A stretch of DNA of 64,000 nucleotides, from positions 565-64,564 of the forward strand of contig CAYNFQ010000003.1 of the NCBI GenBank assembly GCA_964396715.1, given 5' to 3'. Shown here piece by piece: positions 1 through 64,000 of this stretch (the first letter of the stretch is position 1; the number at the start of each line of letters is the position of its first letter). The stretch is from an uncultured Gammaproteobacteria bacterium. GTDB taxonomy: Bacteria; Patescibacteriota; Microgenomatia; Daviesbacterales; UBA10151. The position numbers and the translations under genes were made by a program. The notes under the pieces were generated by a model. It saw only the letters and a program-made list of their open reading frames with translations. It had not been told where the DNA came from and ran no database searches.

Positions 1-493
1 TAAAAAGTGCGGACAACCGATGTTCTAAATTATCACGTTCCAATAAAAGATAAAATGTCATAACCAAAAGAAATATAATGGCAAGCAGGTTATCAAATAC
101 AGCCAAGGTGATGGCAAAAATATTTTTAGAAAGATTGGTCAGTTCTGACTGAAAAACAGATTTTTCAATATTGGCAGCATTCAAAATTTGCCCTGAAAGT
201 TGAGGCAGGGTTACCACAAGCCTGCTGCTTTCTTCAATCAGTGGCTGTAAAATCGCGGTAATTGCTCCGGCACTAATCCCTATAATAATAATATAGGTTA
301 GGGCAATGCTTAAGGCTTTAGGTATTTTTAATCCAACAAAAAAATTAACCAAAGGAGTTAAAGCGGACATTAAAATTATGGCCACAAATAAAATGACCAG
401 CAAATCGCGAATCAGGTAGGTTACCCAAAGAGCTAGTATAAATACTACAATAAAAATGACAGTTTTATGAGAAATATCAATCTTTTGTGACAT
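1..493 (-). CDS. AI-2E family (PerM-like) membrane transporter, partial. The start codon is at 493 and the C-terminus lies beyond the window start.
   Basis: Reverse-strand translation from ATG at 491-493 gives MSQKIDISHKTVIFIVVFILALWVTYLIRDLL..., multi-TM, resembling AI-2E/UPF0118 transporters. It is not in the ORF track because it runs off the window edge. Confidence 0.4.
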   Translation of the reverse strand, partial: MSQKIDISHKTVIFIVVFILALWVTYLIRDLLVILFVAIILMSALTPLVNFFVGLKIPKALSIALTYIIIIGISAGAITAILQPLIEESSRLVVTLPQLSGQILNAANIEKSVFQSELTNLSKNIFAITLAVFDNLLAIIFLLVMTFYLLLERDNLEHRLSALF

Positions 494-500
494 CTTATGA

Positions 501-1466
501 TTAATGATACCATCTAGTGACTAAATTTTCCAATTTTTTGGGATAGTTTTTACTGATAATATCAAACCAAACTACATTTTTCTCTTTGTTAAACCAGGTT
601 AACTGCCTCCTCACAAAACCATGAATTTTGTTTTGCACAATCTTTATTAATCCCCAATCTCCCTCAATCTCCCTAATTGCCCCTGAAAGATAATCAGCCA
701 AAACCCCATATTCCAATCCCAGCTGTTTCATTCTTGCGTAAGTTAATCCACTTTCGTGCAATCTTTTTGCCTCCTCAATCATACCTTGATTAATTCTGCT
801 TACTACTCTCTCATCCACTCTCTCGTAAAGTATATCCCTGGGTGCAGTTAAGCCAATCCTAAGTACGTCATTGCAAGAAACGAAGTGACGTGGCAATCTT
901 GATCTTGGATCAATGTGATCTAGTGAGAGTTCTATTGCCCTCACTAACCTTCTTGAGTTTTGTCTATCAGAATCATTCATTTTTTGCCATCTTTCAAAAG
1001 ATAGATTTTTTAGCTTTTCTTGTAACTGATCAACAGTTAATTTATTAAGTTGTTTTCTTAATTTTTTATCAACTGGAATTGCTAAATTAGGTAAACCCTC
1101 GAGTAAAGCTTTAAGATATAATCCAGTCCCTCCAACTACTATTGGCAACTTCCCTCTCTCCTTAATATCCCCAATTACCCTATCTGCATCTTTGACATAA
1201 TCATAAACTGTATATTGCTTATTTGGATCTGCCACATCATACATCCAGATTTTTACCCCATCTACCTCCCAGTAATTTTTGTGTTTTGAAAAATTTGAAA
1301 TTTGAAATTTGAAATTTGAAATTTTCCCTGTGCCAATATCCAAACCCGCATAAACCTGCCTTGAATCTACCGAAACAAGTTCACCCGCAAACTGCCTTGC
1401 CAGTTGAAGGGCCAAATCAGTCTTCCCAGTTGCAGTCGGACCTAAAATAACTAATACTTTATTCAT
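501..1466 (-). CDS. miaA: tRNA dimethylallyltransferase (MiaA)
   Basis: P-loop GPTATGKTDLALQLA and the VGGTGLYLKALLEGL motif typical of IPP transferases. It carries an in-frame insertion encoded by a heptamer array. Confidence 0.85.
   Translation of the reverse strand: MNKVLVILGPTATGKTDLALQLARQFAGELVSVDSRQVYAGLDIGTGKISNFKFQISNFSKHKNYWEVDGVKIWMYDVADPNKQYTVYDYVKDADRVIGDIKERGKLPIVVGGTGLYLKALLEGLPNLAIPVDKKLRKQLNKLTVDQLQEKLKNLSFERWQKMNDSDRQNSRRLVRAIELSLDHIDPRSRLPRHFVSCNDVLRIGLTAPRDILYERVDERVVSRINQGMIEEAKRLHESGLTYARMKQLGLEYGVLADYLSGAIREIEGDWGLIKIVQNKIHGFVRRQLTWFNKEKNVVWFDIISKNYPKKLENLVTRWYH
1285..1325. repeat. Heptamer tandem array (AATTTGA)x4-5 inside miaA, encoding ISNFKFQISNF
   Basis: Seen directly. 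Confidence 0.9.
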
Positions 1467-1492
1467 ACTGTTGTTTATAATAAAACTTATTC

Positions 1493-2683
1493 ATGAAAAA
1501 AGTTATTATATTGTTCTTTTACATTTTAGGGGTCTCCTTACTTTTTTACTATGATTTCTTTACACCTCCCCAACAAGAACAATTTGTTAAACTTGCTGCT
1601 TCTTTCTTACAGGGCAAACTTTATTTTCTATCACCCACTTTTGATGCTGCCATAAATAGCGGTCATTACTACTGGCCATTGGGTCCCTTTCCTGCCATTC
1701 TTCTTATGCCCTTTGTTTATATATTTGGCGATCATATGAGGCAGGGGTATTTATTATTTTTTTTAAATATCCTAAATGCTTTTTTACTTTTTAGAATTGC
1801 CAAAAAGTTAAGTGGTAATTTTGTAAATTCACTTATAGTAAGCTTTGCTGTTTCATTTTCTACTGCATATTTAGGAATAGCCTTAATACCATGGTCCTGG
1901 TATTATGCACAAACTGTTGGTTTTACATTAACCCTTTTAGCTCTAGAGGCTTATTTTTTTAACAGGTCATATCTTTTGATAGGCAGTTATATTGCCCTGG
2001 CTTTTTCAACCAGAGTATCCTTAATTTTTACAGCAGTATTTTTCATACTTAATTTATTCTATTCAGAATCATCTATGAAGCTGAAATTTAGAAAACTATC
2101 AATACTAATTATACCAATAATAATTTCTATTATGGTGTTAGGATTTTATAACTATGCAAGATTTGGAAATCCTTGGGAAACTGGTTATTCCAAACAGTCG
2201 CTGGATGGACCTGTTGGAGCCGGTAGAATTTTTGGGCTCTGGAACATTAAACATATCCCTACAAATCTTTACTCTATGTTTTTGAAAATGCCCGATCCCC
2301 TCTTTATCCCTAGAACAAATATAATGCAATTTCCATATTTAAAAGCGGACGGCTCAGGAATAAGTATTTTATTTACATCTCCTATCTTTTTTTGGATTTT
2401 ATTTAGTAACTGGAAAGACAAAAAAGTTAAATTCGCCGGCATTACAGCTTTGATTATGATGTTTGCTCTTTGGGGTAGTTTTAGCAATGGATCCTGGCAA
2501 TATGGTTATCGGTATGCTATCGATTCTTATCCTTTTGCTTCTATAATATTAATATATTCATTTAAAAAGGATGTTTCATATAAATTCCTGACCATAGCTA
2601 TAGTGGCATTTCTGATTAATCTATATTTCATCAACACTATTTTCTATCCATCAATAATGCCCATTTTAGATTATTTTAAATGA
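1493..2683 (+). CDS. Polytopic membrane protein, GT-C-fold glycosyltransferase-like
   Basis: About 11 predicted TM helices; first of three tandem large membrane proteins; resembles glycosyltransferase family 39/83-like integral membrane enzymes. Confidence 0.35.
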   Translation: MKKVIILFFYILGVSLLFYYDFFTPPQQEQFVKLAASFLQGKLYFLSPTFDAAINSGHYYWPLGPFPAILLMPFVYIFGDHMRQGYLLFFLNILNAFLLFRIAKKLSGNFVNSLIVSFAVSFSTAYLGIALIPWSWYYAQTVGFTLTLLALEAYFFNRSYLLIGSYIALAFSTRVSLIFTAVFFILNLFYSESSMKLKFRKLSILIIPIIISIMVLGFYNYARFGNPWETGYSKQSLDGPVGAGRIFGLWNIKHIPTNLYSMFLKMPDPLFIPRTNIMQFPYLKADGSGISILFTSPIFFWILFSNWKDKKVKFAGITALIMMFALWGSFSNGSWQYGYRYAIDSYPFASIILIYSFKKDVSYKFLTIAIVAFLINLYFINTIFYPSIMPILDYFK

Positions 2684-3921
2684 AAACTCTTAGAGATCGT
2701 TTGTTAATTTTATCTCTGGTTTTACTTGCGGTTAGATTAACAATATCACAACTGCCATCATTTGAGTTTGATGAAAGTGCTTATCGTTTTTGGACCCAGC
2801 GATTAGTAGAAAATGGCCTTTCTCGCTTTTATTCAAATGATGTTTTTACAAATAATCCGCTTGGGATTTTTTATTTCTTTTGGTTAATTGGTTGGGTTAA
2901 AGAAATCATCTTTCCTCAAATTAATTACCTATCTTCTAATTTTGACTTTTTCTTAAAAATTCCTGCAAACATAGCTGATATTCTTTCTGGAGTTATAATT
3001 TATTTATTAATCAGAAAACAGGTAACTCAGAAATGGGCATTATTAGGGATACTTGCATATGTTTTAAATCCTGCCATATTTTTCAACTCTTCTATCTGGG
3101 GGCAATATGATGGATTATCTACTTTATTTTTACTACTTGCTACATATGCCATTCTGATAAAAAAAATGCCTGAATTATCAACCTGTTTTATGGCAGTTGC
3201 TTGGATCATTAAACCCCAAGCAATTGCTTTCATACCAGTATTGGCTTTAACAATTTTTACACATTCAAAACCTTTCAGGTATTTAACTTCGGTTATTTCT
3301 TTTTTTATCATATCTATACTTCTATATTTTCCTTTCTTTCCCCAAAATCCTATATTTGGATTATTTTATGTCAATACAAATTCAGCCTCTCTTTTTAACT
3401 GCACAACCTGTTTTGCTTTCAACTTCTGGCAATTATTCGGAAACTGGAAAAACGATCTGGGAACTTTTTTAAATATTCCATTTATAGTATGGGGGATTAT
3501 TCTTTATGCAGCCAGCTTAATGATTATTCTGTTAAGAAAGCCTTTGTTTATAAAATTTCAACCTCCTGATTTCTACTTAACTTCAACCATTTCTATTTTA
3601 GCCTTTTTTACTTTCCTAACCCGTATGCACGAGCGTTATCTTTTTCCTGTTTTTGCTTTTTTACTTATAGCAGCTTTAATAAAAAATTCAGTAAAACTTA
3701 AGATTATCTATCTAATACTTTCTATAATTCACTTTGTTAATCTTTGGTACGTTTATTATTACTATAATTATGTCTATCCAGATCCTCAATTTTCATCTTT
3801 TATAATTTACAAATTCTTAAATGCAAATTATAATTTGTTTACTTTATTTAATTTAATAATTTTTGCGATTCTAATCTTGATCTATTTCAAATCTAGTTAT
3901 ACAAAGGAAAGTCGTGTATAG
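2680..3921 (+). CDS. Polytopic membrane glycosyltransferase-like protein (DUF2029/GT87-like)
   Basis: Many TM segments; FDESAYRFW motif near the N-terminus; overlaps its neighbours by 4 and 8 nt (operon). Confidence 0.35.
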   Translation: MKTLRDRLLILSLVLLAVRLTISQLPSFEFDESAYRFWTQRLVENGLSRFYSNDVFTNNPLGIFYFFWLIGWVKEIIFPQINYLSSNFDFFLKIPANIADILSGVIIYLLIRKQVTQKWALLGILAYVLNPAIFFNSSIWGQYDGLSTLFLLLATYAILIKKMPELSTCFMAVAWIIKPQAIAFIPVLALTIFTHSKPFRYLTSVISFFIISILLYFPFFPQNPIFGLFYVNTNSASLFNCTTCFAFNFWQLFGNWKNDLGTFLNIPFIVWGIILYAASLMIILLRKPLFIKFQPPDFYLTSTISILAFFTFLTRMHERYLFPVFAFLLIAALIKNSVKLKIIYLILSIIHFVNLWYVYYYYNYVYPDPQFSSFIIYKFLNANYNLFTLFNLIIFAILILIYFKSSYTKESRV

Positions 3922-5128
3922 AAAATTTCTTAAACCAAGAACTATTTTCATTGTTATTATTATTTTCGCTGCTTTCTTTAGACTTTACAGGCTTGATTAC
4001 CCTAATAAATATATCTTTGATGAGGTTTATCATGCATATACTGCCAAAGAGTATTTAAAAGGCAATAAAGAGGCCTGGAGTCCATGGGGAAAATCTACTG
4101 AAGAGGGAACTGCTTTTGAATGGCTGCATCCTCCTGTCTCCAAAGAGATCATGACAGCTTCTATGTTTATACTGAAAAATACGGATGCCTGGGCTTGGCG
4201 GTTACCCGGCGCACTGCTGGGCATTTTATCGGTAATTTTGGTTTATAAACTGGCGTCACTGCTTTTTAAAAATGCAGCAGCAGCGATTTTTTCGGCGCTA
4301 ATTTTTTCGATTGACGGGCTTAACTTTGTCCAATCCAGAATTGGCATGAATGATATATATCTTGTCACTTTCATTTTAGCAAGTGTTATTTTTTTCGTCC
4401 GAAAAAATTATCTGCTGTCAGCCATTTTTACGGGAATTGCCATATCTACTAAATGGCCCGGGGTTTTTCTGATGCTTATATATTTTCCAATCCTTATTGA
4501 TCAACGCCAATTCAAAAATCTTATTTTTTTTGTCTTAATTCTTCCGGCTATTTATCTTTTAAGCTATACTCCATACTTTTTAATTGGCTATACATGGAGT
4601 GATTTTATCCAGTTGCATAAACAAATATGGTGGTACCAGACTCATCTTAAGGCAACTCATGATTATGCTTCTCCCTGGTGGTCATGGCCGCTGAATTTAT
4701 ACCCTATCTGGTATTTTGTTGACTATATCGGGGAGTCTGTTGCCAATATTTTTGCCTCGGGAAATCCGGCAGTTTTTTTAATCGGCATCGGATCATTACT
4801 GCTAACACTTATTGAGGGCTTAAGAAAAAAATTAAAACATCTTTTACTAATAGTTGCACTATTTCTCGTTTTTTGGCTTCCCTGGGCCATATCCCCCAGG
4901 ATTATGTTTTTATACCACTTTTCCCCATCAGTTCCTTTTCTTTGCCTGGCAATCGGATACCAGCTTAATACCTTGATAAATAAAGGTAGGAGAAAAACAG
5001 CAATTTTGCTTTTGGCTCTTATGATTTTTTCATTCGCATTGCTGTTTCCTTTTTTAACAGGTATCCCTTTGTCCAAAAATTTAACCAACCTTTTCTTTTT
5101 TACAAATTTGGCAAAAAATCCTTTTTAA
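3914..5128 (+). CDS. Phospholipid-carrier-dependent glycosyltransferase (PMT/GT39-like)
   Basis: N-terminal FDEVYHAYTAKEYL...WLHPPVSK motif characteristic of bacterial PMT_2/ArnT-like GT39 enzymes; multi-TM. Confidence 0.5.
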   Translation: MYRKFLKPRTIFIVIIIFAAFFRLYRLDYPNKYIFDEVYHAYTAKEYLKGNKEAWSPWGKSTEEGTAFEWLHPPVSKEIMTASMFILKNTDAWAWRLPGALLGILSVILVYKLASLLFKNAAAAIFSALIFSIDGLNFVQSRIGMNDIYLVTFILASVIFFVRKNYLLSAIFTGIAISTKWPGVFLMLIYFPILIDQRQFKNLIFFVLILPAIYLLSYTPYFLIGYTWSDFIQLHKQIWWYQTHLKATHDYASPWWSWPLNLYPIWYFVDYIGESVANIFASGNPAVFLIGIGSLLLTLIEGLRKKLKHLLLIVALFLVFWLPWAISPRIMFLYHFSPSVPFLCLAIGYQLNTLINKGRRKTAILLLALMIFSFALLFPFLTGIPLSKNLTNLFFFTNLAKNPF

Positions 5129-5131
5129 CTG

Positions 5132-5449
5132 CTATTCACTTTTCCCGAAAATCCAGGGAGTTAACGATTTAATCTTCTTTGCTTTGGGGTATTTTTCCAC
5201 CATCCTGGCAACTCTTACAACTGTATCTGTACCCACTTTAATCCTCTCTGCAATTTTGCGGATAGATAATCCCTCTTCCAGAAGATTCATAATTTGATAC
5301 CGATTTTTTAACATCCGCCATTCAGAAGGAGTTAATAACTCTCTTAAAGTATCATTTGGTATTTGGATGTTTTTATCTTGCCTGCCGGCCTGCCTGACGG
5401 CAGTCAGGGCAGGCAGGTCTTTTTTAGGTTTACTCATGTATCCATACAA
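5132..5449 (-). CDS. TrpR-like YerC/YecD family DNA-binding protein
   Basis: EWRMLKNRYQIMNLLEEGLSIRKIAERIKVGTDTVVRVAR helix-turn-helix typical of the YerC/YecD family. The N-terminus contains a GC-rich palindrome. Confidence 0.5.
   Translation of the reverse strand: MYGYMSKPKKDLPALTAVRQAGRQDKNIQIPNDTLRELLTPSEWRMLKNRYQIMNLLEEGLSIRKIAERIKVGTDTVVRVARMVEKYPKAKKIKSLTPWIFGKSE
5380..5419. repeat. GC-rich near-palindrome gcctgccggcctgcctgacggcagtcagggcaggcagg embedded in the TrpR-like CDS (encodes LPALTAVRQAGRQ)
   Basis: Seen directly; it shares the ctgcctgccggc motif with 35745-35764. Confidence 0.7.
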
Positions 5450-5484
5450 TCATATAATAATACCAGTGTTATAATCAATGTCTA

Positions 5485-6435
5485 ATGAGTAATCTTAAGG
5501 CATTCCAAATTAAGGTGGGTAGTAAAGTATTGGATTACCGATTGGGTAAAGAATTAGATTTAGATAATATAAAATCCTTCTTCGACAAGCATTACTCTGT
5601 AAAGAAGCTCTGGTCAGGGGGAAGACATATCCTTGGCATATTAGGAAAAGAGGACAAAACATTATTCTTAAAACTTGCCACCACAGAAGGAATAAGTGCT
5701 GTCACAGAAAATGAGTATAGATGGAATGAACAGTTTAATAAATTAATATCAAGGAAAACATCAAATTTTTGGGTTCCTCAAAATAAAGATTGCGGATTAT
5801 ATCAGGACAAACTTTTCTATTTGATTACTGATAGATTTAATGGGGAATTGCTTGTTAAGGAACCGGCAAAAATGAAAATACCCGGGACAATTATTAAAAA
5901 TATCCTATCCATTATTGGGTTTTCAGAACTAATTCAGAAACTTAAAATTAATTTACCCAACCGGGAAGATCCAGATTACCAAAAAGTTTTCTTGAAAAAA
6001 ACTGAATCATGGTATGAAGATATTCCGGATGATATTAAAGTAAAATACAAAGTTGTAGACCTTCTAAAAATTGTTGCAGCACATGTAATCAATCTTCCAC
6101 AAAAACCGCGCCACGGTGATTTTACTCCCTGGCATCTTATTAAATTACAAGGCGGACAACTGGGGCTTATTGACGGAGAACACGCAAAGAAAAATGGGGT
6201 TGAGTATTATGATATTGGGTATTTTATCCAGAGAGTATTTAGTGTCCTTCAAAATCCAACCTTAGCTGAGAAGATATTATCTCAATTAGCAAAAAGAAAT
6301 TATAGTTTAGAAAAATTAGCAGTTATCTTATCTGCCAGAGCAATTGGTGGATACCTTGATGAATCATTAAAACCTACGCCAAATTATGTGTTTAGCAATA
6401 GATTTAAGGATTGGGTTATTAAATTAGTAACCTAA
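5485..6435 (+). CDS. Phosphotransferase-fold protein (APH / choline-kinase-like)
   Basis: HGDFTPWHL (Brenner-like catalytic motif) and LIDGEHA (DFG-equivalent) motifs. Confidence 0.4.
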   Translation: MSNLKAFQIKVGSKVLDYRLGKELDLDNIKSFFDKHYSVKKLWSGGRHILGILGKEDKTLFLKLATTEGISAVTENEYRWNEQFNKLISRKTSNFWVPQNKDCGLYQDKLFYLITDRFNGELLVKEPAKMKIPGTIIKNILSIIGFSELIQKLKINLPNREDPDYQKVFLKKTESWYEDIPDDIKVKYKVVDLLKIVAAHVINLPQKPRHGDFTPWHLIKLQGGQLGLIDGEHAKKNGVEYYDIGYFIQRVFSVLQNPTLAEKILSQLAKRNYSLEKLAVILSARAIGGYLDESLKPTPNYVFSNRFKDWVIKLVT

Positions 6436-6455
6436 TAGAGAACCTTAGTAAATCA

Positions 6456-6911
6456 CTATTGAAGTATCTGATCAATTGTTAATAACTCACCGAGCGAGTT
6501 AATTGTGTAATCCGGTTTTTCCAACTCACTCTCCGGCGTTTCATCAAGAAATTCCCCCTGAAGCACCCAAACCGTCCTAGCTCCGATTTTATTTCCTTCC
6601 AGAATCTCACTTTTTACCCGATCTCCAACAATTAAACATTCTTCTGCCTTTACATTTAGTCCTTTTAAAAGATGAGTAAATTCCTTTTTATTCTCAACTG
6701 GTACAGCTTCTAGAATTCGAAAATACTTCCTTAAATTTAAATCTCTAAACTCCTCTAATCTTGCTTCTAAATTAGAAGACCTGCTTATTAGTGCAAGTTT
6801 TAACCCTTTTTGTGCTAAAAAATTTAATACATCCATCACTTCAGGATAAAGTTTGCTACTGTAAGGGTTATAGATGGTGCCAGCGTAATCAAAGATGACA
6901 GCCTTGATCAT
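6456..6911 (-). CDS. HAD-superfamily hydrolase
   Basis: N-terminal VIFDYAGTIY (motif I-like); later VGDR motif. Confidence 0.4.
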   Translation of the reverse strand: MIKAVIFDYAGTIYNPYSSKLYPEVMDVLNFLAQKGLKLALISRSSNLEARLEEFRDLNLRKYFRILEAVPVENKKEFTHLLKGLNVKAEECLIVGDRVKSEILEGNKIGARTVWVLQGEFLDETPESELEKPDYTINSLGELLTIDQILQ

Positions 6912-7180
6912 TTAATAAGTCTTTTTAAAGTTTTCCCTGCTGTAAAGCCCGGGGTTTTTTTATTGGGGATTTGGATTGTTTCACCTGTTTGAGGATTTCT
7001 GCCGCGCCTTGCCGCCCTTGCTCTGATAAGAAAAGTTCCAAATCCGGTGATCACCACTTTTTCTCCGCGAACCAAACCGTCTCTGATTAAATTAAAAGTA
7101 GAATTAACCGCGTCTTGAGCGGCGCTTTTTGTTAAATTTGCTTTCTTGGCAACTTTTACAATTAACTCGTTCTTAGTCAT
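6908..7180 (-). CDS. hup: DNA-binding protein HU
   Basis: MTKNELIVKVAKKANLTKSAAQDAV...GFGTF...RNPQTGE... is the classic HU/IHF fold sequence. Confidence 0.8.
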   Translation of the reverse strand: MTKNELIVKVAKKANLTKSAAQDAVNSTFNLIRDGLVRGEKVVITGFGTFLIRARAARRGRNPQTGETIQIPNKKTPGFTAGKTLKRLIK

Positions 7181-7224
7181 GAGAGTAAATTACCAGAGGT
7201 TTATCCTTTTGTAAAGAGCCAAAA

Positions 7225-8574
7225 TCACTGTAAAGCAGTGGTGGTAGTTTCTGTTACTCTTATTTCTCTGATTGCTGTAATCCTAACAGATCCCGGCACC
7301 ATCACTTCCTTGGAGATCCTCTGGGCAATATCGTGTGTCAATTTTGGCAGCTCCTCATCTGAGATCTTCTCAGGCATCACTATCACCCTGACTTCTCTGC
7401 CTGCTTGCAGGGCAAAAGCTTTTTCTATCCCTTCAAAAGAGGTGGCAATTTTTTCAATATCGGAAAGCCTCTTGATATAATCTTCAACATTTTCGTGTCT
7501 GGCTCCTGGTCTCCCGCCAGAAATAGCATCTGCTATATAAACTAAAACAGACTCTATAGACGAGAAAGGCTTATCTTCATGATGCTCTGCAATACAATTA
7601 ACAACATTTTCTGGCATGCCGAATTTTTTGGCAACTTGAACACCTTTTTCAACATGGGTTCCTTCATCACCTTCTGTGACAACTTTTCCAATATCATGCA
7701 ACAAACAACCCAGGCGTACTACATTAGCATCCGCGCCTATTTCTTTAGCCAAAGCCACACCAATGCGCAACTCCTCCAGTGTATGTTGAATCAAGTTTTG
7801 ACCAAATGAAAATCTATATTTAAAACGGCCTAAAATTTTAACTAAATCAACAGGTAAGTTATATACTCCGCCATCTGCACAAAGTTTCTCTCCTGCTTGT
7901 AACATAATCTTTTCAAAATCCTCTTTTGTTTTTGTAACAATTTCCTCAATTCTTTGCGGTTGAATCCTGCCATCTGCAATCAGTCGCTCCAGTGCAGCTT
8001 TGGCAATCTCCCTTCTGACAGAATCAAAAGATGACAGTATCAAGGTATTGGGAATTTCATCATCCATAATTACATCAACACCGGTTGCCTGTTCAAATGT
8101 CCTGATATTTCTTCCTTCTTTGCCGATAATTCTGCCCTTAACTTCTTCATCAGGTAGATTAATCCTGGAGGTGGTAAATTCGGAAATCACATCGGTGAAA
8201 CCATGAAGCATGGCATCTGCCAAAATCTCTTTGGCTTTTTCATCAGCGGAAAGTTTTAGTTCCTCTTCTGCTGCTTTGATTTTTTTGGAAATCTCTGGAG
8301 CCAAATCTTTTTCAACCTGATCAAGTAAAATTTTCTTTGCATCCTCGGCTGGCATTTTTGAAGCTTTTTCTAATTTTTCTACCAGATCTTTTCGGATTTG
8401 ATCAAGTTGTTCTAACTTGTCGTCAATTAGTTTAGTTTTTTGGGCAATCTGCCTTTCTCTTTCTTCCAAAACACCTTCTCTTTTGGCAAGTTCCGCTTCG
8501 CGTTGAGAAAAATTTCCCATAGTTGGAGTGGGTGTTTGCATACCAAAATTTTTAGGACCAAATGTACGTTGCAT
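7225..8574 (-). CDS. rny: Ribonuclease Y
   Basis: N-terminal coiled coil, KH domain (RIIGKEGRNIR) and HD domain (LLHDIGK). Confidence 0.8.
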   Translation of the reverse strand: MQRTFGPKNFGMQTPTPTMGNFSQREAELAKREGVLEERERQIAQKTKLIDDKLEQLDQIRKDLVEKLEKASKMPAEDAKKILLDQVEKDLAPEISKKIKAAEEELKLSADEKAKEILADAMLHGFTDVISEFTTSRINLPDEEVKGRIIGKEGRNIRTFEQATGVDVIMDDEIPNTLILSSFDSVRREIAKAALERLIADGRIQPQRIEEIVTKTKEDFEKIMLQAGEKLCADGGVYNLPVDLVKILGRFKYRFSFGQNLIQHTLEELRIGVALAKEIGADANVVRLGCLLHDIGKVVTEGDEGTHVEKGVQVAKKFGMPENVVNCIAEHHEDKPFSSIESVLVYIADAISGGRPGARHENVEDYIKRLSDIEKIATSFEGIEKAFALQAGREVRVIVMPEKISDEELPKLTHDIAQRISKEVMVPGSVRITAIREIRVTETTTTALQ

Positions 8575-8690
8575 TTTATAGGAGAACCAGGAAATAACTC
8601 CAAGTTAAATAGAGTTGTGAGAGGTTAAAATTGTAAGAACAGATTTCTTCATATTTTGCTCACTCTTTATCTGATCCTCTGGAAAATATT

Positions 8691-9344
8691 TTACCTCTTT
8701 TTAATAAAATTTTCAACAACATTTTTGACAACTTCATATTCAAAGCCACGCCTTAACAAAAATTCATAAGACTTTTTTCTAAATTCTGCTTCTGATAAAT
8801 TCAGCCACAACCTCATCTTTTTCTCTAATAACTGATAAGCAGTATCCTCACTGTAACCTGTACCCTGTCCACTAATCACTTCATCAATAATTTCCCTGTC
8901 AATTCCTTTTTGGTAAAGTTCATTTTTAATAACCAGCGGGCCTTTCTTCTTTCTTCTTGACTCTACCCAGGCTTTGGCAAACTCCAAATCATTGATCATT
9001 CCTTTTCTTTTCAAAAGTTTTACGGCCGTTTCAATAATGAAAGAACTAATCTCTTGCTGATCTTTGAGCTTTTTCTTAAAAGATAAATTTCTAAAATAAT
9101 CACGGACCTCTTTTTCTGATCTTTGTCTTATGGAGAACAATCTATACATCCGCTCCATGAGCTTCCCAGTTTCCGTCTCTTTAATCAACTGTTCCACATC
9201 TTGTGTGCTAATTTCTTTCCCCACCACCAACCTTTTATCCACCACCAAATCCTCATCTGCCCCAAAAGCAAACTTGCCATCAAGATAGATGTTAAAACGA
9301 TGCGGATTTTTCTTTTGAGACTGGACTGCAGTAATCTTCGGCAT
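8691..9344 (-). CDS. recX: RecX-like regulatory protein
   Basis: Sits immediately downstream of recA, overlapping by 1 nt; helical-repeat protein of RecX size. Confidence 0.55.
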   Translation of the reverse strand: MPKITAVQSQKKNPHRFNIYLDGKFAFGADEDLVVDKRLVVGKEISTQDVEQLIKETETGKLMERMYRLFSIRQRSEKEVRDYFRNLSFKKKLKDQQEISSFIIETAVKLLKRKGMINDLEFAKAWVESRRKKKGPLVIKNELYQKGIDREIIDEVISGQGTGYSEDTAYQLLEKKMRLWLNLSEAEFRKKSYEFLLRRGFEYEVVKNVVENFIKKR

Positions 9345-10417
9345 TAAACAGCTTCTTCCATGCCAGTTGTTTCCTCTTGCGGTCCAACTACAATTTTTTC
9401 CTTACCCTCTTTTTGCTTCCCCCATGCTTCTCTTATTTCTTTCTCCAATCTTTCCGCCTCTTTTTTATTGCTCTTTAAATAATCTATTGCTGCAGACCTA
9501 CCCTGACCTAATATTTTCTCACCCCATTTTATAAAGGCTCCACTCTTTTCCAAAATTCCCAGTTCTATTCCCACATCCAAAAGTTCCCCTTCATGGGAAA
9601 TGCCATTTTCATCCATATCAAATTCGGCAATTCTAAATGGGGGAGCAACTTTATTTTTAACAACCTTTACTCTATGTCTGGAACCAACAACTTGATCACC
9701 GACTTTTATATTCTCAATTTTTCTTACATCCAGTCTTATCGATGAATAAAATTTTAAGGCCAATCCACCGGTGGTTGTTTCAGGATTTCCAAACATTACT
9801 CCGATTTTTTGCCTGAGCTGGTTGGTAAAAATAATAATTGTATTGGTATTGGAAACAGCACCGGTTAATTTTCTTAATGCTTGTGACATTAAACGCGCCT
9901 GCATTCCCATCACCGCATCTCCCATTTCACCTTCAAGTTCTGCCCTGGGAACCAAAGCCGCAACAGAGTCAATAACTAAAACATCAATTCCGCCGGATCT
10001 GATGAGTGATTCTGCAATTTCTAAGGCCTGCTCACCTGTATCAGGTTGAGAAATTAATAAATCATCCAAATTTACCCCAATTTTTTGGGCTCTTTGCGGA
10101 TCCAGGGCATGTTCTGCGTCAATAAAAGCAGCCACTCCACCCTTTTTTTGAGCCTCGGCTATAACATGCAAACACAGGGTAGTTTTTCCTCCTGCTTCCG
10201 GTCCGTAAATTTCTATAATTCGCCCCTTTGGTAAACCACCAACACCTAAGGCCAGATCAGTCGCAATAGAGCCTGTGGAGATCACCTGGGTAGTCAATTT
10301 TTCTGCTCTTTCACCAAGCCGCATGATAGAACCTGTGCCGTATTGTTTTTGGATTTGCGCTAAAGCTGCAGAGATGGCCGCTTTTTTGGCTTCGTCATTA
10401 TTGGAAGTTTGTATCAT
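9344..10417 (-). CDS. recA: Recombinase RecA
   Basis: [16 protein letters not shown] Walker A, the L1/L2 loop region and canonical RecA length. Confidence 0.95.
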
Positions 10418-10724
10418 GAATCCAAATTACCAAATAAATCCCTAAGGTGTCAATACCCAAAAATTATCTTATTTTGGTGTATGGATACATAGTCGAACAG
10501 GAGCGAAGTATCTTGAACCCCTGCTTGAGTCAATTTTAACACATTGGAAACCTCTTAATATTGATTACACAAGTGTGACTCTCAACCAAATAAATGTAAC
10601 TAGAGCACAAACAAATGCGGGTGAACTTTATTATTAGTGATTAAGGTGATTGTGCTTGAACCTCTTATGTCTTTTTATAGTCTAACCCTGTTTTATCGCC
10701 GAATAGGAGTGTATAATTTAATGT

Positions 10725-10961
10725 ATGAATACTGATAACCCTAATCCAACTCCACCGAGTGACAATAGTCAGCAACAGACATCTGATTCCAGTAATAATA
10801 ACGATTCTGGTCAACCACTGGCAGATTTAGTAGATGCACTACAGTCAGTTGATACAGAGTCACCAGAAGCAGGACTAAACGCAACAAGCATAGATGACAA
10901 TAATGGAGGCAGGATAGAATTAAACGAAGATCCCTCAGATCCGAATGTTATTAAGAAGTAG
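10725..10961 (+). CDS. Small acidic hypothetical protein (island gene)
   Basis: ORF track only; low complexity, S/D/N-rich. Confidence 0.25.
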   Translation: MNTDNPNPTPPSDNSQQQTSDSSNNNDSGQPLADLVDALQSVDTESPEAGLNATSIDDNNGGRIELNEDPSDPNVIKK

Positions 10962-11364
10962 CACCTTGAACCCTATGGATATTGCTCAAACCGATCAAGA
11001 ATTACTTGAAAAAGAATTAAATACCAGTAGGCTAGATATTGACGAACTTGTTGAAGGTGATAAGGAAGTACCAATATTTCTGTCGGAATGGTTAAAAAAT
11101 GGGCTTAATGCCAGTGCAGCTTACAAAATCTTACACCCTAAAGTTAGTGATGCTTCAGCCAGAGTTTTAGGATCAAAAAAGTTAACAAAAATTAACATTT
11201 CCGCTATTTTGGCTGGATATGATCTCGGGTACAGTGATTATATCCTGGGTCTTAAAGAAGGTTTGATCGCCATGAAATTTAATGAACAAACAGGAGAAAA
11301 AGTACCAGATTACAAGGTAAGATTAGAATTTCACCGTATTTTAGGTAAATTATTAGGGTTTTAA
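10945..11364 (+). CDS. Phage terminase small subunit-like protein (P27/Terminase_2-like HTH)
   Basis: EWLKNGLNASAAYKILHPKVSDASARVLGSKKLTK matches the N-terminal HTH signature (G.NAT.AA..AGYS...A...GS.LL) of terminase small subunits. Confidence 0.45.
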   Translation: MLLRSSTLNPMDIAQTDQELLEKELNTSRLDIDELVEGDKEVPIFLSEWLKNGLNASAAYKILHPKVSDASARVLGSKKLTKINISAILAGYDLGYSDYILGLKEGLIAMKFNEQTGEKVPDYKVRLEFHRILGKLLGF

Positions 11365-11400
11365 ATAATCAACCTCTCCTTTACGAATTAAGTACAAGTT

Positions 11401-12210
11401 TTGAAAACGTTGACAAAAAGATATGCATCTAGCTATACTAAAAATAGGTTAATAAATGGATTATCTAAAGTAATTTATAAACATAGTAAAAATATGGAAC
11501 AAGGAATACCAGAAGATTTAAGTGCACTTGTTGCTCTCACAGGCGGTAGAAAGGATGATCAGCAAAGGGAGTCAGAAGGAATCAATGAATTCTTCAAAAT
11601 GTCCAAAGAACGACGTCATTTTCTTAGAGGGCACCTCGAAAAATTGGTAATGCAATATGCCTCCTCAATAAGACCGACTAAAAAGTCAGGACCACCAATA
11701 CCAGTTACAACACCTGAGGACGCACAACGAGTTATGTTTCTGCATGCTACTTACCAGTATTATCTTGATGTACTAACTGCAGCTGATATTATGGCTGACT
11801 ATCCTGATTTAGCAACTCGACGATATCCAGAACATATGTACGTGAGTGGTGACATTAGACTGTTACCACTAGGAGCAAATCCTAGACAAGCTGTCGAACA
11901 TTATCAAAATCAAGCAGCACTAAAGTTTGACCAGATTCGTGAGGCACAAGAGGAGGGGAATTGGCGTCCTCTCAAACGAGATTGGATGAGAAAAATTGAG
12001 AAACCAGAACCACTCAAATCCAGAAGAACAGGTCTAATTGGTAGTATTGAGGAAAAATGGCTAGCCGTGGCAAGGAGAGATTGGCTAAATGTTCGAATGT
12101 GGAATTTCGACAATAATTTTTATGATCTTCCATATGCTGCTCGTACTATTAATCTCATACCTGATAGAACAGAACCTGTATCTTACAGGCCAGACTTTAG
12201 ACTGAAATAG
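11401..12210 (+). CDS. Hypothetical protein (island gene)
   Basis: ORF track only; no recognisable motif. Confidence 0.25.
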   Translation: MKTLTKRYASSYTKNRLINGLSKVIYKHSKNMEQGIPEDLSALVALTGGRKDDQQRESEGINEFFKMSKERRHFLRGHLEKLVMQYASSIRPTKKSGPPIPVTTPEDAQRVMFLHATYQYYLDVLTAADIMADYPDLATRRYPEHMYVSGDIRLLPLGANPRQAVEHYQNQAALKFDQIREAQEEGNWRPLKRDWMRKIEKPEPLKSRRTGLIGSIEEKWLAVARRDWLNVRMWNFDNNFYDLPYAARTINLIPDRTEPVSYRPDFRLK

Positions 12211-12357
12211 AAATGTAAGGTTAAAGACTTTTTTCTCCTAAATCTATTTAAGTAAAAGCAAGCTCAAATACCCCAGCTTTTCCAAAACCAGATATTGTAG
12301 TATCATATTCAGGCGTAGGCTATTCAAATAACATCTCTATAATTTCTGTTACTTTAA

Positions 12358-13953
12358 ATGGATAATGAAGAAATTGATTTTACTAAGTTTAAGTATGTTC
12401 TTTATGCCCGTAAGTCTACAGATGATCCTCAGCGGCAAGTAAGATCTATAGGAGATCAGATATTTGAGTGTAAACAACTTGCTGCAAGACTTGGATTAAA
12501 TGTCATCAAGGTTTTAGAAGAAACAAAATCAGCTAAAAAGCCAAATAAGCGACCATTATTTAGACAAATGCTTAATGATCTCAAGAAAGGTCTCTATGAT
12601 GGCATATTGGCATGGAACCCAGATAGATTGGCTAGGAATATGAAAGAAGGTGGGGAGATTATAGACATGATTGATGAGGAGGAAATAAAGGATCTTAAAT
12701 TTGTTACGCATCATTTTACAAAAGATGCTAACGGAAAGATGCTACTTGGAATGTCATTTGTGCTTTCTAAACAATATAGTGACGATCTATCTCAAAAGGT
12801 AACAAGAGGAAATAAAAGAAAGCGTGCAGAGGGTAAATCATCTACACCCAAACATGGTTATATTATTACAGAGGAAGGTTATTATAAGCCTGACAAAAGA
12901 AATTTTGAATTGATTCAAACCGCATGGGAACTAAGAGCTAAAGGTGAATCCATAGAGCAAATAACAAAGTTTATGAATGATAATGATTACTCAAGAGTCA
13001 TTAAAAGGACAGGCAGAAAGGTTGACATGGATATGAGGATATTAAGTAAAATATTTAAAGATCCATTTTATTACGGAATTTTAATCCAAGCTAAACAAAC
13101 TGTTGATTTAAAAGATATATATAACTTTGTTTCAGCTACAACAGAGGATATTTATAATCAGGTTCAGCAACTTTCTTTTAGACGGCTCAGGCCTTTCAAT
13201 ATAAAACGAAGGTCTGTTTTCTATCCACTCAGAGGTATGATTATATGTTCTTTCTGCAACCATAATATGGTAGTAGGTCCATCAAAGGGCCAAGCTGGTA
13301 AAAGATTTCTCTATTACCGCTGTGATAATCCTTTTTGTACTAAAAACTCAGCAGAGAATCGTAAGAAGCATAGAAATGATCCCACAAAAATAAAGCCCTC
13401 TATTCGAGCAAGAGTAATATTTAATTTTATTTATGATCTATTAAAGGGTGGATTAGGTTTAACAGAGGAAGATTATAAGGGCTATTACGACAATTTAACC
13501 CAACTATCAGATACCACAAGAGAGAAAGTAGGGATTGAAATTCATAGTCTACAGGGAAGGCTAAAAAGACTAAATCAAGAAATAAAGGAACGCTCTTTGG
13601 AACTTGGTAAAGCTAATCAAATACCTACTGTTAAAAAAATCAATGAGGATAAGGTAATAGAACTTGAATCAGAGAAACTTGATTTAAGCAGCCAAATAGA
13701 AGAGTTTCAAGGAAAAATAACTAAACCAGAGGATGATAGGCTAAGTATAGAAGAATTCTTGAACCTCTCCAAAAATGCTGGTGCAATAATCCAATCGGCT
13801 GATGTAGTTATAAAAGATAAAATTTGTAGAGAAATTTTCTTGAACCTTACTGTTAATGAGGAGAAAGTATTGTCCTGTCAACTTCAACCTCACTTTGAGG
13901 AGATGATAAAACAACACCAACTACGTCATGGTCGAGATTTACGAAAAAGTTAG
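12358..13953 (+). CDS. Large serine recombinase (resolvase N-domain + recombinase domain + Zn-ribbon + coiled coil)
   Basis: YARKSTDDPQRQVRSIGDQI catalytic-Ser region, GILAWNPDRLARN, zinc ribbon CSFCNHNM...YYRCDNPFC, and a C-terminal coiled coil. Confidence 0.8.
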   Translation: MDNEEIDFTKFKYVLYARKSTDDPQRQVRSIGDQIFECKQLAARLGLNVIKVLEETKSAKKPNKRPLFRQMLNDLKKGLYDGILAWNPDRLARNMKEGGEIIDMIDEEEIKDLKFVTHHFTKDANGKMLLGMSFVLSKQYSDDLSQKVTRGNKRKRAEGKSSTPKHGYIITEEGYYKPDKRNFELIQTAWELRAKGESIEQITKFMNDNDYSRVIKRTGRKVDMDMRILSKIFKDPFYYGILIQAKQTVDLKDIYNFVSATTEDIYNQVQQLSFRRLRPFNIKRRSVFYPLRGMIICSFCNHNMVVGPSKGQAGKRFLYYRCDNPFCTKNSAENRKKHRNDPTKIKPSIRARVIFNFIYDLLKGGLGLTEEDYKGYYDNLTQLSDTTREKVGIEIHSLQGRLKRLNQEIKERSLELGKANQIPTVKKINEDKVIELESEKLDLSSQIEEFQGKITKPEDDRLSIEEFLNLSKNAGAIIQSADVVIKDKICREIFLNLTVNEEKVLSCQLQPHFEEMIKQHQLRHGRDLRKS

Positions 13954-14004
13954 AACCGAATTTCAAAGCTGTTAGCTCGGCCGCCTGCGGCGGCCTCGCT
14001 TCCG
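13929..14004. repeat. Inverted repeat a, left copy (76 bp, GC-rich, overlaps the last codons of the first recombinase). Its partner is 14935-15010, with 1 mismatch.
   Basis: Direct reverse-complement comparison of 13929-14004 with 14935-15010. Confidence 0.85.
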
Positions 14005-14020
14005 TTATTTTTTGCGCGCG

Positions 14021-14052
14021 CGATTTGTCTTTTTGCTGTCGCAAAAAGACCT
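14021..14052 (+). terminator. Hairpin gtctttttgc-tgtc-gcaaaaagac immediately after the first recombinase
   Basis: 10-bp stem; A/T-rich context. Confidence 0.35.
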
Positions 14053-14423
14053 TATTTAAACCCCGTGAACAGAACAATCACGAGTCCAACCATTGCCAAA
14101 AGAAAAATCGCCCAAGGAATAAAATAAACCGTTAATATTAATTTTGCTGACTTTTGATAATTTTTGATGTAAGGATCTTCGGGCAAAGGATTACTATCTT
14201 TATACCAACCATACAATTTGAGGGCAAAAACAACACTGTTTACTGGTAGCCTGGTATTTTTCCAGAAATCAGAATGTTTTTCTTCCATATACTTCCTAAA
14301 TTGTTGTGCTCGGATAGCTATAAACACAAACATGCCCGCTGTCCATACAACAACAAATAAAAAAGCTGGCATAAGCCACTGTCTGAAAAAAAATAATATA
14401 TTTAAAGTTGTATCTTGAGACAT
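14052..14423 (-). CDS. Small membrane protein (3 predicted TM helices) inside the inverted-repeat-flanked segment
   Basis: ORF track; hydrophobic segments; located between the inverted-repeat-a copies. Confidence 0.35.
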   Translation of the reverse strand: MSQDTTLNILFFFRQWLMPAFLFVVVWTAGMFVFIAIRAQQFRKYMEEKHSDFWKNTRLPVNSVVFALKLYGWYKDSNPLPEDPYIKNYQKSAKLILTVYFIPWAIFLLAMVGLVIVLFTGFK

Positions 14424-14501
14424 TTATTTAAACACCTCCTCCCGTCTAATACTTAGAATTAACTGTAATAATTATACAATTTATTATGAGTAGGCTGAGA
14501 T

Positions 14502-14516
14502 ACATCGGTAACACTT
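14502..14516. repeat. 15-bp inverted repeat c (acatcggtaacactt), partner 14706-14720; the pair flanks the 39-aa micro-ORF
   Basis: Seen directly; the chance expectation in this window is roughly 0.03. Confidence 0.5.
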
Positions 14517-14580
14517 TTCTTTTTGAACGACCCTTGCTTTTTGATTTTATCACGTCTATCTTATTCATATAGCCCAATTA

Positions 14581-14700
14581 GAACTTCTGACCCTTTTCAC
14601 TAGCTCCTGAAGCTATTTTGGTCATTTCTTGCTCAGTTGCACTGCCAACAAAGTTTAATCGTGCGATAAATTTATCAATAAATTCTTCTTTTGCCATAGA
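14581..14700 (-). CDS. Possible 39-aa micro-ORF (MAKEEFIDKFIARLNFVGSATEQEMTKIASGASEKGQKF) flanked by 15-bp inverted repeats
   Basis: Manual translation of the reverse strand. Too short for the ORF track; it may not be expressed. Confidence 0.15.
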
Positions 14701-14789
14701 TTTAGAAGTGTTACCGATGTGCCCTGCTCGTTCATATTATTGAAAAAACAAAATCAATGGAGTATTATTTTAATTGAGCTCAAGAACTG

Positions 14790-14850
14790 CGGGGATTTTT
14801 AATGGCCGTATTGGACAAGTCCTCGCGGATTTGAGCGCACCAGTACGGCC
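14790..14850. other. Long hairpin: 12-bp perfect stem (ttaatggccgta / tacggccattaa) with a 33-nt structured loop. It could be a recombination site or a small RNA.
   Basis: Seen directly. Confidence 0.4.
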
Positions 14851-14934
14851 ATTAATTTTTTATAAAGCTCTTTAAAATTTTTGCGTTTTCTTTTGAGGAT
14901 TTTACAAAAAAAATCCTTTTCGAGCCGATACGTT

Positions 14935-15010
14935 CGAAAGCGAGGCCGCCGCAGGCGGCCGAGCTAACAGCTTTGAAATTCGGTTCTAACTTTTTCGTAA
15001 ATCTCGACCA
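14935..15010. repeat. Inverted repeat a, right copy
   Basis: Reverse complement of 13929-14004 with 1 mismatch. Confidence 0.85.
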
Positions 15011-15107
15011 AAAGAGAGAAAAAGTCCGGAAAGGTGGAGGCGCTCCGTGCGCCGCCGCCCGCACGGAGCGCCGAGAAGCCCTTTTTATATTCTGCCGAGA
15101 GCTGCCG
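15008..15107. repeat. Inverted repeat b, left copy (100 bp, perfect). Its partner is 16551-16650. It contains an internal 13-bp-stem palindrome ggcgctccgtgcg/cgcacggagcgcc.
   Basis: Base-by-base reverse-complement identity over 100 nt. Confidence 0.9.
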
Positions 15108-15152
15108 GAAAAAAGAAGGAAAGAAAACGCAAAAATTTAGGAGAAACAAAAT

Positions 15153-16730
15153 ATGAACAAATACATCGCCTACTGCCGAAAATCCAGAGATGAAGCAGAC
15201 AAACAAGTTTTGTCTATCGAAGCGCAAATTGCCGAACTAAAGGAATTTGCCAGGCGAGAACATTTAGAAATTGTCGAGTTTATTGAGGAAGCCAAAACTG
15301 CCAAAATGCCAGGACGCGAGAAATTTTCCGAAGTGATTAAAAAAATCGAAAAAGGCTACGCCAATGGTATTCTCGCTTGGCACCCAGATCGTTTAGCCAG
15401 AAATTCGATGGACGGTGGAAAGATTGTCTATTTATTGGATATCGGTAAATTGGTCGATCTGAAATTCCCGACTTTCTGGTTTGACAATACCCCGCAAGGA
15501 AAATTTATGCTCTCAATCGCCTTTGGTCAATCAAAGTATTATGTAGACAATCTTTCCGAAAACGTCAAACGGGGCTTACGCCAAAAACTCCGAAACGGAG
15601 TTTGGCCAGCAAAAGCCCCTTATGGCTATGTGAACAATCCCAAAACCAGAGGCATAGATGTTGATCCTGAAAAATCAAAAGCTATTAAGCGAGCTTTTGA
15701 AATGTTTGCAGAAGGAAACCACACTTTTACAGACATAGCCAAATATCTTCGCAAGTTTGATCTGAAGCGTAAAAACGAAAAATCACTTCATATCAACGAA
15801 ATTCGGCAAATTCTCTCCAACAAGTTTTACATCGGGATTATGTTTTACAACGGCGAGTATCACGACGGAAACCATAAATGTTTTATCTCCAAAGAAATTT
15901 TTCAGGAGGCTCAAGAGGAAATAGCCAGAAGAAGCAAACATTTCAAAAAATCATACCGTTTTCCGTTTTTGGGACTTGCAAGGTGCAGCGAATGTGGTGC
16001 GGCCATCACCGCCGAACAACACATCAAGTTTTACAAAACCACTAACCGAAAAGTTAGTTATATTTACTATCGTTGTACCAAAAAACTCGGTCCGTGTTCC
16101 CAAGTTCCAATAACCAGTTTTGAGATGGAAGGACAGTTAAGAAAAGTTGTTTCTGATGTGGTGCTTCCCCAGAGTTGGGCTGACCACTGGCTGAAATTTT
16201 TGGAAAGAGATCAACAAGCTGAAAAAGAATCATCAGAAACAACTATCAAAAATCTCAAAATTGAAATTCAAGATGTAGATCGAAGGCAAAACACGCTTTT
16301 GGACAGTTATTTGGATAGTATCGTTGACCCCGAAACTTATAAATCCAAGAAAAACGAAATGTTCGAAACAAAACTTAAATTACAGGAAGAAATCGTCAAA
16401 GTTGAGGAGACGGGTTCGAGTTGGCTCGAACCTATGAGAGAGTTCATAAATTGCGCCTTACAGGCGCAAAAAATCGCGCGCGCAAAAAATAATTGCGAAG
16501 AATTAGCATTCTTCGCAAAACGTGTCGGCTCGAACTTCTTTTTATCTAATCGGCAGCTCTCGGCAGAATATAAAAAGGGCTTCTCGGCGCTCCGTGCGGG
16601 CGGCGGCGCACGGAGCGCCTCCACCTTTCCGGACTTTTTCTCTCTTTTGGTCGGGGTGACAGGAATTGAACCTGCTGCTTCACGCACCCCATGCGCGCGG
16701 TCTACCGATGACCTACACCCCGTATTCTAG
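15153..16730 (+). CDS. Large serine recombinase, second copy. The annotated 3-prime end reads through a 100-bp inverted repeat and the tRNA, so the true stop is uncertain.
   Basis: YCRKSRDEADKQVLSIEAQI, GILAWHPDRLARN, zinc ribbon CSECGAA...YYRCTKKLGPC, C-terminal coiled coil. Confidence 0.75.
   Translation: MNKYIAYCRKSRDEADKQVLSIEAQIAELKEFARREHLEIVEFIEEAKTAKMPGREKFSEVIKKIEKGYANGILAWHPDRLARNSMDGGKIVYLLDIGKLVDLKFPTFWFDNTPQGKFMLSIAFGQSKYYVDNLSENVKRGLRQKLRNGVWPAKAPYGYVNNPKTRGIDVDPEKSKAIKRAFEMFAEGNHTFTDIAKYLRKFDLKRKNEKSLHINEIRQILSNKFYIGIMFYNGEYHDGNHKCFISKEIFQEAQEEIARRSKHFKKSYRFPFLGLARCSECGAAITAEQHIKFYKTTNRKVSYIYYRCTKKLGPCSQVPITSFEMEGQLRKVVSDVVLPQSWADHWLKFLERDQQAEKESSETTIKNLKIEIQDVDRRQNTLLDSYLDSIVDPETYKSKKNEMFETKLKLQEEIVKVEETGSSWLEPMREFINCALQAQKIARAKNNCEELAFFAKRVGSNFFLSNRQLSAEYKKGFSALRAGGGARSASTFPDFFSLLVGVTGIEPAASRTPCARSTDDLHPVF
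16551..16650. repeat. Inverted repeat b, right copy; it abuts/overlaps the CCA end of tRNA-Pro
   Basis: Perfect reverse complement of 15008-15107. Confidence 0.9.
16648..16722 (-). tRNA. tRNA-Pro (anticodon GGG)
   Basis: The reverse complement CGGGGTGTAGGTCATCGGTAGACCGCGCGCATGGGGTGCGTGAAGCAGCAGGTTCAATTCCTGTCACCCCGACCA folds as a cloverleaf: 7-bp acceptor stem CGGGGTG/CACCCCG, D-stem GGTC/GACC, anticodon loop AUGGGGU, T-arm GCAGG-TTCAATT-CCTGT, encoded CCA. Confidence 0.75.
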
Positions 16731-16762
16731 TATTTTACCACTCGCCTGACTATAATTTAACT

Positions 16763-17551
16763 ATGAAATTAATATCCTTAAATACCTGGGGCGGGAAATA
16801 TTTTGAGCCTTTGGCAAACTTTATAAAACAACATTCTAAAGATTCCGATATTTTTTGTTTCCAGGAAATATACAATACCAGATCAAATATTAAACAATAT
16901 AAAAATATAATCATGACCAATTTACTGAATGAATTAAAAGATATCTTAACTGATTTTCAGGTCTTTTATTTTCCAATTCTGTCCGGATTTGATGATCAGG
17001 CGGATCCCGTGACTTTTGACCTAACCTGTGGCCTTGCAATATTCATAAAGAAGAACATCCGGATAATTTCATATAAGGATTATTTTATATACCAGGATCC
17101 TAGCTTCACTGCTTTAAAAAAAGACTTTTCAAATCTTGCAACGCCACTTCAACAAATAAGCTTTAATTTAAAGGGTAAAACTATCTCTGTTTTTAACTTT
17201 CATGGAACACCCTTCCCTGCTGATAAATTGGACTCTCCAAACCGTTTGGAAGAAGCAGAAAAAGTTAAAGATATTGTTGCAAAATCAGCAGATGGGAAAA
17301 TTTTGGTTGGTGATTTTAACCTACTTCCCCAAACAGAATGTATAAAAATTATTGGACAAAATATGCGGAATTTAATCGAGGAATTTAATATAGAAAGAAC
17401 CAGAAGTAACTTAAGTCCTTACTTTAAAAAACCACATTTTCAACTCTTTGCAGATTATGTTTTCGTAACAAGTGATGTTGAGATAAAAGATTTTCAAGTT
17501 CAGGAAGTGGAAATTTCAGACCACTTACCAATGATTTTGGCATTTGATTAA
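16763..17551 (+). CDS. Endonuclease/exonuclease/phosphatase (EEP) family protein
   Basis: N-terminal MKLISLNTWGG and C-terminal SDHLPM motifs typical of EEP-fold enzymes. Confidence 0.4.
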   Translation: MKLISLNTWGGKYFEPLANFIKQHSKDSDIFCFQEIYNTRSNIKQYKNIIMTNLLNELKDILTDFQVFYFPILSGFDDQADPVTFDLTCGLAIFIKKNIRIISYKDYFIYQDPSFTALKKDFSNLATPLQQISFNLKGKTISVFNFHGTPFPADKLDSPNRLEEAEKVKDIVAKSADGKILVGDFNLLPQTECIKIIGQNMRNLIEEFNIERTRSNLSPYFKKPHFQLFADYVFVTSDVEIKDFQVQEVEISDHLPMILAFD

Positions 17552-17713
17552 AATGAAGCTGATGGTTCTGTTTATATAGAAGCAGAAGGAAATAAAGAAA
17601 AATTGGATCAATTTTTAGATTGGTGCAAAACTGGCCCTACTTTGGCTAAAGTTGAAAGAATTCAAATAAGCCAAGGGCAATTAAAAAATTTCACAGAGTT
17701 CTATATAAACTAG
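17552..17713 (+). pseudogene. Acylphosphatase C-terminal fragment (no start codon, N-terminal half missing)
   Basis: Translation NEADGSVYIEAEGNKEKLDQFLDWCKTGPTLAKVERIQISQ matches the N..DGSV...A.G....L..F...C..GP..A.V part of acylphosphatases. It lacks the VxGxVQGVxFR half. Confidence 0.4.
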
Positions 17714-17770
17714 GAGATTATTTTGGATTGTTGGAAGCTATTTATCTCCTGGGGTTGGTTTACCATATTA

Positions 17771-18739
17771 TTATACTCTTACTTTGGCACGATTAGAGAG
17801 ACGTCTTGCTAGTGCATCTTTGACTTTTGCTGCAGCCCAGGGTGGGATATCTTGACCAGTTGCAGTTGCAAAACGTAAAGCTCCTATTAGGGTTGGTCTG
17901 CCTCCAAGACTTATAACCTCACTTATTGCATATCCTCCTTTTATAGCTTCCTGAGGACCCATGTTTTTTGGTATGTATGTTAGAGCTCTTAAAGGATTAT
18001 CGTCATGAGTATCCGGATTAATAAGGGCTGTTGCATGTATTCTTCCAGCAAGATCCCTATCATATATCTTTCTTGTCCCGGAAAAGAAACCACCTAATCT
18101 ACGTCCCCAAGTAGTATCATATTCAATACCGTCCAAACCTTCCCCGTCTGATTCTTCTAATTCAAGGATGGCTCTTGACGACAAAGAAAAAAATCTTGCA
18201 CCAGGATGAGCTCCAATAAAGTAAACCTTTTCACCACCAATATCTCTACCCTCTTTTACTGTATCTATCAGTGATCTGCCTACTTTTACAAGTCTATCTA
18301 AACCAACTATGAGAAGATGGCGTTTCCCCCAGGTACTGGTTTCTGTTGCCGGAATATTATTAATTGGCAAACCAAACTCATCTATTAATCTCTGGGCTAT
18401 AAAATATGCCTCAAGAGTATCATGTCCTGTAATAGCCAAATGCTCAACACCTGCAGCTACCGTTTTTATCACCAACCATCTGGGGTCATCCTGACCATCG
18501 TCTCCTCTCACCTTTGTGTGCTGATGCATACTAAGTTTCACCTCGCCAAGATGAGCGGCATCGTAAAATGCTAATCCAGCAATAACACTAGCAGGGAGAA
18601 TAATATCACGGGCAACATTAATTAATTGACCAGGATTAAGCTCAGGAACATCACGCAATATTTCTAAAAATTTATTACGGACAGGTGGTGGAACTACACC
18701 CCGAATTTCTTCAAGAAAATGTTCAGTTAGTCTGGGCAT
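17771..18739 (-). CDS. Hypothetical protein with locally elevated GC; weak resemblance to PHP-domain metal-dependent phosphoesterases
   Basis: Motifs SMHQHTKVRGDDG, LAITGHDTLEAY and INPDTHDDNP loosely resemble PHP motifs I, II and the C-terminal GSDAH. Composition is visibly GC-richer than the neighbours. Confidence 0.25.
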   Translation of the reverse strand: MPRLTEHFLEEIRGVVPPPVRNKFLEILRDVPELNPGQLINVARDIILPASVIAGLAFYDAAHLGEVKLSMHQHTKVRGDDGQDDPRWLVIKTVAAGVEHLAITGHDTLEAYFIAQRLIDEFGLPINNIPATETSTWGKRHLLIVGLDRLVKVGRSLIDTVKEGRDIGGEKVYFIGAHPGARFFSLSSRAILELEESDGEGLDGIEYDTTWGRRLGGFFSGTRKIYDRDLAGRIHATALINPDTHDDNPLRALTYIPKNMGPQEAIKGGYAISEVISLGGRPTLIGALRFATATGQDIPPWAAAKVKDALARRLSNRAKVRV

Positions 18740-18836
18740 TTTTTATATTATAACTATCGTCATAATGCATAAAATTATACATTATTAGGAGATAAATATC
18801 AAACTATAGGATTACTTTTAGATATAAAGTCAAAAT

Positions 18837-19949
18837 TTAAACCACTTTCTCCCAGGGGAATTCTTCACGGCCAAAATGACCATAGCTGGCAGTTGGTAAA
18901 TAGATTGGCCTTTGTAAATCCAAACCTTGTAAAATTCCTGAAACTGAAGTATCCAAAATTTTATCCATAAAGGAAAGCAATACTTTGTGAGATTTTTTGG
19001 CAGTGCCAAAAGTTTCCACATCTTCCATAGTGGGTTTTTTAGCCCCAATAAAATATGCCAGTCTCACTTCTGCTTTTTCAGCTAGCCCATTTGCCACAAT
19101 ATTTTTGGCTAAAAATCTGGCTGCATATGCCCCGCCTCTATCTACTTTTGAGGGCTCTTTACCGGAAAAACATCCTCCGCCAACTCTGGCATAACCGCCA
19201 TATGTATCCACCACAATTTTTCTGCCGGTTAATCCGCAATCAGAGGCCGGTCCGCCATTGTGCCAGATTCCTGTACCATTAACAATTAAATCATTCTTTT
19301 TTATTTTAAACCCAAACATCTCCAATACCGGTATAACTATAAAATTATAAACATCATCTTTTACCTCATCTAAATTTACGGATTCTTTATGAGGTACAGC
19401 TATGACAACTTGAGTTACTCTGATAGGTTTTCCGTCATTGTATTCTATAGTTACTTGAGATTTTCCATCCGGCCTTAAATACTTAATAATATTCTCTTCT
19501 CTAACAGTATCCATTCTTTTGGTCAAAGAGTGTGCCATCATAATAGGCAGCGGCATTAAAGAGTTTGTCTCCTTACAAGCAAAACCAAACATCATCCCCT
19601 GATCTCCTGCCCCTTTTTTCTTAACCCCCACGGCAATTTCCGGGGATTGTTCATGAACAAATACTTCAATTGGAGACTGATCTGAAAAATTAAATTTAGG
19701 ATCTGTATAGCCTAATCTTTTTATTTGCTCTCTGGCAATTTTTTTAAAATCTATTTTGGCTTTTGCTCCAATTTCCCCGGCAATAATTAATCTGTCATTT
19801 CCTGCCAGACATTCAATGGCAGTCCTGCCCTGTGGGTCTTGAGCTAAAACTGCATCCAAAATGGCATCGGAAATCTGGTCGCAAATTTTGTCCGGATGAC
19901 CGCTACAGACTGATTCAGAAGTAAAAGTTGTAATGCCGTTTTTTGCCAT
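18837..19949 (-). CDS. metK: S-adenosylmethionine synthetase
   Basis: GHPDKICDQISDAILD, GAGDQGMMFG and the C-terminal metK signature. Confidence 0.9.
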   Translation of the reverse strand: MAKNGITTFTSESVCSGHPDKICDQISDAILDAVLAQDPQGRTAIECLAGNDRLIIAGEIGAKAKIDFKKIAREQIKRLGYTDPKFNFSDQSPIEVFVHEQSPEIAVGVKKKGAGDQGMMFGFACKETNSLMPLPIMMAHSLTKRMDTVREENIIKYLRPDGKSQVTIEYNDGKPIRVTQVVIAVPHKESVNLDEVKDDVYNFIVIPVLEMFGFKIKKNDLIVNGTGIWHNGGPASDCGLTGRKIVVDTYGGYARVGGGCFSGKEPSKVDRGGAYAARFLAKNIVANGLAEKAEVRLAYFIGAKKPTMEDVETFGTAKKSHKVLLSFMDKILDTSVSGILQGLDLQRPIYLPTASYGHFGREEFPWEKVV

Positions 19950-20122
19950 AAGTTTTCCCTTTCGGGCACATCATTTTGGCACCGTTAACTTATCGGTTGT
20001 CGCTACGTTCATGTAAACTGAACGTAGACTCTTGATGCAATATTATTTAACCATACATCAGCTATTTTGGCAAGTGACGAATATAGTGAGTCATCCTGAG
20101 CGACCAAAGGGAGTCGAAGGAT

Positions 20123-21523
20123 CTATTTCTCAAAAACCGCATGTTTTTTAATCAGACCAATCATTTTATTTTTAGTCCCTTCAATATCTCCACCTAACTC
20201 AACTTCTACATTAAGTCTTAGAAGAGGTTCTGTATTGGAAGAGCGAAGTGATAATCTCCAGTCAGCAAAAGAAATTGATACCCCGTCTAATTCTGACACT
20301 TCACCCTCCGGGAATTCTTTCTTTATTGCCTCCATCACTTCTTTGGCATTTTTTACTTCAAAATTATACTCCCCTGATTCATGAGACCTTCTTAAACTAT
20401 CAACAATTTCTGAAAGTTTTTTACCCTCTTCTGTCATTACCTTAAGAATAATTAAAATCATGGGAATTTGAGATTCTGCATTACCTGTTTCCTTAAAAAA
20501 ATAATGTGATGAAGACTCTCCTGCAAAAACTCCGCCTGTCTCATGCAGTTTTTCTGTAATAAATGAATGGCCTACCTTTGTGATAACAAAAGTTCCACCC
20601 AACTCCTCAACAATTTTTTTAGGAGTCATTATATATCTGATATCCCCTAAAACCGTTGCTCCTTTGTGTTTTTTTAAAACCTCTCTGGCTACAATTGCAG
20701 TAATAATAGACGGAGGAACAATTTCTCCTTTTTCATCAATAAAAAATAACCTGTCCCCATCCCCATCAGGAGCCAGTCCTAAATCAGCACCCTCTTTAAC
20801 TACTCTTTTTTGCAAATCAACTAAAGTTTCTTTTTGCAAAGGATCTGCCTGATGTGCAGGAAAAGTTCCATCCAGTTCAAAATTCATCTTTATTAATTCA
20901 CCGGGGATATGTTTAAATAACTCCTCAATATATAAAGCCCCCAAAGCATTAGCAGCATCAGCCACAACTTTATAGGAATTTAAGATTGGGTTTCCGGCAA
21001 TCCTTAAAGCATTTTCTACTTCCTCCACAACTACTCCCATCTTTTTGGTAATAGATCCACCATCTACTTTTGGTAGATCTATTCCTTCAATTGCCATTTT
21101 CTTAATATCATCCATGCCAGTAGATTTACCAATCTTGACTAAACCTGTAGGAGATTTTCTAACTATTTTTATGCCGTTATATTCTTTGGGATTATGGGAA
21201 GCAGTAATCTGTACACCTCCATCTAACCCCCCTTTAAAAACTGCATAATAAAAGGTGGGGGTAGAAACAATTCCTAAATCTATTACTTTAGCACCTAACT
21301 TAATTAATGTTTTAGTAACATTTTCAAATAGGGCAGGGGAGGATAGTCTCATATCACGCCCCACAGCTACAGTTAAAGGACCCACAGAATTTAATTGATC
21401 TAGTATTAGTTTATAAATTGCTCTGGTGATAGGAATAGCAAATTCTTCATTTATTTCTTCAGGGTATACGCCTCTAATATCATAGCTTTTAAAAATCTTC
21501 TCCGGAGGAATTTGCTTATCCAT
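20123..21523 (-). CDS. Phosphohexomutase (phosphoglucosamine mutase / phosphomannomutase family)
   Basis: Active-site TASHNP, Mg-binding DGDGDR and the sugar-binding region. Confidence 0.75.
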   Translation of the reverse strand: MDKQIPPEKIFKSYDIRGVYPEEINEEFAIPITRAIYKLILDQLNSVGPLTVAVGRDMRLSSPALFENVTKTLIKLGAKVIDLGIVSTPTFYYAVFKGGLDGGVQITASHNPKEYNGIKIVRKSPTGLVKIGKSTGMDDIKKMAIEGIDLPKVDGGSITKKMGVVVEEVENALRIAGNPILNSYKVVADAANALGALYIEELFKHIPGELIKMNFELDGTFPAHQADPLQKETLVDLQKRVVKEGADLGLAPDGDGDRLFFIDEKGEIVPPSIITAIVAREVLKKHKGATVLGDIRYIMTPKKIVEELGGTFVITKVGHSFITEKLHETGGVFAGESSSHYFFKETGNAESQIPMILIILKVMTEEGKKLSEIVDSLRRSHESGEYNFEVKNAKEVMEAIKKEFPEGEVSELDGVSISFADWRLSLRSSNTEPLLRLNVEVELGGDIEGTKNKMIGLIKKHAVFEK

Positions 21524-22018
21524 TTAGTATCTAAATATTTTACCAGACTCGTGCAAGAAATACACCCAAGAGTGTATAATCAAATTATGTTTGACTGGAA
21601 GATTTTGGCAATTGCTACTCCTTTGCTTTTTGTCATTTACCAAACACTTTCCAAGTTTTTGCCAAAAGATGTTTCTGTGTTTTTAGTTAATGCTTATGCT
21701 TCATTTATTGGATTTTTGATAATGTTAGCTTTTCATCTTTTAACTTCATCTGATAAATCATTAATATTGGGAGCAAAATATCTGCCAATTGCTTTTGGAA
21801 TTGGAGCATTAATAGGGGTTGGAAATTATGGAATTATAAAAGCTTATACCTTGGGTGCTCCCCAATCTTTATTTACCATAATTTTTTATATAACTTTAAT
21901 TATTTATGGCATACTTTTTGGGGTTTTAATTTGGCATGAGAAATTAAATATGTTCCAGATAGTTGGTATGATTATGGCAATTGCCGGAATATTTATAACA
22001 GTATATTTTAAAAAATAA
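21512..22018 (+). CDS. Small membrane protein (EamA/DMT-like half transporter)
   Basis: Four or five predicted TM helices, 168 aa. Confidence 0.3.
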   Translation: MLIHLVSKYFTRLVQEIHPRVYNQIMFDWKILAIATPLLFVIYQTLSKFLPKDVSVFLVNAYASFIGFLIMLAFHLLTSSDKSLILGAKYLPIAFGIGALIGVGNYGIIKAYTLGAPQSLFTIIFYITLIIYGILFGVLIWHEKLNMFQIVGMIMAIAGIFITVYFKK

Positions 22019-22130
22019 TTCTGTACCAATTATTCGAATAATCGAACAAGATAATCTGCTCTAATGATTCGTATCATTTTAATGTATAACCCCTAGAAGA
22101 CAAAAATAAGAAAAATGATATAAAATATAG

Positions 22131-22940
22131 GTGATGAAGCAACCGATAATCACACTATCTTCTGACTTTGGAATTCAAAGTCAGGGAATTGGAAATATGG
22201 AAGGAGTAATTGCTCAAATTGCCCCTAATACTCGGGTTATTCATTTAATGCATGGAATACCCAATTTTGATATAAGAACTGCTGCCAGGACAATGGAGGT
22301 TGTAAATTTTATGCCAGTTGGTTTTCATGTTTGTATAGTTGATCCGGGTGTAGGTACAAAAAGAAGAGCAATTATAATTCAGGTTGAAAGAGGAGATTAC
22401 TTAATTGGGCCTGACAATGGAGTTCTTATTTCTGCAGTTAACATCTTAGGTGGAGCTAAAAAAATAGTAGAGATTACAAATCCCAAATATATGATAAAAC
22501 CAGTTTCACCAATTTTTCATGGTAGACATATTTTTGCTCCAGCTGCAGCATATCTGTCAAATGGTGTTCCAATAGAAGAATTTGGCCCTAGGCTAGAGTT
22601 TGATCAATTAGTTTCAGCTCCCTATTCAGAAGCTACTATTAAAGATGACATCATAAATTCTGAGGTTATAAACATTAATAAATTTGGCTCCCTCAATCTT
22701 AATATACTTCATTCAACCTGGGATAAATTAAATCTTTCCTCTCATCAGATTGTCCAGGTTACCTTTAAAGGTAAAACCATAAGTCTTCCTTTTGTAGAAA
22801 CTTTTGGGGCTGTTGAAGAAGGGAAACCTGTAATCCTTAAAGATGATTATGGAAGAGTGGAAATAGCCATTAATTTAGGAGATTTTGCAAAGAAATATAA
22901 TATCCGAGTTGGAGATTTTTTTGTAATCAAGAAACTTTAG
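22131..22940 (+). CDS. SAM hydroxide adenosyltransferase (DUF62 / fluorinase-like SAM hydrolase family)
   Basis: ITLSSDFG, CIVDPGVGTKRR and GPDNGVL motifs of the SAM-dependent halogenase/hydrolase family. Confidence 0.6.
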   Translation: MMKQPIITLSSDFGIQSQGIGNMEGVIAQIAPNTRVIHLMHGIPNFDIRTAARTMEVVNFMPVGFHVCIVDPGVGTKRRAIIIQVERGDYLIGPDNGVLISAVNILGGAKKIVEITNPKYMIKPVSPIFHGRHIFAPAAAYLSNGVPIEEFGPRLEFDQLVSAPYSEATIKDDIINSEVININKFGSLNLNILHSTWDKLNLSSHQIVQVTFKGKTISLPFVETFGAVEEGKPVILKDDYGRVEIAINLGDFAKKYNIRVGDFFVIKKL

Positions 22941-23242
22941 CGTTTTGGAGACTGTTTTTTAGCTCTTTTCTTAGCATAAACTTTAGTATGGTGTCCAATA
23001 TCTAGGAATCGGACTGTGGTTTTACTAGTCCATTTATAAATTATTCTTATACCGTTTGTGATACTAAATGCCCATTTTCCCGTCATTGGTTTTGTTAGTG
23101 GGTGACTATCTAAACGCGTGTCCTCTGGGTTTTTCTTAAACCAGATAATCCTTTTCTCAATTTCTTTATCTAAATCTGGATTCTCAAATACTGTGTTTTC
23201 TAAGGCTTTATCATAATTCCCAGTTTGCTTAACTTTTACCAT
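22937..23242 (-). CDS. RelE/YoeB-family type II toxin
   Basis: HPLTKPMTGKWAFSI...RIIYKW...FLDIGHHTKVY matches the RelE/YoeB/YafQ core. It overlaps the upstream RHH gene by 14 nt. Confidence 0.5.
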   Translation of the reverse strand: MVKVKQTGNYDKALENTVFENPDLDKEIEKRIIWFKKNPEDTRLDSHPLTKPMTGKWAFSITNGIRIIYKWTSKTTVRFLDIGHHTKVYAKKRAKKQSPKR

Positions 23243-23528
23243 GCCTTCTTTTTTCTACTCTTTTACGCAAATCACGGAAATAATTATGAACATCTTCTTC
23301 TGTTTCTAAAACAATATCGTTTTCTTCAGGTTCCTTCTCAGCCTGCAAAACTCTGTTCTCAAACCATCTTGGGAATCCATTTTCAGTAATTTCTTCTTCT
23401 TGATAAACAATTTTTCTTAGAGCATCCCGCACAAGCTCGGAAATAGAAGCATATCTTCGTTCTACCACCATTTTTTTGGCATCTTTGTACATTTCTTTTG
23501 GTAATGAAATGTTAACCGTAGTTGTCAT
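23229..23528 (-). CDS. Ribbon-helix-helix (ParD/CopG-like) antitoxin
   Basis: MTTTVNISLPKEMYKDAKKMVVERRYASISELVRDALRKI is the ParD-like RHH signature. Confidence 0.5.
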   Translation of the reverse strand: MTTTVNISLPKEMYKDAKKMVVERRYASISELVRDALRKIVYQEEEITENGFPRWFENRVLQAEKEPEENDIVLETEEDVHNYFRDLRKRVEKRRHGKS

Positions 23529-23586
23529 AGAGAATGATTATATTGTATGATATTCATACAAACTTTGTCAATTAACAGCATTGAAA

Positions 23587-24000
23587 TTAACGTTTTGGGG
23601 ACTGCTTTTTTGCCCTTGCTTTTCCGGCATGACCGTATTTTCTTCTTTCTTTAACCCTGGCATCACGCGTTAAAAGTCCCTCTTTTTTCAAAACTGTCCG
23701 CAAAGTTGGTTCTACTTTAGCAAGAGCCCTGGAAACTCCATGTATAACTGCCTCCAGTTGTGAAACCCTTCCTCCTCCTGTAACTTTTGCAGAAATTGTA
23801 TATTTACCAACTGTCTTTGTAATCTCCAAAGGTTTTTGATAAATCTTTTGAAAAATTGCTCCGGCAAAATACTGGGCAATTGGTTTTCCATTAACAGTAA
23901 TTTGTCCCTGGCCCGGAGAAATTCTCACCCTGGCCACTGCTTCTTTTCTTCTCCCTACAGTATTTACACCAATTCCTTTTTTTACAGCCTTTGGTTCCAT
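23587..24000 (-). CDS. rpsI: 30S ribosomal protein S9. The likely true start is MEPKAV at 24000; the ORF-track start at 24021 overlaps rplM.
   Basis: GRRKEAVARVRI...GGGRVSQLEAV...ends KKQSPKR. Confidence 0.9.
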   Translation of the reverse strand: MEPKAVKKGIGVNTVGRRKEAVARVRISPGQGQITVNGKPIAQYFAGAIFQKIYQKPLEITKTVGKYTISAKVTGGGRVSQLEAVIHGVSRALAKVEPTLRTVLKKEGLLTRDARVKERRKYGHAGKARAKKQSPKR

Positions 24001-24001
24001 A

Positions 24002-24394
24002 TTATATTTTTTCTCCTGCATATACTTTTAATTTCTTTATCATTTTTTTACCTAATTTATTACCCGGCAACATTCCTGCTACTGCATGCTCTATGACATA
24101 TTCAGGGCGTCTTTCAATCATTTTCTCAAAAGTCTCCACTCTTAAGCCTCCGGGATAACCTGAATGTCTGGTGTACTTTTTCTCTTGCATTTTTTTACCG
24201 GATAATTTAATTTTGGCAGCATTGATGACCACCACATAATCTCCCATATCTAAATATGGAACATACGCTGGTTTATTTTTGCCCATCAAAATCTTTGCCA
24301 CCTCTGTTGCCAGTCTGCCCAAAATTTTACCAGATGCATCAATATTATGCGTTTGTCTTTGAATATTCTTTCCTGAAACTACATTGGTACTCAT
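24002..24394 (-). CDS. rplM: 50S ribosomal protein L13
   Basis: IDASGKILGRLATEVAKIL, PGNKLG. Confidence 0.9.
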   Translation of the reverse strand: MSTNVVSGKNIQRQTHNIDASGKILGRLATEVAKILMGKNKPAYVPYLDMGDYVVVINAAKIKLSGKKMQEKKYTRHSGYPGGLRVETFEKMIERRPEYVIEHAVAGMLPGNKLGKKMIKKLKVYAGEKI

Positions 24395-24918
24395 TTAGAT
24401 GTTTTCCTTATTGTTGTTTTCTTTGCTGTTACTTTTTTAACTGTAGCGACTTTTCTGACAACCGGCTTTTTAATCTTGTCTGTTTTCTTACTTATCACTT
24501 GCTCGCCACGCTTCGCTTGCGAAGCGGGTATCTTGTTACTTGTTACTTGTTCTAAAGGTTTTAACTCTTCAGCCCCAATAATACTCATTTTAACTACAGT
24601 TGTACTATCTCCTTCTCTTGCTCCCATTCTTATCATACTGGTATATCCGGAAATTCTATTTCCCAGTTTCGGAGCTATTTCTTTTATTAATCTTTCTTGT
24701 AGTAATTTATTGGAAAAATATGCTTGGAGTAATCTTTGGGAATTTTTACTCTTGGCCAAATTGATAATTTTATCAGCCAACCCTTTTATTGCCTTAGCTT
24801 TAGCCTCTGAAGTAGTTAAGTTTCCATGCAGGAAAAGCTCCTGCACTAAGCTTTTAAAGAGTGCTCGTCTTTCATTTTTATTTCTTCCCAGTTTTTTACC
24901 ATAAACTCTATGCCTCAC
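24391..24918 (-). CDS. rplQ: 50S ribosomal protein L17 with a Lys-rich C-terminal extension
   Basis: MRHRVYGKKLGRNKNERRAL, RMGAREGD. The tail contains a heptamer array and a palindrome. Confidence 0.9.
   Translation of the reverse strand: MRHRVYGKKLGRNKNERRALFKSLVQELFLHGNLTTSEAKAKAIKGLADKIINLAKSKNSQRLLQAYFSNKLLQERLIKEIAPKLGNRISGYTSMIRMGAREGDSTTVVKMSIIGAEELKPLEQVTSNKIPASQAKRGEQVISKKTDKIKKPVVRKVATVKKVTAKKTTIRKTSK
24499..24542. repeat. GC palindrome cgcttcgc-tt-gcgaagcg plus (CTTGTTA)x3 inside the L17 C-terminal tail, encoding EQVTSNKIPASQAKR
   Basis: Seen directly. Confidence 0.85.
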
Positions 24919-25813
24919 GCAGAGTCAACCCCCTCTCTGAGAGCTTTTCGGATATCAGACTTAATGATTTGGTACCCAAATTTTTGGCTTTCAAAAGTTG
25001 CGGGCGGGGAATATTAATCAGATCTTCAATGGTATTTAACTCAATTGCCTTTAAGGCATTGGTAATCCGAACCGGCAGATCCAGTTCTTCAATGGTAAGT
25101 TTTAGCAACTCTTCTGAGATTGTCGAAGAAACATTATCTACCTCTTCTTCTTGATCCGGCTCGTAAACTTTTCTGAAAGTCTCGGAAAGGATCTTTGACG
25201 CCTCAAGTAAGGCCTCCATCGGAGTTACCACACCATTGGTGGTGATATCCAAACTCAATTTATCAAAATTCGTGCTTCTGCCAACTCTGGTAGGTTCTAC
25301 TGTATAATTTACCGCCACAACCGGACTAAAAAGCGCATCAACTGAAATTGCCCCAATCTCGGGCAGTTTCCTCTCCTCTGCCATAGAATATCCTTTACCC
25401 CTTAAGGCAATCATCTCCATGTTAAGCTTGGATTTAGCATCTGTTAAAGTTGCAATATGCTGATCTTTGGAGATAATTTCTCCATCCCCTGCTATTTCAA
25501 AATCCGAGGCTGTAATCACCTTTTTGCCCGAAGCTTTTATGGTAAGCTTAATAGGCGTTTCTGAATTAACTCTGAGGTTAATCTTTTTAATATTTAAGAT
25601 AATTTCTATCACGTCTTCCAAAACCCCCTCAATTGTCGAGAATTGGTGTGAAACTCCGTCAATCTTGATAGATGTTACAGCAGAACCTGAAAGGGCAGTC
25701 AAAAGCACCCGCCTTAAGCTATTGCCCATGGTGTGACCAAATCCTTCTTGCAAAGGTTCTATGGCAATTTGGGCAAAATTATCTGATTCTTTATCTGTGG
25801 TAATTTTAAACAT
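24908..25813 (-). CDS. rpoA: DNA-directed RNA polymerase subunit alpha
   Basis: IEPLQEGFGHTMGNSLRRVLL plus a C-terminal domain. Confidence 0.9.
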   Translation of the reverse strand: MFKITTDKESDNFAQIAIEPLQEGFGHTMGNSLRRVLLTALSGSAVTSIKIDGVSHQFSTIEGVLEDVIEIILNIKKINLRVNSETPIKLTIKASGKKVITASDFEIAGDGEIISKDQHIATLTDAKSKLNMEMIALRGKGYSMAEERKLPEIGAISVDALFSPVVAVNYTVEPTRVGRSTNFDKLSLDITTNGVVTPMEALLEASKILSETFRKVYEPDQEEEVDNVSSTISEELLKLTIEELDLPVRITNALKAIELNTIEDLINIPRPQLLKAKNLGTKSLSLISEKLSERGLTLREA

Positions 25814-25815
25814 AA

Positions 25816-26418
25816 TTATCTTGAATAATATTCCACAATCAACTGCTCATCAATTGATTGTTCCATCTCCTCCCGTTGAGGAATTCTTAAAACCTTGCCT
25901 ACTGTAGCCTGTCTTTCAAGCCACTCCGGCAAGGTCACATTTACCTCTAAACTCTTTTTAACCTGTGCATTATCGCCTAATTTAGGCGATAATGCAATAG
26001 CCTGATCCTTCTTGACTATAAATGAAGGAATAGTCACCTTGCTATTGTCAACCAGGATATGACCGTGTGAGACCATCTGTCTTGCCTCGGCCCTGCTTGT
26101 TGCGAAACCTAACTTATAAACTACATTATCAAGCCTTGTTTCCAAAGTTTGGAGTAAACTTAAACCTGTAGAACCTTTAACTTTGGAGGCCATCTCATAA
26201 TATTTTTTAAATTGTCTCTCTAAAATTCCATACAACCTTTTTGCTTTTTGTTTTTCCCGCAGCTGCACCCCGTATTCTGAAATTCTTCTTCTTACTCTGC
26301 CGGTGTGTTGGCCGGGCGCCACAATCCCCTTTCTTTCCAAGGATTTAACATCTTTGGCAAAAAGAGGCAACCCTTCCCTTCGACTCAGTCTGCGTTTCGG
26401 ACCGGTATATCTACCCAT
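25816..26418 (-). CDS. rpsD: 30S ribosomal protein S4
   Basis: MGRYTGPKRRLSRREG, S4 domain. Confidence 0.9.
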   Translation of the reverse strand: MGRYTGPKRRLSRREGLPLFAKDVKSLERKGIVAPGQHTGRVRRRISEYGVQLREKQKAKRLYGILERQFKKYYEMASKVKGSTGLSLLQTLETRLDNVVYKLGFATSRAEARQMVSHGHILVDNSKVTIPSFIVKKDQAIALSPKLGDNAQVKKSLEVNVTLPEWLERQATVGKVLRIPQREEMEQSIDEQLIVEYYSR

Positions 26419-26440
26419 AGATTGACCTCCTGTCTATGGA

Positions 26441-26480
26441 ATTTCCAATTTGATATTTGATATTTGATATTTGATATTTG
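26441..26480. repeat. Heptamer tandem array (TTTGATA)x4-5 in the rpsK-rpsD intergenic region
   Basis: Seen directly. Confidence 0.9.
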
Positions 26481-26510
26481 CCGCCTTTGGCGAGCCTCGT
26501 CTTTGACGGG
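26479..26510. repeat. 32-bp GC-rich element tgccgcctttggcgagcctcgtctttgacggg, copy 1 (intergenic)
   Basis: Identical to 35690-35721. Confidence 0.85.
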
Positions 26511-26523
26511 AGATTTGACATTA

Positions 26524-26919
26524 CTATACCCTCCTCCTTTTTTTGGGTCTTGGCCCATTGTGGGGAATCGGTGTTACATCAGCAATCATGGTGATGTTTA
26601 TCCCCGCATTCCTTAAAGCCTTGATGGTGGCGTCTCTTCCCGTACCCGGGCCTTTGATATAAACTTCACAAGAGGTCATACCCATGGCCTTGCCTTTTTG
26701 GGCAACAGCCTCCATTGCCGAAATTGCGGCAAAGGGGGTGGCTCTTCTGGCTCCTTTAAAACCGGATGAGCCGGATGAACCCCAGGCTAAAGTATTACCA
26801 GATGCATCTGTTAAAGTTACTAAAGTATTATTAAAAGTTGCAGTCACATAGACCCTGCCGCTAGTTACTTTCTTTTCTGTTTTTTGTTTTTTTATTGATG
26901 TGATTTGTTGCTTAGCCAT
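26524..26919 (-). CDS. rpsK: 30S ribosomal protein S11
   Basis: ATFNNTLVTLTDASGNTLAWGSSG. Confidence 0.9.
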   Translation of the reverse strand: MAKQQITSIKKQKTEKKVTSGRVYVTATFNNTLVTLTDASGNTLAWGSSGSSGFKGARRATPFAAISAMEAVAQKGKAMGMTSCEVYIKGPGTGRDATIKALRNAGINITMIADVTPIPHNGPRPKKRRRV

Positions 26920-26920
26920 A

Positions 26921-26980
26921 TTCTTTTTAGTTCCTCTAATTTCTTTTTAGTTCCTCTAATTTCTTTTTAGTTCCTCCTTC
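26921..26980. repeat. 20-bp unit ttctttttagttcctctaat repeated three times in tandem (third copy degenerate). Each unit carries an SD-like AGGAAC on the coding strand; it spans the rpsM 3-prime end and the rpsK RBS.
   Basis: Seen directly. Confidence 0.9.
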
Positions 26981-27388
26981 TGGAACCTTAGCTGCTACCG
27001 GGCCTCCTGTTTTTGCTACCACTTCTTTTCTGACAGTTCCGACAGTCTTTCTTTTGCCTCTTTTGGTTCTGGAGTTACTTCTGGTTCTCTGGCCCCTGAC
27101 AGGCAAACCCCTACGATGCCTGAAACCTCTGTAACTGCTGATGTCTTCCAGTCTTTTGATATTCTGTTCAATCTCTTGTTTTAAATCTCCTTCAACCTTA
27201 AATTTATCAACCACTTTTTGTAATTTGTTGATTTCTTCTTCAGTTAATTCTTTTATTCTTTTAGCTCCATCCACACCTGCATCCTGTAAAACAGACATCA
27301 CATTGGATCTTCCTATACCAAAAATATAAGTTAGCCCTATGTCTGCTCTCTTGTTCTCGGGAAGATCTACACCAGCTATACGTGCCAT
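26936..27388 (-). CDS. rpsM: 30S ribosomal protein S13. True start is MARIAGVDL at 27388; the ORF-track extension to 27445 reads through the heptamer repeats.
   Basis: [26 protein letters not shown]...; a long basic C-terminal extension. Confidence 0.9.
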
Positions 27389-27403
27389 TAGTAGTTTCCT
27401 CCG

Positions 27404-27457
27404 AATTGTAAATTGTAAATTGTAAACCTGTCTGCCGACAGGCAAGATTGTAAATTC
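27404..27457. repeat. (AATTGTA)x3 + GC hairpin cctgtc-tgcc-gacagg + one more AATTGTA unit, between rpmJ and the rpsM start
   Basis: Seen directly. Confidence 0.85.
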
Positions 27458-27460
27458 ATA

Positions 27461-27577
27461 TTATCCCTGCCTTTGCTTGTGTCTTGGGTCACGTGGGCAA
27501 ATGACATATAACATACCCTCTCTCTTGACTATTTTACAAAATTTACATCTGGTTTTAATACTGGCTGCTACTTTCAT
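27461..27577 (-). CDS. rpmJ: 50S ribosomal protein L36
   Basis: Manual translation gives [38 protein letters not shown] (38 aa). It is not in the ORF track. Confidence 0.85.
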
Positions 27578-27647
27578 ATTATTAGTTCTTAGTTCAGAGT
27601 GCTTAGTTCGTAGTAATTTCTATGAACTACCAACTAATAACTCATAA

Positions 27648-27905
27648 CTATTTAAGTCTAAACGTTATCCTTCCTTTATCCAAATCATATTTAGGACTCA
27701 TTTCCACTCTGACCCTGTCTCCTTCCAAAAGCCTGATATAGTGCATTCTCATCTTACCTGAAATGTGGCACAAGATCACCCTACCCAAAAGCTCGGGCAG
27801 ATCATCACACTTTTGTATCTCAACTCTGAATAAAGTATTAGGCAAAACCTCTTTAACTTTACCCTCAACCTCAATCACATCTTTTACCATAAATTTTAAA
27901 GTCAA
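27648..27905 (-). CDS. infA: Translation initiation factor IF-1
   Basis: [20 protein letters not shown]...S1-like OB fold; 85 aa. Confidence 0.85.
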
Positions 27906-27941
27906 AGTATTTTATCAGAATCAGCCTCATAATACAACCCA

Positions 27942-28751
27942 CTATGGGATTCGCCAGTCTGTTAAAACCTCCCCCTTTCCCTTTTCCACAACCACACTCA
28001 TCTCAAAAAGTCCGGCATAAGAGTGGTCCTCAGTGGAAAAAGTCCATCCGTCTTTTTCTAAAACTACCTCAGATCCACCTTTGGCATAAATTACCTCAAT
28101 GGCCAGAGTCATCCCTCTTTTTAACAGATGTCCTGCTCCTTTCTTTCCGTACCCGGGTATCTCAGGATCCTCGTGCAAACTCCTGCCCACGCCATGCCCA
28201 ACTAAACTTTTAACTATACTATATCCTGCTCCTTCTACTTTAGATTGAATTGCTGCTGAAATATCACCCACTCTATTCCCTGCGACTGCTTGTGCTATCC
28301 CCTCCTGCAATGCCTCTTCTCCAATTTCTAAAAATTTCTCTTTTTCCTCTCTAGCTTCCAGTTTCCAGTTTCCAGCATCTACTAATACACTCCATGCGCA
28401 ATCCGTATGCCAGCCTTTATACACAACCGCCAAATCAACAGACACTATATCACCTGCAACAAACTTTCTGGCAGTAGGTATTCCGTGTACCACCTGTTCA
28501 TTAACTGTGACACAGGTGGCGTAGTTATACCCGGGTACTGATTTATAAGATAAATCCCCACCCAAACGATAAATTTCCTCCTCAGCTAATTTATCCACCT
28601 CAAGCTCGCTTACTCCAACCTTAATAGCCTGCAGAGCTTTTTTCAAAGCCGATGCGGCAATTGCTCCAGACTTTCTCATTAAACTTAACTCATATGTGTT
28701 TCTTGATTTCATCCTGGATCTTTTGTATATCTCCCGTTCCCCCAACTTCAA
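27942..28751 (-). CDS. map: Methionine aminopeptidase type I. The true start is probably internal (MKSRNT... or MRKSGAI...), which shortens the overlap with adk.
   Basis: VHGIPTARKF...D..VVYKGWHTD...HGVGRSLHEDP metal-site motifs. Confidence 0.85.
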   Translation of the reverse strand: MKLGEREIYKRSRMKSRNTYELSLMRKSGAIAASALKKALQAIKVGVSELEVDKLAEEEIYRLGGDLSYKSVPGYNYATCVTVNEQVVHGIPTARKFVAGDIVSVDLAVVYKGWHTDCAWSVLVDAGNWKLEAREEKEKFLEIGEEALQEGIAQAVAGNRVGDISAAIQSKVEGAGYSIVKSLVGHGVGRSLHEDPEIPGYGKKGAGHLLKRGMTLAIEVIYAKGGSEVVLEKDGWTFSTEDHSYAGLFEMSVVVEKGKGEVLTDWRIP

Positions 28752-29214
28752 CTAATATACCCTGACTGTTGTAGTAGTCTAGCAGTGGTTGGGTTTGTTT
28801 ATAATATAGATCCAACCTTCGTCTAATAAGTTCCTCTGTATCATCTGCTCTTCCTCTTAAAAGCAACCTTTTGATGACTGTTTCTTTGGGCACATTCAGA
28901 TAAATCACTTTATCAAACTCTGGATCAAACATATTGAGCTGTTCCAAAGTCCTAGGATAACCATCCATCACAAAACCATTTTTACAATCTTCCTCACTTA
29001 CTCTTTTTCTAACTATTTCTGCAGTAGTCTGGTCATCCACCAGCTGGCCGGAATCCAGGATATTTTTAATTCTTCTCCCCTCATCAGAACCTTCTTCTCT
29101 TATTCTTCTAAAAATATCCCCTGTTGATATTTTAGGAACTCCCGAATGCTGAGCCAGCAGATCTGCCTGTGTAGATTTACCGCTGCCTTGCGGGCCAATC
29201 AGTAAAATTTTCAT
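28690..29214 (-). CDS. adk: Adenylate kinase
   Basis: MKILLIGPQGSGKSTQADLLA P-loop; short LID. Confidence 0.9.
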   Translation of the reverse strand: MKILLIGPQGSGKSTQADLLAQHSGVPKISTGDIFRRIREEGSDEGRRIKNILDSGQLVDDQTTAEIVRKRVSEEDCKNGFVMDGYPRTLEQLNMFDPEFDKVIYLNVPKETVIKRLLLRGRADDTEELIRRRLDLYYKQTQPLLDYYNSQGILVEVGGTGDIQKIQDEIKKHI

Positions 29215-29254
29215 TCTGCCATTATATCAGCAATCTGTTATAATTAGTATTACT

Positions 29255-29488
29255 ATGAACAGGGATCTTACAGAAAAAACATTACATTCTCTTCTTTCAG
29301 GTTCTCATCCTTTGGCTAAAAAATATGCTGGAAAACAGGTCTTTGTAGTAGATAAAGAGATTATACCTATTGGAAGAAGTACAAAATCCTTGTCTGATTT
29401 TAAACAACTAAAGATAAAACATGGTAAATCACCTGTCGCTGTTTTTGTTCCTCAGCCTGGAGCATCATATATACTTATCCTCAAATGA
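29255..29488 (+). CDS. Small DUF5678-like protein; such proteins are commonly paired with retropepsin-like proteases
   Basis: 77 aa, ...KYAGKQVFVVDKEIIPIGRS...; overlaps the next gene by 4 nt. Confidence 0.3.
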   Translation: MNRDLTEKTLHSLLSGSHPLAKKYAGKQVFVVDKEIIPIGRSTKSLSDFKQLKIKHGKSPVAVFVPQPGASYILILK

Positions 29489-29895
29489 AGATATTATCCT
29501 CTCCTTTTAGTTTCAAAGGAGATGGTTATTTAGGTAAAATCTATCGGCCCTATATTCAGATACTGATCTCTTCAGATAAAATTGATGAATGGATTCCTAC
29601 AGAAATGATTGTTGACACAGGTGCTGACTATACTCTTTTTCCAAAAAGATATGCTGGATTTTTAGGAATCAATCTCAATAAGGAATGTAAAATGGAAAAA
29701 ACCCAAGGTGTGGGAGGACAAGAAAAAATTTACCTTTGTAAAAAAGGTGTTTTTATAAAAATTGGAGAGTTTAAGCAAGAAATTCCTGTAGGCTTTTTAA
29801 ACAGGGATAATATCCCTTCACTCCTAGGAAGATTGCAAGCTTTAGAAGTCTTAACTCTGACTATGAAAGATAAAACAACAAAATTTGAGATATAG
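29485..29895 (+). CDS. Retropepsin-like (clan AA) aspartic protease
   Basis: EMIVDTGADYTLFP contains the D-T/S-G-A catalytic signature of retroviral-type aspartyl proteases. Confidence 0.5.
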   Translation: MKILSSPFSFKGDGYLGKIYRPYIQILISSDKIDEWIPTEMIVDTGADYTLFPKRYAGFLGINLNKECKMEKTQGVGGQEKIYLCKKGVFIKIGEFKQEIPVGFLNRDNIPSLLGRLQALEVLTLTMKDKTTKFEI

Positions 29896-29925
29896 TCGTA
29901 CAAGCAATTGGCATAAAGTTTGTGC

Positions 29926-29942
29926 GGACACCTTGAAGGTGT
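29926..29942. terminator. Hairpin gacacc-ttgaa-ggtgtc between the convergent protease gene and the 204-aa ORF; a bidirectional terminator candidate
   Basis: Seen directly. Confidence 0.3.
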
Positions 29943-29969
29943 CAAGCTAAATTTCTTTTATTAAGGATT

Positions 29970-30584
29970 TTATTTTGAAGGAGAACTTTTTTGTTGCAAC
30001 TCCTGAAACCTTCTTCCAAGTGCATCAGATTTTAAATAATCCTTATAGGACTGCACACCTTCTGCTAATCCCTTTGATGAGTCAAACTCTGTTTTCAATC
30101 TTGTTTGGTCATTTGTCCCTAAAGCATCAAAAATACCTTTTTGTGTTGTTATCCTATTCGATATACTATGTATTTGACCCATATCAACTCCTATATTTAA
30201 ATAGATAATATTTCCATATCCATCATCCCATTGAGCAATCATTGATTCTGCCATTTCTTCGCTAGTTAACCTTTTTCCTGCCAGGACAGCTTGTTTTATA
30301 GCTTCACTATCTGTAACATGTCCTAATGGTTTAGGACTATGGACTACTTGTTCATGAATTCTATCTAATTCTGCTTTTACGGCTTGATGTTCTGCAGCAA
30401 CAGTTGCTTCAAGCCCGAGACGGAATCGTTCGCCCTGAGCAGTTAAGGCTTCTTTAAGCTTAGCATTTGCTGCTTCTCCTTCTCTTTTGATACGATCTAT
30501 TTCTGCCTGTTCTTTTTCAGAAGGTTTCATCCCCAGAAAGCCATGAATTCTGCCAATTAAGTCTGGTGGTTCTTTATCTGCCAT
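29970..30584 (-). CDS. Hypothetical 204-aa protein inserted between secY and adk
   Basis: ORF track; no recognisable motif; slightly GC-richer. Confidence 0.3.
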   Translation of the reverse strand: MADKEPPDLIGRIHGFLGMKPSEKEQAEIDRIKREGEAANAKLKEALTAQGERFRLGLEATVAAEHQAVKAELDRIHEQVVHSPKPLGHVTDSEAIKQAVLAGKRLTSEEMAESMIAQWDDGYGNIIYLNIGVDMGQIHSISNRITTQKGIFDALGTNDQTRLKTEFDSSKGLAEGVQSYKDYLKSDALGRRFQELQQKSSPSK

Positions 30585-30614
30585 GAAAAAATTATATCAT
30601 AATTCAAATTAAAC

Positions 30615-31907
30615 TTATCTTCTTGCAAAAACTTCATAACTTCTTTCAATCAACTTACTTTCAAATTGCTTGGCAGTATCCATAATGACTGACACCACAA
30701 TCAACAGCCCTGTGCCGCCCAAAATCAAGGTGGTAATGCCTGTTAAGTTAGATGCAATAGAGGGCAGTATTGCTATAGCTCCCAAAAACAAGGCCCCGAA
30801 TAAGGTAATTCTCACCATGATGTAGTTTAAAAAAGCTGCTGTTTGTATGCCCGGCCTGATGCCGGGAATAAATCCGCCGTACTTTTTGATTTCATCGGAA
30901 ACTTTTGTCGGATTAAAAATAACCGCAGTGTAAAAGTAGGTAAACCCGACCACTAACGCAAAATATACCAAATTATAGGTAAAAGCGCTGGGATTAAAAT
31001 TAGCTGCCAGCCACCTGCCCAAAAAAGAAAGCTGCGGTTGGGTAACTTGGGCCAGATATGATCCTGCAAAGGAAGGCACCAAAACCAAAGACACAGCAAA
31101 AATTATGGGGATCACTCCTGCCTGATTTACCCGCAAGGGGATGTATGTTTGAGCCCCGGATCTTTCACCTTTATCTCCGATCACCCTTCTGGCATATTGA
31201 ACCGTTATTTGCCTTCTGCCCTCATTCACAAAGACCACGCCGGCAGTGACTACAATTCCCAAACTGGCGAAAATTAATATATTAATCAATTGGGTCTGAT
31301 CAACCAAAGTAGCAGTTTGGGTAAAAACCACCGGCAAACGGGAAACTATTCCTGCAAAAATCAAAAGAGATATACCATTACCTATTCCATATTCGGTGAT
31401 CAGCTCCCCCAGCCACATCAAAAATATAGTGCCTGCGCTCAACCCCACAACTATAGCAGCAATTTGTATTGGGGCAATTTGATCAACAACGCCCTGATTT
31501 CTTAAGAGTACAAACATACCAATGGCTTGTATGGCTGCCAGAGGTATACTCAAATATCTGGTATACTGGTTAATCATCTGCCTGCCGTATTCTCCTTCTT
31601 TGGATAATGCTTCCAGTTTCGGCATTATCATGGTTAAAAGCTGCATGATGATTGAGGCATTAATATAAGGGTTCAATCCCAAAGAAATTACCGAGAAATT
31701 AACCAATGTTCCCCCTGAAAATATATCCAGCAGCCCCAAAAATTGGTTTGAGGCAAACAGTTGCTGGAGCGCCACAAGATCCACCCCTGAAACAGGAATA
31801 TGCGCCACAATTCTGAAAATTATGACAAGTATCAAAGTGATGATGATTTTTCTTCGCAGTTCGGGAATTTTAAATGCCTTAAATATGGGGGCAAGAATGT
31901 CAGACAT
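30615..31907 (-). CDS. secY: Preprotein translocase subunit SecY
   Basis: 10 TM helices; SecY signature regions. Confidence 0.9.
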
Positions 31908-32331
31908 ATTCCACCTTTCCGCCTTTTTCTTCTATTTTCTTTTTTGCTCTTTGGGAAACAGGCAGTCTCACAGTCAAAGATACATTAATTTCCCCATTGC
32001 CTAAAATTTTTACTCCTTTTTTCGCATCTTTTTCCTTGATCAGCCCCAGCTTTAGTAACTGCTCGATATCCACAATGGTTTTAGCTTTAAGTTTCCCCAA
32101 GTCCGCCAGATTTACCACAGAAAATTTGTCTGAAACCTGAGGGTTGCCTAAACCCCTTCTTAAGGGTAATTTTTTATACAGGTTGTTGCCGGAAAATGCC
32201 ACAGTTAGCTTACCCCTGCTCTTTTGTCCCTTAGTGCCCCGTCCTGCAGTCTTGCCCAATCCGGAACCAATACCACGGCCTACCCGTTTGTTACCTTTTC
32301 CTTTACTTTTAATCAGTTTATGTAGTTTCAT
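31900..32331 (-). CDS. rplO: 50S ribosomal protein L15
   Basis: [25 protein letters not shown]. Confidence 0.9.
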
Positions 32332-32804
32332 ACGGATCTTAACTGACTTAGTGCCTCCATTGTGGCGTAAACATTTGATGCTTTATTTTTGGTTCCCAGA
32401 GATTTGGAAACTATATCGTGAATGCCGGCAGCCTCAACCACCACCCGCACCGCTCCTCCGGCAATCACACCCGTACCAGTTGGAGCGGGTTTGAGTAAAA
32501 CTTTGGCGGCGCCGTTTTTAATCAAAACCTGGTGAGGAATAGTTCTATCCTTAAGAGGCACTGTAATCAAATGTTTTTTTGCATAAGTTGTGGCTTTTCT
32601 GACAGCTGATTGAACCTCAGAGGCTTTGCCCAAGCCTACCCCCACTTTTCCCTTTCTATCTCCAACAACTACCAAAACCGACAGAGATCTCTTATCTCCT
32701 CCTTTGGTTTTTTTGGAAACTCTGTTTACCTGAACCACTCTTTCAAAGTACTCCTGCAATTCTGTATTTATTGGTTGATTATTGATATTTGACACATTTG
32801 ACAT
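32328..32804 (-). CDS. rpsE: 30S ribosomal protein S5. It overlaps rplO by 4 nt, so there is no L30 gene.
   Basis: RVSKKTKGG...VVVGD..G.VG.G; the first codons lie in a heptamer array. Confidence 0.9.
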
Positions 32805-32837
32805 TTGAAATTTGAAATTAGAAATTTAAAATTCTAA
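32787..32837. repeat. Degenerate heptamer array (ATTTGAN)x6-7 spanning the rpsE start codon and the rplR-rpsE gap
   Basis: Seen directly. Confidence 0.8.
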
Positions 32838-33158
32838 CCCTCCTTCTCTGGCCCCTTTGGCAACCTGGGCTATTCTACCATGATACAAAAATCCGCCTCT
32901 GTCAAAAACTACCTTTTTGATCTTGTTCTTTAATGCTTTTTCAGCTAAAGTCTTGCCTGTCTGATATGCTTTCTCCATCTTTTTGCCATCCATCTTTACA
33001 TCAGAGAAAGAAACTAAAGTTTTACCAATCTCATCATCTATAATCTGAGCATAGATATGCTGATTAGATCTAAATACAGCTAACCTGGGGCATTCTTTGG
33101 TACCCCCGATCTTCCTTCTTATTTTCTGATGTCTTTTTTCCCTTAATACTGAATACAT
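32826..33158 (-). CDS. rplR: 50S ribosomal protein L18
   Basis: [18 protein letters not shown]...[12 protein letters not shown]. Confidence 0.9.
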
Positions 33159-33169
33159 AATACTTAATA

Positions 33170-33736
33170 CTATTTCGCTCCTCCTGCTTGGACTGTCCCT
33201 ACTTTGGCGCTCTTTCCCACCTTCTTTCTGATATATTCACCCTCAAATCTGATTCCTTTACCCTTATAAACATCGGGGATTCTCACCTTCTTGATATTGG
33301 CGGCAATTTGTCCCACTAATTGTTTATCAATACCCATCACTTTAATTTTGGTATTATCTGCTACCTCAAAGGCAATCCCCGCAGGTGCTACAATCTCCAC
33401 CTGATGGGAATAACCCACATTTAAAACTAACTTGTCTCCGGCAACTTGGGCCCTAAACCCAACACCAACAAGTTCCAAGTTTTTACTCCAGCCCTCTGTC
33501 ACACCCAAAACCATATTGGCAGTTAAATTTCTAAATAGCCCATGCAGGGCTTTATTTCTTTTTAGGTCATTTTTCCTTTTAACCAAAACTTGATCTCCTG
33601 CTATCTCAACCTTAATTCCAGGCGCTACAGTGATGCTAAGATGCCCCTTGGGACCATTCACCATCAAATTAGCCCCATCTTTTTGAATGGTTACTCCCGG
33701 TGGTATGGTGATGGGTGCTGCTCCTATTCTACTCAT
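33170..33736 (-). CDS. rplF: 50S ribosomal protein L6
   Basis: [18 protein letters not shown]...two L6 repeats. Confidence 0.9.
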
Positions 33737-33743
33737 ATGTTAC

Positions 33744-34121
33744 TTACCAGATTAATGCCAGTACCTCCCCTCCTACTTTGGCTGCTCTTGCCTGATTGTC
33801 AGTCATCAAACCCTTGGGCGTTGAAATTACCGCTATACCCAAACCATTTAATACTCTTGGCAGATCTTTAACACCTTTGTAAATTCTTAAAGAAGGTTTT
33901 GACACTCTTTCTATCTCGGTAATGGCAGGTTTTCTTAAATGATATTTTAAGATCACTTTAATCTCTCTGTCTTTATGTGAAACACTTTCAATGTAGCCTT
34001 CTTTTTTAAGGAGCTGTATCAGTTTAAGAATCAGTTTTGAATACCTGAGCAAAACCTGCTCTTTACCAACCTGATAGCCATTTTTTATTCTTATCAGCGC
34101 ATCTGCCACAGGATCATTCAT
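33744..34121 (-). CDS. rpsH: 30S ribosomal protein S8
   Basis: MNDPVADALIRIKNGY. Confidence 0.9.
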   Translation of the reverse strand: MNDPVADALIRIKNGYQVGKEQVLLRYSKLILKLIQLLKKEGYIESVSHKDREIKVILKYHLRKPAITEIERVSKPSLRIYKGVKDLPRVLNGLGIAVISTPKGLMTDNQARAAKVGGEVLALIW

Positions 34122-34122
34122 A

Positions 34123-34302
34123 TTACCAGCTCGCTTTCTTCACACCCGGCAATGCACCGACGTGTGCCAGCTCTCTGAAACAAAGCCTGCAAAGCCCGAA
34201 TTTTCTCAAATATGATCTTGCCCTACCGCACTTCATACAGCGGTTTTTCTTTTGTACTTCATATTTAAACTTCTTTTTTACAATATTTGATACTTTAGCC
34301 AT
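34123..34302 (-). CDS. rpsZ: 30S ribosomal protein S14 type Z (zinc-binding, 59 aa). True start is MAKVSNIV; the ORF-track N-extension is spurious.
   Basis: [25 protein letters not shown] CxxC...CxxC. Confidence 0.85.
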
Positions 34303-34303
34303 A

Positions 34304-34849
34304 TTAACTCCTAAACGGCATTCCCAATGCCTCAAGTAATTTTTTACCCGCTTCGCGATTTTTGGCCGTGGTGGTAATGGTGACAGCCAACCCCCGCACT
34401 TTATCTATGATTTTATAATCCACTTCAGGAAAAATAATCTGTTCCCGCAGTCCTAAGTTTAAATTTCCGGAATGGTCAAAAGAGTTGGCAGACACTCCCT
34501 TAAAATCCCGCACTTTTGGTAAAACTATATTGATAAATTTATCCAAAAAAGCGTACATTTTCTCACCCCGCAATATGACCATGATTCCAACAGGCTGACC
34601 TTTGGCTACTTTAAATGAGGCAATTGATTTTTTTGCATACGTTACCAGAGGCAGTTGTCCGCTCAATGCTGAGAGGTAAACCTTCACCTTTTCCAAAATC
34701 CCGCTGTTGTCTTTGGCCTCTCCCAGCCCCATGCTGATGACGATTTTTTCCACTTTTGGCACTGCCATAATATTTTTAAGCCCCAAATCCATCCTTAATT
34801 TATTTTTTATTTCTTTAAGATATTTTTCTTTTAACCTTTGCATAATCAC
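34304..34849 (-). CDS. rplE: 50S ribosomal protein L5
   Basis: [12 protein letters not shown]...L5 signature. Confidence 0.9.
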
Positions 34850-35151
34850 TTAATCTCCTTTGTGCACTTTTTACATATTCTCATCTTACTTGTACCTGCT
34901 ATCTGGTATCCCACCCTGGTCACTTTTTGGCAATTTGGGCAAATTAATCCCACGTTGGATATATTCATCGGTTTGGGAATATCAATAATACCTCCCTGGG
35001 TATCTCCCATTTTTCTGACATGCCTTTTGTAAAGATTTGCCCCTTCCACAAACACTCTGCCCTTCTTTGCCAAAACATATGCCACACTACCCTCTTTCCC
35101 TCTATCTTTACCAAGTAAAATTTTTACCTTGTCCCCCTTTTTGATTTTCAT
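34846..35151 (-). CDS. rplX: 50S ribosomal protein L24 with a C-terminal zinc-ribbon extension
   Basis: KIKKGDKVKILLGKDRGKEGSV KOW domain, then CPNCQKV...CKKCTKE. Confidence 0.85.
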   Translation of the reverse strand: MKIKKGDKVKILLGKDRGKEGSVAYVLAKKGRVFVEGANLYKRHVRKMGDTQGGIIDIPKPMNISNVGLICPNCQKVTRVGYQIAGTSKMRICKKCTKEIK

Positions 35152-35167
35152 AGTGAGCGTAGTCGAA

Positions 35168-35536
35168 CTACCATACCTCCTGTGCTAAAGAAATAATCTT
35201 AGTAAAACCCTTATCTCTAACCTCTCTGGCAATCGGGCCAAAAATTCTGGTTGCGCGCAAATTTCCATCATCATCCACTACAACGCCTGCATTATCATCA
35301 AACTTTATGTAAGAACCATCAGAGCGCCTGAGTTCTTTTTTAGTCCTGACTATGACAGTTTTGACAATCTCATGATCTTTAACCTGACCATTAGGATCAG
35401 CTCCTTTAACCACTGCCACCACCAGTTGTCCCAAAGTGGCTTTTCTTTTACCGGATCCGCCTAAAGGTTGGATCACCTGCAAGGCTTTGGCTCCGCTATT
35501 ATCTGCAACTGTCAGTCTAGTCCTGTGTTGAACCAT
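35168..35536 (-). CDS. rplN: 50S ribosomal protein L14
   Basis: [17 protein letters not shown]. Confidence 0.9.
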
Positions 35537-35592
35537 AAAGTTAGGGAATAGTGAATAGGGTTTAGTGATTAGTCGAAATCACAAATCTTAAG

Positions 35593-36048
35593 CTATTCCT
35601 TACCTCCTTTCTCTATCTTTGAAGAAGATTTTATTTTTTTTACTGGTTTTTCTTTAATTTTTTCTGACTGTTTACTGTCCACTGTACCCTGCCGCCTTTG
35701 GCGAGCCTCGTCTTTGACGGGTTCACTTGCTTTGTCCTCCGGCATTACCTGCCTGCCGGCAGGCACGGCCTCAGCAATCACCTCTTCTGCTGCCATCTTC
35801 TGCTCAGCCTCAACAATTTCTGCTAAATTTTTGCCGACAACTTTGGTAATTTTGAAATGTTTATTCTTAGATACCGGCTTGCATTTTATGATCTCCACTA
35901 TATCTCCGTCTTTCACTCCAATAGAATCATCCGCTAAGTATTTTTTAGTTCTAATAAATGTTTTTTTATACAGGGGGTGGGCAGCTACTCGCTCCACAAT
36001 GACCGTGGCTGTATTTTGTAATTTTGTTGATGTCACCCTACCAATCAT
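35593..36048 (-). CDS. rpsQ: 30S ribosomal protein S17 with a C-terminal extension of about 70 aa
   Basis: Canonical S17 OB fold in residues 1-80; the extension contains the 32-bp repeat and a GC palindrome. Confidence 0.85.
   Translation of the reverse strand: MIGRVTSTKLQNTATVIVERVAAHPLYKKTFIRTKKYLADDSIGVKDGDIVEIIKCKPVSKNKHFKITKVVGKNLAEIVEAEQKMAAEEVIAEAVPAGRQVMPEDKASEPVKDEARQRRQGTVDSKQSEKIKEKPVKKIKSSSKIEKGGKE
35690..35721. repeat. 32-bp GC-rich element, copy 2, inside the rpsQ C-terminal extension (encodes PVKDEARQRRQ)
   Basis: Identical to 26479-26510. Confidence 0.85.
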
Positions 36049-36350
36049 TATTTTCTACCTCCATTTTTTCGGTTATCAGTCTGTGGTTTGCGGTCTTCAG
36101 ATTGACCGACAACTGATTTACTTTGACCTGACAACTGAGAACTTAGAACTGATAACTGTTCTTTCTGTCTTAATATGGTCAAAACCCGTGCCAAATCTTT
36201 TTTCTTTTTATTAACTTGTTTTAAATCCTGTAATTTTTTCATATTTTTATCCATCGTCAGATCTGCAATTTCTTTTTTGAAAGCTGTGATCTTCTCTTTT
36301 AACTCTTTTACATCCAATCCTTTAATCTGCGTCAGTTCATTTTTTTTCAT
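36048..36350 (-). CDS. rpmC: 50S ribosomal protein L29 (extended C-terminus)
   Basis: [31 protein letters not shown]. Confidence 0.85.
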
Positions 36351-36766
36351 ACATTGCCTTTCTCCACAAATTTAGTCTCTACAGGCAGTTTGTGTGAGGC
36401 TAACCTTAATGCTTCTTCTGCAACATCTCTTGTCACAGCTCCCATTTCAAAAATCAGAGTCCCTGGTTTGACCACTGCCACATATCCTTCCACATCCCCT
36501 TTTCCGGAGCCCATTCTTGATTCGGCCGGGTGTTTGGTAACCGGTTTGTCGGGAAAAACCCTAATCCAAATACGCCCGCCCCGCTGAGTATAATGAGCCA
36601 TGGCCCGTCTGGCTGCTTCCAGTTGCCTTGAGGAAAGCCAGCCGGCTGCCATAGCTTTTATGCCAAAGGTGCCAAAAGATAGGGTGTTGCCGCGTGTGGC
36701 AATCCCTCCCCTTTTACCTTTAAAAGCCTTCCTATGTTTGCTTCTTTTTGGTTGTAGCAGTGCCAT
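36347..36766 (-). CDS. rplP: 50S ribosomal protein L16
   Basis: [21 protein letters not shown]. Confidence 0.9.
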
Positions 36767-37407
36767 TAAATCTCTACCTCCCCTTTGTTAATCCATACTT
36801 TAACGCCTACATATCCTGATTTTGTTAAAGCCGGATAGACCGTAAAATCAATGTTTGCTCTCAAGGTATGCAATGGCATTGTTCCTTGAGCCTTCCGCTC
36901 ACGCCTGGCAATTTCCGCTCCGCCAATTCTGCCTGATAAAACAATCCGCACACCTTTGGCCCCGGCCCTCATCACTCTTTCAATTGATTGGTTCATCACT
37001 CTTTGAGCAGGCAATCTTCTGGCAAGCTGTTCCGCCACAGACTGGGCAACCAAGTAAGAGGAAAGGTCTGCAGATTTTAACTCCATCGGGGCAATTTCCA
37101 GACTGTTTTCATCTTTAATTTTTAACTCCTTCATTAAAAATTTCTTCAGTTCTGTTAAACCGCTTCCTCCTCTGCCGATTAAAATCCCCGGGCGGGACAC
37201 AAAAATTATCACCTTCAATTTATTGACCGCCCTCTCAATTTCCACTGACTGAATTCCGGCAGGCCTTAATTTTTTCATCAAAAGCTCTCTAATTTTGATA
37301 TCCTCCAAAACATTCTGTCTGTATCTTGCTCCATGCGCATACCATCTTGATTTCCAAGAAGTTCCAATACCCATTCTAAAACCAACCGGATGAATTTTTT
37401 GTCCCAT
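36766..37407 (-). CDS. rpsC: 30S ribosomal protein S3
   Basis: [14 protein letters not shown]...KH domain. Confidence 0.9.
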
Positions 37408-37800
37408 CTACTTTTCCTCCTTTTTTTCTGCTTTTTCAGTTTTGACATTTGACATTTGAGATTTGAGATTTAAATCGTCCGTTAGGACGATTTTAATATG
37501 ACTCATTCTTCTTTTGAATGGCTTGACTCTGCCTCTGGTGCCTGCTCTAAATCTCCTCATCTTCATACTTTCATCAACCTCCAGTTTTTTGAAAACCACC
37601 TTATCTGCATCTAATCCTGCAACTTTGGCATTTGCCAAAACTGTTTCCATGGCTTTTTCCAGATCTTTTGCAGCATATTTTGGTGTGACTCTAAGTATTG
37701 CCAAAGCCTGACTGGGGTTCATCTTTCGCACCAGATCAGCCACCAACCTCAATTTCCGAGGTGAGGTGTGTATATATCGTTGTATTGTTTGTATTTCCAT
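37408..37800 (-). CDS. rplV: 50S ribosomal protein L22; the C-terminus is encoded by a heptamer array plus a GC hairpin
   Basis: PRKLRLVADLVRKMNPSQALAILRVTPK. Confidence 0.9.
   Translation of the reverse strand: MEIQTIQRYIHTSPRKLRLVADLVRKMNPSQALAILRVTPKYAAKDLEKAMETVLANAKVAGLDADKVVFKKLEVDESMKMRRFRAGTRGRVKPFKRRMSHIKIVLTDDLNLKSQMSNVKTEKAEKKEEK
37441..37490. repeat. (TTTGACA)x2 (TTTGAGA)x2 + hairpin tcgtcc-gtta-ggacga, encoding the L22 C-terminus and lying just before the rpsC RBS
   Basis: Seen directly. Confidence 0.85.
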
Positions 37801-37813
37801 AAATACTGAAAAA

Positions 37814-38101
37814 TTACGTCTTCGCCGTAGATTTTTCAGTCACCTTTCCATGACCGTGGAATTTTCTGGTCGGCGCAAATTCACCTAAGTAGTGACCTAC
37901 CATAGACTCTGACACAAATACAGTGACAAAGTTTTTCCCCTGATGAATTAAAAATGTATGTCCCACAAACTCAGGGGGGATTTGCGACCTTCTGGCCCAG
38001 GTTTTTATTGGATCTTTTTTACCAGCAGCCCCTTTTTGCTTCATTACTTTCTCAAGTAATTTTGCATCAATATATGGTCCTTTTTTAGTTGATCTGCTCA
38101 T
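37814..38101 (-). CDS. rpsS: 30S ribosomal protein S19. True start is [10 protein letters not shown] at 38101; the ORF-track extension is spurious.
   Basis: [11 protein letters not shown]...[12 protein letters not shown]. Confidence 0.9.
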
Positions 38102-38868
38102 TACTTTCTCCTTTTCAAAATATATTTGTTGGTCCATTTCTTTTTATTTCTGGTTTTACCAACAGCAGGACGGCCGTATTTGGTCATTGGCCTTTTTCTG
38201 CCAATTCCGGACCTTCCTTCTCCTCCTCCATGAGGATGGGAATCCGGATCCTGAGCCACACCTCTAACAGTCGGTCTAATGCCCATATGTCTCATTCTGC
38301 CTGCTTTTCCTATCACTCTTGCCCTAAACTCTTCATTCCCTAAAACCCCCACAGTTGCCAAAGATTGCAAAGGTACCATTCTAATCTCTCCGGAAGGCAA
38401 TTTCAAATGAGCAAATCCACCTTCCTTGGCAAGAAGCTGCAAAGCAACTCCCGCAGATCTGCCCAGCTGCCCGCCCCTTCCAGGAACGAGTTCTACATTA
38501 TGCACCAGGGTGCCCACAGTTAAATTCTTTAACTGCATTGCATTGCCCGCTCTTGCCTCCACTTTTTCACCTGATTCAACTTTATCTCCAACTTGCAACC
38601 TTGATGGAGCAAGTATGTACCTAAACTCCCCATCCGTATATTTAATTAGAGCAATACCAACATTTCTATTTGGATCATAGTCTACTGAAACAACCTCACC
38701 TGAAATTCCAAACTTATCTCTTGTAAAATCAATTTCCCGCCAGTATCTTTTGTGTCTGCCGCCCTGACTGCGCACTGTCACCATTCCACCAGCTGATCTT
38801 CCAGAGTGTTTCTTAAGTAATGTTTTTAAATTTTTTATTGTTAACTTGTTACTTGTTACTTGTGCCAT
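38101..38868 (-). CDS. rplB: 50S ribosomal protein L2
   Basis: [11 protein letters not shown]..., [10 protein letters not shown]. Confidence 0.9.
38844..38864. repeat. (ACTTGTT)x3 encoding AQVTSNKL at the L2 N-terminus
   Basis: Seen directly. Confidence 0.85.
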
Positions 38869-38869
38869 G

Positions 38870-39301
38870 TTATTTACCAGTAATCACCTTTCTTTGAGTA
38901 GTGGGCGCAGCACCTACTGCGCTTTTTTCCACTTTAACTTTTGTTCTTCCCAAAAAATCCTTTTTCTCACGAAGCTTAATCGGTTCACCTTCGGCAGTTG
39001 TAACTACAGCTTCTTCTTTTGGAGTTTCAAAGATGGCAATTTTTTCACCCTTTTTAACTTGCACTATGGCCTTTTTCAACCCCGCAGTTTTGTAAACTTT
39101 TCTGACACGTCTTTGCTGTTTTGTTTGACCTTTAATATTTAAAACCTTAACTCTTAAAACTTTCACACCAAATTTATCGGCTACGATTTTGGCAATTTGC
39201 GGTTTTGTTGCTTCTTTATTCACTTCAAAAGTGTAAAAATTAGCTTGTGCAAGCTTCATTGATTTTTCAGTAATAATAGGTCTTTTGATTAAAATATTCA
39301 T
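38870..39301 (-). CDS. rplW: 50S ribosomal protein L23 (C-terminal extension)
   Basis: ITEKSMKLAQANFYTFEV... Confidence 0.85.
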   Translation of the reverse strand: MNILIKRPIITEKSMKLAQANFYTFEVNKEATKPQIAKIVADKFGVKVLRVKVLNIKGQTKQQRRVRKVYKTAGLKKAIVQVKKGEKIAIFETPKEEAVVTTAEGEPIKLREKKDFLGRTKVKVEKSAVGAAPTTQRKVITGK

Positions 39302-39304
39302 ATT

Positions 39305-39332
39305 CTTGTTACTTGTTACTTGTTACTTGTTA
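39305..39332. repeat. (CTTGTTA)x4 spanning the rplD stop (encodes ...KVTSNK*) and the rplW RBS/start
   Basis: Seen directly. Confidence 0.9.
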
Positions 39333-40083
39333 CCTTTCCACTTAACCTTTCCACTGCCTCTTTAGTGATCAGTAACATGTCGTGTCTTAAGATCTCATAG
39401 GCATTTATCAAATCCGCAGGTAATGCACTCATTCCTGGAATATTCCTAACAGCTCTTACCACATTGTCCATCTTTTCTGCTGTAATGATTAATGCACTCG
39501 CAGATTTTTGTTTCTTGTCTGATGACTGCGGGCCCCCGAAGGGGAGAACGACTGACGACATTAACTTTACCATCTCTTTTGTTTTACCAGAAGCCTTTTC
39601 TATCCCTGATATTCCTAATATTCCCTTATTCCCCAACTTGTCAGATAAAGCAGCCATTAAAGCCGCTTTTTTCATTTTCTTGGGTAAATCTAATTTTACT
39701 TTGCGGGGTTTCGGCCCAAACACAATCCCTCCTCCCACAAAAATTGGGGCTCTGATCGCACCGTGTCTGGCTCTGCCTGTGCCTTTTTGTCTCTGGATTT
39801 TGGCTGTTGAACCGACCACCTCACCTCTGGTTTTGGTGTTACCTGGTTGAGTTTTTTGATTAGCTGTATAAACTCTTAAAGCCTGGGCTAGTAATTTTTT
39901 ATTAACCTCTCCTCCAAAAATTTCTTTAGGGAGTGATAAAGTCCCAGTTGATCTACCTGCTAGGGAATAAACTGGAACTGATAATTTTGTTTGTCGTTTA
40001 TCGTTTATCGTTTTTCGTTCTGCTTTTTGTGATTTTACGATAGACGATTTACGATTAACGATTAACGATTTCTTAACCGGCAT
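39316..40083 (-). CDS. rplD: 50S ribosomal protein L4, with an N-terminal extension encoded by inverted heptamer arrays and a C-terminus ...KVTSNK
   Basis: L4 core LSVPVYSLAGRSTG...TQPGNTKTRGEV. Confidence 0.9.
   Translation of the reverse strand: MPVKKSLIVNRKSSIVKSQKAERKTINDKRQTKLSVPVYSLAGRSTGTLSLPKEIFGGEVNKKLLAQALRVYTANQKTQPGNTKTRGEVVGSTAKIQRQKGTGRARHGAIRAPIFVGGGIVFGPKPRKVKLDLPKKMKKAALMAALSDKLGNKGILGISGIEKASGKTKEMVKLMSSVVLPFGGPQSSDKKQKSASALIITAEKMDNVVRAVRNIPGMSALPADLINAYEILRHDMLLITKEAVERLSGKVTSNK
39995..40071. repeat. Two oppositely oriented heptamer arrays (CGTTTAT-type and ACGATTA-type) encoding the N-terminal extension of L4
   Basis: Seen directly. Confidence 0.75.
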
Positions 40084-40855
40084 CTTGTACTCCCTCCTTC
40101 ACATCTGCCTTCTGACTCTCTGATCCACCGACTGCCTGGCTTGCTGAGTTTTCAGAGTTTTCCGGACTTTCTTCCTCCTCAGATGCCTTTTCCTCAGGCG
40201 GAGGAGTATAACCTTTAATCCTGCCAAGTTTTGTAATGGTAACCAATTCTCCGCTTGCGCCTGGCACTGCTCCTTTAATAACAACTAAATTATTTACTTT
40301 ATCCAGCCCCACAACTTCCAAATTCCTGGTTGAAACAGTGGCTGAGCCCATATGCCCTGCCATTTTCTTGCCTTTATAAACCCTGCCCGGAGTGGTGCCT
40401 GAACCAATTGCCCCTGGAGCGCGGTGCCTGTCTGATTGACCGTGAGTTTTAGGGCCTCCGTGAAATCCGTGTCTTCTGACACCGCCCTGAAAGCCTTTGC
40501 CTTTGGAGGTTCCTGTGACTTTGACAGCATCTCCAATTGAAAAAACCTGGTCAAGTTTTACTTCTTGTCCAGGTTTCAAATCTCCCCAATCTCCCTGATT
40601 ACCCTTAATCTCCCTAAACCAACGGATGGGTTGTTCTACCCCTATTTTTTTACCAAGTCCGAGTTGAGGTTTTTTTACAGACTTTTTTGTGCCGAGCCCC
40701 AGTTGGATCCCGTCATAGCCATCTTTGCCATCTTTACTCTTTAGTTGTGTTACTAAATTTGGCTGAATTTCCACCATAGTAGCTCCCACCCGTCTACCAC
40801 GGGAATCATAAGTACTGGTCATGTTTTTCTTAATTCCTAATAAACTGTTTATCAT
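40073..40855 (-). CDS. rplC: 50S ribosomal protein L3 (acidic C-terminal tail)
   Basis: GTKKSVKKPQ...L3 signature FQGGVRRHGF. Confidence 0.9.
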   Translation of the reverse strand: MINSLLGIKKNMTSTYDSRGRRVGATMVEIQPNLVTQLKSKDGKDGYDGIQLGLGTKKSVKKPQLGLGKKIGVEQPIRWFREIKGNQGDWGDLKPGQEVKLDQVFSIGDAVKVTGTSKGKGFQGGVRRHGFHGGPKTHGQSDRHRAPGAIGSGTTPGRVYKGKKMAGHMGSATVSTRNLEVVGLDKVNNLVVIKGAVPGASGELVTITKLGRIKGYTPPPEEKASEEEESPENSENSASQAVGGSESQKADVKEGVQDAG

Positions 40856-41071
40856 ATTTTTTGCACTAAAAAGAGTGAGGCCTTCGACTATACTCAGGCT
40901 CTCACTCAGTATCTCGCTTTTACACCGCCGTATCGGATTGCGACGCCAAGTCAGACTTGGCTGTCGAGTTTGACTCGACGCGCGATCAACTGAAAATGTA
41001 TCCGACTATAAATTAACCACTTAAGATGGTCATGTGCAGAAATTGTAGCAGAGAGCAAATTCAAATGCAAG
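40856..41071 (-). promoter_or_regulatory. Structured, GC-enriched leader upstream of rplC, containing two hairpins (gagtgagg...cctcactc and gtcgagtttgactcgac). Possible S10-operon-type autoregulatory leader.
   Basis: Two clear inverted repeats in an otherwise AT-rich genome, directly upstream of the rplC start. Confidence 0.3.
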
Positions 41072-44000
41072 CTAACTTTGTTTTCGGTAATACCAGAAGC
41101 TAAACAGAGCCGCCAAGGTAATAGTTAATATCACTAACCACTTATTTTTAATCAATGAATCAACCACAGTTGGTGTTTGTTGAAATGCTTGCGCTTCCCC
41201 TAATACCTCAGGTGTTTGAGTGGGTACATCGCTCTTTTTTACCTCTTGGGTAATTTCTGCCGAGGTGGTGGTCTCTCCCAAAACACCCGGGGCAAATCCT
41301 GCTGCCGGTTCGCTAACCACTGCGCCTTGTGGTGTGGCTGACAGTTCATTGGAAAAATCCCCCGGGGCGCAACCATTACCTGCTCTTGCCCTAAAATAAT
41401 AGGTAGTTCCTCCGGAAAGCCCCTGGACAGTATATGAAGAGGTTCCGGGACCACCAATATTGGGGTTACCATACTGTTGTTGCCCGGAGGTAAGTCCGTA
41501 AGTTGCCAGGTAATAGCTGACAGGATCTTTAGCTTTGCTCCAGTTTAAGATGACGCTATTTACTCCACCGATTGCAGACAGAAGAGTAGGTGCGCTGCCG
41601 GGTTTTGCATCAGAGCAAACAGGCGGCGTGCCGCCTCCGCCGGCAGAGGAAAGCGCCTGGGTGGTTGAACCAGCAGCAGATGAGGCTGCAACTGTGCGGG
41701 TGGTGGCATAATATGAGGCTTTGGTGGCTGTAAATGTACAAATTCCTGCAGCCACTGTACAAGTTGCCGGAGCCACAATCCCATCCGAAGTCCAGCCTGA
41801 AGAAGTATTGGTGGAGCGTACCACGTTGAGGGTTTGACCATTTAAGGAAGTACCTACAAAAATATTCAAAGTAATGGCCTGGCTAAATTCCAAACCAAGA
41901 TTGGGAACACCCCACTGCAAGGCCCCCTCAACCGTGGTACCTGAGCTAAATCCGGACAAAGCACCGCTTGAAACATTGGCTGCAGCCAGCAGGGTGGAGT
42001 CAATATTGCCGCCTCCTGCTTTGGAGATAGTGGTACCTGAAGGCAATATCACATTGCTGGTCCCACCAGTTACTGCCACTGTCATAGTCATCTGCTGATT
42101 GACATTGACTGATGGGGTAGCAGCCTGGTTGGTGGTACCAGTTGGCAGGGAAAAAATTCCGCTGGAGAAAAAGGTGGCCGGACTAAAATCAGTTGCAGAA
42201 ATTGTTGAGGTGCTCAGTGTGGTGCGGGCCTCATCCGTATAATAGGGCCTGTATTTGACATTATTACTCACGCTATCCCCTGTACCTCCTGAATTGGTGG
42301 AATGAGTGGGTCCACTTTGAGAACCCCACCAGTTGTGAGAAGCAGTGACCAGCGTTACCCCTGCTTCTGCAGTTACCCCATTTCCGTTATTTCCAGAAAT
42401 TTGCGAGTTTTTAATAGTAACATTGCCTCCATTAACCTGAACTGCTATATCGGCATTGGAAAAGTTGATCTTTTCAATCGTGACAGTGCCTGTGGTAATT
42501 GTTAAGGCTGGCTCTCCGCTTGTTTCCTCCCAGATGGTAGTATTGCCCGCTCCCTTAATGGTCAGGTTTTTGGAAACAGTAACCGCCTCATCAAAACTTC
42601 CGGCCAAAATATTAACTGTGCCATTACCCGCTACAGCATTAACTGCCCGCTGGATAGTCAGGAAAGGATTAGATGCTACTCCGCTGGCTGTATTGTCATC
42701 CCCGGTTGGGGAGACATAAACATTACTGTTGATGTCAAACTGGGAAAAATGGCTGGTGGTGAAAGTAAGTATGCCACCAAATTCTCCGGGAGTAAATGAT
42801 AAATCCCCCGAAATAGGATAATTTGAGCTGGATGGAGGGATTTCACTACCGCTGTCATCTTTAACAATCAGAGCTGGTGTATCTGTGATGCCCAAACTAT
42901 CCAGGCCGTACATGGCGAGCGTGGCACCGGCATTTTTCAAATCCTGGGCGGTTCGGGCATCAAAACCAATTTTTCCCGCCTCTACCATCTCCAGTTTACT
43001 GCCCAGGTTTTGCAACAAGGTTTTGGTATTTTGGCTGGTTAAATTTAGAGTGGCGCTAAAAGTGATTTTCCCTTTGCCTGCTTTTTCAAAATAGAGGCCG
43101 GATGCAGCCGAGGGATTGTCAAGATCACCCAAATTTGTCGTTATGCCGGAGGCATTGATAGTGGAAACCAAACTGGCTATGGAAGGAGCCGGCGAACCAT
43201 TAAACCAGCCTTTGGTGGGAGTTGCGGCAGTAGACCAGGTTGCACCACCATCAGCAGTTCTGGCAATTGATGATCCGGCAGCCGGATCAGAGGCGGATAC
43301 TGATTGAGCATTGACAATGGTCGAGCTTGATTTTTGATAAGTAACCTTGTCTATCTCTGATCCTGAATTATTTTTTAGGGTGATTCTGTCTCCGTCCCCA
43401 TTAGAACTAAGATTATTTAACCAAGCAGCGCCTGTATTTTCGTAGACCACAACCCCCTGGGCAGGAATAGTCCCCAGTCCAGAGAGGCTTTTGGTCGTAT
43501 TTGCCTCATCAACGAGTGTCCAGCCGGTCAGTGAAATGTCGGCATTTGTTTTATTAAAAAGCTCCACCCACTCGTTCTGACCCGCTGACGGATGATACAC
43601 AAACTCATTAATTACTACGCTGGCTGTGCTTTCATCAAAAGGAGTAGCCACCCCTGAGGCAATAGTCCCCACTACCACAAAGACGGTAAAATGATTAAGT
43701 CCTGTGATAGTCAGGGTTTTATCTCCAGGAGTGACCCCGCCCAAGGTAACAAAGCTTTGGCCGTCTTCCGAGGCTTTTACCTCCACATTGTCCACAGTGG
43801 GAGTAGGTAAGGTTAAGGTATATTCAAAAGTGCCGTCTTGCATATCAGAGGAGATATCATAAGCAGTCTTTGACAAGGCCCCACTTTCTGCCATCTGTTT
43901 ATCAGTTAAAATAATCTCTTTGATAGTTACTTTGCCTGGAGAATCTGGAAGTTTATTAAATTTAACTGTGACTTTACTATTTTGAGGAGCTGTATAGGTT

Positions 44001-44317
44001 TTATCCAAAACTACGTTATCTTGAGTGATTACCCCTCCATCTACTGCCTGCCAGTCAGAAACAGGCACTGGATTCTCAGAAGATGTAGCTGCAGAACCGG
44101 ATGCTTCAGCTGGTAATGGGCTGAGACTTGGGCTGGGTTGAGGATCGTCAGTTGTGGTGGCAGAGGGAGTAGCTTCTACATTTTCCTCTGTCACTATCTG
44201 GGCAGACGGAGAAGCTTCTTGGGCATAAACTGGAGAAATCATTACCGGAATAAAAGAATTAAGCAGCAGGGACAAACCTGCCACAACTGAAATTATTTTT
44301 TGTCTGAATTTGTACAC
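41072..44317 (-). CDS. Large cell-surface protein with a signal peptide, a lamin-tail (LTD) domain, right-handed beta-helix repeats, a fibronectin-III-like domain and a C-terminal TM anchor
   Basis: LTD signature INEFVYHPSAGQNEWVELFN; NosD/pectate-lyase-like repeats (VSKNLTIKGAGNTTI..., NVTIKNSQISGNNGNG); FN3-like YYFRARAGNG; C-terminal hydrophobic anchor WLVILTITLAALF. Confidence 0.6.
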   Translation of the reverse strand: MYKFRQKIISVVAGLSLLLNSFIPVMISPVYAQEASPSAQIVTEENVEATPSATTTDDPQPSPSLSPLPAEASGSAATSSENPVPVSDWQAVDGGVITQDNVVLDKTYTAPQNSKVTVKFNKLPDSPGKVTIKEIILTDKQMAESGALSKTAYDISSDMQDGTFEYTLTLPTPTVDNVEVKASEDGQSFVTLGGVTPGDKTLTITGLNHFTVFVVVGTIASGVATPFDESTASVVINEFVYHPSAGQNEWVELFNKTNADISLTGWTLVDEANTTKSLSGLGTIPAQGVVVYENTGAAWLNNLSSNGDGDRITLKNNSGSEIDKVTYQKSSSTIVNAQSVSASDPAAGSSIARTADGGATWSTAATPTKGWFNGSPAPSIASLVSTINASGITTNLGDLDNPSAASGLYFEKAGKGKITFSATLNLTSQNTKTLLQNLGSKLEMVEAGKIGFDARTAQDLKNAGATLAMYGLDSLGITDTPALIVKDDSGSEIPPSSSNYPISGDLSFTPGEFGGILTFTTSHFSQFDINSNVYVSPTGDDNTASGVASNPFLTIQRAVNAVAGNGTVNILAGSFDEAVTVSKNLTIKGAGNTTIWEETSGEPALTITTGTVTIEKINFSNADIAVQVNGGNVTIKNSQISGNNGNGVTAEAGVTLVTASHNWWGSQSGPTHSTNSGGTGDSVSNNVKYRPYYTDEARTTLSTSTISATDFSPATFFSSGIFSLPTGTTNQAATPSVNVNQQMTMTVAVTGGTSNVILPSGTTISKAGGGNIDSTLLAAANVSSGALSGFSSGTTVEGALQWGVPNLGLEFSQAITLNIFVGTSLNGQTLNVVRSTNTSSGWTSDGIVAPATCTVAAGICTFTATKASYYATTRTVAASSAAGSTTQALSSAGGGGTPPVCSDAKPGSAPTLLSAIGGVNSVILNWSKAKDPVSYYLATYGLTSGQQQYGNPNIGGPGTSSYTVQGLSGGTTYYFRARAGNGCAPGDFSNELSATPQGAVVSEPAAGFAPGVLGETTTSAEITQEVKKSDVPTQTPEVLGEAQAFQQTPTVVDSLIKNKWLVILTITLAALFSFWYYRKQS

Positions 44318-44336
44318 TCAGGGATTATCCTACATC

Positions 44337-44377
44337 TTAACTTCAATATCAACGCCGGCTGGGATTTCTAAATGCAT
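44337..44377. repeat. Duplicate of the rpsJ 3-prime end (would encode [15 protein letters not shown]). It is about 85% identical to 45035-45077, and all differences are synonymous.
   Basis: Alignment by eye of the two segments. Confidence 0.75.
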
Positions 44378-44480
44378 TTACTTTCTAATTTGATGGTAGA
44401 CTGCAATAAACTGTCCAGTAAGCTCCCTTTGTATATCTTTTGGGAGAGTCTTCCCTAATTCTTTTAGATACTTCTTACCA

Positions 44481-44643
44481 TTAAAAACCATTAAAAATTT
44501 CCAGTAAAACTGGTTCACCATCCTTATCAACACTGACTACAGAATTTTCTGTCTCATAAGAATCATCAATCTTCTTATTGGAAAGTTGAATCATTAAAAT
44601 ATCAACATCTGGACTGTAACTAATCCTATTTTGTACTTTCATA
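44481..44643 (-). pseudogene. DUF2283-family small gene interrupted by a +1 frameshift (MKVQNRISYSPDVDILMIQLSQ* then out-of-frame ...NKKIDDSYETENSVVSVDKDGEPVLLEIFNGF)
   Basis: Manual translation. The extra C in ctttcccaataag breaks the frame. Confidence 0.35.
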
Positions 44644-44729
44644 TCTACCTCTCAATAAAATTATATCACGGACAAAAATTTCGCGATCGAGAATATAATG
44701 AAAATAAAATGCCCACCCTTGGGGTGGAA

Positions 44730-45014
44730 TTATATTGAAGGGTGTCTAAGTCTCCTCAGTGCTCTGTGTTCAAGACCCCACACAGATGAGGGAGTTATCT
44801 GCATCTCTTGGCCAATATCCGCAAGCGTCCTTGACTGTCCAGTTTTCAAACCAAACCGTTCGCGAAGAACAAAGCTTTGTTTAGTTGTAAGTCTACTTAA
44901 TACTTCTTCTACTTGTTGCTTTAATTTTCCTCTATCTCGAGGATGACTTTGTAAAAATGCTTCCAGTGCTGCATCTTCTTGATCTTGTCTTCCAAAATTT
45001 GGACCTTCTACCAT
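44730..45014 (-). CDS. Standalone sigma-70 region-4 (RpoD C-terminal) fragment, 94 aa
   Basis: LTTKQSFVLRERFGLKTGQSRTLADIGQEMQITPSSVWGLEHRALRRLRHPS is collinear with RpoD region 4.1/4.2 (REAKVLRMRFGI...[28 protein letters not shown]). Confidence 0.55.
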   Translation of the reverse strand: MVEGPNFGRQDQEDAALEAFLQSHPRDRGKLKQQVEEVLSRLTTKQSFVLRERFGLKTGQSRTLADIGQEMQITPSSVWGLEHRALRRLRHPSI

Positions 45015-45031
45015 ATTAACTTCATTTTATA

Positions 45032-45340
45032 CTACATTTTAACCTCAATGTCAACTCCGGCTGGGATCTCAAGATGCATTAGGGAATCAATGGTTTTTTG
45101 GGTGGGCTCAACAATATCCAAAACTCTTTTGTGGGTTTTTATTTCAAAAGCTTCTCTGGAGTCTTTATCCGTATGAGGAGAGGTTAAAACTGTAATTCTT
45201 TCTGTTTTGGTAGGTAAGGGAATGGGGCCGACAATTTTAGCACCGGTTCGAAGGGCTGTATCCAACAGGGACTCACAGGTGTGATCCAACACCCGATGGT
45301 CATAACTTTTCAGTTTTACTCTGATTCTTCCTCTTGGCAT
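45032..45340 (-). CDS. rpsJ: 30S ribosomal protein S10
   Basis: [15 protein letters not shown]...[13 protein letters not shown]. Confidence 0.9.
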
Positions 45341-45465
45341 AAAATTGTTATTCCCCTTTCAATGTACAATTATATCTTATTGTTCGAACGTAGTGAGAAC
45401 CTACCTTAAAAACTATTATAATCTTTAAGGAAACTTCTCGCTAATCGCTCGAAGAATAATTGAGA

Positions 45466-46650
45466 CTAGGCTATGATTTTTGTAATCACACCGGCTCCAA
45501 CAGTTTTTCCACCTTCACGAACGGCAAATCTTAAGCCATCTTCCATAGCCACAGGTGTAATTAATTTTCCAGTAACTTTGACTGTATCTCCCGGCATAGC
45601 CATTTCCACACCTGCTGGCAATTGGACTTCACCTGTCACATCAGTGGTTCTGATGTAAAATTGCGGCCTGTAGCCTTTGAAAAATGGAGTATGTCTTCCA
45701 CCTTCTTCTTTAGAAAGAATATAAACTTCTGCTTCAAACTCGGAGTGGGGTGTAATTGAACCCGGTTTTGCCAAAACTTGACCGCGTTCCACATCATCTT
45801 TTTCAATTCCACGAAGCAAAATTCCGGCATTGTCTCCGGCCTCACCCTGATCAAGCATCTTATGAAACATTTCAATGCCTGTCACCACGCTTTTTTTGGT
45901 TGGCCTGATCCCCACAATTTCAATTTCCTCATTTACTTTGACAACTCCTCTTTCAATTCTGCCGGTCACTACAGTACCTCTGCCTTTGATGGAGAATACA
46001 TCCTCCACAGCCATTAAAAACGGCTTGTCTTTATCCCTTACAGGTGTTGGAATCCACTCATCAACTTTGACCATCAGCTCCTCAACAGCCTTAACAGCTT
46101 CCGGATCACCTTCTAAGGCTTTTTTGGCAGAACCTCTGATGATGGGGGAGTTTGGATCATATTCATATTTTTTCAAAAGATCCCTGACCTCTTCCTCAAC
46201 TAAATCCAACAGTTCCGGATCATCAACCATGTCTACTTTATTAAGAAAAACTACAATGGCTGGAACTCCCACCTGGCGGGCTAGCAGCAAATGTTCTCTA
46301 GTTTGTGGCATTGGCCCATCAGGAGCGGAAACCACTAAAATGGCGCCATCTGTTTGGGCAGCGCCGGTGATCATGTTTTTGATGTAATCTGCATGACCGG
46401 GCATGTCAATGTGAGCATAATGCCTTTTTTCAGTTTCATATTCCTGATGAGATATATTAATGGTAATTCCGCGGGCTTTTTCTTCGGGGGCATTGTCAAT
46501 TTGATCAACTGACCTTTTTTCTGCCAAACCTTTAGCTGCCAAAACATTGGTAATTGCAGCAGTCAAAGTGGTTTTACCATGATCAACATGACCCATGGTG
46601 CCCACATTAACGTGTGGTTTTGATCTATCAAATTTTTTCTGGTCGGCCAT
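45466..46650 (-). CDS. tuf: Elongation factor Tu
   Basis: [31 protein letters not shown]. Confidence 0.95.
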
Positions 46651-46666
46651 AATTTCCTTATTGTCA

Positions 46667-46690
46667 TCCTGAACTTGATTCAGGATCTAT
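46667..46690 (-). promoter_or_regulatory. Hairpin atcctgaa-cttg-ttcaggat immediately upstream of the tuf RBS
   Basis: 8-bp stem seen directly. Confidence 0.3.
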
Positions 46691-46975
46691 TTATTTTACC
46701 CTATCTAGGTAATAAATACCAGCCCTTAAGCTGGTAACAAATGTAAATATACAATAATTTCTGTAATTATGCAAGAGGTGAATTAAAGGTTCTTAGGATT
46801 ACCCGGTACAGGTACAGAAGTTCCTGGTTTAGGAGGTTCCCCAGGTCTAATCTCCCTTGATATCTCTGTCTTAGAACCAGTATCTGCAGAGGTGTTAACC
46901 AAACCAGTAAGTCCAAGACCTGCTAGTGCTAAGCCTACCCTTGCTCTAAAACTTAACTTTTTAGATTTTTCAGGA

Positions 46976-47004
46976 TTCCCACTTCCACATTCCCACTTCC
47001 ACCT
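46976..47004. repeat. (TTCCCAC)x4 degenerate heptamer array, intergenic
   Basis: Seen directly. Confidence 0.75.
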
Positions 47005-47149
47005 TCAATATTCTCTCCCATATAGTTGATTATACCATATGCGAAGGTTGGAGCAAACCGAGGATATTATCGTACCATTTGGGTGTGCGATCGTACACTT
47101 ATTGAACAAACTATATCAATTTTATCTCATTTTGAATGCACAAACAAAA

Positions 47150-47190
47150 CGTCAACCTTCGGTTGAAGGGTTTGGTAATTTAAGGTAACT
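47150..47190 (-). terminator. Hairpin tcaacc-gaa-ggttga followed by a T-rich tract on the minus strand, downstream of ORF 47232..48092
   Basis: Seen directly. Confidence 0.35.
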
Positions 47191-47231
47191 TCTCACTTTG
47201 TTCGAAGAATAAAAAGTGTGAAGAAAATTAT

Positions 47232-48092
47232 TTATGGAGCAAGGCGGTTGAGGATTCTACCCAAAAGAGAATCTGTGCTTTGAACCACCTGACCATTTTC
47301 CGCTGAGACAAAAGCCTCAACATCTGTTTTAACCGGAATAAAACCTAACAGTTTATGGGTTTTAGTCCCTTTAACTTTATAACCCAATACCCCGTTTGCT
47401 GTTTCCAGCTTAACCAAATCCGGCACGCTGGCCAAACTATTGTCTGCTTTCTCGCTCACCACATCATCCATTACATGTGCGGCCAGCATATTATCAACTG
47501 CTTTTTGCGGCAAAACAGCCACAACTTTGATACCTGCCGGAGTAGTCACGGTTAATTGCCTGGTTGTTGGATCAACAGAAAGGGGGAAATTTGACAAAGC
47601 CCCCACTCTTTTGTTGATCAAAGCTATTTGACCCGGGGCTGTGGCTATTTTAACATCTTCTTTTTCCAGCTCATTTTCCACTTCCTCAACTGCTTCATTT
47701 TCTGCTTCATCCTCCAATTCTACCTCATCCTCAGCTTCTTTCACCTTAGTTTCTATCTTAACTTTACCATTTTCTATTTCATATTTAATCCTTAAATTCC
47801 CCTCTCTTATTTCACTTTTAATTTTCTCTGGGGTAGTTTTAGTTTCCACTCTGGAATTTTCTTTTCCTGCTTTAGTTTCCACTTTAACTGCATCAGAGGA
47901 AGAATCATCCCCACCTTTGGCCAAAGACACTCCGGCCACATCTGATTTTCCATCATTATAGTGCCTGGAAATGGGGATCATTGAGGAAACAACCAGCATA
48001 GCTGATAAACCCAAAACTAAAGTTAGCAGGTGAGTAAAACCACGTTCATGTGAACTGAATGTGGCAAAACCTTCTTCTTTTTTAGAGGACAT
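47232..48092 (-). CDS. Hypothetical secreted or membrane-anchored protein with an acidic low-complexity region
   Basis: N-terminal TM/signal segment; E-rich repeat block. Confidence 0.3.
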   Translation of the reverse strand: MSSKKEEGFATFSSHERGFTHLLTLVLGLSAMLVVSSMIPISRHYNDGKSDVAGVSLAKGGDDSSSDAVKVETKAGKENSRVETKTTPEKIKSEIREGNLRIKYEIENGKVKIETKVKEAEDEVELEDEAENEAVEEVENELEKEDVKIATAPGQIALINKRVGALSNFPLSVDPTTRQLTVTTPAGIKVVAVLPQKAVDNMLAAHVMDDVVSEKADNSLASVPDLVKLETANGVLGYKVKGTKTHKLLGFIPVKTDVEAFVSAENGQVVQSTDSLLGRILNRLAP

Positions 48093-48196
48093 AAACTCAG
48101 CTTAAAGCAAGTTCGTGACTTTGTCAAATTTAATGCTCCACCCTACCTGTAAATCCTGAGGCTTCAATTATTTTGGCAGTGATTTGAGGATTTAAT

Positions 48197-48748
48197 TTAT
48201 TTTTTCGCTTTAATAAAGGGTAAGAAATCTTCTCTTTTCAAAAGTCTTGATTCTGAACAATTGGCTATCATAGCCAGAGATGGCTTATGAGAAAAACCAA
48301 TATATTCCACAGTTTTACCTTTTTCCCTGGCTTTTTTAATTGCCGGCAAAAGATCTGTATCGGAAGAAACCAAAATAATGTGGTCACATAAATCTTCATA
48401 GGTGGCAACTAGCATATCTACGGCCATATTCACATCCACACCTTTTTCATGAAATTTACCATCAGATTTTAACAGATATCCAAGAGAGTATCTAAAACCG
48501 TTTTTCTTAAGATGGGCCAATAACTTTCGCTGATCTTTATACATTTTGAAAGAGCGTTTAGAACCATCTGTCCTGACTACTCCTACATAGTATATTGCTC
48601 CAACAATTTCCTTCTTACCAGACACCATTTTTGCAAAACCAGAGAAATTAAAGTTAAGTAAGTTGTGCAATTCTAAATCCTTCAACTTAAAGTAGAAATT
48701 ACTACCATCAATAAGAATTACACAACGCTGTTTTTTCATAAAATCCAT
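48197..48748 (-). CDS. NYN-domain (LabA/DUF88-like) protein, putative RNase
   Basis: CVILIDGSNFYF...ILVSSDTDLLPAIKKA matches the PIN-like NYN/LabA signature. Confidence 0.5.
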   Translation of the reverse strand: MDFMKKQRCVILIDGSNFYFKLKDLELHNLLNFNFSGFAKMVSGKKEIVGAIYYVGVVRTDGSKRSFKMYKDQRKLLAHLKKNGFRYSLGYLLKSDGKFHEKGVDVNMAVDMLVATYEDLCDHIILVSSDTDLLPAIKKAREKGKTVEYIGFSHKPSLAMIANCSESRLLKREDFLPFIKAKK

Positions 48749-48850
48749 TATACAGCGTTTTGCTCAAAAAAATCCTGCGAAGACCTTTCGGTGTCGCAGG
48801 AGATTTAAGAATTATATATTAACACATTTATACGGATTTTGTCAAAACTT

Positions 48851-50995
48851 TTAATGTTCAACTCTGCCTGTAAATCCTGAGGCTTCGATGATCTTTTGGG
48901 TAATTTGGGCTGGTACCGGCTCATAGTGATCTGCTTCCATATAATAGGTGGCTCTGCCTTGGGACATGGACCTGATAGCTGTTGCATAACCATGCATCTC
49001 AGCTAGTGGTACTAATGCTATGACTACCCTGGCATTGCCACGAGACTCAGAAGATAAAATCTGCGCCCGCTTTGCGGATAAATCACCAATAATCTCCCCC
49101 AAAAACTCCTCCGGTGTGGTCACCTCCACCTTCATGATTGGTTCCAGTAAAATCATGTCCGCTTTTTTAGCAGCCTCTGAAAGTCCTAAAGAAGCGGCAA
49201 TTTTAAAGGCTATTTCAGATGAATCTACATCATGAAAAGATCCGTCATAAACAGTCACCTTAATATCAGTCACCGGGAAACCTGCTAAAATTCCGGTGTC
49301 TTCTTTCTCAATCACACCTTTCTCAATTGGCGGAATAAACTCTCTGGGAATTGCTCCGCCCACAATCTCTGAGACAAATTCCCTCCCTTGTCCGCGGGGC
49401 AAAGGCTCAATTCGGAGTAAACAGTGGCCATACTGTCCCCTGCCTCCGGTCTGACGGATATATTTACCTTCACCTTCTGCCATTTTTTGGATGGTTTCTT
49501 TATAAGCCACCTGGGGTTGTCCCACATTAGCCTCTACCTTAAATTCTCTTTTCATCCTGTCTACCAGAATCTCCAGCTGCAGCTCACCCATGCCGGCAAT
49601 AATAGTCTGCCCTGTTTCCGGATCTGATTTGACTCTGAAGGTGGGATCCTCTTCGGCTAATCTGTTTAAGGCATAACCCAGCTTTTCCTGATCACTCTTT
49701 GTTTTAGGCTCAATTGCTAAAGAAATCACCGGATCGGGAAAGGTGATTGATTCCAAAATAATCGGTGCAGTTTCATCACAAAGCGTATCTCCGGTGATGG
49801 TATCTTTTAATCCCACAGCAGCTACAATTTCTCCGGCAAATGCCTCATCAATTTCCTCCCGGTCGTTGGCATGCATTAACAAAAGTCTGCCTACCCGCTC
49901 TTTAATCTGTTTGGTGGAATTATAAACATAGGTACCACTCTTTAATGTGCCAGAATATACCCGAATATAGGTTAATTTTCCTACGTGCGGATCCACCTGA
50001 ATTTTAAAAGCTAAAGCAGAAAGCGGGGCTTGTGGGTCTGCTTTTCTGACCTCTTCTTGCTGGGTTTGGGGGCTAATGCCGGTTATTTCATTAATATCTT
50101 GGGGGGAAGGCAGATATTCCACCACTGAGTCAAGCATCAATTGCACCCCTTTATTTCTTAAAGAAGATCCTGCCAAACATGGCACAATTTTATTATCAAT
50201 GACCGCTTTTCTCAGGGCCTTTTTCAACTCCTCAACAGAAATTTCTTGTCCTCCCAAATACTTCTCCATTAAGACATCATCTGTCCCGGCAATTTCCTCC
50301 ACCAATTTCTCCCTATACTTTTCCACATCCTCTTTCATTTCAGCCGGGATTTCCACTGCATTAAACTTAGCGCCGGTTTCATCACCTTCCCAGATATAGG
50401 CTTTTTTACTCAGCAAATCCACCACTCCGCTAAATTGGTTCTCCTTACCAATTGGCAAGTTATAGGCAAGAGCATTGGCTCCTAATCTGTCTCTGGCTGA
50501 GAGGATGGTACCATGAAAATCAGCTCCCACCACATCCATTTTGTTGGAAAAAGCAATTAAGGGCACTTTATATTTATTGGCCTGTCTCCAGACAGTTTCG
50601 GTCTGGGACTGCACGCCCGAGGATGAATCCAACACAATCACTCCTCCGTCTAAAACCCTCAGTGATCTTTCCACCTCGGCTGTAAAATCAACATGACCGG
50701 GAGTATCAATCAAATTGATTCTCACTTCCTGATCTTTAAATAGATTATCATCTCGCCTGCATGTCCAAAAAGTGGTGATGGCTGCCGAAACAATAGTGAT
50801 GCCACGCTCTCTTTCCTGCTCCATCCAGTCAGTGACGGTGGTACCCTCATCAATATTGCCGATCTTATATGATCTGCCTGTATAAAACAGGATCCTTTCC
50901 GTGGTGGTGGTTTTCCCGGCATCAATATGGGCAATAATGCCGATATTTCTGATTCTATCTAAGGGAAAATCTCTTTTGGTTTTAGTTACTGGCAT
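48851..50995 (-). CDS. fusA: Elongation factor G
   Basis: [30 protein letters not shown], domains II-V. Confidence 0.95.
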
Positions 50996-51013
50996 ATATT
51001 ACAAACTCCTCCC

Positions 51014-51082
51014 AAATGTAGAATGTATAATGTAAAATGTATAATTGTTTTTTCATTGTAAATTATACATTGTAAATTGTTA
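51014..51082. repeat. (AATGTAN)x4 and (ATTGTAA)-type units in the fusA upstream region
   Basis: Seen directly. Confidence 0.75.
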
Positions 51083-51304
51083 ATTCTGACCTTCTAGGTC
51101 AGCTATTATCTTTTTCACCTGATTAATCTGTACCCTGATTGTTTCTGCATCCTCTATTGCCATGGTGTAGGCAGCATTTTCCGATAAATCACCTTCTTGG
51201 GCAGCCTGACCTTTTTTAATCAGGATTTCTGCCAGCTGTTTTTCCAGATCAGCCAGATTTTCTCTCCACATTTTCAATTTTTCCTGTCGTAACTTTTTGT
51301 CCAT
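51080..51304 (-). CDS. GreA/GreB N-terminal coiled-coil domain protein (74 aa, lacks the C-terminal FKBP-like domain)
   Basis: GDLSENAAYTMAIEDAETIRVQINQVKKIIADLE matches the GreA N-domain (GDLKENAEY...EGRI..LE). Confidence 0.45.
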   Translation of the reverse strand: MDKKLRQEKLKMWRENLADLEKQLAEILIKKGQAAQEGDLSENAAYTMAIEDAETIRVQINQVKKIIADLEGQN

Positions 51305-51389
51305 TGTTGTAATTGTACCCCAATTAAAAAGAAAGCCCCCTCAAACTTCAGGAGGCCATTGTTAATATTAAAGATTTTGATCCTAAAAG

Positions 51390-51929
51390 TCAAATGTTAG
51401 CTAACTGATAAACCCAGCCTGGTTGCCATTTAAAGGGGACTGTTACTAATTCTTTGAGAGATTTTCCATTTATCCAGTGCTCCAATCCATATTGAGTAGC
51501 TCTATGCCCAATTATTAATACACTTATGCTACGACCGTGATATAAATGTAGGTAATCTAAAAAACTTTTCATTCTTTTTAAACAATCCTCATATGATTCC
51601 CCATTTGGAAAAGGGATAGATATATGCTTCACTTTAACTGGATCAACTTCATCTGATGGATATTGAGTTAAATCCCCATAATCACATTCTCTTAATCTTT
51701 TGTCTTTAATAATTGGAATTTTGTTTCCAAAAGCAATCTCTGCAGTTTTATATGATCTTTGTAAATCAGAAACAAAGATTACATCAAATTCTTGATCTTT
51801 GTATCTTCCACCAAGCTCTTTTGCTTGTTGTTCACCAAGTGGTGAAAGTGCTACATCAAAATGTCCAGAAAAAAGATGTTTCTCATTATCAAAACTTGTG
51901 GCATGAGCTTCAAAAATTATGATCACCAT
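51390..51929 (-). CDS. Histidine-phosphatase-superfamily (PGAM-like) protein with a non-canonical first motif (EAHAT instead of RHGE)
   Basis: IFEAHATSFDN...SDLQRSYKTAEI...IGHRATQ. Confidence 0.45.
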   Translation of the reverse strand: MVIIIFEAHATSFDNEKHLFSGHFDVALSPLGEQQAKELGGRYKDQEFDVIFVSDLQRSYKTAEIAFGNKIPIIKDKRLRECDYGDLTQYPSDEVDPVKVKHISIPFPNGESYEDCLKRMKSFLDYLHLYHGRSISVLIIGHRATQYGLEHWINGKSLKELVTVPFKWQPGWVYQLANI

Positions 51930-51933
51930 GAGG

Positions 51934-52410
51934 TTATCTAGCAGAACTTTCTTCTACTGTCACTGTCACTTCTAGAGGTATTTCTGCAACTATCTTGAGT
52001 AGTTTTTGTCCTTCTTCTTTAATACTTACTTGAAAAATATAGTCTCCACTACCTTGTACTTTAATTCCTGAAATTTTAACTCTAGTTCTCATTCTTTTTG
52101 TACCTGCTGGAATGACTATTTCTTTAATATCTTTATTAATTTCTTCTCCTTTATGATTAATTAGTGCTAGTTCTTGTTCAAACTTTACTTCTTCCTCTTT
52201 TTTATTATCTCTAGTATAGAAACTTACCATTTCATAGTTTATTGGTACTATAGCTTCTAGTTTTTGATCCTTATTTTGAATATTTGTTGGCTTAAGATTA
52301 ACTTGTAATGCTTCTAGGACATTAACAATACTTAAATTGTTATCATCCTGGTTAATTATGCTTTCTTTACATAGTACAGACCAAATATGCTTAATCATGC
52401 TATTACCCAT
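51934..52410 (-). CDS. Hypothetical protein
   Basis: ORF track only. Confidence 0.25.
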   Translation of the reverse strand: MGNSMIKHIWSVLCKESIINQDDNNLSIVNVLEALQVNLKPTNIQNKDQKLEAIVPINYEMVSFYTRDNKKEEEVKFEQELALINHKGEEINKDIKEIVIPAGTKRMRTRVKISGIKVQGSGDYIFQVSIKEEGQKLLKIVAEIPLEVTVTVEESSAR

Positions 52411-52814
52411 CTTATGTCACTATAATCTTCACCAGGTGGATATTGAACCGAAATCTTGCTAACTGGTAATTCTCCCATTTGTTTTAATTCCTCGCTGCTT
52501 GCAGAGAATGCGTGGGTTTCAAAATAGTGGTGCTGCATAGATAAACTACTTTCAGGAGAAGTAATTATTTTATGAATATTATCTAATTCGTACTGAGAAA
52601 AATTAGAAAATTCACCTTCTCTCAATCGCTTTATGTCTTTTAAACTTAAACTAAGCTTCTCTGCTAATTCTTTATCACTATCATTGTTAGCGTCAATTAA
52701 TTCTTGTAGTTTAATAGATATATCGAGCGCACGGTCAGCTCTTTCAAATCTTTCTTTAAATTCTTTATCTTTAAGCTGTTTTTCCAAATCTCTATCGAAA
52801 CTACCTTTTGACAT
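52395..52814 (-). CDS. HigA-like HTH antitoxin (XRE family)
   Basis: N-terminal LKDKEFKERFERA and the helix-turn-helix region DKELAEKLSLSLKDIKRLREGE; overlaps the upstream toxin gene. Confidence 0.4.
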   Translation of the reverse strand: MSKGSFDRDLEKQLKDKEFKERFERADRALDISIKLQELIDANNDSDKELAEKLSLSLKDIKRLREGEFSNFSQYELDNIHKIITSPESSLSMQHHYFETHAFSASSEELKQMGELPVSKISVQYPPGEDYSDIRWVIA

Positions 52815-53166
52815 ATTTCCTTCTTTCTTTAAATGCCTTTAGCAATTTTTTAGCATATTTTAAATCATCCTTACGTAATTTATTATACTGTTTCCTAATT
52901 CCTCCAAGCAACCATATATCTCTCTTTTCTCCAAAAGTCCAAAAAACTCTTACGATATCTCTATCATATCTAGCTCGAATTGCGTATAAATCATCATCTA
53001 TATGTTCTGTCAAAGCTTTTCCATGATTAGATCTATTCCGAACTCTATTTATTTTAACCTTAAGTTGAGCAACAAGATCTGGATGAATTTTTTCAAGCTC
53101 ATCTAGAAAATATTTTACCTCTTGTTTTCCATTCTCGTCTGTTTCGTACTCGATTTTAAATTCCAT
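52801..53166 (-). CDS. HigB-like toxin (Gp49/RelE superfamily)
   Basis: YFLDELEKIHPDLVAQLKVKINRVRNRSNHGKALTEHIDDDLYAIRARYDRDIVRVFWTFGEKRDIWLLGGIRK is collinear with the Gp49-like HigB family. Confidence 0.55.
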   Translation of the reverse strand: MEFKIEYETDENGKQEVKYFLDELEKIHPDLVAQLKVKINRVRNRSNHGKALTEHIDDDLYAIRARYDRDIVRVFWTFGEKRDIWLLGGIRKQYNKLRKDDLKYAKKLLKAFKERRKYVKR

Positions 53167-53244
53167 TCCATTGATAGTCCTTAGTATAAATTCTAAAGTA
53201 TCTGTATTTTATCACAACAACAGATAAAAAGATGGGGGTTGACT

Positions 53245-53721
53245 CTACCATCTAAAATGGGCGAAGGCACGGTTTGCATTTGCTGCTTTTTGCATGTCAT
53301 CACGCTTCTTTATAGCTGCACCTGTACCATTGGCTGTATCTATTAACTCAGCTGCTAATTTTTGGGCAAAAGAGTGAAACTGGGAATTTGATCTCATCTT
53401 TGCAGCAGCAATTATCCATCTGATGGATAAAGCTTCTTTCCGATCTCCCCTTACCTCCACCGGAACCTGGTATGATGCTCCTCCCACCCTTCTTGGCCGA
53501 ACCTCCATTTTGGGGGAAACGCTTTGGATAGCTTTTTCAAAAACAGACAGCGGATCTTGCTTTGTCTGCTCTTTTATGACCTCAAGCGCCTTGTAAACCA
53601 ACTTTTGAGCCGTGCTTTTTTTACCGTCACTCATGATTTTATTGATAAAACGGGTGAGTAACCTTGATCCATAAATTGGATCCAGCGGGAGCAATCTGTC
53701 AATAGCTTTTCTGCTTCTCAT
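53245..53721 (-). CDS. rpsG: 30S ribosomal protein S7
   Basis: MRSRKAIDRLLPLDPIYGSRLL..., S7 fold. Confidence 0.9.
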   Translation of the reverse strand: MRSRKAIDRLLPLDPIYGSRLLTRFINKIMSDGKKSTAQKLVYKALEVIKEQTKQDPLSVFEKAIQSVSPKMEVRPRRVGGASYQVPVEVRGDRKEALSIRWIIAAAKMRSNSQFHSFAQKLAAELIDTANGTGAAIKKRDDMQKAANANRAFAHFRW

Positions 53722-53724
53722 AAG

Positions 53725-54207
53725 TTAGGCTGCTCCCCCTGCAGGTGCTGCTGGTGCGGCAGGTACAGTAGCAGGCGCTGTTCTTGGAACAGGACCTGCT
53801 CCTCCTGCTTTAGCACCATATTTTGATCGTCCCTGTTTTCTGCCTGCCACTCCAGCCAGATCAAGTTTGCCTCTGACTAAATGATACTTCACACCTGGTA
53901 AATCTTTGACCCTGCCGCCCCGGACCAAAACAATCCCGTGCTCGGCCAGCGAGTGTCCCTCGCCCTGTATATATGCTGTCACCTCGGCCCTGTTGGAGAG
54001 CCTGACCCTGGCTACCTTTCTCAGTGCTGAATTCGGCTTTTTGGGAGTCATCGTTTTAACCAGCGTCACCACCCCCCGCTTTTGCGGGCTGAAATCCTGG
54101 GTATATCTTCTATCCTTGGCATTAAAAGAACGCCTTAAGGCAGTCGCCTTAATTTTTTTCACTATCTTTTTTCTGCCATGTCTGACCAGTTGGTTAATTG
54201 TAGGCAT
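53725..54207 (-). CDS. rpsL: 30S ribosomal protein S12 with a 30-aa Ala/Pro-rich C-terminal extension
   Basis: [14 protein letters not shown]...[13 protein letters not shown]; the tail [29 protein letters not shown] is encoded by a GC-rich stretch. Confidence 0.9.
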
Positions 54208-54212
54208 TACGA

Positions 54213-57200
54213 TTATCCTTCTACTCTTGCTCTCTCCTCAGAAGTGGGGATCAGCCTGCCAATTATAACATTTTCCTTAAGTCCGATCAGCTTATCCACT
54301 TTGCCGGAAATTGCGGCATCGGAAAGAATTGAGGTTGTTTCCTGGAACGAAGCAGCGGATAAGAAGCTTTCTGTCTGCAAGGACGAGCGGGTTATTCCCA
54401 AAATTATCACCTCTGCTGTGGCCGGTTCGCCGCCACTAGCCAGCACCCTTTTATTTTCTTCTTCAAATCTGAGCTGGTCAATAATCTCTCCGGGTAAAAG
54501 ATTGGTATCACCCTGGGATGCCACCCTGACCTTATCAGACATTTTTCTGACAATTACCTCAAAATGCTTTTCGTTAATCGGCACACCCTGAGATTCATAA
54601 ACCGCGCGAACCGCATCCACAATATATCTTTGGGCAGCCCTAAGTCCCTGAACCCTTAAAATTTCTTTGACGTCAATGTGCCCTGAGGCCAACACAGTAC
54701 CTGCATCAATTAACTGCCCCTCTTCCACCAAAAGCTGGGCTGAAACAGGGATAATATACTCTCTTTCTTCGTGTGGTTTTTGGGTAGTCCGAACTCTGAC
54801 TCTGGTACCTAATTCTCCTGCCAAAACAGCAACTTTTCCGGCAATCTCAGACATCGGGGCAACAATCTTAGGTGTCCTTGTTTCAAAAAGTTCCTCAACC
54901 CTGGGCAGACCCTGGGTAATATCCAGACCGACAATTCCTCCTGTATGGAATGTACGCATAGTCAGTTGGGTTCCAGGCTCACCAATAGCCTGGGCTGCCA
55001 CCACCCCAACAGGCGTACCGATTTTCACCAAGTTTCTGGTGGTTAAATCAAATCCGTAACATGTTCTGCAGATGCCAAATTTTGCCTCACAGGTTAAAGG
55101 TGATCTGGCAGAAACTTTTAAAACAGCGCTTTTAAGAAGCTCCTGCACGATATCTTCTGTCACAATAGTGCCTGCTTTAACTAAAACTTTTCGCCCTTTT
55201 GGCTCCAGCACATTATCCAAAACCATCCTGCCCAGCAGCTTTTCTCTGGCTGAGGAGAAATTAGCCTTGGAAATATCATAATCTAATCCTGTCTTTGTCC
55301 CGCAATCTTCCATTCTGATGATGACATCATGAGCCACATCCACCAGTCTCCTGGTCAAATACCCCGCATCAGCAGTTTTTAAGGCTTTATCCGCCACCCC
55401 TTTTCTGGCACCCCGGGCTGAGGTAAAGTATTCAAATACCGAAAGACCCTGCCTGTAGTTGGATTTGGTGGGCAGTTCCACAATTTTTCCGGTCGGGTCT
55501 GTGGATAAACCTCGCATGGCAGATAACTGTTTGGCCTGGTCCCGCGACCCTCTGGCTCCCGCCTCAACCATCATCCTGATCGGGTTATCAGCTCCCATAT
55601 AATCCCAGGTGGCGTTTGCCAAATCCTCGGTTGTTTTAATCCAAACCATTTGCCCAAGCTGGGCTTTTTCCTGCGGAGTGATCAAACCTTTGACAACGTT
55701 CCTTTCAATCTTGCCAATTTCCGCTTCAGCCAAATCCAGATACTTTTGTTTATCCTCGACAATTTTGGCATCAAAGATGGAGATTGATATACCCGCAATC
55801 GTTGCGGCGTAAAAACCCACTGATTTGATCTTATCAATAATCTCCACCACCTCATCCTTGCCCAAAGTTTCCATGGCCCCAAGGATGATGTCACGGATGG
55901 TTAATCCCTTCACCACCGTGTTGAGAAATCTCATGTGCTCTGGTATTGCCTGGTTGAAAAAAATCCTGCCTACTGATGTTTCTAAAACTTCCCCATTGAT
56001 TTTAACCTTAATCTTCTGCTGAACATGCAGTTTACCCAATTGATAAGCCCTGATTGCATCTTCTTCGCAAGCAAATAATTTTATTTCATTTTTTGCCTCT
56101 GTTTGGGAAATAAGAGTTAAATAATAGCAACCCAAAGCCATTTCTCTGTTGGGAACGGTGATGGGTTGGGCGTTTGCCGGGCTGAAAATATTTTCCTTGG
56201 CCATCATCAAACTTTTTGCTTCTGCCTGCGCTTTGGCAGACAGCGGAACATGAACTGCCATCTGGTCTCCGTCAAAATCGGCATTGAACCCCGCGCAAAT
56301 GCAGGGGTGGATTTGGATGGCATTACCATCAACCAGCACCGGATAAAAAGCCTGAATACCTAAGCGGTGTAAAGTTGGGGCGCGGTTTATTAAAATCGGA
56401 TGCCCTTCAATAATCTCATCCAAAATATCCCAAACCTCAGGGGGCCGAAGTTCCAATACATTCTTTGCCCCCTTAACATTGGCTGACATGCCTCTGGCAA
56501 TCATTTCCCGCAAAACAAAAGGTTTGAACATCTCCAGAGCCATCTCTTTTGGCAATCCTACCTGATCCAACCTCAATTTTGGGCCAACCACAATCACCGA
56601 TCTGCCCGAATAATCTACCCTTTTACCCAACAGGTTCTGCCGAAACCTACCCTGTTTGCCTCTCAACATATCGGAAAGGGAACGCAGGATATGGGCTGTC
56701 ACCGGTCCACCCCGTCTGGAGGTTCGGGACGATGCATCAATCAGGGAGTCAACAGCTTCCTGAAGCATTCTCTTTTCATTGCGCAAAATTATCTCCGGCG
56801 CTCCCAGGTTGATCAGTCTGTTTAAACGGTTATTTCTGTTGATGACTCGTCTGTAAAGATCGTTTAGATCGGAAGTGGCAAATCTGCCTCCGGGCAGCTG
56901 AACCATGGGTCTTAAATCCGGAGGCAACACCGGTAAAACCCGCAAAATCAACCACTCCGGCAAAATTGATGCAGACCTCATCCCTTCCACAATCCGTAGT
57001 CTCTTGGTTGCCTTGATGTGTCTTTGTCCGCTGGATTTTCTGACTTCTTCCCTAAGGTTCGCCGACAGCTTATCCAAATCCAACTTTTGCAAAACCTCCA
57101 GTATTGCCTCAGCTCCCATCCCCAGGGTGGCAAAATCAGCAACTCCGTACTCTGCCAGTTTGTAATACTCCTCCTCTGATAAAAGTTTTAAAGGGGCAAC

Positions 57201-57905
57201 GCTTTTTACTAAATCCCCGACCACCTTATAAATATTTTCCAACTGTCCGACCTCCACCACCTGGTTATCCCGCAGTTTCTGGATCTCTGATCTGTTTCTA
57301 AGCTCCAGCTCCTGGGTCTCCAGCTCGAATTTTTCTTTTTCCGTCACCTTTTTTAATCCTGCCAGGTCTTTTTTGAGTTGAACTCCCAATCCTTTAATAT
57401 TTTTCTCCAAAGCCTCTTTGGACTCCTTAATCTTGATCTGCAGATCTTTTTCCAATTTTTCCAAAGCAGTACTTTTACCTGCAGAATCAATGTTGATGAC
57501 CAAATATGCGGCAAAATAAACAACTGCTTCCAGATTTTTAGGTGAAATGTCCAAAATTAAGGACAGTTTTGAAGGAGCACCTTTCACAAACCAGGAATGG
57601 GCAACCGGGGAAGCCAAATTAATGTGCCCCATCCTCTCACGGCGCACTTTTGATTGGGTCACTTCCACTCCGCACTTATCACAAATGACCCCCCGAAAGC
57701 GGATCCTTTTATATTTTCCGCAGTAGCATTCATAATCTTTGGTCGGGCCAAAGATGTTTTCCGAAAATAGCCCGTCTTTTTCAGCCTTCAGAGTCCTATA
57801 ATTGATAGTTTCGGGCTTTGTCACCTCGCCAAAAGACCAGGATCTGATCTGTTCTGCTGATGCAACGGTTAATTTTAAGCTTTCAAAATCTAAAAGATCA
57901 TTCAT
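54213..57905 (-). CDS. rpoC: DNA-directed RNA polymerase subunit beta-prime
   Basis: Zinc-finger [33 protein letters not shown] catalytic motif. Confidence 0.95.
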
Positions 57906-57908
57906 AGG

Positions 57909-60900
57909 TTACTTAGCCTCCTCTGTATCTATGACCTCAAACGGACTGTTTTCTGATTCAAGCTCACCTGCACTAGCAGTTGGCTTCATCTCCAGCGCTT
58001 CCTCCAATTGGGCAACTTCTTGAGCAACCTCCAACTTTTCCTCCACTTCCGGAGCCTGTACTATTTTTGCGCCCAAAGTTTCCACAGACAAACCCAAAGC
58101 CTGCAATTCTTTCACCAAAACCTTAAAAGATTCAGGAATTAACGCTTGTGGAATCTCAATCCCCTTTACAATTGCCTCAAAGGCCTTGGCCCGTCCCACC
58201 ACATCATCTGATTTGATTGTTAACATTTCCTGCAAAATGTGTGCGGCCCCATATGCCTCAAGCGCCCAAACTTCCATCTCCCCCAATCTTTGTCCGCCCA
58301 TTTGAGCCTTACCCCCAAGAGGTTGCTGAGTCACCAGCGAATAAGGGCCGGTGGAACGGGCATGAATTTTTTCCTCAACCATATGGATGAGCTTAAGGAT
58401 ATAGTTTTTGCCAACCACAATGGTGTTATTGAAAGGCAGGCCGCTTCTGCCGTCAATCAGTTTAACCTTTCCATCTTGTGGCAAACCGCTTTTTTTCAAC
58501 TCTGCTATCAGTTTGTCTTCGGGAATCTTTTCAAAAACCGGAGCGGCGACTTGATAACCCAGTCGCTCCGCCGCAAACCCCCAGTGGGTTTCCAAAAGCT
58601 GACCCAAGTTCATACGGGATAAAACAGACAGAGGAGAAATGATGATATCAACCGGCGTCCCATCCTCCAAATGCGGCATGTCAGAAGAGGGTACAATTTT
58701 GGAGATCACTCCTTTATTGCCGTGTCTTCCTGCCAGTTTGTCTCCCTCAGTCACCTTTCTCATCTGGGCAACTTTGACCTTAATTCTCATCAAAGTGCCG
58801 GTATCCAGCTCGTCTCCCTCGTCTCTGGAGAGGATTTGTACGCCAATCACTGTACCTCTTTCGCCGTGCGGGATTCTTAAAGATGTATCCCTGACCTCTT
58901 TGGCCTTCTCCCCAAAGATGGCCCTGAGCAGTCTTTCCTCGGCTGTCAGCTCGGTTTCACCCTTCGGCTGAACTTTACCAACCAAAATATCATTTGGCCC
59001 CACCTCCGCCCCGATCCTGACAATTCCCCGATCGTCCAAATTGGCCAGCGCATCCTCGGAAACATTGGGGATATCGCGGGTTAACTCCTCGAGCCCTAGC
59101 TTGGTTTCCACAACATCTACTTCATATTCCTCAATGTGGATTGAGGTTAGCAGATCTTCCTTGACTAACCTATCTGAAATAACGATGGCGTCCTCATATC
59201 CCAACCCGTCAAAGCTCATATAGGCAATTAAAAGGTTTTGACCTAAAGCCAGCTCCCCGTTTTGTGTGGCTGCGCCGTCAATTAACAGATCTCCCCTTTT
59301 CACCCTGTCTCCCACACTACAGACCGGTTTTTGGGAATAACAAGTTCCCTGGGGGGAATGGACAAACTTCTTGATCTCGAATTTGTACTCTCCTCTTTTC
59401 CCCTTCAGTATTAATTTGTTCCCGTCTACATATTTCACTGTTCCGTCTTCAGGCGCTCTGACTACCCTGCCCATATTATCCGCCACCATGCGCTCCATGC
59501 CAGTTCCCACAATCGGAGCATGGGGAATCAGTAATGGCACTGCCTGACACTGCATTTGTGTCCCCATCAAGGCCCTGTTGGCATCATCATTGCCTAAAAA
59601 CGGAATTAAAGACGCTGAAGTTCCAAAAATTTGCTGGGGGGAAACATCTATTAAGGCAATTTCACGGGCATCACCCTCGTAAAAACTGCCTTTAAAGCGC
59701 ACCGGCACCCGATCATCAACAATATAGCCTTTTTCGTTAATATTAACGGTGGCCTCGGTGATGTGATATTCCTCTTCATCATCTGCAGACAAATAGACTA
59801 CCTCATCTAAGACCTTCGGCTTGCCTCGCTCCAAAACCACTTTTCTATAAGGGGTTTCCAAAAATCCATACTCATCAATCCGGGCATAGAGCGCCAGGTA
59901 AGTCACCAGGCCAATGTTTTGTCCCTCAGGAGAACGGATGGGGTCAATCCTGCCGTATTGCGAATGATTAATATCGCGTACTGAAAATGATGCCCGATCG
60001 CGGGTGATGCCACCTGCTCCCATAACGGACAACCTTCTTAAATGATCCAGCTCGGATAAAGGGTTAACCTGGTCTAAAATTGAGGACAGTTGGGATGAGC
60101 GGAAAAATTCATTAATTGCCGCAATCACCGGTTTGGCATTGATCAGGCCGCCCGGCGTCACCAGCTGATCAGCGGCAGTCAGACTCATCCGCTCCTTAAT
60201 AATCCTTTCCAGCCGGAGCACCCCGATTCTGAAAGCATTTTGCTGCACCAATTCTCCCGCGCACCTCACCCTCCTGTTGGCCAAATGGTCTATATCATCC
60301 AACTTTCCTTCTCCGTTTACCAGCTTAATTAAATATTTTAAAGTGGCAATAATATCAGTGTTGGTCAGAATCCAATTGTCTGCTTTGTTGGGAAGATCCA
60401 AACCCAACCTTTTATTAATCTTGAATCTGCCCACCTTGGTTAAATTATAGCGTCGCCCGTTAAAAAACATTCCCTCAAGGAGCGCTTTAGCATTATCCAA
60501 AACAACCGGGTCGCCCGGCCTCATTTTTCTGAATATTTCCAAAAGCGCCTCATCGGTATTGGCGGTTGGGTCTTTTGCCAAGGTGGCATCAATATATTTT
60601 CCATCCCCCTCTTCCACATCTTTGAAAAGACCAACAATTGATGCGTTATCGGAAAACCCCAAAGCACGAAGCAGGGTGGTGGCGGCAAATTTTCTTCTTC
60701 TGTCAATTTTGGCGGTTAAAACTCCAGTTCTTGAAACATTAAACTCCAACCAGGATCCTCTGTAAGGACGGATTTCTGCTGAGTATAATCTTCTGCCAGT
60801 GATGGGATCATCAACTGCGGAAAAGAATACTCCAGGAGAGCGGACTAACTGATTAATAATCACTCTTTCCACTCCGTTAATAATAAAAGTACCTTTCTCG

Positions 60901-61325
60901 GTCATTTGGGGAATGTCGCCCAAAAATACTTCCTGCTTACTCCTCTCGCCTGTTTGTTTATTAACCAAAATTGCCTCAATTTTTAAAGGAGCGTCATATG
61001 TGACGCCTTTTTCGTGAGCCTGCTCAGCGCTATATTTTGATTTGCCAAAATAAAAGGACCCCAAGTTAAGGGTCCAGTTTTTTCCTGTAAAATCCTCAAC
61101 AGGAGAAATCTCCTGGAGGACATCTCTAATTCCTTCTTTTAAAAACCAATTATACGAATCAAGCTGCAGTTGAATTAAGTTTAGTTGCGGAGCAGGAGCG
61201 GAAGATTTATTCCAAGATTTTCTAATATTATCAATCTTTGTTGTGCTTTGTACAGACATTAGTAGATGGCCTTTGGGACAGTTCCACTTAACACCACTTA
61301 GTGTTAGATCAACAAAATGAAGCAT
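57909..61325 (-). CDS. rpoB: DNA-directed RNA polymerase subunit beta (probable true start MSVQSTT near 61259)
   Basis: Conserved regions including the rifampicin cluster, and GHKGV-like motifs. Confidence 0.95.
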   Translation of the reverse strand: MLHFVDLTLSGVKWNCPKGHLLMSVQSTTKIDNIRKSWNKSSAPAPQLNLIQLQLDSYNWFLKEGIRDVLQEISPVEDFTGKNWTLNLGSFYFGKSKYSAEQAHEKGVTYDAPLKIEAILVNKQTGERSKQEVFLGDIPQMTEKGTFIINGVERVIINQLVRSPGVFFSAVDDPITGRRLYSAEIRPYRGSWLEFNVSRTGVLTAKIDRRRKFAATTLLRALGFSDNASIVGLFKDVEEGDGKYIDATLAKDPTANTDEALLEIFRKMRPGDPVVLDNAKALLEGMFFNGRRYNLTKVGRFKINKRLGLDLPNKADNWILTNTDIIATLKYLIKLVNGEGKLDDIDHLANRRVRCAGELVQQNAFRIGVLRLERIIKERMSLTAADQLVTPGGLINAKPVIAAINEFFRSSQLSSILDQVNPLSELDHLRRLSVMGAGGITRDRASFSVRDINHSQYGRIDPIRSPEGQNIGLVTYLALYARIDEYGFLETPYRKVVLERGKPKVLDEVVYLSADDEEEYHITEATVNINEKGYIVDDRVPVRFKGSFYEGDAREIALIDVSPQQIFGTSASLIPFLGNDDANRALMGTQMQCQAVPLLIPHAPIVGTGMERMVADNMGRVVRAPEDGTVKYVDGNKLILKGKRGEYKFEIKKFVHSPQGTCYSQKPVCSVGDRVKRGDLLIDGAATQNGELALGQNLLIAYMSFDGLGYEDAIVISDRLVKEDLLTSIHIEEYEVDVVETKLGLEELTRDIPNVSEDALANLDDRGIVRIGAEVGPNDILVGKVQPKGETELTAEERLLRAIFGEKAKEVRDTSLRIPHGERGTVIGVQILSRDEGDELDTGTLMRIKVKVAQMRKVTEGDKLAGRHGNKGVISKIVPSSDMPHLEDGTPVDIIISPLSVLSRMNLGQLLETHWGFAAERLGYQVAAPVFEKIPEDKLIAELKKSGLPQDGKVKLIDGRSGLPFNNTIVVGKNYILKLIHMVEEKIHARSTGPYSLVTQQPLGGKAQMGGQRLGEMEVWALEAYGAAHILQEMLTIKSDDVVGRAKAFEAIVKGIEIPQALIPESFKVLVKELQALGLSVETLGAKIVQAPEVEEKLEVAQEVAQLEEALEMKPTASAGELESENSPFEVIDTEEAK

Positions 61326-61474
61326 ACGTACCCGTACGCCTCCGAAATTAGTTATTTGATTAACCTAAATTTACCATAAAGTATGCAGTATCGTCAAGAG
61401 GGAAAAAAGGCACATATCCCTTGAGAGCATCTTAGAGAAGTGATAGTATCTTAACTAACTGCCTAAGACTTACT

Positions 61475-62167
61475 GTGGCAAAGATAACGAAGATAACCAA
61501 AAAGCCTAATAAGTTTATTTTCCCTATTCTGTTTGAATCAGGTACAAAACAACTCGAATTTCAATCAGGTGCTGTAGAAAGTATGGAAGCAAAAACTGGT
61601 TATTTAATAGCAGGAGAAGGGGTTGTATTAACTATACTCACTACTTTTGCTACACAAGCCAAAGATTTTAAATTCAACCTCTGGATTTATCTAGGTATAA
61701 CATTATTAGGTTCTAGTTTACTCTTTTGTATCATTGTTTTATGGAATAGACATTTGAAAATTGGCATAGGAATAAAAGATTTTTACGAATCATACGTAAC
61801 TAAAACTCAAAACGAGATTCGGTTTAGAGCTCTTAATTTACTTAATTATAATTATGAGGTAAATCAAAAAGTGATAGAGAAGAAATCTGCGTTCTTTCAA
61901 CTTGCGCTTGTTACATTAGCAATTTCCCTATTGTTACTAGTAATAGGCCTTTTAAATCAAGTCTATGTACGATATAATGAGGATATGAAAAATAAACTAA
62001 CTCCAATTAATTCTAATCAGATACAAAATGATGGTCGTCAAAATTCTACGACTAGTGCGAAACCTGCTAGCGAGAGTACAAATTGGCGTTGGTATTCTTC
62101 CAACCAAAGCTTGGGTACTATCTCTGCTGACGTAATCAAGGAAAACGGAAGTTTCATAAAGAAATAG
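61475..62167 (+). CDS. Hypothetical membrane protein
   Basis: ORF track; 3-4 TM helices. Confidence 0.3.
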   Translation: MAKITKITKKPNKFIFPILFESGTKQLEFQSGAVESMEAKTGYLIAGEGVVLTILTTFATQAKDFKFNLWIYLGITLLGSSLLFCIIVLWNRHLKIGIGIKDFYESYVTKTQNEIRFRALNLLNYNYEVNQKVIEKKSAFFQLALVTLAISLLLLVIGLLNQVYVRYNEDMKNKLTPINSNQIQNDGRQNSTTSAKPASESTNWRWYSSNQSLGTISADVIKENGSFIKK

Positions 62168-62249
62168 TGCTTCTTAACTTATTCTTCATCCAACCCTATC
62201 TAAAAGTGTATAAAAACATACTGACTTTTACTGATCGAGGTTAATTAAA

Positions 62250-62669
62250 TTAAATAAGTCTAAAGTATTCTCTAGCAAGTTGTTCATCTTCTTTCATCTG
62301 TTCTATCAACTGTTCAGTTAAATCAAACTTTATGTTTCTCCTTATTTTTTTAATTAATTCAACAGAGATCCATTTACCATAAATATTTTCATTAAAATCC
62401 AAGATATAGATTTCTGCGTGAAATTTTTTCTCGTTAAAAGTTTTGGCAGCACCTATAAAAGTTAGGGCTGGATATTTTTTCTTACCTATCTTGGTGCTGG
62501 AGATATAGATACCTTCGGGGATATTCCTGGTTAAATTTATATTGGCAGTTGGAAAACCCAACTTTCTTCCTCTTTTATTATGTTTTCTTACCTTCCCCCA
62601 AATTTTATACTGCCTATCAATTTTTGAAACAACATAGGCTATGGCTGTAAAATGCTTTTTCATTTTCAT
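62250..62669 (-). CDS. Riboflavin kinase (stand-alone RibF C-terminal domain type)
   Basis: KLGFPTANINL...PEGIY...TFIGA...HAEIYILDFNENIYGKWISVELIKKIR. Confidence 0.6.
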   Translation of the reverse strand: MKMKKHFTAIAYVVSKIDRQYKIWGKVRKHNKRGRKLGFPTANINLTRNIPEGIYISSTKIGKKKYPALTFIGAAKTFNEKKFHAEIYILDFNENIYGKWISVELIKKIRRNIKFDLTEQLIEQMKEDEQLAREYFRLI

Positions 62670-63250
62670 ATAAAATGGTCTGCTAAGTAGAAATCTACAC
62701 CTGCATTTTGAGCAGCTAATTTATCGTTCAAACTGTCTCCCACAAAAAGATATTTCTCTTTATCAATTTGGGGATCATAAATCTTAGTAAATCCTTCAGG
62801 ATCTGGTTTTAATAAATTAACATCATCACGACTGATAATCTTTTTAAATTTATTTAATAATTTATACTCTTTTAAAACTCTTACTATTATCTCACTGGTA
62901 TTTGCAGACCAAATAAAAATCTGGTATTTATCTGTTTTTGATATGAAATCTAAAATCTCTGGGTTAACCTCTACACCTTTATAGTGTCCTTTCTCAAACT
63001 TAAGATTATTTTTATATATTAAATCCCGTGCTTTTTTCCCAAATTTGGAAACATATTCATTTTGTAGGGTATTTAAATCAATTTTGCCCAACATATATTT
63101 TTGATAAATAGACTGATCAAGTTTAATGAGCTCATTTTCTATGTAAACTAGAACTTTTTCCCAAGGAAGCAATAATTTAAAAATAGTTTCATCAAAATCA
63201 AATATAAGGTGTGTTTTAGGGTTTTTCTTAAGATAATCTTTTATGGACAT
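62666..63250 (-). CDS. HAD-like hydrolase / nucleotidase
   Basis: HLIFDFDETIFKL is the DxDxT motif I. Confidence 0.45.
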   Translation of the reverse strand: MSIKDYLKKNPKTHLIFDFDETIFKLLLPWEKVLVYIENELIKLDQSIYQKYMLGKIDLNTLQNEYVSKFGKKARDLIYKNNLKFEKGHYKGVEVNPEILDFISKTDKYQIFIWSANTSEIIVRVLKEYKLLNKFKKIISRDDVNLLKPDPEGFTKIYDPQIDKEKYLFVGDSLNDKLAAQNAGVDFYLADHFI

Positions 63251-63279
63251 ACTGTGGGATATTCTACCATTAAGAAAAT

Positions 63280-64000
63280 TTATGGATGATTTGCAACGTT
63301 GGCATTGTGTTCATCCAATGTTTTTGCATAATATGAATTGCCTTTTGAATCATGATAGTAATATAAATACGGAGTTAAAGGATCTGCATTTGCCACAGCT
63401 TTGAGGGAGGAAAGCGAAGGATTGGCAATGGGTTTTGGTGGAAAGCCTGAGTGAATATAGGTATTGTACGGAGAATCTATTTTTAAATCCTCATGAGTTA
63501 GCTGTTTTTTCCACCATCCGCCAGCTGGCGGATTTTCATCCTTTTGATAGCCCAGCGCATATTGTACCGTGGCATCGGCATTTAAGGCCATGCCGATTTT
63601 AAACCTTTTTAAAAGTATTGATGCCACCATTTTTCTCACCTCATCTGAGCGAGCCTCCCGCTCCACAATTGATGCTAAAATCACCCCTTCATCTTCACTT
63701 AGCCCCTGATTTTTAATTTTGATTCTTATTTCATCGGAATATTTTTTTTCAAAATTATCCATCATTATTTCTGCAATTTGTTTTGCAGAATATTCTTTAG
63801 GAAAAAGATATGTATCCGGAAATATATATCCCTCTTTTGCAACACTAATAAATTTGTCATTTGGAATTTGGAATTTGGAATTTATCTCCTCTGCCATCTC
63901 CTCCACCCTCCATCCTTCCAAAAGTGTCACCCAAAGGTCAAGGGGTTGCTCTGTCAAAGTTTGTAAAATCTCCCTGCTTGTTTGTGATGGAGAAAGCCTG
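63280..64000 (-). CDS. mltG: Endolytic murein transglycosylase MltG/YceG-like, partial. The frame stays open upstream to the window end, and the track start at 63957 is a TTG.
   Basis: C-terminal YYAKTLDEHNANV motif typical of YceG/MltG; contains a heptamer array. Confidence 0.55.
   Translation of the reverse strand, partial: RLSPSQTSREILQTLTEQPLDLWVTLLEGWRVEEMAEEINSKFQIPNDKFISVAKEGYIFPDTYLFPKEYSAKQIAEIMMDNFEKKYSDEIRIKIKNQGLSEDEGVILASIVEREARSDEVRKMVASILLKRFKIGMALNADATVQYALGYQKDENPPAGGWWKKQLTHEDLKIDSPYNTYIHSGFPPKPIANPSLSSLKAVANADPLTPYLYYYHDSKGNSYYAKTLDEHNANVANHP
63852..63886. repeat. (ATTTGGA)x3-4 inside mltG, encoding SKFQIPN
   Basis: Seen directly. Confidence 0.85.

Follow-up and report, generated by a model that had tools for sequence, protein, structure and literature searches.

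The two long inverted repeats that accompany a pair of large serine recombinase genes in the window (the whole 64-kb stretch of DNA analyzed here) mark out a small mobile element that is inserted where a proline tRNA gene ends and that keeps, ahead of the gene for its recombinase, a complete, flipped spare of its own attachment site. Our literature searches turned up no description of a layout with such an inverted spare site. Both repeats are real, biological and functionally linked to the recombinase, and both are carried by a single element, E2 (13935-16647), which encodes the recombinase Rec2. The locus is probably best explained as two small integrative elements standing in tandem at the 3' end of tRNA-Pro(GGG), of which E2 has kept an inverted attP-like site, termed c2 below.

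IR-a and IR-b are the only inverted repeats of at least 30 nt in the window. The arms of IR-a (13929-14004 and 14935-15010) are 76 nt long, 99% complementary (1 mismatch) and separated by 930 nt; those of IR-b (15005-15107 and 16551-16653) are 103 nt long, 100% complementary and separated by 1443 nt. A first-pass annotation of this DNA had described IR-b as perfect and abutting IR-a, which is correct, but had given its length as 100 nt. GC-rich palindromes inside the repeats occur twice each, against a chance expectation of 0. The right arm of IR-a and the left arm of IR-b overlap by 6 nt (CGACCA, 15005-15010), and the same hexamer, read on the other strand as TGGTCG, starts the left arm of IR-a at 13929 and closes the right arm of IR-b at 16648-16653. 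This shared core is the 3' end of the integration target, tRNA-Pro(GGG) (16648..16722, minus strand; Rfam 55 bits), which overlaps the distal copy of IR-b by 6 nt, as had been noted for its CCA end.

E2 thus displays three att-type sites assembled from four arms around one 6-nt core, which comprises the end of the acceptor stem, the discriminator and CCA. The first, c1 (core TGGTCG at 13929..13934, plus strand), lies at the boundary with the upstream element E1, has the structure flank-core-a and is the attL-like junction of E2. At the other end c3 has the attR-like structure b'-core-tRNA. Between them c2, with the structure a'-core-b, is an attP-like site that is complete and inverted; it separates the cargo from the recombinase gene and precedes the Rec2 start codon by 45 nt. 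As the 'a' arm is common to c1 and c2 and the 'b' arm to c2 and c3, the repeats abut; as c2 and c3 have the 'b' arm in common, the outer repeat touches the tRNA. The left arm of IR-a (a, 13929..14004, plus strand) is a half-site of attP type that includes a T-arm mimic (GTTAGAACC) and leads into a GC hairpin, and its right arm (a', 14935..15010, plus) forms the left half of c2. The right half of c2 is the left arm of IR-b (b, 15005..15107, plus), which contains the core CGACCA, an A-rich half-site, a GC hairpin with a 13-bp stem and a T-run. The right arm (b', 16551..16653, plus) is the left half of c3 and on the minus strand provides the CCA end of the tRNA and the hairpin downstream of it. 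In 63 of 82 unique loci the T-loop-like motif TTCGAAC of the 'a' arm lies 4-5 nt farther from the core than it does in a real tRNA. In serine integrases the motif bound by the zinc-ribbon domain (ZD) is shifted by 5 bp between attP and attB, according to one study (PMC3783163), and the spacing of the 'a' arm, as judged from sequence, matches this published attP-versus-attB signature. Around the final base pairs of the acceptor stem c2 shows weak dyad symmetry, scoring 0.338 matches where 200 shuffles reached no more than 0.277.

Adjacent to the left arm of IR-a is a 22-nt T-tract motif, TTATTTTTTGCGCGCGCGATTT (14005..14026, plus), which is the exact reverse complement of the Rec2 codons KIARAKNN (16471-16492) and occupies the same position in 28 related loci. 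It is followed by a terminator-like hairpin (14027-14050), a hydrophobic 123-aa cargo ORF (14052..14423, minus) with no family match and found only in this genome, a 39-aa ORF (14578..14697, minus) lying between the arms of a 15-nt inverted repeat (14502-16/14706-20), and a further hairpin (14799-14855). The right end of the cargo segment (14875..14934, plus) is conserved and contains reverse-complement copies of the Rec2 5' leader (14875-14893, copying 15120-15138) and of the Rec2 codons KRVGSN (14919-14934, copying 16519-16534). Among solved structures the SPbeta integrase SprA is nearest to Rec2 (15153..16730, plus). The Rec2 ORF runs through the right arm of IR-b, which encodes residues 467-500, and then antisense through the tRNA, which encodes the last 25. 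The smaller ORFs and hairpins, like the repeats, the tRNA and both recombinases, are all present as first reported, with small corrections of coordinates.

The upstream recombinase, Rec1 (12358..13953, plus), shares 31% identity with Rec2, and both possess Resolvase, Recombinase and Zn_ribbon_recom domains (in Rec1 the Pfam match to Resolvase has E=1e-24, and the Zn ribbon falls slightly below the cut-off). It is the integrase of E1 (~10488-13934), a separate, conventional and repeat-free element. The left junction of E1 (10488..10525, plus), as read from sequence, has a core-like TAGTCG and then a mimic of the tRNA T-arm (…TATCTTGAACCCC) that stands about 5 nt farther out than in a real tRNA, making an attP-type arm at ~10488. 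Directly to its left are recA, recX and the gene for RNase Y, indicating that this side is chromosome. The cargo of E1 (10725..12210, plus) comprises ORFs of 78 aa, 139 aa (with a weak match to terminase small subunit/HTH) and 269 aa. Homologues of Rec1 have C-termini that read antisense into tRNA genes, with tails such as …SRGERTRTSDL. The last 8 codons of Rec1 do lie within the left arm of IR-a, with the stop at 13953; the gene simply ends at the place where the next element, E2, starts. The proposal that the two recombinases occupy two contiguous invertible units is consequently abandoned, as both repeats belong to E2.

A census of about 160 related loci, of which 84 were testable for IR-b and 60 had at least 3 kb of upstream sequence for IR-a, demonstrates that this arrangement is conserved across the family and directed at tRNA ends. 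IR-b was found in 76 of the 84 loci, being absent in about 10%, and in 66 of the 84 it is combined with a convergent tRNA gene that shares 4-8 nt at its 3' end with the distal arm; the targets comprise 25 tRNA species. An abutting IR-a is additionally present in 48 of the 60, and loci with no detected IR-a partner still have a'-like sequence beside b. All Rec2 homologues show a conserved tail and then read antisense into differing tRNAs. Insertion of E2-type elements splits neighboring tRNA genes: those for Tyr and Thr(ggt) are adjacent in L040 and apart in L052, and those for Val(tac) and Phe, adjacent in L001, are split by an E2-type element in L014. The tandem of a Rec1-like element and E2 recurs at tRNA-Pro(GGG) in L002, L094 and L095, and L036 consists of two chained E2-type elements. 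The cargo varies and includes restriction-modification and regulator genes, and multiple copies per genome occur (e.g. L026 and L027).

Such multiple copies, together with the outward resemblance of b-rec-b' to a transposon with terminal inverted repeats, might suggest that Rec2 belongs to an insertion sequence that transposes itself by its 103-bp ends, with the IR-a unit as a second, non-autonomous element; a transposon with 100-bp terminal repeats had indeed been offered initially. However, b-rec-b' always has a' on one side and nearly always borders, on the opposite side, the 3' end of a tRNA or a remnant resembling one, direct target duplications are absent, and the arm boundary is the tRNA core rather than a random target. 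Moreover, serine-recombinase chemistry on two inverted ends leads to inversion and not to excision. We hence regard this scenario as highly improbable.

The census likewise effectively refutes the reading that the repeats arose by a chimeric or fold-back join during assembly, which we consider scarcely credible. The same stretch in GCA_016192255.1 is indeed represented by two contigs with a 31-nt overlap at 14597-14627, between the arms of IR-a and within the 39-aa ORF, and short-k assemblies do end at 16650. The two arms of IR-a are therefore on different contigs and their relative orientation rests on this join, but the orientation that it gives is that of 56 of 57 related loci, while IR-b, c2 and c3 all fall on one contig. 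The chimeric joins at 15008 or 16650 that had been suggested as a check were not found. The architecture recurs in most of the ~160 loci, which stem from many different projects and assemblers, and its presence in complete genomes of the Candidate Phyla Radiation (CPR; Patescibacteria; CP011214 and CP011210) and in the cultured isolate Schleiferia thermophila DSM 21410 establishes that it is not an assembly artefact.

Long, near-perfect repeats adjoining a recombinase also invite the interpretation that the recombinase flips the 930-bp cargo segment (via IR-a) and its own gene (via IR-b) as phase-variable switches of expression. In one locus, L045, the cargo is genuinely inverted, precisely at IR-a, relative to five relatives. 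Furthermore, 39 related contigs stop 50-449 nt upstream of the recombinase gene, within the c2 region, and 25 stop in b' or the tRNA, which could reflect heterogeneity of orientation; breaks are, however, already expected wherever repeats exceed common assembly k-mers. Against this interpretation, Rec2 is flipped in none of the 76 IR-b loci among the 84 testable (there is no tRNA on the upstream side), the cargo is constant in 56 of 57, and identical recombinase proteins on 8 and on 5 independent contigs show a single arrangement throughout, so that the recommended comparison with related loci leaves the switch unsupported. As the arms are identical, flipping would alter no junction and would present the same signals at either segment end. 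Nor do canonical serine integrases recombine attP with attL or attR, as stated in PMC3783163. We consider such switching unlikely, although inversion visible at read level in a minority of cells is conceivable, and the E2 locus is not demonstrated to be an on/off DNA switch.

Identity between the arms of one locus reaches 98.9% for b and 99.6% for a, but is only 87% (b) and 90% (a) between loci whose recombinase genes are ~85% identical, which demonstrates concerted evolution. Joining of c1 and c3 would necessarily yield a circle bearing a ~180-bp site twice, as identical inverted copies, and this, the concerted arms and the single inverted cargo arc are compatible with a plasmid resembling the yeast 2-micron circle. 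In such a plasmid recombination between two inverted attP copies would flip the arcs bearing recombinase and cargo, homogenize the arms or amplify the circle, and the integrated form would be one isomer. We hold this to be quite doubtful, because the circular junction was not found, plasmid and phage collections contain no close relatives (identity ≤27%), only one integration orientation is observed, and the minimal 2.7-kb element of the window has no replication gene. It may be added that both integration orientations are expected of a c1 x c3 circle with two identical inverted attP copies; the recombinase gene always converges on the tRNA, an asymmetry for which our favored tandem-element model does not account. 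A search for the excised junction (b'-core-a, then the left cargo end) and for an empty tRNA-Pro site in this population found neither, so the mobility of E2 is deduced solely from its distribution.

Among known systems E2 is closest in its enzyme to the large serine integrases (A118/LI, phiC31, Bxb1, SPbeta SprA), with which it shares resolvase catalytic, recombinase and zinc ribbon domains, an integrase gene adjoining the attachment site and the attP/attB rule (PMC3783163) that places a common motif ~5 bp farther out on the element side. It differs from them in targeting the extreme 3' end of many tRNA genes, in having the attP core within the 3' end of the integrase ORF, in retaining a complete inverted attP and 76-160-nt repeats in concerted evolution when integrated, and in that the 2.7-kb element of the window has no evident directionality factor; Rec2 is at most 27% identical to integrases of phage and plasmid collections. 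As the first-pass annotation had recognized, such repeats are not the expected product of simple serine-integrase insertion. In its insertion at tRNA 3' ends, restoration of the tRNA by element sequence, tandem arrays at one tRNA and variable cargo E2 parallels P4-type islands and tycheposons. Those elements use a tyrosine rather than a serine recombinase, duplicate a tRNA 3' segment where E2 shares a core of 4-8 nt, and have no counterpart of the internal inverted site. The Hin/Gin/Cin/Pin switches have serine-recombinase chemistry and, like E2, a recombinase gene between inverted copies of a site; hin lies inside its own invertible segment, and such an arrangement is therefore not as unusual as had been supposed. 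These are, however, small recombinases acting on 26-bp sites with an enhancer and Fis, with both orientations coexisting, whereas E2 has a large integrase-type enzyme flanked by one attP-like and one attR-like site and a single recombinase orientation. The 2-micron plasmid (Flp/FRT in 599-bp inverted repeats) resembles an excised E2 as a circle split by long identical inverted repeats, both with a recombinase target and with the recombinase gene in one unique arc, but it is a eukaryotic plasmid with a tyrosine recombinase and a replication origin, while a circle or replication of E2 is hypothetical. Finally, in mycobacteriophage integration-dependent immunity (attP in a coding gene) the crossover also lies in the 3' end of an ORF and integration alters its C-terminal tail, the genes concerned there being those of the repressor and of an integrase, of tyrosine or serine type, with degradation tags; the integrated Rec2 tail is antisense tRNA, and conceptual joining of the excised form gives a tail of 13 residues (VEIYEKVRTEFQSC).

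Based on these observations we propose that E1 and E2 inserted successively where the chromosomal tRNA-Pro(GGG) gene has its 3' end, each probably driven by its own large serine recombinase, whose gene is tRNA-proximal within its element and converges on the tRNA. E2 would have entered when attP recombined with attB at the end of the tRNA, its b arm presumably restoring CCA and the downstream hairpin. Promoter scans gave results at chance level, and an operator needs ~50 bp as against the 76-160 nt seen here; the long matched arms are explained post hoc, by half-site, hairpin and gene conversion together. Gene conversion or rare homologous inversion, and not flipping catalyzed by the integrase, would keep the ~100-nt arms identical. 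c2 itself may have been kept since the recombinase binds there, and our best guess is that it acts as a block of operator and terminator between the divergent transcription units of recombinase and cargo.

The only inverted repeats of at least 30 nucleotides in the 64-kb window are IR-b (15005-15107 and 16551-16653; 103 nucleotides, 100% complementary) and IR-a (13929-14004 and 14935-15010; 76 nucleotides, 99% complementary), whose left and right arms we term b and b' and a and a' respectively. The repeat finder recovered the long inverted repeats that a first-pass annotation had placed next to two recombinase genes and a tRNA-Pro, IR-b being slightly longer than the 100 bp it had noted. The other features that it had described there are likewise present: the stop codon of the upstream recombinase Rec1 (12358-13953) falls within the left arm of IR-a, both repeats contain internal GC palindromes (exactly two copies each, against zero expected by chance), and the window shows the enclosed membrane-protein-like ORF (123 residues, hydrophobic), a 39-aa ORF between 15-nt repeats and several hairpins. 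IR-a and IR-b overlap in the hexamer CGACCA (15005-15010), which recurs as TGGTCG at the start of the left arm of IR-a (13929) and at the end of the right arm of IR-b (16648-16653), where it constitutes the 3' end, CCA included, of an intact tRNA-Pro(GGG) encoded on the minus strand (16648-16722; ARAGORN and Rfam). This core thus occurs at three junctions, c1 (flank-core-a), c2 (a'-core-b) and c3 (b'-core-tRNA). Elsewhere in the window a perfect 32-nt direct repeat, TGCCGCCTTTGGCGAGCCTCGTCTTTGACGGG, is found at 26479-26510 and 35690-35721, 9.2 kb apart, and a motif resembling it, GTCTTTGACGGGG, also lies downstream of the element in the related locus L141; short arrays of a 7-nt unit (ATTTGAA, ATTTGAC or ATTTGGA) recur at 1275, 26430, 32778, 37422 and 63834.

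The second recombinase, Rec2, is 31% identical to Rec1, and each has the three domains of large serine recombinases. PF00239 was detected in both (E=7.6e-22 in Rec2, 9.6e-25 in Rec1), as was PF07508 (56.7 bits in Rec2; 23.0 bits in Rec1, with a cut-off of 21.1), while PF13408 scored 26.0 bits in Rec2 (cut-off 25.3) and 24.8 bits, slightly below the cut-off, in Rec1. The serine nucleophile (S11 in Rec2, S20 in Rec1) is invariant in the respective family alignments, C278, C281, C308 and C315 are invariant in the homologue alignment, and the closest solved structure is that of the SPbeta integrase SprA. Rec2 is a bona fide large serine recombinase. Its homologues number in the thousands and come mostly from Patescibacteria (CPR); Bacteroidota, Nitrospirota and other phyla contain additional ones. 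The integrases of phage and plasmid collections are only distantly related (at most 27% identical); in viral collections Rec2 has a single distant relative and Rec1 none. A subgroup of homologues (P0016, P0019, P0022 and similar proteins) reaches about 870-917 residues, nearly twice the normal length, with about 46% identity over 94% of Rec2.

The Rec2 ORF (15153-16730) continues through the right arm of IR-b and then antisense across the tRNA gene. As the crossover core lies inside the ORF, the C-terminal end of the protein varies with context: in the integrated form some 25 residues are read antisense from the tRNA (16647-16730), and by a conceptual join to 13935 an excised or flipped form would end in VEIYEKVRTEFQSC, which recalls the integration-dependent C-terminal changes of mycobacteriophages. 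Homologues share a conserved tail (…KRVGSNFFLSNRQLSAEYKKGF…SLLVG) and diverge beyond it, with endings (GIEP, RLEL and RVEL among them) that correspond to the T-arms of different tRNAs translated in antisense. The first hint that the repeat is conserved came from two homologues with an N-terminal extension that is the translated upstream copy of IR-b.

A scripted census was made of loci fetched from species genomes (79) and metagenomes (80), 84 of which had enough flank to be tested. An IR-b-type repeat surrounds the recombinase gene in 76 of these 84 (median 93 nucleotides, 98.9% identity), and in 66 of the 84 it is accompanied by a convergent tRNA gene, the 3' end of which has 4-8 nucleotides, usually 4 or 6, in common with the distal arm. 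An IR-a-type repeat (median 107 nucleotides, 99.1% identity) was found in 48 of the 60 loci having IR-b and at least 3 kb of upstream sequence; its right arm overlaps the left arm of IR-b by a few nucleotides and its arms lie 0.6-6 kb apart. Even in loci lacking a detected IR-a partner an a'-like sequence adjoins the b arm. The tRNAs used belong to 25 species, including Ser, Pro, Trp, Gln, Ile, Glu, Tyr, Leu, Ala, Val, Gly, Arg and Lys. These counts establish both the conservation of the site geometry and its specificity for tRNA ends. The synteny of tRNA arrays supports the putative insertion boundaries: Tyr(gta) and Thr(ggt) are 70 nucleotides apart in L040 and split by an element in L052, and Val(tac) and Phe(gaa), adjacent in L001, are split in L014, where the left arm ends 20 nucleotides from tRNA-Phe. 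Among contigs of this population with recA and the downstream phosphatase gene we found no empty tRNA-Pro site.

The census also bears on the suggestion that the second recombinase gene forms a transposon-like unit with 100-bp terminal inverted repeats. On one side of the unit there is always an a' arm and on the other, in nearly all loci, a tRNA 3' end or tRNA-like remnant; the unit does not occupy varied targets bounded by direct duplications. Nor can the core be read as a target-site duplication around b-rec-b', its direct copies being at c1 and c3 and its inverted copy at c2. We therefore set aside an insertion sequence with terminal inverted repeats.

Side-by-side comparison of the arms in 27 loci points to a different organization. 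The core takes in the final two bases of the acceptor stem, the discriminator and C74 of the targeted tRNA, and often extends to A76. Read in the orientation of the tRNA, the b arm follows it with a consensus of CCA, an A-rich stretch, a GC hairpin and a T-run; hence the element supplies the tRNA 3' end and its trailer. The a arm is element-borne and is kept among elements at different tRNAs; after the core it contains …TTTACGAAAAAATTCGAAC…, a mimic of the reverse-complemented T-arm (GGATTCGAACC). An origin of IR-a from a decayed tRNA or from a copy of the host target was rejected: neither ARAGORN nor Rfam gave any match there, the arm is retained irrespective of the tRNA targeted, and its T-loop motif is offset by 4-5 nucleotides. 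By best register shift the mimic lies 4-5 nucleotides farther out than the real T-arm, measured from the core, in 63 of 82 unique loci, and the difference in motif position between a arm and tRNA T-arm is +5 in 34 of 41. In serine integrases, by the account in PMC3783163, the binding motif of the zinc-ribbon domain (ZD) is shifted by 5 bp, being nearer the centre in attB than in attP half-sites. The spacing of the a arm is thus established as attP-type and matches the published attP-versus-attB signature of serine integrases. Furthermore, the a and b arms share an A-rich motif that is symmetric with respect to the final base pairs of the acceptor stem; matches reach 0.338, and 200 shuffles give no more than 0.277. 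Judging from these patterns in the DNA, c2 (14935-15107) is a complete attP-like site, with c3 being attR-like and c1 attL-like. The insertion, which we call E2 (13935-16647), has c1 and c3 as its boundaries, both in the same orientation; c2 is inverted and lies 45 nucleotides upstream of the rec2 start codon. IR-a is the arm common to c1 and c2, and IR-b that common to c2 and c3.

The first-pass annotation had interpreted the repeats as two contiguous invertible switches, which predicts related loci with either segment inverted. For the recombinase gene no such locus was found: not one of the 76 loci that have IR-b shows it inverted, and no locus has the tRNA upstream of the left arm of IR-b. 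For the cargo segment between the IR-a arms (14005-14934 in the window) the prediction holds in a single case. Cargo-versus-cargo BLAST found the segments co-oriented in every homologous pair with at least 250 nucleotides of homology, and the conserved end motifs have one orientation in all 28 Pro-type loci and in 28 of the 29 Ser-type loci. The sole exception among these 57, L045, is a clean cargo inversion with breakpoints inside IR-a, as checked against five relatives. Moreover, identical recombinase proteins on 8 and on 5 independent contigs are found in one arrangement throughout. Given this otherwise uniform orientation, and as canonical serine integrases are described in PMC3783163 as not recombining attP with attL or attR, the L045 inversion is most simply explained by homologous recombination across a 117-nt repeat. 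We also derived the junctions at issue: 13929-14004 is followed by TTATTTTTTGCGCG in the normal cargo orientation and, conceptually, by AACGTATCGGCTCGAAAAGG in the flipped one, and a flipped recombinase gene would join 15005-15107 to the reverse complement of the sequence ending at 16550 (ATTAGATAAAAAGAAGTTCGAGCC…). The arms being identical, inversion leaves the junction sequences unchanged and reconnects no promoter or coding end, and promoter-like matches in a promoter and terminator scan of the region were at chance level. Inversion as a regulatory switch is not borne out by the loci compared.

The same annotation had allowed that the repeats might be an assembly artefact. The region is chromosomal, as it is surrounded by recA, recX, RNase Y and metK. 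In the NCBI assembly GCA_016192255.1 it corresponds to two contigs (JACPUL010000009 and JACPUL010000002), from which the window differs at 1 and 4 positions respectively, implying that it is another assembly of the same population. One of these contigs holds IR-b, c2 and c3. The IR-a arms are on separate contigs, so that their relative orientation depends on a 31-nt overlap at window positions 14597-14627, within the cargo segment; we accept the orientation of the window because nearly all relatives show it. Logan short-k contigs stop at 16650, the outer edge of IR-b, and at 16694; the break at 16650 is expected since the repeat exceeds k. Many related contigs likewise end in c2 or c3, an enrichment that is uninformative as a sign of heterogeneity, for repeats that exceed common k-mers in length produce it too. 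The layout is not an artefact because it is found in the complete CPR genomes CP011214 and CP011210 and in the isolate Schleiferia thermophila DSM 21410.

Rec1 had been placed with Rec2 in contiguous invertible units, a grouping that does not survive. The window repeat search found no repeats flanking Rec1; its homologues carry, after a terminal …SRG, tails antisense to tRNA (ERTRTSDL, for example), this sister family targeting tRNA ends as well; and it has a left arm of its own at 10488 (TAGTCG-AACAGGAGCGAAGTATCTTGAACC), immediately right of the recA promoter region, with the core (variant by 1 nucleotide) and offset-T-arm pattern of an attP-type mimic. For these reasons the upstream region, E1 (about 10488-13934), is a separate 3.4-kb element with its own serine integrase, which additionally encodes a weak terminase-small-subunit/HTH-like ORF and two ORFs of no assigned family, and both repeats belong to E2. 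The position of E2 between E1 and the tRNA implies that it came second, using the regenerated end of the tRNA gene. This tandem arrangement is also seen in L002, L094 and L095, and L036 is a chain of two E2-type elements. Such tandem insertions imply that the flank-side half of the target is nearly free and that recognition rests on the tRNA half. Other rearranged loci were also observed. In L026 and L027 (about 7.5-11.5 kb) the tRNA array Leu-Leu-Val-Phe-Gly, co-oriented in L001, is split into opposite blocks, and both genomes carry two elements within 13 kb; the elements or their spare attP may promote such inversions between tRNA ends. L121 has tandemly duplicated tRNA-Ile 3' halves (3704-3788) between the element and the intact tRNA, and in L133, from 3061 onward, the b' arm runs directly into an interior piece of a different recombinase gene (…AFGQSKYYVDSLSENVKRG…); both have the look of scars left by recombination that was repeated or aberrant.

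The cargo differs widely between elements. The interior of the window cargo (14021-14790) has no match among the fetched related loci, conservation against them being confined to about 20 nucleotides at the left end and about 100 at the right. In 31 related loci a gene for an XRE-type HTH protein adjoins c2, divergent from the recombinase gene in 30; the window cargo lacks an HTH regulator, and no candidate directionality factor was identified in the window element. Other relatives carry LexA-like proteins, a restriction-modification system and other genes. The cargo of L171, for example, combines a DNA methylase, an NgoFVII-type endonuclease and a Z1 domain protein, a complete restriction-modification set indicating that elements of this family carry defence-type cargo, with an HTH/M78-peptidase pair and ThiF/E2/JAB-like genes. 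The cargo ends contain short reverse-complement copies of the 3' codons and leader of the recombinase gene: the DNA for the invariant Rec2 motifs KIARAKNN and KRVGSN (16471-16534) recurs reverse-complemented at 14005-14026 and 14919-14934, and does so in most family members. This suggests either a dual constraint, on the protein and on a DNA site or terminator tail, or old gene-conversion tracts.

Concerted evolution of the arms is well established. Across 254 pairs of loci, with recombinase genes about 85% identical, identity between loci is 87% for the b arms and 90% for the a arms, as against 98.9% and 99.6% respectively within a locus; the copies are hence homogenised faster than the elements diverge. 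Gene conversion is the default explanation, though the arms might instead be regenerated during a mobility cycle. Retaining gene conversion, we propose that the element enters the 3' end of the tRNA as a circle integrated by Rec2, with the b arm restoring the CCA and a terminator-like hairpin, that the retained c2 would be bound by Rec2 and serve as operator and insulator between the divergent recombinase and cargo units, and that gene conversion would keep the arms alike. The need for arms of about 100 nucleotides is left unexplained by this mechanism. A circle formed by c1 x c3 recombination would carry two identical inverted attP sites, and only one integration orientation is seen, an asymmetry for which the model does not account. 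The joined site of the conceptual circle (16551-16653 followed by AGATTTACG…CTTCCGTTATTTTTTGCG) had no match in viral contigs or in the 174 fetched loci, a small search space.

Serine integrases act unidirectionally, recombining attP with attB at a 2-bp crossover, and excision needs a directionality factor. Against this background we offer, as a doubtful proposition, that the internal inverted attP is a working cis element defining a distinct class of serine-integrase elements, by any of three routes. A recombinase dimer held at c2 beside attL and attR could allow a minimal element to excise or rearrange without a separate directionality factor; the two inverted sites of the excised circle could support 2-micron-like flipping or amplification; or c2 could serve in the chromosome as a landing pad, recombining with other tRNA ends and so reshuffling arrays of tRNA genes. 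Each of these, if true, would be a new control of serine-integrase directionality, encoded in DNA architecture and widespread in CPR bacteria.

Like known tRNA-targeting genomic islands, the element inserts at a tRNA 3' end and leaves the tRNA intact; unlike them, it has a serine integrase, a crossover inside the integrase ORF and a retained inverted attP. We found no account of this layout in the literature searched, whose incomplete coverage makes this weak evidence of novelty. Serine integrases are prized in genome engineering for the simple directional logic of attP x attB. Here a large uncharacterised family makes attP, attB (tRNA 3' ends), attL and attR readable directly from genomes, and a conserved additional attP, not expected under canonical models, is present in its members. 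The arm repeats account for the frequent assembly breaks beside tRNA genes in these genomes. The interest of the family rests on its wide spread, its sequence-readable sites and a clear mechanistic puzzle, namely the role of the retained inverted attP and the cause of arm identity over about 100 nucleotides, and its elements are a common vehicle for defence and regulator genes in tiny genomes.

Follow-up and report, generated by a model that had tools for sequence, protein, structure and literature searches.

Heptanucleotide Tandem Arrays and GC-Rich Hairpin Modules at Ribosomal Protein Gene Junctions of a Daviesbacteria Genome

Results

Heptamer Arrays in the Ribosomal Protein Operon

The window analyzed here, a 64,000-nt stretch of DNA from an uncultured groundwater bacterium of Candidatus Daviesbacteria (CPR), carries a ribosomal protein operon on its minus strand, in which tandem arrays of 7-nt units and GC-rich hairpin modules occupy gene junctions and the termini of several proteins (Table 1). 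TRF returned 17 period-7 rows at 24.5-40.1 kb and 23 across the whole window, and a strict self-match scan of the window found 13 period-7 arrays, compared with 0.0 in 20 dinucleotide shuffles; the same scan gave no arrays of periods 4-6 or 8-13. The junction arrays noted in a preliminary description of this DNA are thus upheld by the shuffles, and also by two assemblies that agree on them. Gene identities are backed by Pfam, the ribosomal protein arrays fall outside the domains, and the open reading frames stay open through the arrays, with intact genes downstream.

Arrays occupy 0.85% of the window. Intergenic sequence and the 60 nt next to gene ends (24% of the window) hold 12 of the 18 arrays (P = 1.6e-4), so that the enrichment at gene boundaries anticipated earlier is borne out within the window; of the other six, three lie in terminal tails (L17, L4 right arm, and L29), outside Pfam domains or the part aligned with relatives, and three inside MiaA, Map, and YceG. 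The operon, 27% of the window, contains 14 of the 18 (P = 1e-5), and its arrays exceed the prediction from gene-boundary density (10 vs 2, P = 1.8e-4). Arrays are nevertheless not confined to 24499-40071, as had been described, since they also occur in MiaA, in YceG, and upstream of fusA (51015-51085), and the Map array lies inside a gene.

Five identical unit pairs were found among the 18 arrays, where chance predicts 0.28 (P = 1.5e-4), which makes "family" a fair word for them. The favored units are AAA(T/A)NTC, CAAGTAA, and TTTACAA, and the sense strand of the arrays is rich in A/T but contains little G (10% G vs 24% in the operon). This composition could reflect function rather than origin in Lys-rich, A-rich termini. 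No flanking sequence common to same-unit arrays was seen when junctions were compared on the coding strand. An array stands in place of a Shine-Dalgarno sequence before the starts of rplW, rpmJ, rpsE, and rplR, and lies upstream of one at rpsC, rpsD, rpsM, and fusA. Within the 64 kb there is no Y1/RAYT-type transposase or other obvious mobilizing enzyme; no Rfam family matched, and terminator-like sites are no commoner than in shuffles. One larger hairpin, at 5378-5418, looks like a terminator after a PMT-family gene (3914-5128).

Read on the coding strand, the placements first described are confirmed: (CAAGTAA)n-type arrays encode KVTSNK and the stop of L4, MAQVTSNKL of L2, and EQVTSNKIP of L17; ATTTCAA-type arrays account for the tail of L22, the beginning of S5, and the spacer between rpsK and rpsD; and the N-terminal extension of L4 is encoded by the inverted pair (AATCGTT)n/(AACGATA)n. 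Their interpretation needs revision. The shared peptide QVTSNK needs no special explanation, because a 7-nt unit cycles through the three frames every 21 nt and any CAAGTAA array on that strand inevitably yields Q-V-T-S-N-K-stop in some cyclic order, so that neither a common frame nor a common origin is required. L2 avoids the stop through an extra nucleotide (AAGT-T-AACAA) and not through the TAA-to-TTA substitution proposed before, and stop-removing changes in general, once offered as evidence of absorption, are required of any array copy that survives within a reading frame and are therefore uninformative.

Table 1. Arrays, hairpin modules, and related repeats in the window (numbered from its first nucleotide)
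Feature	Position	Strand	Composition and context
(AAATTTC)x4.9	1291-1324	-	Inside MiaA (…GTGKISNFKFQISNFSK…), past the P-loop
Larger M2-family member	5378-5418	+	…GCCTGCCTGAC-GGCA-GTCAGGGCAGGC…, then T-run
L17 tail	24487-24551	-	(CAAGTAA)x2.9 (24532-24551), M3 hairpin CGCTTCG-CAAG-CGAAGCG (24509-24526), degenerate CAAGTGATAAGTAAG (24487-24501); codes EQVTSNKIPASQAKRGEQVISK
S11-S4 (rpsK/rpsD) spacer	26448-26522	-	AATGTCAAATCTC (26510-26522), M1 (26480-26509), (ATATCAA)x4.7 (26448-26480), Shine-Dalgarno
Perfect 20-nt repeat x2.8 (GGAACTAAAAAGAAATTAGA)	26921-26976	-	S13 C-terminus; triplicates S11 ribosome-binding region
L36-S13 spacer	27404-27454	-	TTTACAA (27443-27454), M2 hairpin CCTGTCGGCAGACAGG (27427-27442), (TTTACAA)x3.3 (27404-27426), Shine-Dalgarno
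IF1-L36 spacer	27582-27650	-	Two inverted heptamer arrays, AGTTATG… / …GAACTAA; one long interrupted hairpin, MFE -22.1 kcal/mol, z = -3.65
(CTGGAAA)x2.9	28356-28375	-	Inside methionine aminopeptidase (Map) ORF, …AGNWKLEA…
(ATTTCAA/ATGTCAA)x7	32782-32833	-	L18 stop, spacer, first codons of S5 (MSNVSNINN); predicted S5 ATG in variant unit
(TATTAAG)x4.3	33142-33171	-	L6 stop, spacer, first 5 codons of L18; predicted L18 ATG in variant unit TATTATG
M1 copy, then (nnACAGT)x3	35664-35720	-	S17 C-terminal tail; M1 35691-35720 (PVKDEARQRRQ), in 32-nt exact repeat D12; (nnACAGT)x3 35664-35688
M2 module, 21 nt in frame	35749-35769	-	GCCGTGCCTGCCGGCAGGCAG, peptide AVPAGRQ, in S17; hairpin CCTGCC-GGCAGG (35748-35763)
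7-nt/21-nt repeats (CAGTTnT-type)	36102-36158	-	28-aa C-terminal tail of L29, missing in L001, L058, L061
(AAATCTC)x2(AAATGTC)x2	37441-37471	-	L22 C-terminal tail …LKSQMSNVK…
ATCGTCC-TAAC-GGACGAT	37474-37491	-	Conserved L22 coding sequence, KIVLTDD
(CAAGTAA)x3.6 with 1-nt insertion	38838-38863	-	L2 N-terminus; METIN in relatives
(GTAACAA)x4.1	39305-39333	-	Last 5 codons (…SGKVTSNK) and TAA stop of L4; entire L4-L23 spacer, to 6 nt before rplW ATG; no Shine-Dalgarno before that ATG
E_L4 right arm (AACGATA)x4.4	39989-40019	-	As called, separated from the left arm by ~14 nt (40020-40033)
L4 5' element (E_L4)	39989-40074	-	Left arm (AATCGTT)x5 (40034-40071); starts 9 nt past L4 ATG, codes L4 residues ~4-32 (KKSLIVNRKSSIVKSQKAERKTINDKRQTK); L4 ATG overlaps rplC end
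Upstream of fusA	51015-51102	-	Hairpin CTGACC-TAGAA-GGTCAG (51086-51102), (AATTTAC)x4.4 (51055-51085), (ACATTnT)x4.4 (51015-51045), Shine-Dalgarno, ATG
(AAATTCC)x4.7	63851-63883	-	Inside YceG/MltG-like ORF (…EINSKFQIPNDKF…)

The perfect 20-nt repeat at the S13 end presents the same phenomenon as the arrays, though not with a period of 7.

Recent Tails and a Conserved Exception

Junctions were compared with those of the nearest relatives (genomes L001, L058, L059, L061, and L062), whose ribosomal proteins are 65-88% identical and whose junctions measure 0-25 nt, against 35-233 nt of arrays and hairpins in the window. The L4-L23 junction spans 35 nt in the window vs 2 nt in the junction comparison, and relatives whose L4 ends …VERLKK have an 8-nt junction; compared with L001, L36-S13 spans 75 vs 6 nt and S11-S4 108 vs 2 nt. 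Similarly, the L17 tail (182 vs 5 nt; the L001 protein ends 61 aa earlier), the S17 tail with its spacer (233 vs 25 nt), and the L29 tail (86 vs 0 nt) are far longer than in the nearest relatives. At these junctions, the nearest relatives lack the arrays and the extensions as well, as the preliminary description would predict, and they bear arrays or palindromes with other units at other junctions. The compactness of the junctions in relatives shows that the L17, S17, L29, L22, and S13 tails, the L4 C-terminus, and the L2 N-terminus are recent, repeat-derived additions.

The L4 N-terminal extension is the exception. Its 5' element (E_L4) occurs in at least 10 Daviesbacteria species with a nucleotide identity of 81-94%, compared with 66-71% in the L4 core, and folds into an interrupted hairpin (MFE -28.1 kcal/mol, z = -3.6); no compensatory pairs were found in the hairpins. 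Its arrays are far too conserved to be neutral repeats and appear to be under nucleotide-level constraint. Judged from this conservation, the extension is old or constrained, contrary to its earlier reading as a recent absorption. Adjacent array units change in concert, the same substitution being present in two to four units in L072, L062, and L070, and a 14-nt alternation is seen in L059 and L061.

GC-Rich Hairpin Modules

The modules, 16-43 nt in size, comprise M1 (30 nt, CCGTCAAAGACGAGGCTCGCCAAAGGCGGC), M2 (CCTGNCGGCAGNCAGG and longer relatives), and M3 (CGCTTCGCAAGCGAAGCG). M1 is 100% identical at its two window sites, in L22 of relative L061, and in three further metagenome contexts, thus at non-orthologous sites in several species, and nearly every copy sits within an array, at the border of two units. 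It is array-flanked on both sides in five of the six contexts, for which the probability by chance, given the array share of the window, is ~3e-10. The L22 tail of the window is the orthologous empty site of the copy in L061, where M1 lies between units 2 and 3; filled and empty sites have the same 2+2 unit pattern, with no duplication. M2 in S17 is a clean 21-nt in-frame insertion, at a site where the protein of four relatives runs uninterrupted as …I(A/S)E|VMPE… and where neither an array nor an evident duplication is found. Other members of the M2 family lie at 5393-5408 and 27427-27442, and the L4 arrays of L069 and L061 contain other inserted hairpin modules. These comparisons of occupied and empty sites indicate that the GC modules are true insertions.

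Of the 22 GC hairpins, three have an array no more than 8 nt away, compared with 0.37 expected (P = 0.006); a general comparison of GC-rich islands with arrays over all loci, which missed the known modules, gave no association. Among the array-adjacent hairpins first listed, the one at 27427-27442 stands and that of L17 is shifted to 24509-24526, but the one at 37475-37490 is L22 coding sequence and no inserted module: its palindromic codons recur in L061 and L059, and the palindrome follows from the Ile codon ATC being the reverse complement of the Asp codon GAT.

Discussion

We consider it fairly probable that two kinds of repeat, tandem heptamers and GC hairpin modules, interact in this genome. 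The arrays would expand and be renewed where they stand, as whole 7-nt units are gained, lost, and homogenized, presumably through slipped-strand events, and the modules would insert, and probably also be lost precisely, without target duplication and preferably at unit boundaries; we infer that they move by REP/IS200-like single-strand "peel and paste." Copies would survive only where harm is small, which means between cistrons, in basic termini that are disordered, and in loops at the protein surface, and most are presumably near-neutral. As ribosomal genes of this clade abut or overlap, additions at junctions are read as protein tails, and may become the C-terminus of the upstream or the N-terminus of the downstream protein, even its stop or start codon; the outcome would be species-specific ribosomal protein tails. 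The earlier idea of insertion-prone elements absorbed into coding sequence thus survives for the modules, for recency, and for the existence of a family, but the arrays would represent in-place duplication, not inserted copies.

Plain slippage does not account for the exclusive period of 7 and the reuse of units; the two may point to a mechanism that depends on sequence or length. In a small strain-level comparison, unit numbers did not differ between two assemblies of the population or between two near-identical strains of one relative; ongoing slippage, and with it the frame-sensitive slippage tracts suggested before, would be no more than a possibility.

A different, and rather unlikely, explanation is that the arrays are mRNA cis-elements (unstructured leaders, A-rich and poor in G, or sites for an RNA-binding protein) tuning downstream translation, with hairpins as mRNA-stabilizing or processing signals and coding capture as a side effect; such a role has been proposed for TAACTGA in Beggiatoaceae (PMC4679880). 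The arrays directly before start codons, replacing or preceding Shine-Dalgarno sequences, their scarcity of sense-strand G, their concentration in a highly expressed operon, the folding of inverted arrays (z about -3.6 relative to shuffles), and the conservation of the rplD 5' arrays in 10 species are all in keeping with it. However, the closest relatives lack arrays at the same junctions and bear them elsewhere with other units, the arrays inside MiaA, Map, and YceG have no downstream start, and neither covariation, nor an Rfam match, nor terminator-like sites above shuffle level were found. It is less probable still that the arrays are footprints of the modules, whose insertion, excision, or hairpin stalling would duplicate the adjacent 7 nt. 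This could explain why modules sit precisely between two units of identical sequence, why arrays of every unit sequence share a period of exactly 7, and why the halves of the L22 array differ likewise in two species, as if once split by a module; yet the matching filled and empty L22 sites and the array-free M2 of S17 argue against duplication, most arrays bear no module, and heptamers are in excess in many bacteria with no reported link to such modules (PMC4679880, PMC4692102).

That the arrays are artefacts or mis-annotated ORF ends, with unreal extensions, deserves hardly any credence, even though the source is a MAG, short-read Logan contigs break inside M1 (35719) and inside the 20-nt repeat (26947), and the starts of S5, L18, and L2 inside arrays are predictions only. 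Logan assemblies made independently from two sequencing runs agree with the window over 26947-35719 (8.8 kb) and 32703-35719 (3.0 kb) with 0 mismatches and 0 gaps, and MAGs and contigs that other studies obtained from other species contain orthologous arrays and modules, which excludes the assembly artefact envisaged in the preliminary description; together with the open frames and intact downstream genes, this effectively refutes an artefact at the DNA level.

The two-repeat explanation has precedents for its parts. Heptamer simple sequence repeats (SSRs) are over-represented in many bacteria (PMC4679880, PMC4692102), those of Beggiatoaceae lie upstream of starts inside ribosomal protein operons and overlap ORF ends (PMC4679880), and SSRs in general are commoner close to the ends of proteins (PMC3315296). 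The literature searched contained no example from CPR bacteria, no modules nested in such arrays, and no capture of this kind into ribosomal proteins. In kind, the heptanucleotide arrays resemble the cyanobacterial STRR and the TAACTGA repeats of Beggiatoaceae, and the GC modules resemble REP/SDR-like mini-elements; the phenomenon is real, a lineage-specific variant of a repeat type known in cyanobacteria and sulfur bacteria.

Heptamer arrays in the ribosomal super-operon

Pfam matches confirmed the identities of L3, L4, L2, L22, S5, S17, L29, S13 and L17 in the ribosomal super-operon, and the repeat-bearing segments fall outside the conserved domains of these ribosomal proteins; L30 is missing from the operon and S14 is of the short zinc type. 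TRF reported 23 period-7 rows window-wide (2.4-7.1 copies), 17 of them between 24.5 and 40.1 kb. A stricter self-match scan of the window detected 13 period-7 arrays compared with 0.0 in 20 dinucleotide-preserving shuffles, none of periods 4-6 and 8-13, and six of period 14, which are doubles of period 7. The units thus run head to tail and exceed both chance and other unit lengths, as is characteristic of heptanucleotide long SSRs. Among 18 well-defined arrays, 12 are intergenic or lie at most 60 nt from a gene end, a zone that makes up 24% of the window (P = 1.6e-4); three more occupy terminal tails beyond the Pfam domains or the part alignable with relatives (L17, the right arm of L4, and L29), and the remaining three lie within MiaA, Map and a YceG-like protein. 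The operon, 27% of the window, holds 14 of the 18 (P = 1e-5), an excess that persists when its many gene boundaries are allowed for (10 versus 2, P = 1.8e-4).

These arrays are a real, well-delimited phenomenon. An assembly artefact, which would have explained them away, is ruled out by two independent Logan metagenome assemblies and by orthologous arrays from other studies: the assemblies, made from two sequencing runs, cover 8.8 kb and 3.0 kb of the operon with zero mismatches and zero gaps, and the orthologous arrays are present in other species and other projects. In addition, a large part of the operon region is identical to contig JACPUL010000002.1 of NCBI GCA_016192255.1. Where identical or similar L4 proteins are named, the organism is given as Candidatus Daviesbacteria (Microgenomates, CPR). 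Ends of Logan contigs fall in repeats, namely in a 32-nt GC module and in a 20-nt tandem repeat. The latter, perfect and present in 2.8 copies, is the sole strong non-7 tandem repeat in the operon; it triplicates the S11 ribosome-binding region and supplies the C-terminus and stop codon of S13. The MiaA array has the unit AAATTTC, a canonical X_XXY_YYZ slippery heptamer for -1 ribosomal frameshifting, in almost five copies within the ORF.

Coding-strand reading of each junction confirmed the array placements of the preliminary description at both ends of L4, in L2, L17, L22 and S5 and in the rpsK/rpsD spacer, and several of its further points were revised. The peptide QVTSNK, highlighted for its presence in L17, L2 and L4, is an automatic result of the 7-nt unit: such a unit cycles through the three frames every 21 nt, so that any CAAGTAA array on the coding strand must spell a cyclic permutation of Q-V-T-S-N-K-stop. 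A CAAGTAA array fits inside an ORF only if it is ended or broken before its TAA, and the stop-removing point changes advanced as support for absorption are therefore a survivorship condition rather than independent evidence. The stop is indeed bypassed in the L2 array, through a 1-nt insertion and not through a TAA-to-TTA substitution. A hairpin does stand next to the L17 array, at a position that had to be corrected, whereas the hairpin cited at 37475-37490 turned out to be conserved L22 coding sequence, the same in the related loci L061 and L059, and palindromic because ATC (Ile) and GAT (Asp) are reverse complements.

Positions of the features discussed (window coordinates unless another locus is named)
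Feature	Position	Strand
Ribosomal super-operon, rplC to rpsI	40855 to 23587	minus
Segment identical to JACPUL010000002.1	25168-45536	
rplD 5' element, inverted heptamer arrays	39989-40074	minus
L3 acidic C-terminal tail	40073-40210	
L22 coding sequence for KIVLTDD	37475-37490	
L29 tail with stretch common to L061	36060-36100	
S17 tail of locus L061 with the same stretch	~14300-14350 (L061)	
Hairpin next to L17 array	24509-24526	
20-nt tandem repeat, S13 end and S11 ribosome-binding region	26921-26976	
Logan contig end in 32-nt GC module	35719	
Logan contig end in 20-nt tandem repeat	26947	
MiaA array of AAATTTC	1291-1324	
Terminator-like palindrome of the M2 family	5378-5418	
Serine recombinase genes	12358-13953; 15153-16730	
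Paired GC hairpins, first pair	13979-13995 with 14944-14960	
Paired GC hairpins, second pair (13-bp stems)	15039-15072 with 16586-16619	
Candidate integrated element or elements	12358-16730	
tRNA-Pro	16648-16722	
S-adenosylmethionine synthetase gene	18837-19949	
SAM-I/IV riboswitch	19941-20043	
Ribbon-helix-helix ORF and partner ORF	22937-23528	
Insertion between secY and adk	29255-30584	
Insertion between rpsJ and rplC	41072-45014	

Growth of ribosomal protein tails

For comparison with other Microgenomates, loci L001-L054 were obtained from a genome-collection scan with L15, and the closer relatives L058-L063 and L069-L072 were found via L4 homologues. In the closest relatives (L001, L058, L059, L061 and L062), the ribosomal proteins are 55-88% identical to those of the window. 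L2 starts with METIN in relatives and differently in the window, and L4 ends in …VERLKK before the stop codon in relatives compared with …VERLSGKVTSNK in the window; L001 is short at the junctions and tails tabulated below. This orthologue comparison supports an origin of the extensions from the repeats, as relatives have compact junctions where the window has arrays and hairpins. The relatives each have their own arrays or GC palindromes at other junctions; L058, for example, has (ATATCAA)n at L14>L24 (the junction between neighbouring genes), inverted CGAAATn arrays at L22>S3, and GC palindromes at L23>L2 and L24>L5. Many junction arrays or palindromes are found in L003 and L013, and none in most other CPR loci examined. 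Since relatives are compact at the array sites of the window and carry their own repeats elsewhere, the repeat trait is patchy and dynamic and the tails are recent.

Lengths of junctions and tails in the window and in the related locus L001
Junction or tail	Window (nt)	L001 (nt)
L4>L23	35	2
L36>S13	75	6
S11>S4	108	2
L17 tail	182	5
S17 tail plus spacer	233	25
L29 tail	86	0

Across Daviesbacteria, L4 homologues carry translated heptamer arrays (KVTSNKVQVTSKK, YQVSSIKYQ, QLNSKFKIQNSK) and also translated GC palindromes at their N-termini and in one internal loop. The palindromic repeats appear in the N-termini of homologues P0005, P0011, P0018, P0051 and others, and in P0018 at the C-terminus too, as peptides such as SLRAKAKQS…IATKPTASRNDK, RGPAASVSRRASS…RRDPSSASPL and ILGSEATPESK…DSGQARMT; the internal loop (…KLMSSV…DKKQK…ALI…), with its translated heptamer arrays, is a second hot spot. 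The C-terminal tail of L3 is acidic and of low complexity (PPPEEK…SE-rich), and its length among relatives ranges from ~27 to >130 residues, independent of heptamer arrays. A stretch of ~30 nt, A(C/A)AGA(C/A)AACTGATAAC(C/A)GAAAAAAT, is common to the tail of L29 in the window and the tail of S17 in L061 (…KQKTDNRKNKETK), in each case directly before the ribosome-binding site of the next gene; it may be another mobile or convergent junction segment.

Turnover and composition of the arrays

Adjacent units often have a substitution in common. The L22 array consists of two AAATCTC units followed by two AAATGTC units, three units in a row have AAGCGA in place of AAACGA in L072, 2-4 units have AATCGTC in place of AATCGTT in L062 and L070, and a 14-nt alternation is seen in L059 and L061. 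We read such common substitutions as the signature of unit-wise duplication and loss. On the scale of strains, no unit-number difference was found between two assemblies of the window population or between strains L059 and L060, which differ by 18 substitutions and zero indels. In phase-variable contingency loci, changes in the unit number of an SSR turn an ORF or promoter on and off within populations, typically in surface or virulence genes; the genes affected here are essential housekeeping genes, and these two comparisons revealed no length variation.

Simple slippage would account for the gain and loss of units, and it does not explain why the period is exclusively 7 or why certain units are favoured. 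Among the 18 arrays, five pairs have identical units compared with 0.28 expected from base composition (P = 1.5e-4), and G makes up 10% of the sense strand in arrays versus 24% in the operon. The same puzzle over period and units is noted in the heptamer-repeat literature (PMC4679880, PMC4692102).

GC-rich hairpin modules within arrays

In the window, the S11>S4 spacer and the S17 tail contain the same 32-nt sequence without a mismatch; its 30-nt GC-rich core, CCGTCAAAGACGAGGCTCGCCAAAGGCGGC, is here termed M1. The L22 tail of L061 contains an identical M1 between array units 2 and 3 (TTAAAACTCAAAACTC, M1, AAAAGTCAAAAGTCAAAACTG), where the window has the orthologous array without M1 (TTAAATCTCAAATCTC directly followed by AAATGTCAAATGTCAAAACTG); the equal unit counts on each side of the site imply that no target was duplicated. 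Exact M1 copies were found in three further metagenome contexts and none in viral contigs. In five of six distinct contexts, heptamer arrays adjoin M1 at both ends, the chance of which is ~3e-10 with an array cover of 0.85% of the window, and in four contexts it sits precisely between …TC and AAA… of AAANNTC units. Its 5' flank ends in CTC, GTC or AAC, the terminal C being the only shared base. All four copies that read as coding, in window S17, L061 L22 and the loci L064 and L065 (these two ORFs read by eye), use one frame, PVKDEARQRRQ, and the sequence reads as two 4-bp mini-hairpins, CGTC-AAA-GACG and CGCC-AAA-GGCG.

Similarly, a second GC hairpin module, M2, is a clean 21-nt in-frame insertion in S17 (AVPAGRQ), where four relatives read …I(A/S)E-VMPE… without it. 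The M2 family has further members in the window, within the TTTACAA array between L36 and S13 and in a palindrome that resembles a terminator, and L013 has three longer relatives (43-48-nt palindromes) in both orientations, one of them inside an AATTCAA array of its L17 tail. A third hairpin, M3, interrupts the CAAGTAA array in the L17 tail of the window; stems of M2 and M3 are 6-7 bp. Small palindromes, unrelated to these, are inserted in the rplD arrays of L069 and L061. Three of the 22 perfect GC-rich hairpins in the window lie within 8 nt of an array, compared with 0.37 expected (P = 0.006). A test of GC-rich islands against arrays in 22 loci revealed no enrichment (3 versus 6.7 expected) and is uninformative, because the islands were defined in a way that missed M1 and M2 and are mostly coding sequence.

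Comparison of filled and empty sites shows that the GC modules are insertions. We infer their mode of movement only from their behaviour, that is, from the hairpins, the lack of duplication and the precise empty site. The 64-kb window holds two copies of M1, three of M2 and no inverted doublets, and a Pfam search detected no Y1/RAYT/TnpA transposase among the 40 ORFs scanned. Serine recombinases were considered as mobilisers of the modules and rejected, as the two large ones in the window appear to belong to an integrated element near tRNA-Pro.

The conserved element at the 5' end of rplD

The inverted arrays that encode the N-terminal extension of L4 behave differently from the other arrays. 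The boundaries of the rplD 5' element agree among at least 10 Daviesbacteria species, and in six species (the window, L058, L059, L061, L062 and L063) the nucleotide identity of the extension is 81-94% compared with 66-71% in the L4 core, with codons differing at 4-23% of identical-residue positions in the extension compared with 47-57% in the core. The extension had been counted among the absorbed arrays; with this conservation beyond the L4 core and with its shared boundaries, it is not a recently absorbed repeat. A dispersed repeat is likewise rejected, since the element was found at rplD alone in all loci examined. Variants exist, with the left arm deleted in L071 and interrupted in L069.

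Such conservation exceeds what the protein requires, as is typical of a leader, and the element folds as an interrupted hairpin (z = -3.6). An autoregulatory leader RNA of the ribosomal protein type is nevertheless not supported: Rfam gave no leader match, RNAalifold found 0 compensatory pairs in 6 and in 10 species, and among species the hairpin has several broken pairs and three U-A to U-G changes. On a neighbour-joining tree of L4 cores, too poorly resolved for a single-clade test, carriers are scattered among non-carriers. Taken together, these patterns suggest either constraint at the level of the nucleic acid or a non-vertical history of the rplD 5' element, and the conservation of its nucleotides makes the heptad array a specific candidate for a new cis-element.

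Other features of the window

Paired GC hairpins in mirror versions flank the two large serine recombinase genes, whose region adjoins tRNA-Pro and looks like one or two mobile elements integrated at a tRNA gene. At gathering thresholds, Rfam detected no known RNA family in the operon, and its sole hits in the window are a tRNA and a SAM-I/IV riboswitch. The riboswitch scores 47 bits, which exceeds the gathering threshold, and is found immediately upstream of the gene for S-adenosylmethionine synthetase. A tRNA scan of the window returned tRNA-Pro alone, and counts of terminators and promoters in the window were not above those in shuffles, the M2-family palindrome being the only feature with a terminator-like look.

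Directly downstream of rpsI lies what looks like a toxin-antitoxin pair, made up of a ribbon-helix-helix (CopG-type) ORF with a small partner ORF. The usual adjacency of secY and adk is broken by a 204-aa ORF without Pfam match and by an opposite-strand pair of a 77-aa ORF and a 136-aa retroviral-type aspartyl-protease-like ORF; at the same site, L059 carries other cargo, two unknown ORFs and a HicAB toxin-antitoxin pair. rpsJ and rplC are separated by two insertions, a surface protein (LTD/fn3, 1081 aa) and a 94-aa ORF that has sigma-70 region 4 only, and rplC therefore begins its own transcription unit.

Implications

We put forward tentatively, as a joint reading that we consider rather unlikely, that the GC modules use an undescribed array-targeting mobilisation and that the rplD 5' heptad array is a functional or regulatory site. 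If the former were true, the 16-30-nt modules, M1 above all, would be among the smallest autonomous-looking mobile DNA units known, with precise integration and excision at AAANNTC-type array unit boundaries in CPR bacteria, and the mobilisation system might also make or maintain the 7-nt periodicity and the favoured units. If the latter were true, the rplD array (5 x ATCGT, then 4-5 x ACGA(T)) would be a protein-binding operator, a centromere-like site or an mRNA regulator, its nucleotides nearly unchanged in 10 or more Daviesbacteria species with saturated synonymous sites in the L4 core, and its patchy distribution in the clade would be as expected of a homing or selfish element.

The empty and filled sites show how essential ribosomal proteins of a streamlined CPR genome can acquire tails and loops specific to a lineage: junction repeats and 20-30-nt hairpin insertions are read through because genes abut. 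The finding carries the unexplained "why seven?" phenomenon of heptamers beyond cyanobacteria, Beggiatoaceae and xanthomonads and into the Candidate Phyla Radiation, and heptamer repeats physically linked to tiny hairpin elements offer a concrete system for studying how repeats arise and move. In practice, the repeats break short-read contigs and blur start and stop calls of ribosomal proteins, and non-homologous segments enter proteins that are used as CPR phylogenomic markers.

Comparison with known repeat systems

Ribbon-helix-helix proteins bind heptad arrays in operators and centromeres, and omega of plasmid pSM19035 recognises WATCACW heptads in direct and inverted runs. The rplD 5' element resembles these heptads in having five direct and 4-5 inverted 7-bp units that adjoin one another and keep a 4-5-bp core (ATCGT / ACGA) unchanged, and also in the conservation of primary sequence without pairing covariation, a likeness that we take as a lead only. 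It differs from the omega heptads in its location inside an essential chromosomal ORF and in its core sequence, and is a candidate binding site.

The modules share several features with REP/REPIN sequences, with IS200/IS605-derived palindromes and with the 21-27-nt "small dispersed repeats" of Nostoc, reportedly described by Elhai and co-workers in 2008 and cited in PMC3116915. They are GC-rich imperfect palindromes or stem-loops of 16-43 nt, with several families per genome, either orientation (in L013) and identical unlinked copies, and they occur between cistrons in operons; the L22 site of M1 and the S17 site of M2 show neither target duplication nor, apparently, any imprecision of the empty site, as in IS200/IS605-type elements. 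REP/REPIN sequences, GC-rich imperfect palindromes of 20-40 nt mobilised by RAYT transposases, number from tens to hundreds in a genome and are often arranged as inverted doublets, and IS200/IS605-type miniature elements carry a subterminal hairpin at either end and use a fixed short target 5' of their left end. In contrast to extragenic REP/REPIN, module copies sit in coding sequence and appear to be translated (M1 and M2 in the S17 ORF, M3 in the L17 ORF, M1 in L061 L22 and other ORFs), and the 64 kb contain no RAYT/TnpA or REPIN doublets. To our knowledge, a preference for heptamer-array unit boundaries is not a described REP property.

The cyanobacterial STRR repeats, reportedly described by Mazel and co-workers in 1990, are heptanucleotide long SSRs. 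This class of prokaryotic repeats (Mrazek, Guo & Shah 2007, summarised in PMC4679880 and PMC4692102), to which the GGGAATC-type repeats of Xanthomonas and Nostoc also belong, is among the closest known systems. As far as that class is summarised there, the window agrees with it in short tandem 7-nt arrays with a strong period-7 excess, intergenic or gene-end sites, a patchy, lineage-specific spread with few favoured units per genome, and variation in length and sequence between related species at the same intergenic sites. It differs in its host, a roughly 1-Mb-class CPR bacterium, in its A/T-rich, G-poor units, which are unlike the G-rich long-SSR units, in the many arrays within essential ribosomal protein ORFs, where they supply start or stop codons, and in the GC hairpin modules nested in arrays. 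Enrichment of SSRs near protein termini is established (PMC3315296), and our search of the literature found no description of such repeats in the ribosomal proteins of Daviesbacteria or CPR.

In its placement, the system comes close to the TAACTGA direct repeats of marine Beggiatoaceae and some Cyanobacteria and Bacteroidetes (MacGregor 2015, PMC4679880). Membership is rejected, as the unit is absent: the only match in the window is one to TAACTGATAACTGA with 2 mismatches, within chance expectation. Several units occur in this genome, not one, and PMC4679880 reports neither an association with hairpin modules nor a comparison showing growth of ribosomal protein tails. Set against that account, our reading of the junctions found the same near-start and operon-internal placement: in both systems, 2-6 heptamer copies lie a few nucleotides from start codons, often without a Shine-Dalgarno sequence, within ribosomal protein operons (upstream of fusA, rplC, rpsD and rpsA), overlapping upstream stop codons, with in-ORF copies at the periphery of the protein.

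Follow-up and report, generated by a model that had tools for sequence, protein, structure and literature searches.

A 30-nt GC-rich palindromic element inserted without target-site duplication into heptamer arrays of Candidatus Daviesbacteria

A subset of Candidatus Daviesbacteria (candidate phyla radiation, CPR) carries a dispersed, low-copy, GC-rich palindromic element of 30 nt. Its insertions are clean, add exactly 30 nt and leave no target-site duplication. Two copies are carried by the stretch of DNA analysed in this study (64 kb, hereafter called the window), one in a spacer between ribosomal protein genes and one in frame in the gene of ribosomal protein S17. Both are probably (at about 0.6) copies of a non-autonomous palindromic mini-insertion element. 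The family appears low-copy, sporadic and unusually uniform.

Results

Two copies in the ribosomal protein cluster of the window

Exact copies of the 32-mer TGCCGCCTTTGGCGAGCCTCGTCTTTGACGGG lie at 26479-26510 and 35690-35721 of the + strand, as reported in the preliminary description. No further match with up to three mismatches was found within the 64-kb window, and 100 dinucleotide-preserving shuffles gave 0 matches to the 32-mer (chance expectation 0). The ORFs agree with the places that had been given to the two copies, one between rpsK and rpsD and the other in the S17 gene, where the 32-mer is read as PVKDEARQRRQ. The features of both loci are collected in Table 1. All the genes around the two copies are on the minus strand.

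Table 1. Features of the window linked to the element, and host sites of the element in other genomes. Positions are those of the window.
Feature	Position	Strand	Context and evidence
Copy 1 of the element	26481..26510	-	rpsK-rpsD spacer; exact match and nhmmer hit 26510-26481
Copy 2 of the element	35692..35721	-	C-terminal tail of S17, in frame, contributing PVKDEARQRR; exact match
Heptamer array (CAAATAT) x4-5	26446..26480	-	Immediately 3' of copy 1 on the coding strand; TRF
Single unit CAAATCT	26511-26517		5' of copy 1
Degenerate heptamer array CAGGGTA CAGTGGA CAGTAAA CAGTCAG	35664..35691	-	Immediately 3' of copy 2
rpsD (S4)	25816..26418	-	Downstream of copy 1; ORF and Pfam
rpsK (S11)	26524..26919	-	Upstream of copy 1
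rpsQ (S17), 151 aa	35593..36048	-	Hosts copy 2
Peptide stretch spanning the element			...ASEPVKDEARQRRQGTVD...
Second GC-rich palindromic insert, unrelated to the 30-nt element	35749..35769	-	S17 tail; sense strand GCCGTGCCTGCCGGCAGGCAG, translated AVPAGRQ
Palindrome GCCTGCCGGCAGGC	35751-35764
Empty target site in the L22 tail	37438..37474	-	TTTAAATCTCAAATCT/CAAATGTCAAATGTCAAAACT; junction between 37459 and 37458
New host site, L22			C-terminal tail; L002, L22 protein named Candidatus Daviesbacteria by NCBI
New host site, L1			N-terminal extension; gene after nusG-rplK
New host site, LeuRS			L005
New host site, Mur-ligase/FolC-like protein
New host site, PduO-type cobalamin adenosyltransferase

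The spacer that holds copy 1 is 105 nt long. In related genomes, S11 and S4 are either separated by 0 nt or by a spacer containing heptamers without the element. The array at copy 1 was analysed with TRF (period 7, 4.7 copies, 100% matches). A heptamer array had been described at the intergenic copy; the S17 copy is also followed by a period-7 array on the coding strand, which translates as QGTVDSKQS.

Copy 2 sits 31 codons before the S17 stop. The Pfam S17 domain covers residues 3-69, and the protein therefore has a C-terminal extension of ~80 aa, where roughly 70 aa had been proposed. This tail is in frame and conserved across the Daviesbacteria homologues (104-159 aa). It also contains a second insert (Table 1), which behaves as a 21-nt indel. 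AVPAGRQ occurs in the window and in L009, L011 and L017; L012 and L015 lack it and have an uninterrupted IAEVMPE.

The source is a metagenome assembly, and a chance repeat or an assembly artefact was considered. The record JACPUL010000002.1 (GCA_016192255.1, Candidatus Daviesbacteria, same organism) is identical to window positions 25593-46048, both copies included, and the gene order of the ribosomal cluster at both copies is that of related Daviesbacteria; a mis-join is therefore not an issue. With a chance expectation of 0 and the element present in five other assemblies (see below), a chance repeat or an artefact has practically no likelihood.

Sequence and predicted structure

On the sense strand, the inserted unit of 30 nt reads CCCGTCAAAGACGAGGCTCGCCAAAGGCGG. 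The 32 bp shared by the two copies are identical as first described, but the terminal CA of the 32-mer (coding strand) belongs to the target, because the gap in the filled/empty alignments is exactly 30 columns. The G+C content is 67% in the element versus 39% in the window, a genome that had been called AT-rich and is moderately so.

Two tandem hairpins with stems of 4-6 bp and AAA triloops were predicted with both RNA and DNA parameters. The hairpins of the two halves are alike (CGTC-AAA-GACG and CGCC-AAA-GGCG) and are combined with a central dyad (GACGAG-G-CTCGCC). The predicted fold energy of the element alone is -11.1 kcal/mol as RNA (z -1.7) and -7.0 kcal/mol as DNA (z -2.4), and these z-scores are weak. 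Two substitutions in the L003 copy each disrupt one predicted pair without compensation. As the substitutions in the copies are not compensatory, the predicted double hairpin is plausible and unproven.

No Rfam family was matched by the element. A terminator or a promoter was considered, and no terminator-like or promoter-like site was found on its sense strand. A DNA uptake sequence was ruled out by the low copy number, and a CRISPR-like array was also considered and rejected.

Copies in other genomes

The central 20-nt core of the element was scanned against 596 Gb of representative genomes (the genome of the source organism was not among them) and against JGI metagenomes. The scan was exact, so variant cores would be missed. 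Two matches were obtained in the representative genomes and five in the JGI metagenomes. In two cases, a pair of matches was one sequence recovered from different samples; the number of new independent sites is therefore five, from assemblies of different projects. All five hold a complete element. The host genes were identified by Pfam and synteny (Table 1). All the contigs are low in G+C (36-41%) and have the element inside heptamer arrays. The two GTDB representative genomes that matched have one exact-core copy each. The further copies that the preliminary description had proposed to look for are therefore present, in other genomes and in other genes.

Three of the new copies match the window at 32/32 positions; of the other two, one carries two substitutions (CCCGCC...GGCAG) and the other C3>T. 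Across the seven sites, five copies are 30/30 identical and the range is 28-30 of 30. At the positions outside the search pattern, the five other sites together show 3 differences in 50. Over 7.2 kb, the ribosomal cluster of L002 shares ~70% identity with that of the window and is as distant as that of other Daviesbacteria, which, with the name of its L22 protein, places L002 in Daviesbacteria; its copy, in a different gene, is still 32/32 identical to the window. Identity of the copies therefore does not show recency, and the earlier reading of the perfect match as the sign of a recent event was abandoned.

Decayed copies were searched for in 292 kb of related DNA (Hamming distance <=9; nhmmer with E up to 100). 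None was found: only near-perfect copies are present, with nothing intermediate. In viral contigs the exact core was absent, and a degenerate pattern gave only unrelated high-GC phage sequence. A peptide profile with random flanks, whose expected reach in local tests was E about 1e-3, was run against a collection of 5.8 billion proteins; the word index gave only four candidates, and there was no hit. No presence/absence polymorphism was seen in the 90% identity clusters of the LeuRS and FolC-like hosts, all members of which carry the element.

Near-perfect copies only, a low copy number and a sense-only orientation (see below) would also be produced if the copies were templated from a conserved master locus, such as a small RNA or the end of a mobile element, by reverse transcription or repair synthesis. 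Under such a remote scenario, cross-species identity would reflect the conservation of the master and not that of the copies. None of the seven sites resembles a master gene. The contexts in which the core was found include no rRNA, tRNA or other non-coding RNA and no viral contig, and no reverse transcriptase was seen in the window or next to a copy. Templating from a master locus is accordingly regarded as very improbable.

Filled and empty sites

S17 homologues (n=32) were aligned, and PVKDEARQRR was found in one of them, the window protein. The protein of the closest S17 relative (L009) reads ...KGSE/QGTVDSEQSE..., without the 10 aa. At the DNA level, the S17 tail is ...GGAAGCGAA/CAGGGTACAGTGGACAGTGAACAGTCAG... 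in L009 (empty) and ...GCAAGTGAA/CCCGTCAAAGACGAGGCTCGCCAAAGGCGG/CAGGGTACAGTGGACAGTAAACAGTCAG... in the window (filled). In the pairwise alignment, the gap is exactly 30 columns and the flanks are not duplicated. The array is present in L009 without the element; the S17-tail array is therefore older than the insertion. The empty site in this relative supports the proposal of a small, dispersed, GC-rich element that landed in frame in an S17 tail where it is tolerated.

A second pair was provided by the L22 tail, which is filled in L002 (TTTAAAACTCAAAACT/30-nt element/CAAAAGTCAAAAGTCAAAACTG) and empty in the window (TTTAAATCTCAAATCT/CAAATGTCAAATGTCAAAACTG). Pairwise alignment again gave an exact 30-column gap and no duplication. 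Target-site duplication is therefore absent in two independent filled/empty pairs. This result and the length of 30 nt do not fit the MITE-like nature that had been suggested for the element.

The arrays are unchanged at both empty sites, so they pre-exist the insertion. For this reason, and because both insertions are duplication-free, the arrays were rejected as footprints of a 7-bp target duplication. In LeuRS, a 30-aa block made of heptamer-encoded residues and the element is inserted after the CxxC knuckle, as judged against ten other LeuRS. This insertion is visible at the protein level only, because the nearest homologues are at most 59% identical. The search for an empty L1 site in the window led to the ORF at 63280-63957, which is not L1; by eye it is like an MltG/YceG-type protein.

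Heptamer arrays as the target

All seven copies are inside period-7 tandem arrays, at a unit boundary. The association with heptamer arrays and predicted hairpins, which had been put forward as a check, was found at 7/7 sites. The insertion point is 5' of a C, which is followed by A at six of the seven sites (CG at the other), and the target form of the arrays is CAAnnnn. Examples are CAAATCT/element/CAAATAT x4, CAAAACT/element/CAAAAGT x2 and CGAATAA/element/CGAATTA. The array units vary between sites (CAAATAT, CAGTGGA, CAAAAGT, CAACTAA, CGAATAA). The antisense 5' flank of the element is TTTG at 4/7 sites and CCTG, TGTG or TTCG at the others, a preference that is confounded by the composition of the arrays.

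With a strict criterion (at least 3 units, at least 90% self-match), 12 period-7 arrays were found in the window versus 0.05 in locally shuffled sequence, and no array of period 6 or 8-12. A looser cut gave 16 period-7 arrays in the window, nearly all CAA-rich on the sense strand. They occur where genes meet, in the tails of proteins and within some genes. Since the arrays cover <1% of the window, seven insertions out of seven in arrays are far beyond chance.

Among the relatives, seven period-7 arrays were counted in 16 kb of L011 and none in L012 and L015. The arrays are lineage-specific and strictly of period 7, and they invade gene ends and permissive loops.

Copies that are in register with the array units, devoid of target duplication and all inside heptamer arrays might have spread without any dedicated enzyme, by RecA-dependent ectopic homologous recombination or gene conversion between the array of an element-bearing donor and a similar recipient array. 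A recA gene is present in the window (9344-10417), and the S11-S4 copy of the window and the LeuRS copy (L005) share 66 nt at 95.5% identity, flanking CAAATNT units included. GC clusters of yeast mitochondria are known in gene conversion (PMC8811140). This route is nevertheless unlikely. The S17 flanks (GCAAGTGAA and CAGGGTACAGTGG) and the S11-S4 flanks (GTCAAATCT and CAAATATCAAATAT) have essentially only CA in common; with so little homology, gene conversion, which had been proposed as an alternative to transposition, is improbable in a simple form between the two window loci. The wide differences in array units between sites speak against conversion between arrays, and the identical copies in different species would be left unexplained.

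Orientation, reading frames and coding tolerance

At all seven sites the element is sense-oriented, with CCCGTC... on the coding or transcribed strand. Six of the seven independent sites are inside ORFs, some of them of essential genes, and one is an operon spacer; no host ORF is broken. This distribution does not fit a REP-like element taken as extragenic, the other class that had been suggested. The element is exactly 10 codons long. None of its three sense frames has a stop, and all the sense peptides are hydrophilic. It is read as PVKDEARQRR in S17, L22 and L1, as RQRRGSPKA in the cobalamin adenosyltransferase and the FolC-like protein, and as PSKTRLAKG in LeuRS. As three frames are in use, it is the DNA or the RNA that is conserved and not the peptide.

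Coding tolerance follows from the length of 30 nt and from the open, hydrophilic sense frames. In the S17 tail, the element would simply be translated as ten extra hydrophilic residues and would be selectively near-neutral. One antisense frame has a stop and two are hydrophobic, so selection alone could explain the bias towards the sense orientation. The sense strand is also the G-rich strand at every locus, which confounds the strand bias, as does gene orientation.

Conservation of the nucleic acid could also mean that the element is a functional cis-acting motif under selection, either an RNA double hairpin for a protein or an RNase or a dyad DNA site for a recombinase or a regulator. The 30/30 identity across ~70% identical genomes, the absence of decayed copies in the 292 kb of related DNA and the location of all copies on the transcribed strand are consistent with such a motif. 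In a variant of this explanation, the element could sequester the Shine-Dalgarno sequence of rpsD. The GGAGG of rpsD is 60-70 nt 3' of copy 1 and is predicted to pair with UCUCC at the 5' edge of the element, and the predicted minimum-free-energy fold of the rpsK-rpsD spacer is -20.1 kcal/mol (z -2.6). The motif would, however, have to act in three frames inside ORFs of unrelated proteins as well as in one spacer. The orthologous positions are empty in relatives, several of which have abutting S11 and S4 genes without a spacer. The uncompensated L003 substitutions, the weak z-scores of the element alone (-1.7 to -2.4) and the absence of an Rfam match are further arguments against a function, which is considered improbable.

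Discussion

Proposed origin of the copies

For the preferred reading, a non-autonomous mini-insertion element, a trans-acting enzyme would recognise the hairpins and make the copies, and the heptamer arrays would serve as landing pads. The precedent that would fit best is a single-strand, hairpin-dependent and duplication-free reaction of the IS200/IS605-TnpA or REP-RAYT type. The absence of duplication, the predicted hairpins and the strand bias together make single-strand HUH-type transposition a better fit than the DDE-type mobilisation of MITEs. We infer that the element is mobile and that such an enzyme may be responsible. A search of the window and of the neighbourhood of the copies gave neither a transposase nor any other candidate enzyme; RAYT, TnpA and IS were not found in the 64 kb, nor RAYT or TnpA close to the copies. 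The apparently very low copy number and the absence of decayed copies in the 292 kb of related DNA would be unusual for a selfish repeat family.

A bolder proposal, tentative and rather doubtful, is that the 30-mer and the heptanucleotide arrays form a single undescribed CPR insertion system, in which an enzyme would place the double hairpin at unit junctions, duplication-free and in one orientation. The same machinery could create or maintain the arrays. If true, no smaller mobile DNA unit would be known in bacteria.

Significance

If the mini-insertion reading is right, part of the length variation of ribosomal protein extensions and enzyme loops in the CPR would consist of selfish or neutral DNA inserts and would not be adaptive. 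This would have consequences for the interpretation of such extensions in ribosome structures and in phylogenomic alignments. Recognition and insertion of a duplication-free, array-targeted insert of 30 nt with the same sequence in different species would call for a mechanism that has yet to be described in the phylum. The presence or absence of the element also gives a sharp marker of Daviesbacteria populations, and in metagenome-assembled genomes the element may lead to broken contigs and odd gene calls.

Comparison with known systems

Full-text searches of a paper library turned up no account of elements or arrays of this kind in CPR bacteria. The GC clusters of yeast mitochondria are short (tens of nt), GC-rich and palindromic or hairpin-forming, are found in spacers and in frame in the ribosomal protein gene var1, are regarded as mobile and encode no enzyme (PMC8811140). 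The 30-nt element resembles them as a short GC-rich palindromic insert of an AT-richer genome, with spacer and in-frame sites that include ribosomal proteins. It differs in that GC clusters are organellar, whereas the element belongs to a CPR bacterium and has heptamer arrays as its target. GC clusters also usually have terminal AG/TAG direct repeats, read as putative target duplications, and diverge quickly; the element has no such repeats and is nearly perfectly conserved. The 'byp' elements of Magnusiomyces and the double-hairpin elements of Allomyces can be named as analogues alongside the GC clusters. The double-hairpin architecture recalls that of the Allomyces mitochondrial elements. 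Translational bypassing is unneeded for the 30-nt element, because of its length and its stop-free frames.

Rickettsia palindromic elements (RPE) are palindromic repeats inserted in frame into unrelated and often essential genes, where they are translated and compatible with protein function (PMC10969869). Stop-free in-frame insertion into protein-coding genes is shared by the element, at six coding sites. RPE are ~100-150 bp long, are present in tens of copies per genome of a reduced-genome bacterium and give one conserved peptide per family. In contrast, the element gives three peptides from the same DNA, has 1-2 copies per genome in the available data and is always in heptamer arrays. Its length and the taxon make homology to RPE families implausible.

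With REP/REPIN sequences, the element shares an imperfect palindrome of 20-40 nt, duplication-free insertion, hairpins that are likely recognised and a strand bias. REP sequences are extragenic, abundant, often paired and have a GTAG-type head, none of which applies to the element: there are two copies in 64 kb, one exact-core copy in each of the two matching GTDB genomes and no pairs. IS200/IS605-derived elements are likewise duplication-free and go in 3' of a fixed tetra- or pentanucleotide; the opposite-strand flank of the element is only loosely conserved (TTTG 4/7). Bacterial MITEs (Correia, ERIC, RUP) are comparable as non-autonomous dispersed repeats able to land in operons and ORFs. 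They are 50-500 bp long with terminal inverted repeats and target-site duplications, features that are not those of the element, whose halves are similar hairpins and not distinct terminal inverted repeats.

The Daviesbacteria arrays are built of 7-nt tandem units and are scattered through the genome, and cyanobacterial short tandemly repeated repetitive (STRR) sequences likewise have heptanucleotide units. STRR arrays are not known to host a conserved GC-rich insert. The STRR class exists in cyanobacteria (PMC5088731). The phylum and the unit sequences differ from those of the Daviesbacteria arrays, and the likeness is one of unit length only. Taken with the systems above, the element works like GC clusters, RPE and REP/RAYT but is a member of none of them.

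Heptamer arrays

The window contains 12-16 tandem arrays with units of exactly 7 nt, against 0.05 expected from locally shuffled sequence; no arrays with a period of 6 or 8-12 were found in it. Read on the sense strand, almost every array is rich in CAA; the arrays occur where genes meet, in the tails of ribosomal proteins and within some genes. Among the related Daviesbacteria loci used for comparison, 7-nt arrays abound in one lineage (L011); L012 and L015 have none.

Palindromic inserts and repeats

Besides the 30-nt element, a second family of GC-rich palindromes (core CCTGYCGGCAGG) was observed in the window. Its S17 member corresponds to a 21-nt in-frame indel of S17 tails, translated as AVPAGRQ and missing from L012 and L015. 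A related hairpin lies within a TTTACAA heptamer array in the L36-S13 spacer, and a longer version is also present. Next to the array of CAAGTAA heptamers in the tail of L17 lies a GC-rich palindrome of a third type, CGCTTCG...CGAAGCG. The S17 tail of L011 carries GCTCGCTTCGCGAAGCGAG (~5850-5890), similar to this third type, at the position occupied in the window by the 30-nt element. The position has the look of a hot spot for inserts of this kind.

The LeuRS gene of L005, a host of the 30-nt element on another contig, also contains a ~57-nt palindromic repeat (GTCATCCTGAGCGA...CCTCAGAATGAC) that occurs twice in frame and encodes ILSxSEGSxDSSAxPQNDN. The FolC-like host of the element contains a GC-rich segment that differs from strain to strain.

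S13-S11-S4 junctions

A 20-nt unit (sense GGAACTAAAAAGAAATTAGA), repeated 2.8 times with 100% identity, extends over the stop codon of S13 and the start codon of S11. The Shine-Dalgarno-like sequence that precedes rpsK has undergone tandem duplication and now codes for the end of S13. The S11-S4 spacer (minus strand) is predicted to fold with -20.1 kcal/mol (z -2.6). In the predicted structure, AUCUCC at the 5' edge of the 30-nt element pairs with the rpsD Shine-Dalgarno sequence GGAGGU and the heptamer array is enclosed. The spacer is absent in several relatives, S11 and S4 directly abutting.

Other features of the window

Other genes interrupt the ribosomal gene cluster in two places. Between S10 and L3 lie genes for a sigma-70 region-4 protein and a 1081-aa LTD/fn3-domain protein, together with a 37-aa ORF. 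Between SecY and Adk there are a gene for an unknown protein of 204 aa and a gene pair of opposite orientation, one member of which is aspartyl-protease-like. Immediately upstream of the S-adenosylmethionine synthetase gene is a SAM-I/IV riboswitch that scores 47 bits and exceeds the gathering score. At NCBI, the contig of this organism (JACPUL010000002.1, GCA_016192255.1) would end at about window position 14597, within the serine recombinase region (12358-16730). That region may represent an integrated or invertible element; an assembly problem is another possibility.

Coordinates of the features (window positions unless stated)
Feature	Coordinates	Remark
7-nt arrays, examples	1289-1326, 24528-24553, 27402-27428, 32793-32827, 37438-37474, 38841-38866, 39302-39337, 39987-40072, 51014-51045, 63852-63885	
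Second-family palindrome, S17	35749-35769	
Related hairpin, L36-S13	27430-27447	
Longer second-family version	5374-5421	
Third-type palindrome with the adjoining CAAGTAA array, L17 tail	24498-24553	
~57-nt repeat, two copies	L005 LeuRS ORF residues ~245-262 and ~383-400	
20-nt tandem unit	26921-26976	
S11-S4 spacer	26419-26523	
S10-L3 interruption	41072-45014	
SecY-Adk interruption	29255-30584	
SAM-I/IV riboswitch	19941-20043	
S-adenosylmethionine synthetase gene	18837-19949	
Large serine recombinase genes	12358-13953 and 15153-16730	
tRNA	16651-16722	beside the serine recombinase genes
Inverted repeat, 76 nt	13929-14004 / 14935-15010	perfect or near-perfect; associated with serine recombinases
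Inverted repeat, 103 nt	15005-15107 / 16551-16653	perfect or near-perfect; associated with serine recombinases

Taxonomic labels

Two GTDB genome contigs carrying the 30-nt element, L002 (CAZYPW010000007.1) and L003 (CAYPAU010000008.1), are labelled 'uncultured Gammaproteobacteria bacterium'. Both have 36-40% G+C and heptamer arrays. The ribosomal cluster of L002 is of the Daviesbacteria type, 70% identical to the window, and its L22 is named Candidatus Daviesbacteria at NCBI. The Gammaproteobacteria labels of both contigs are probably wrong.
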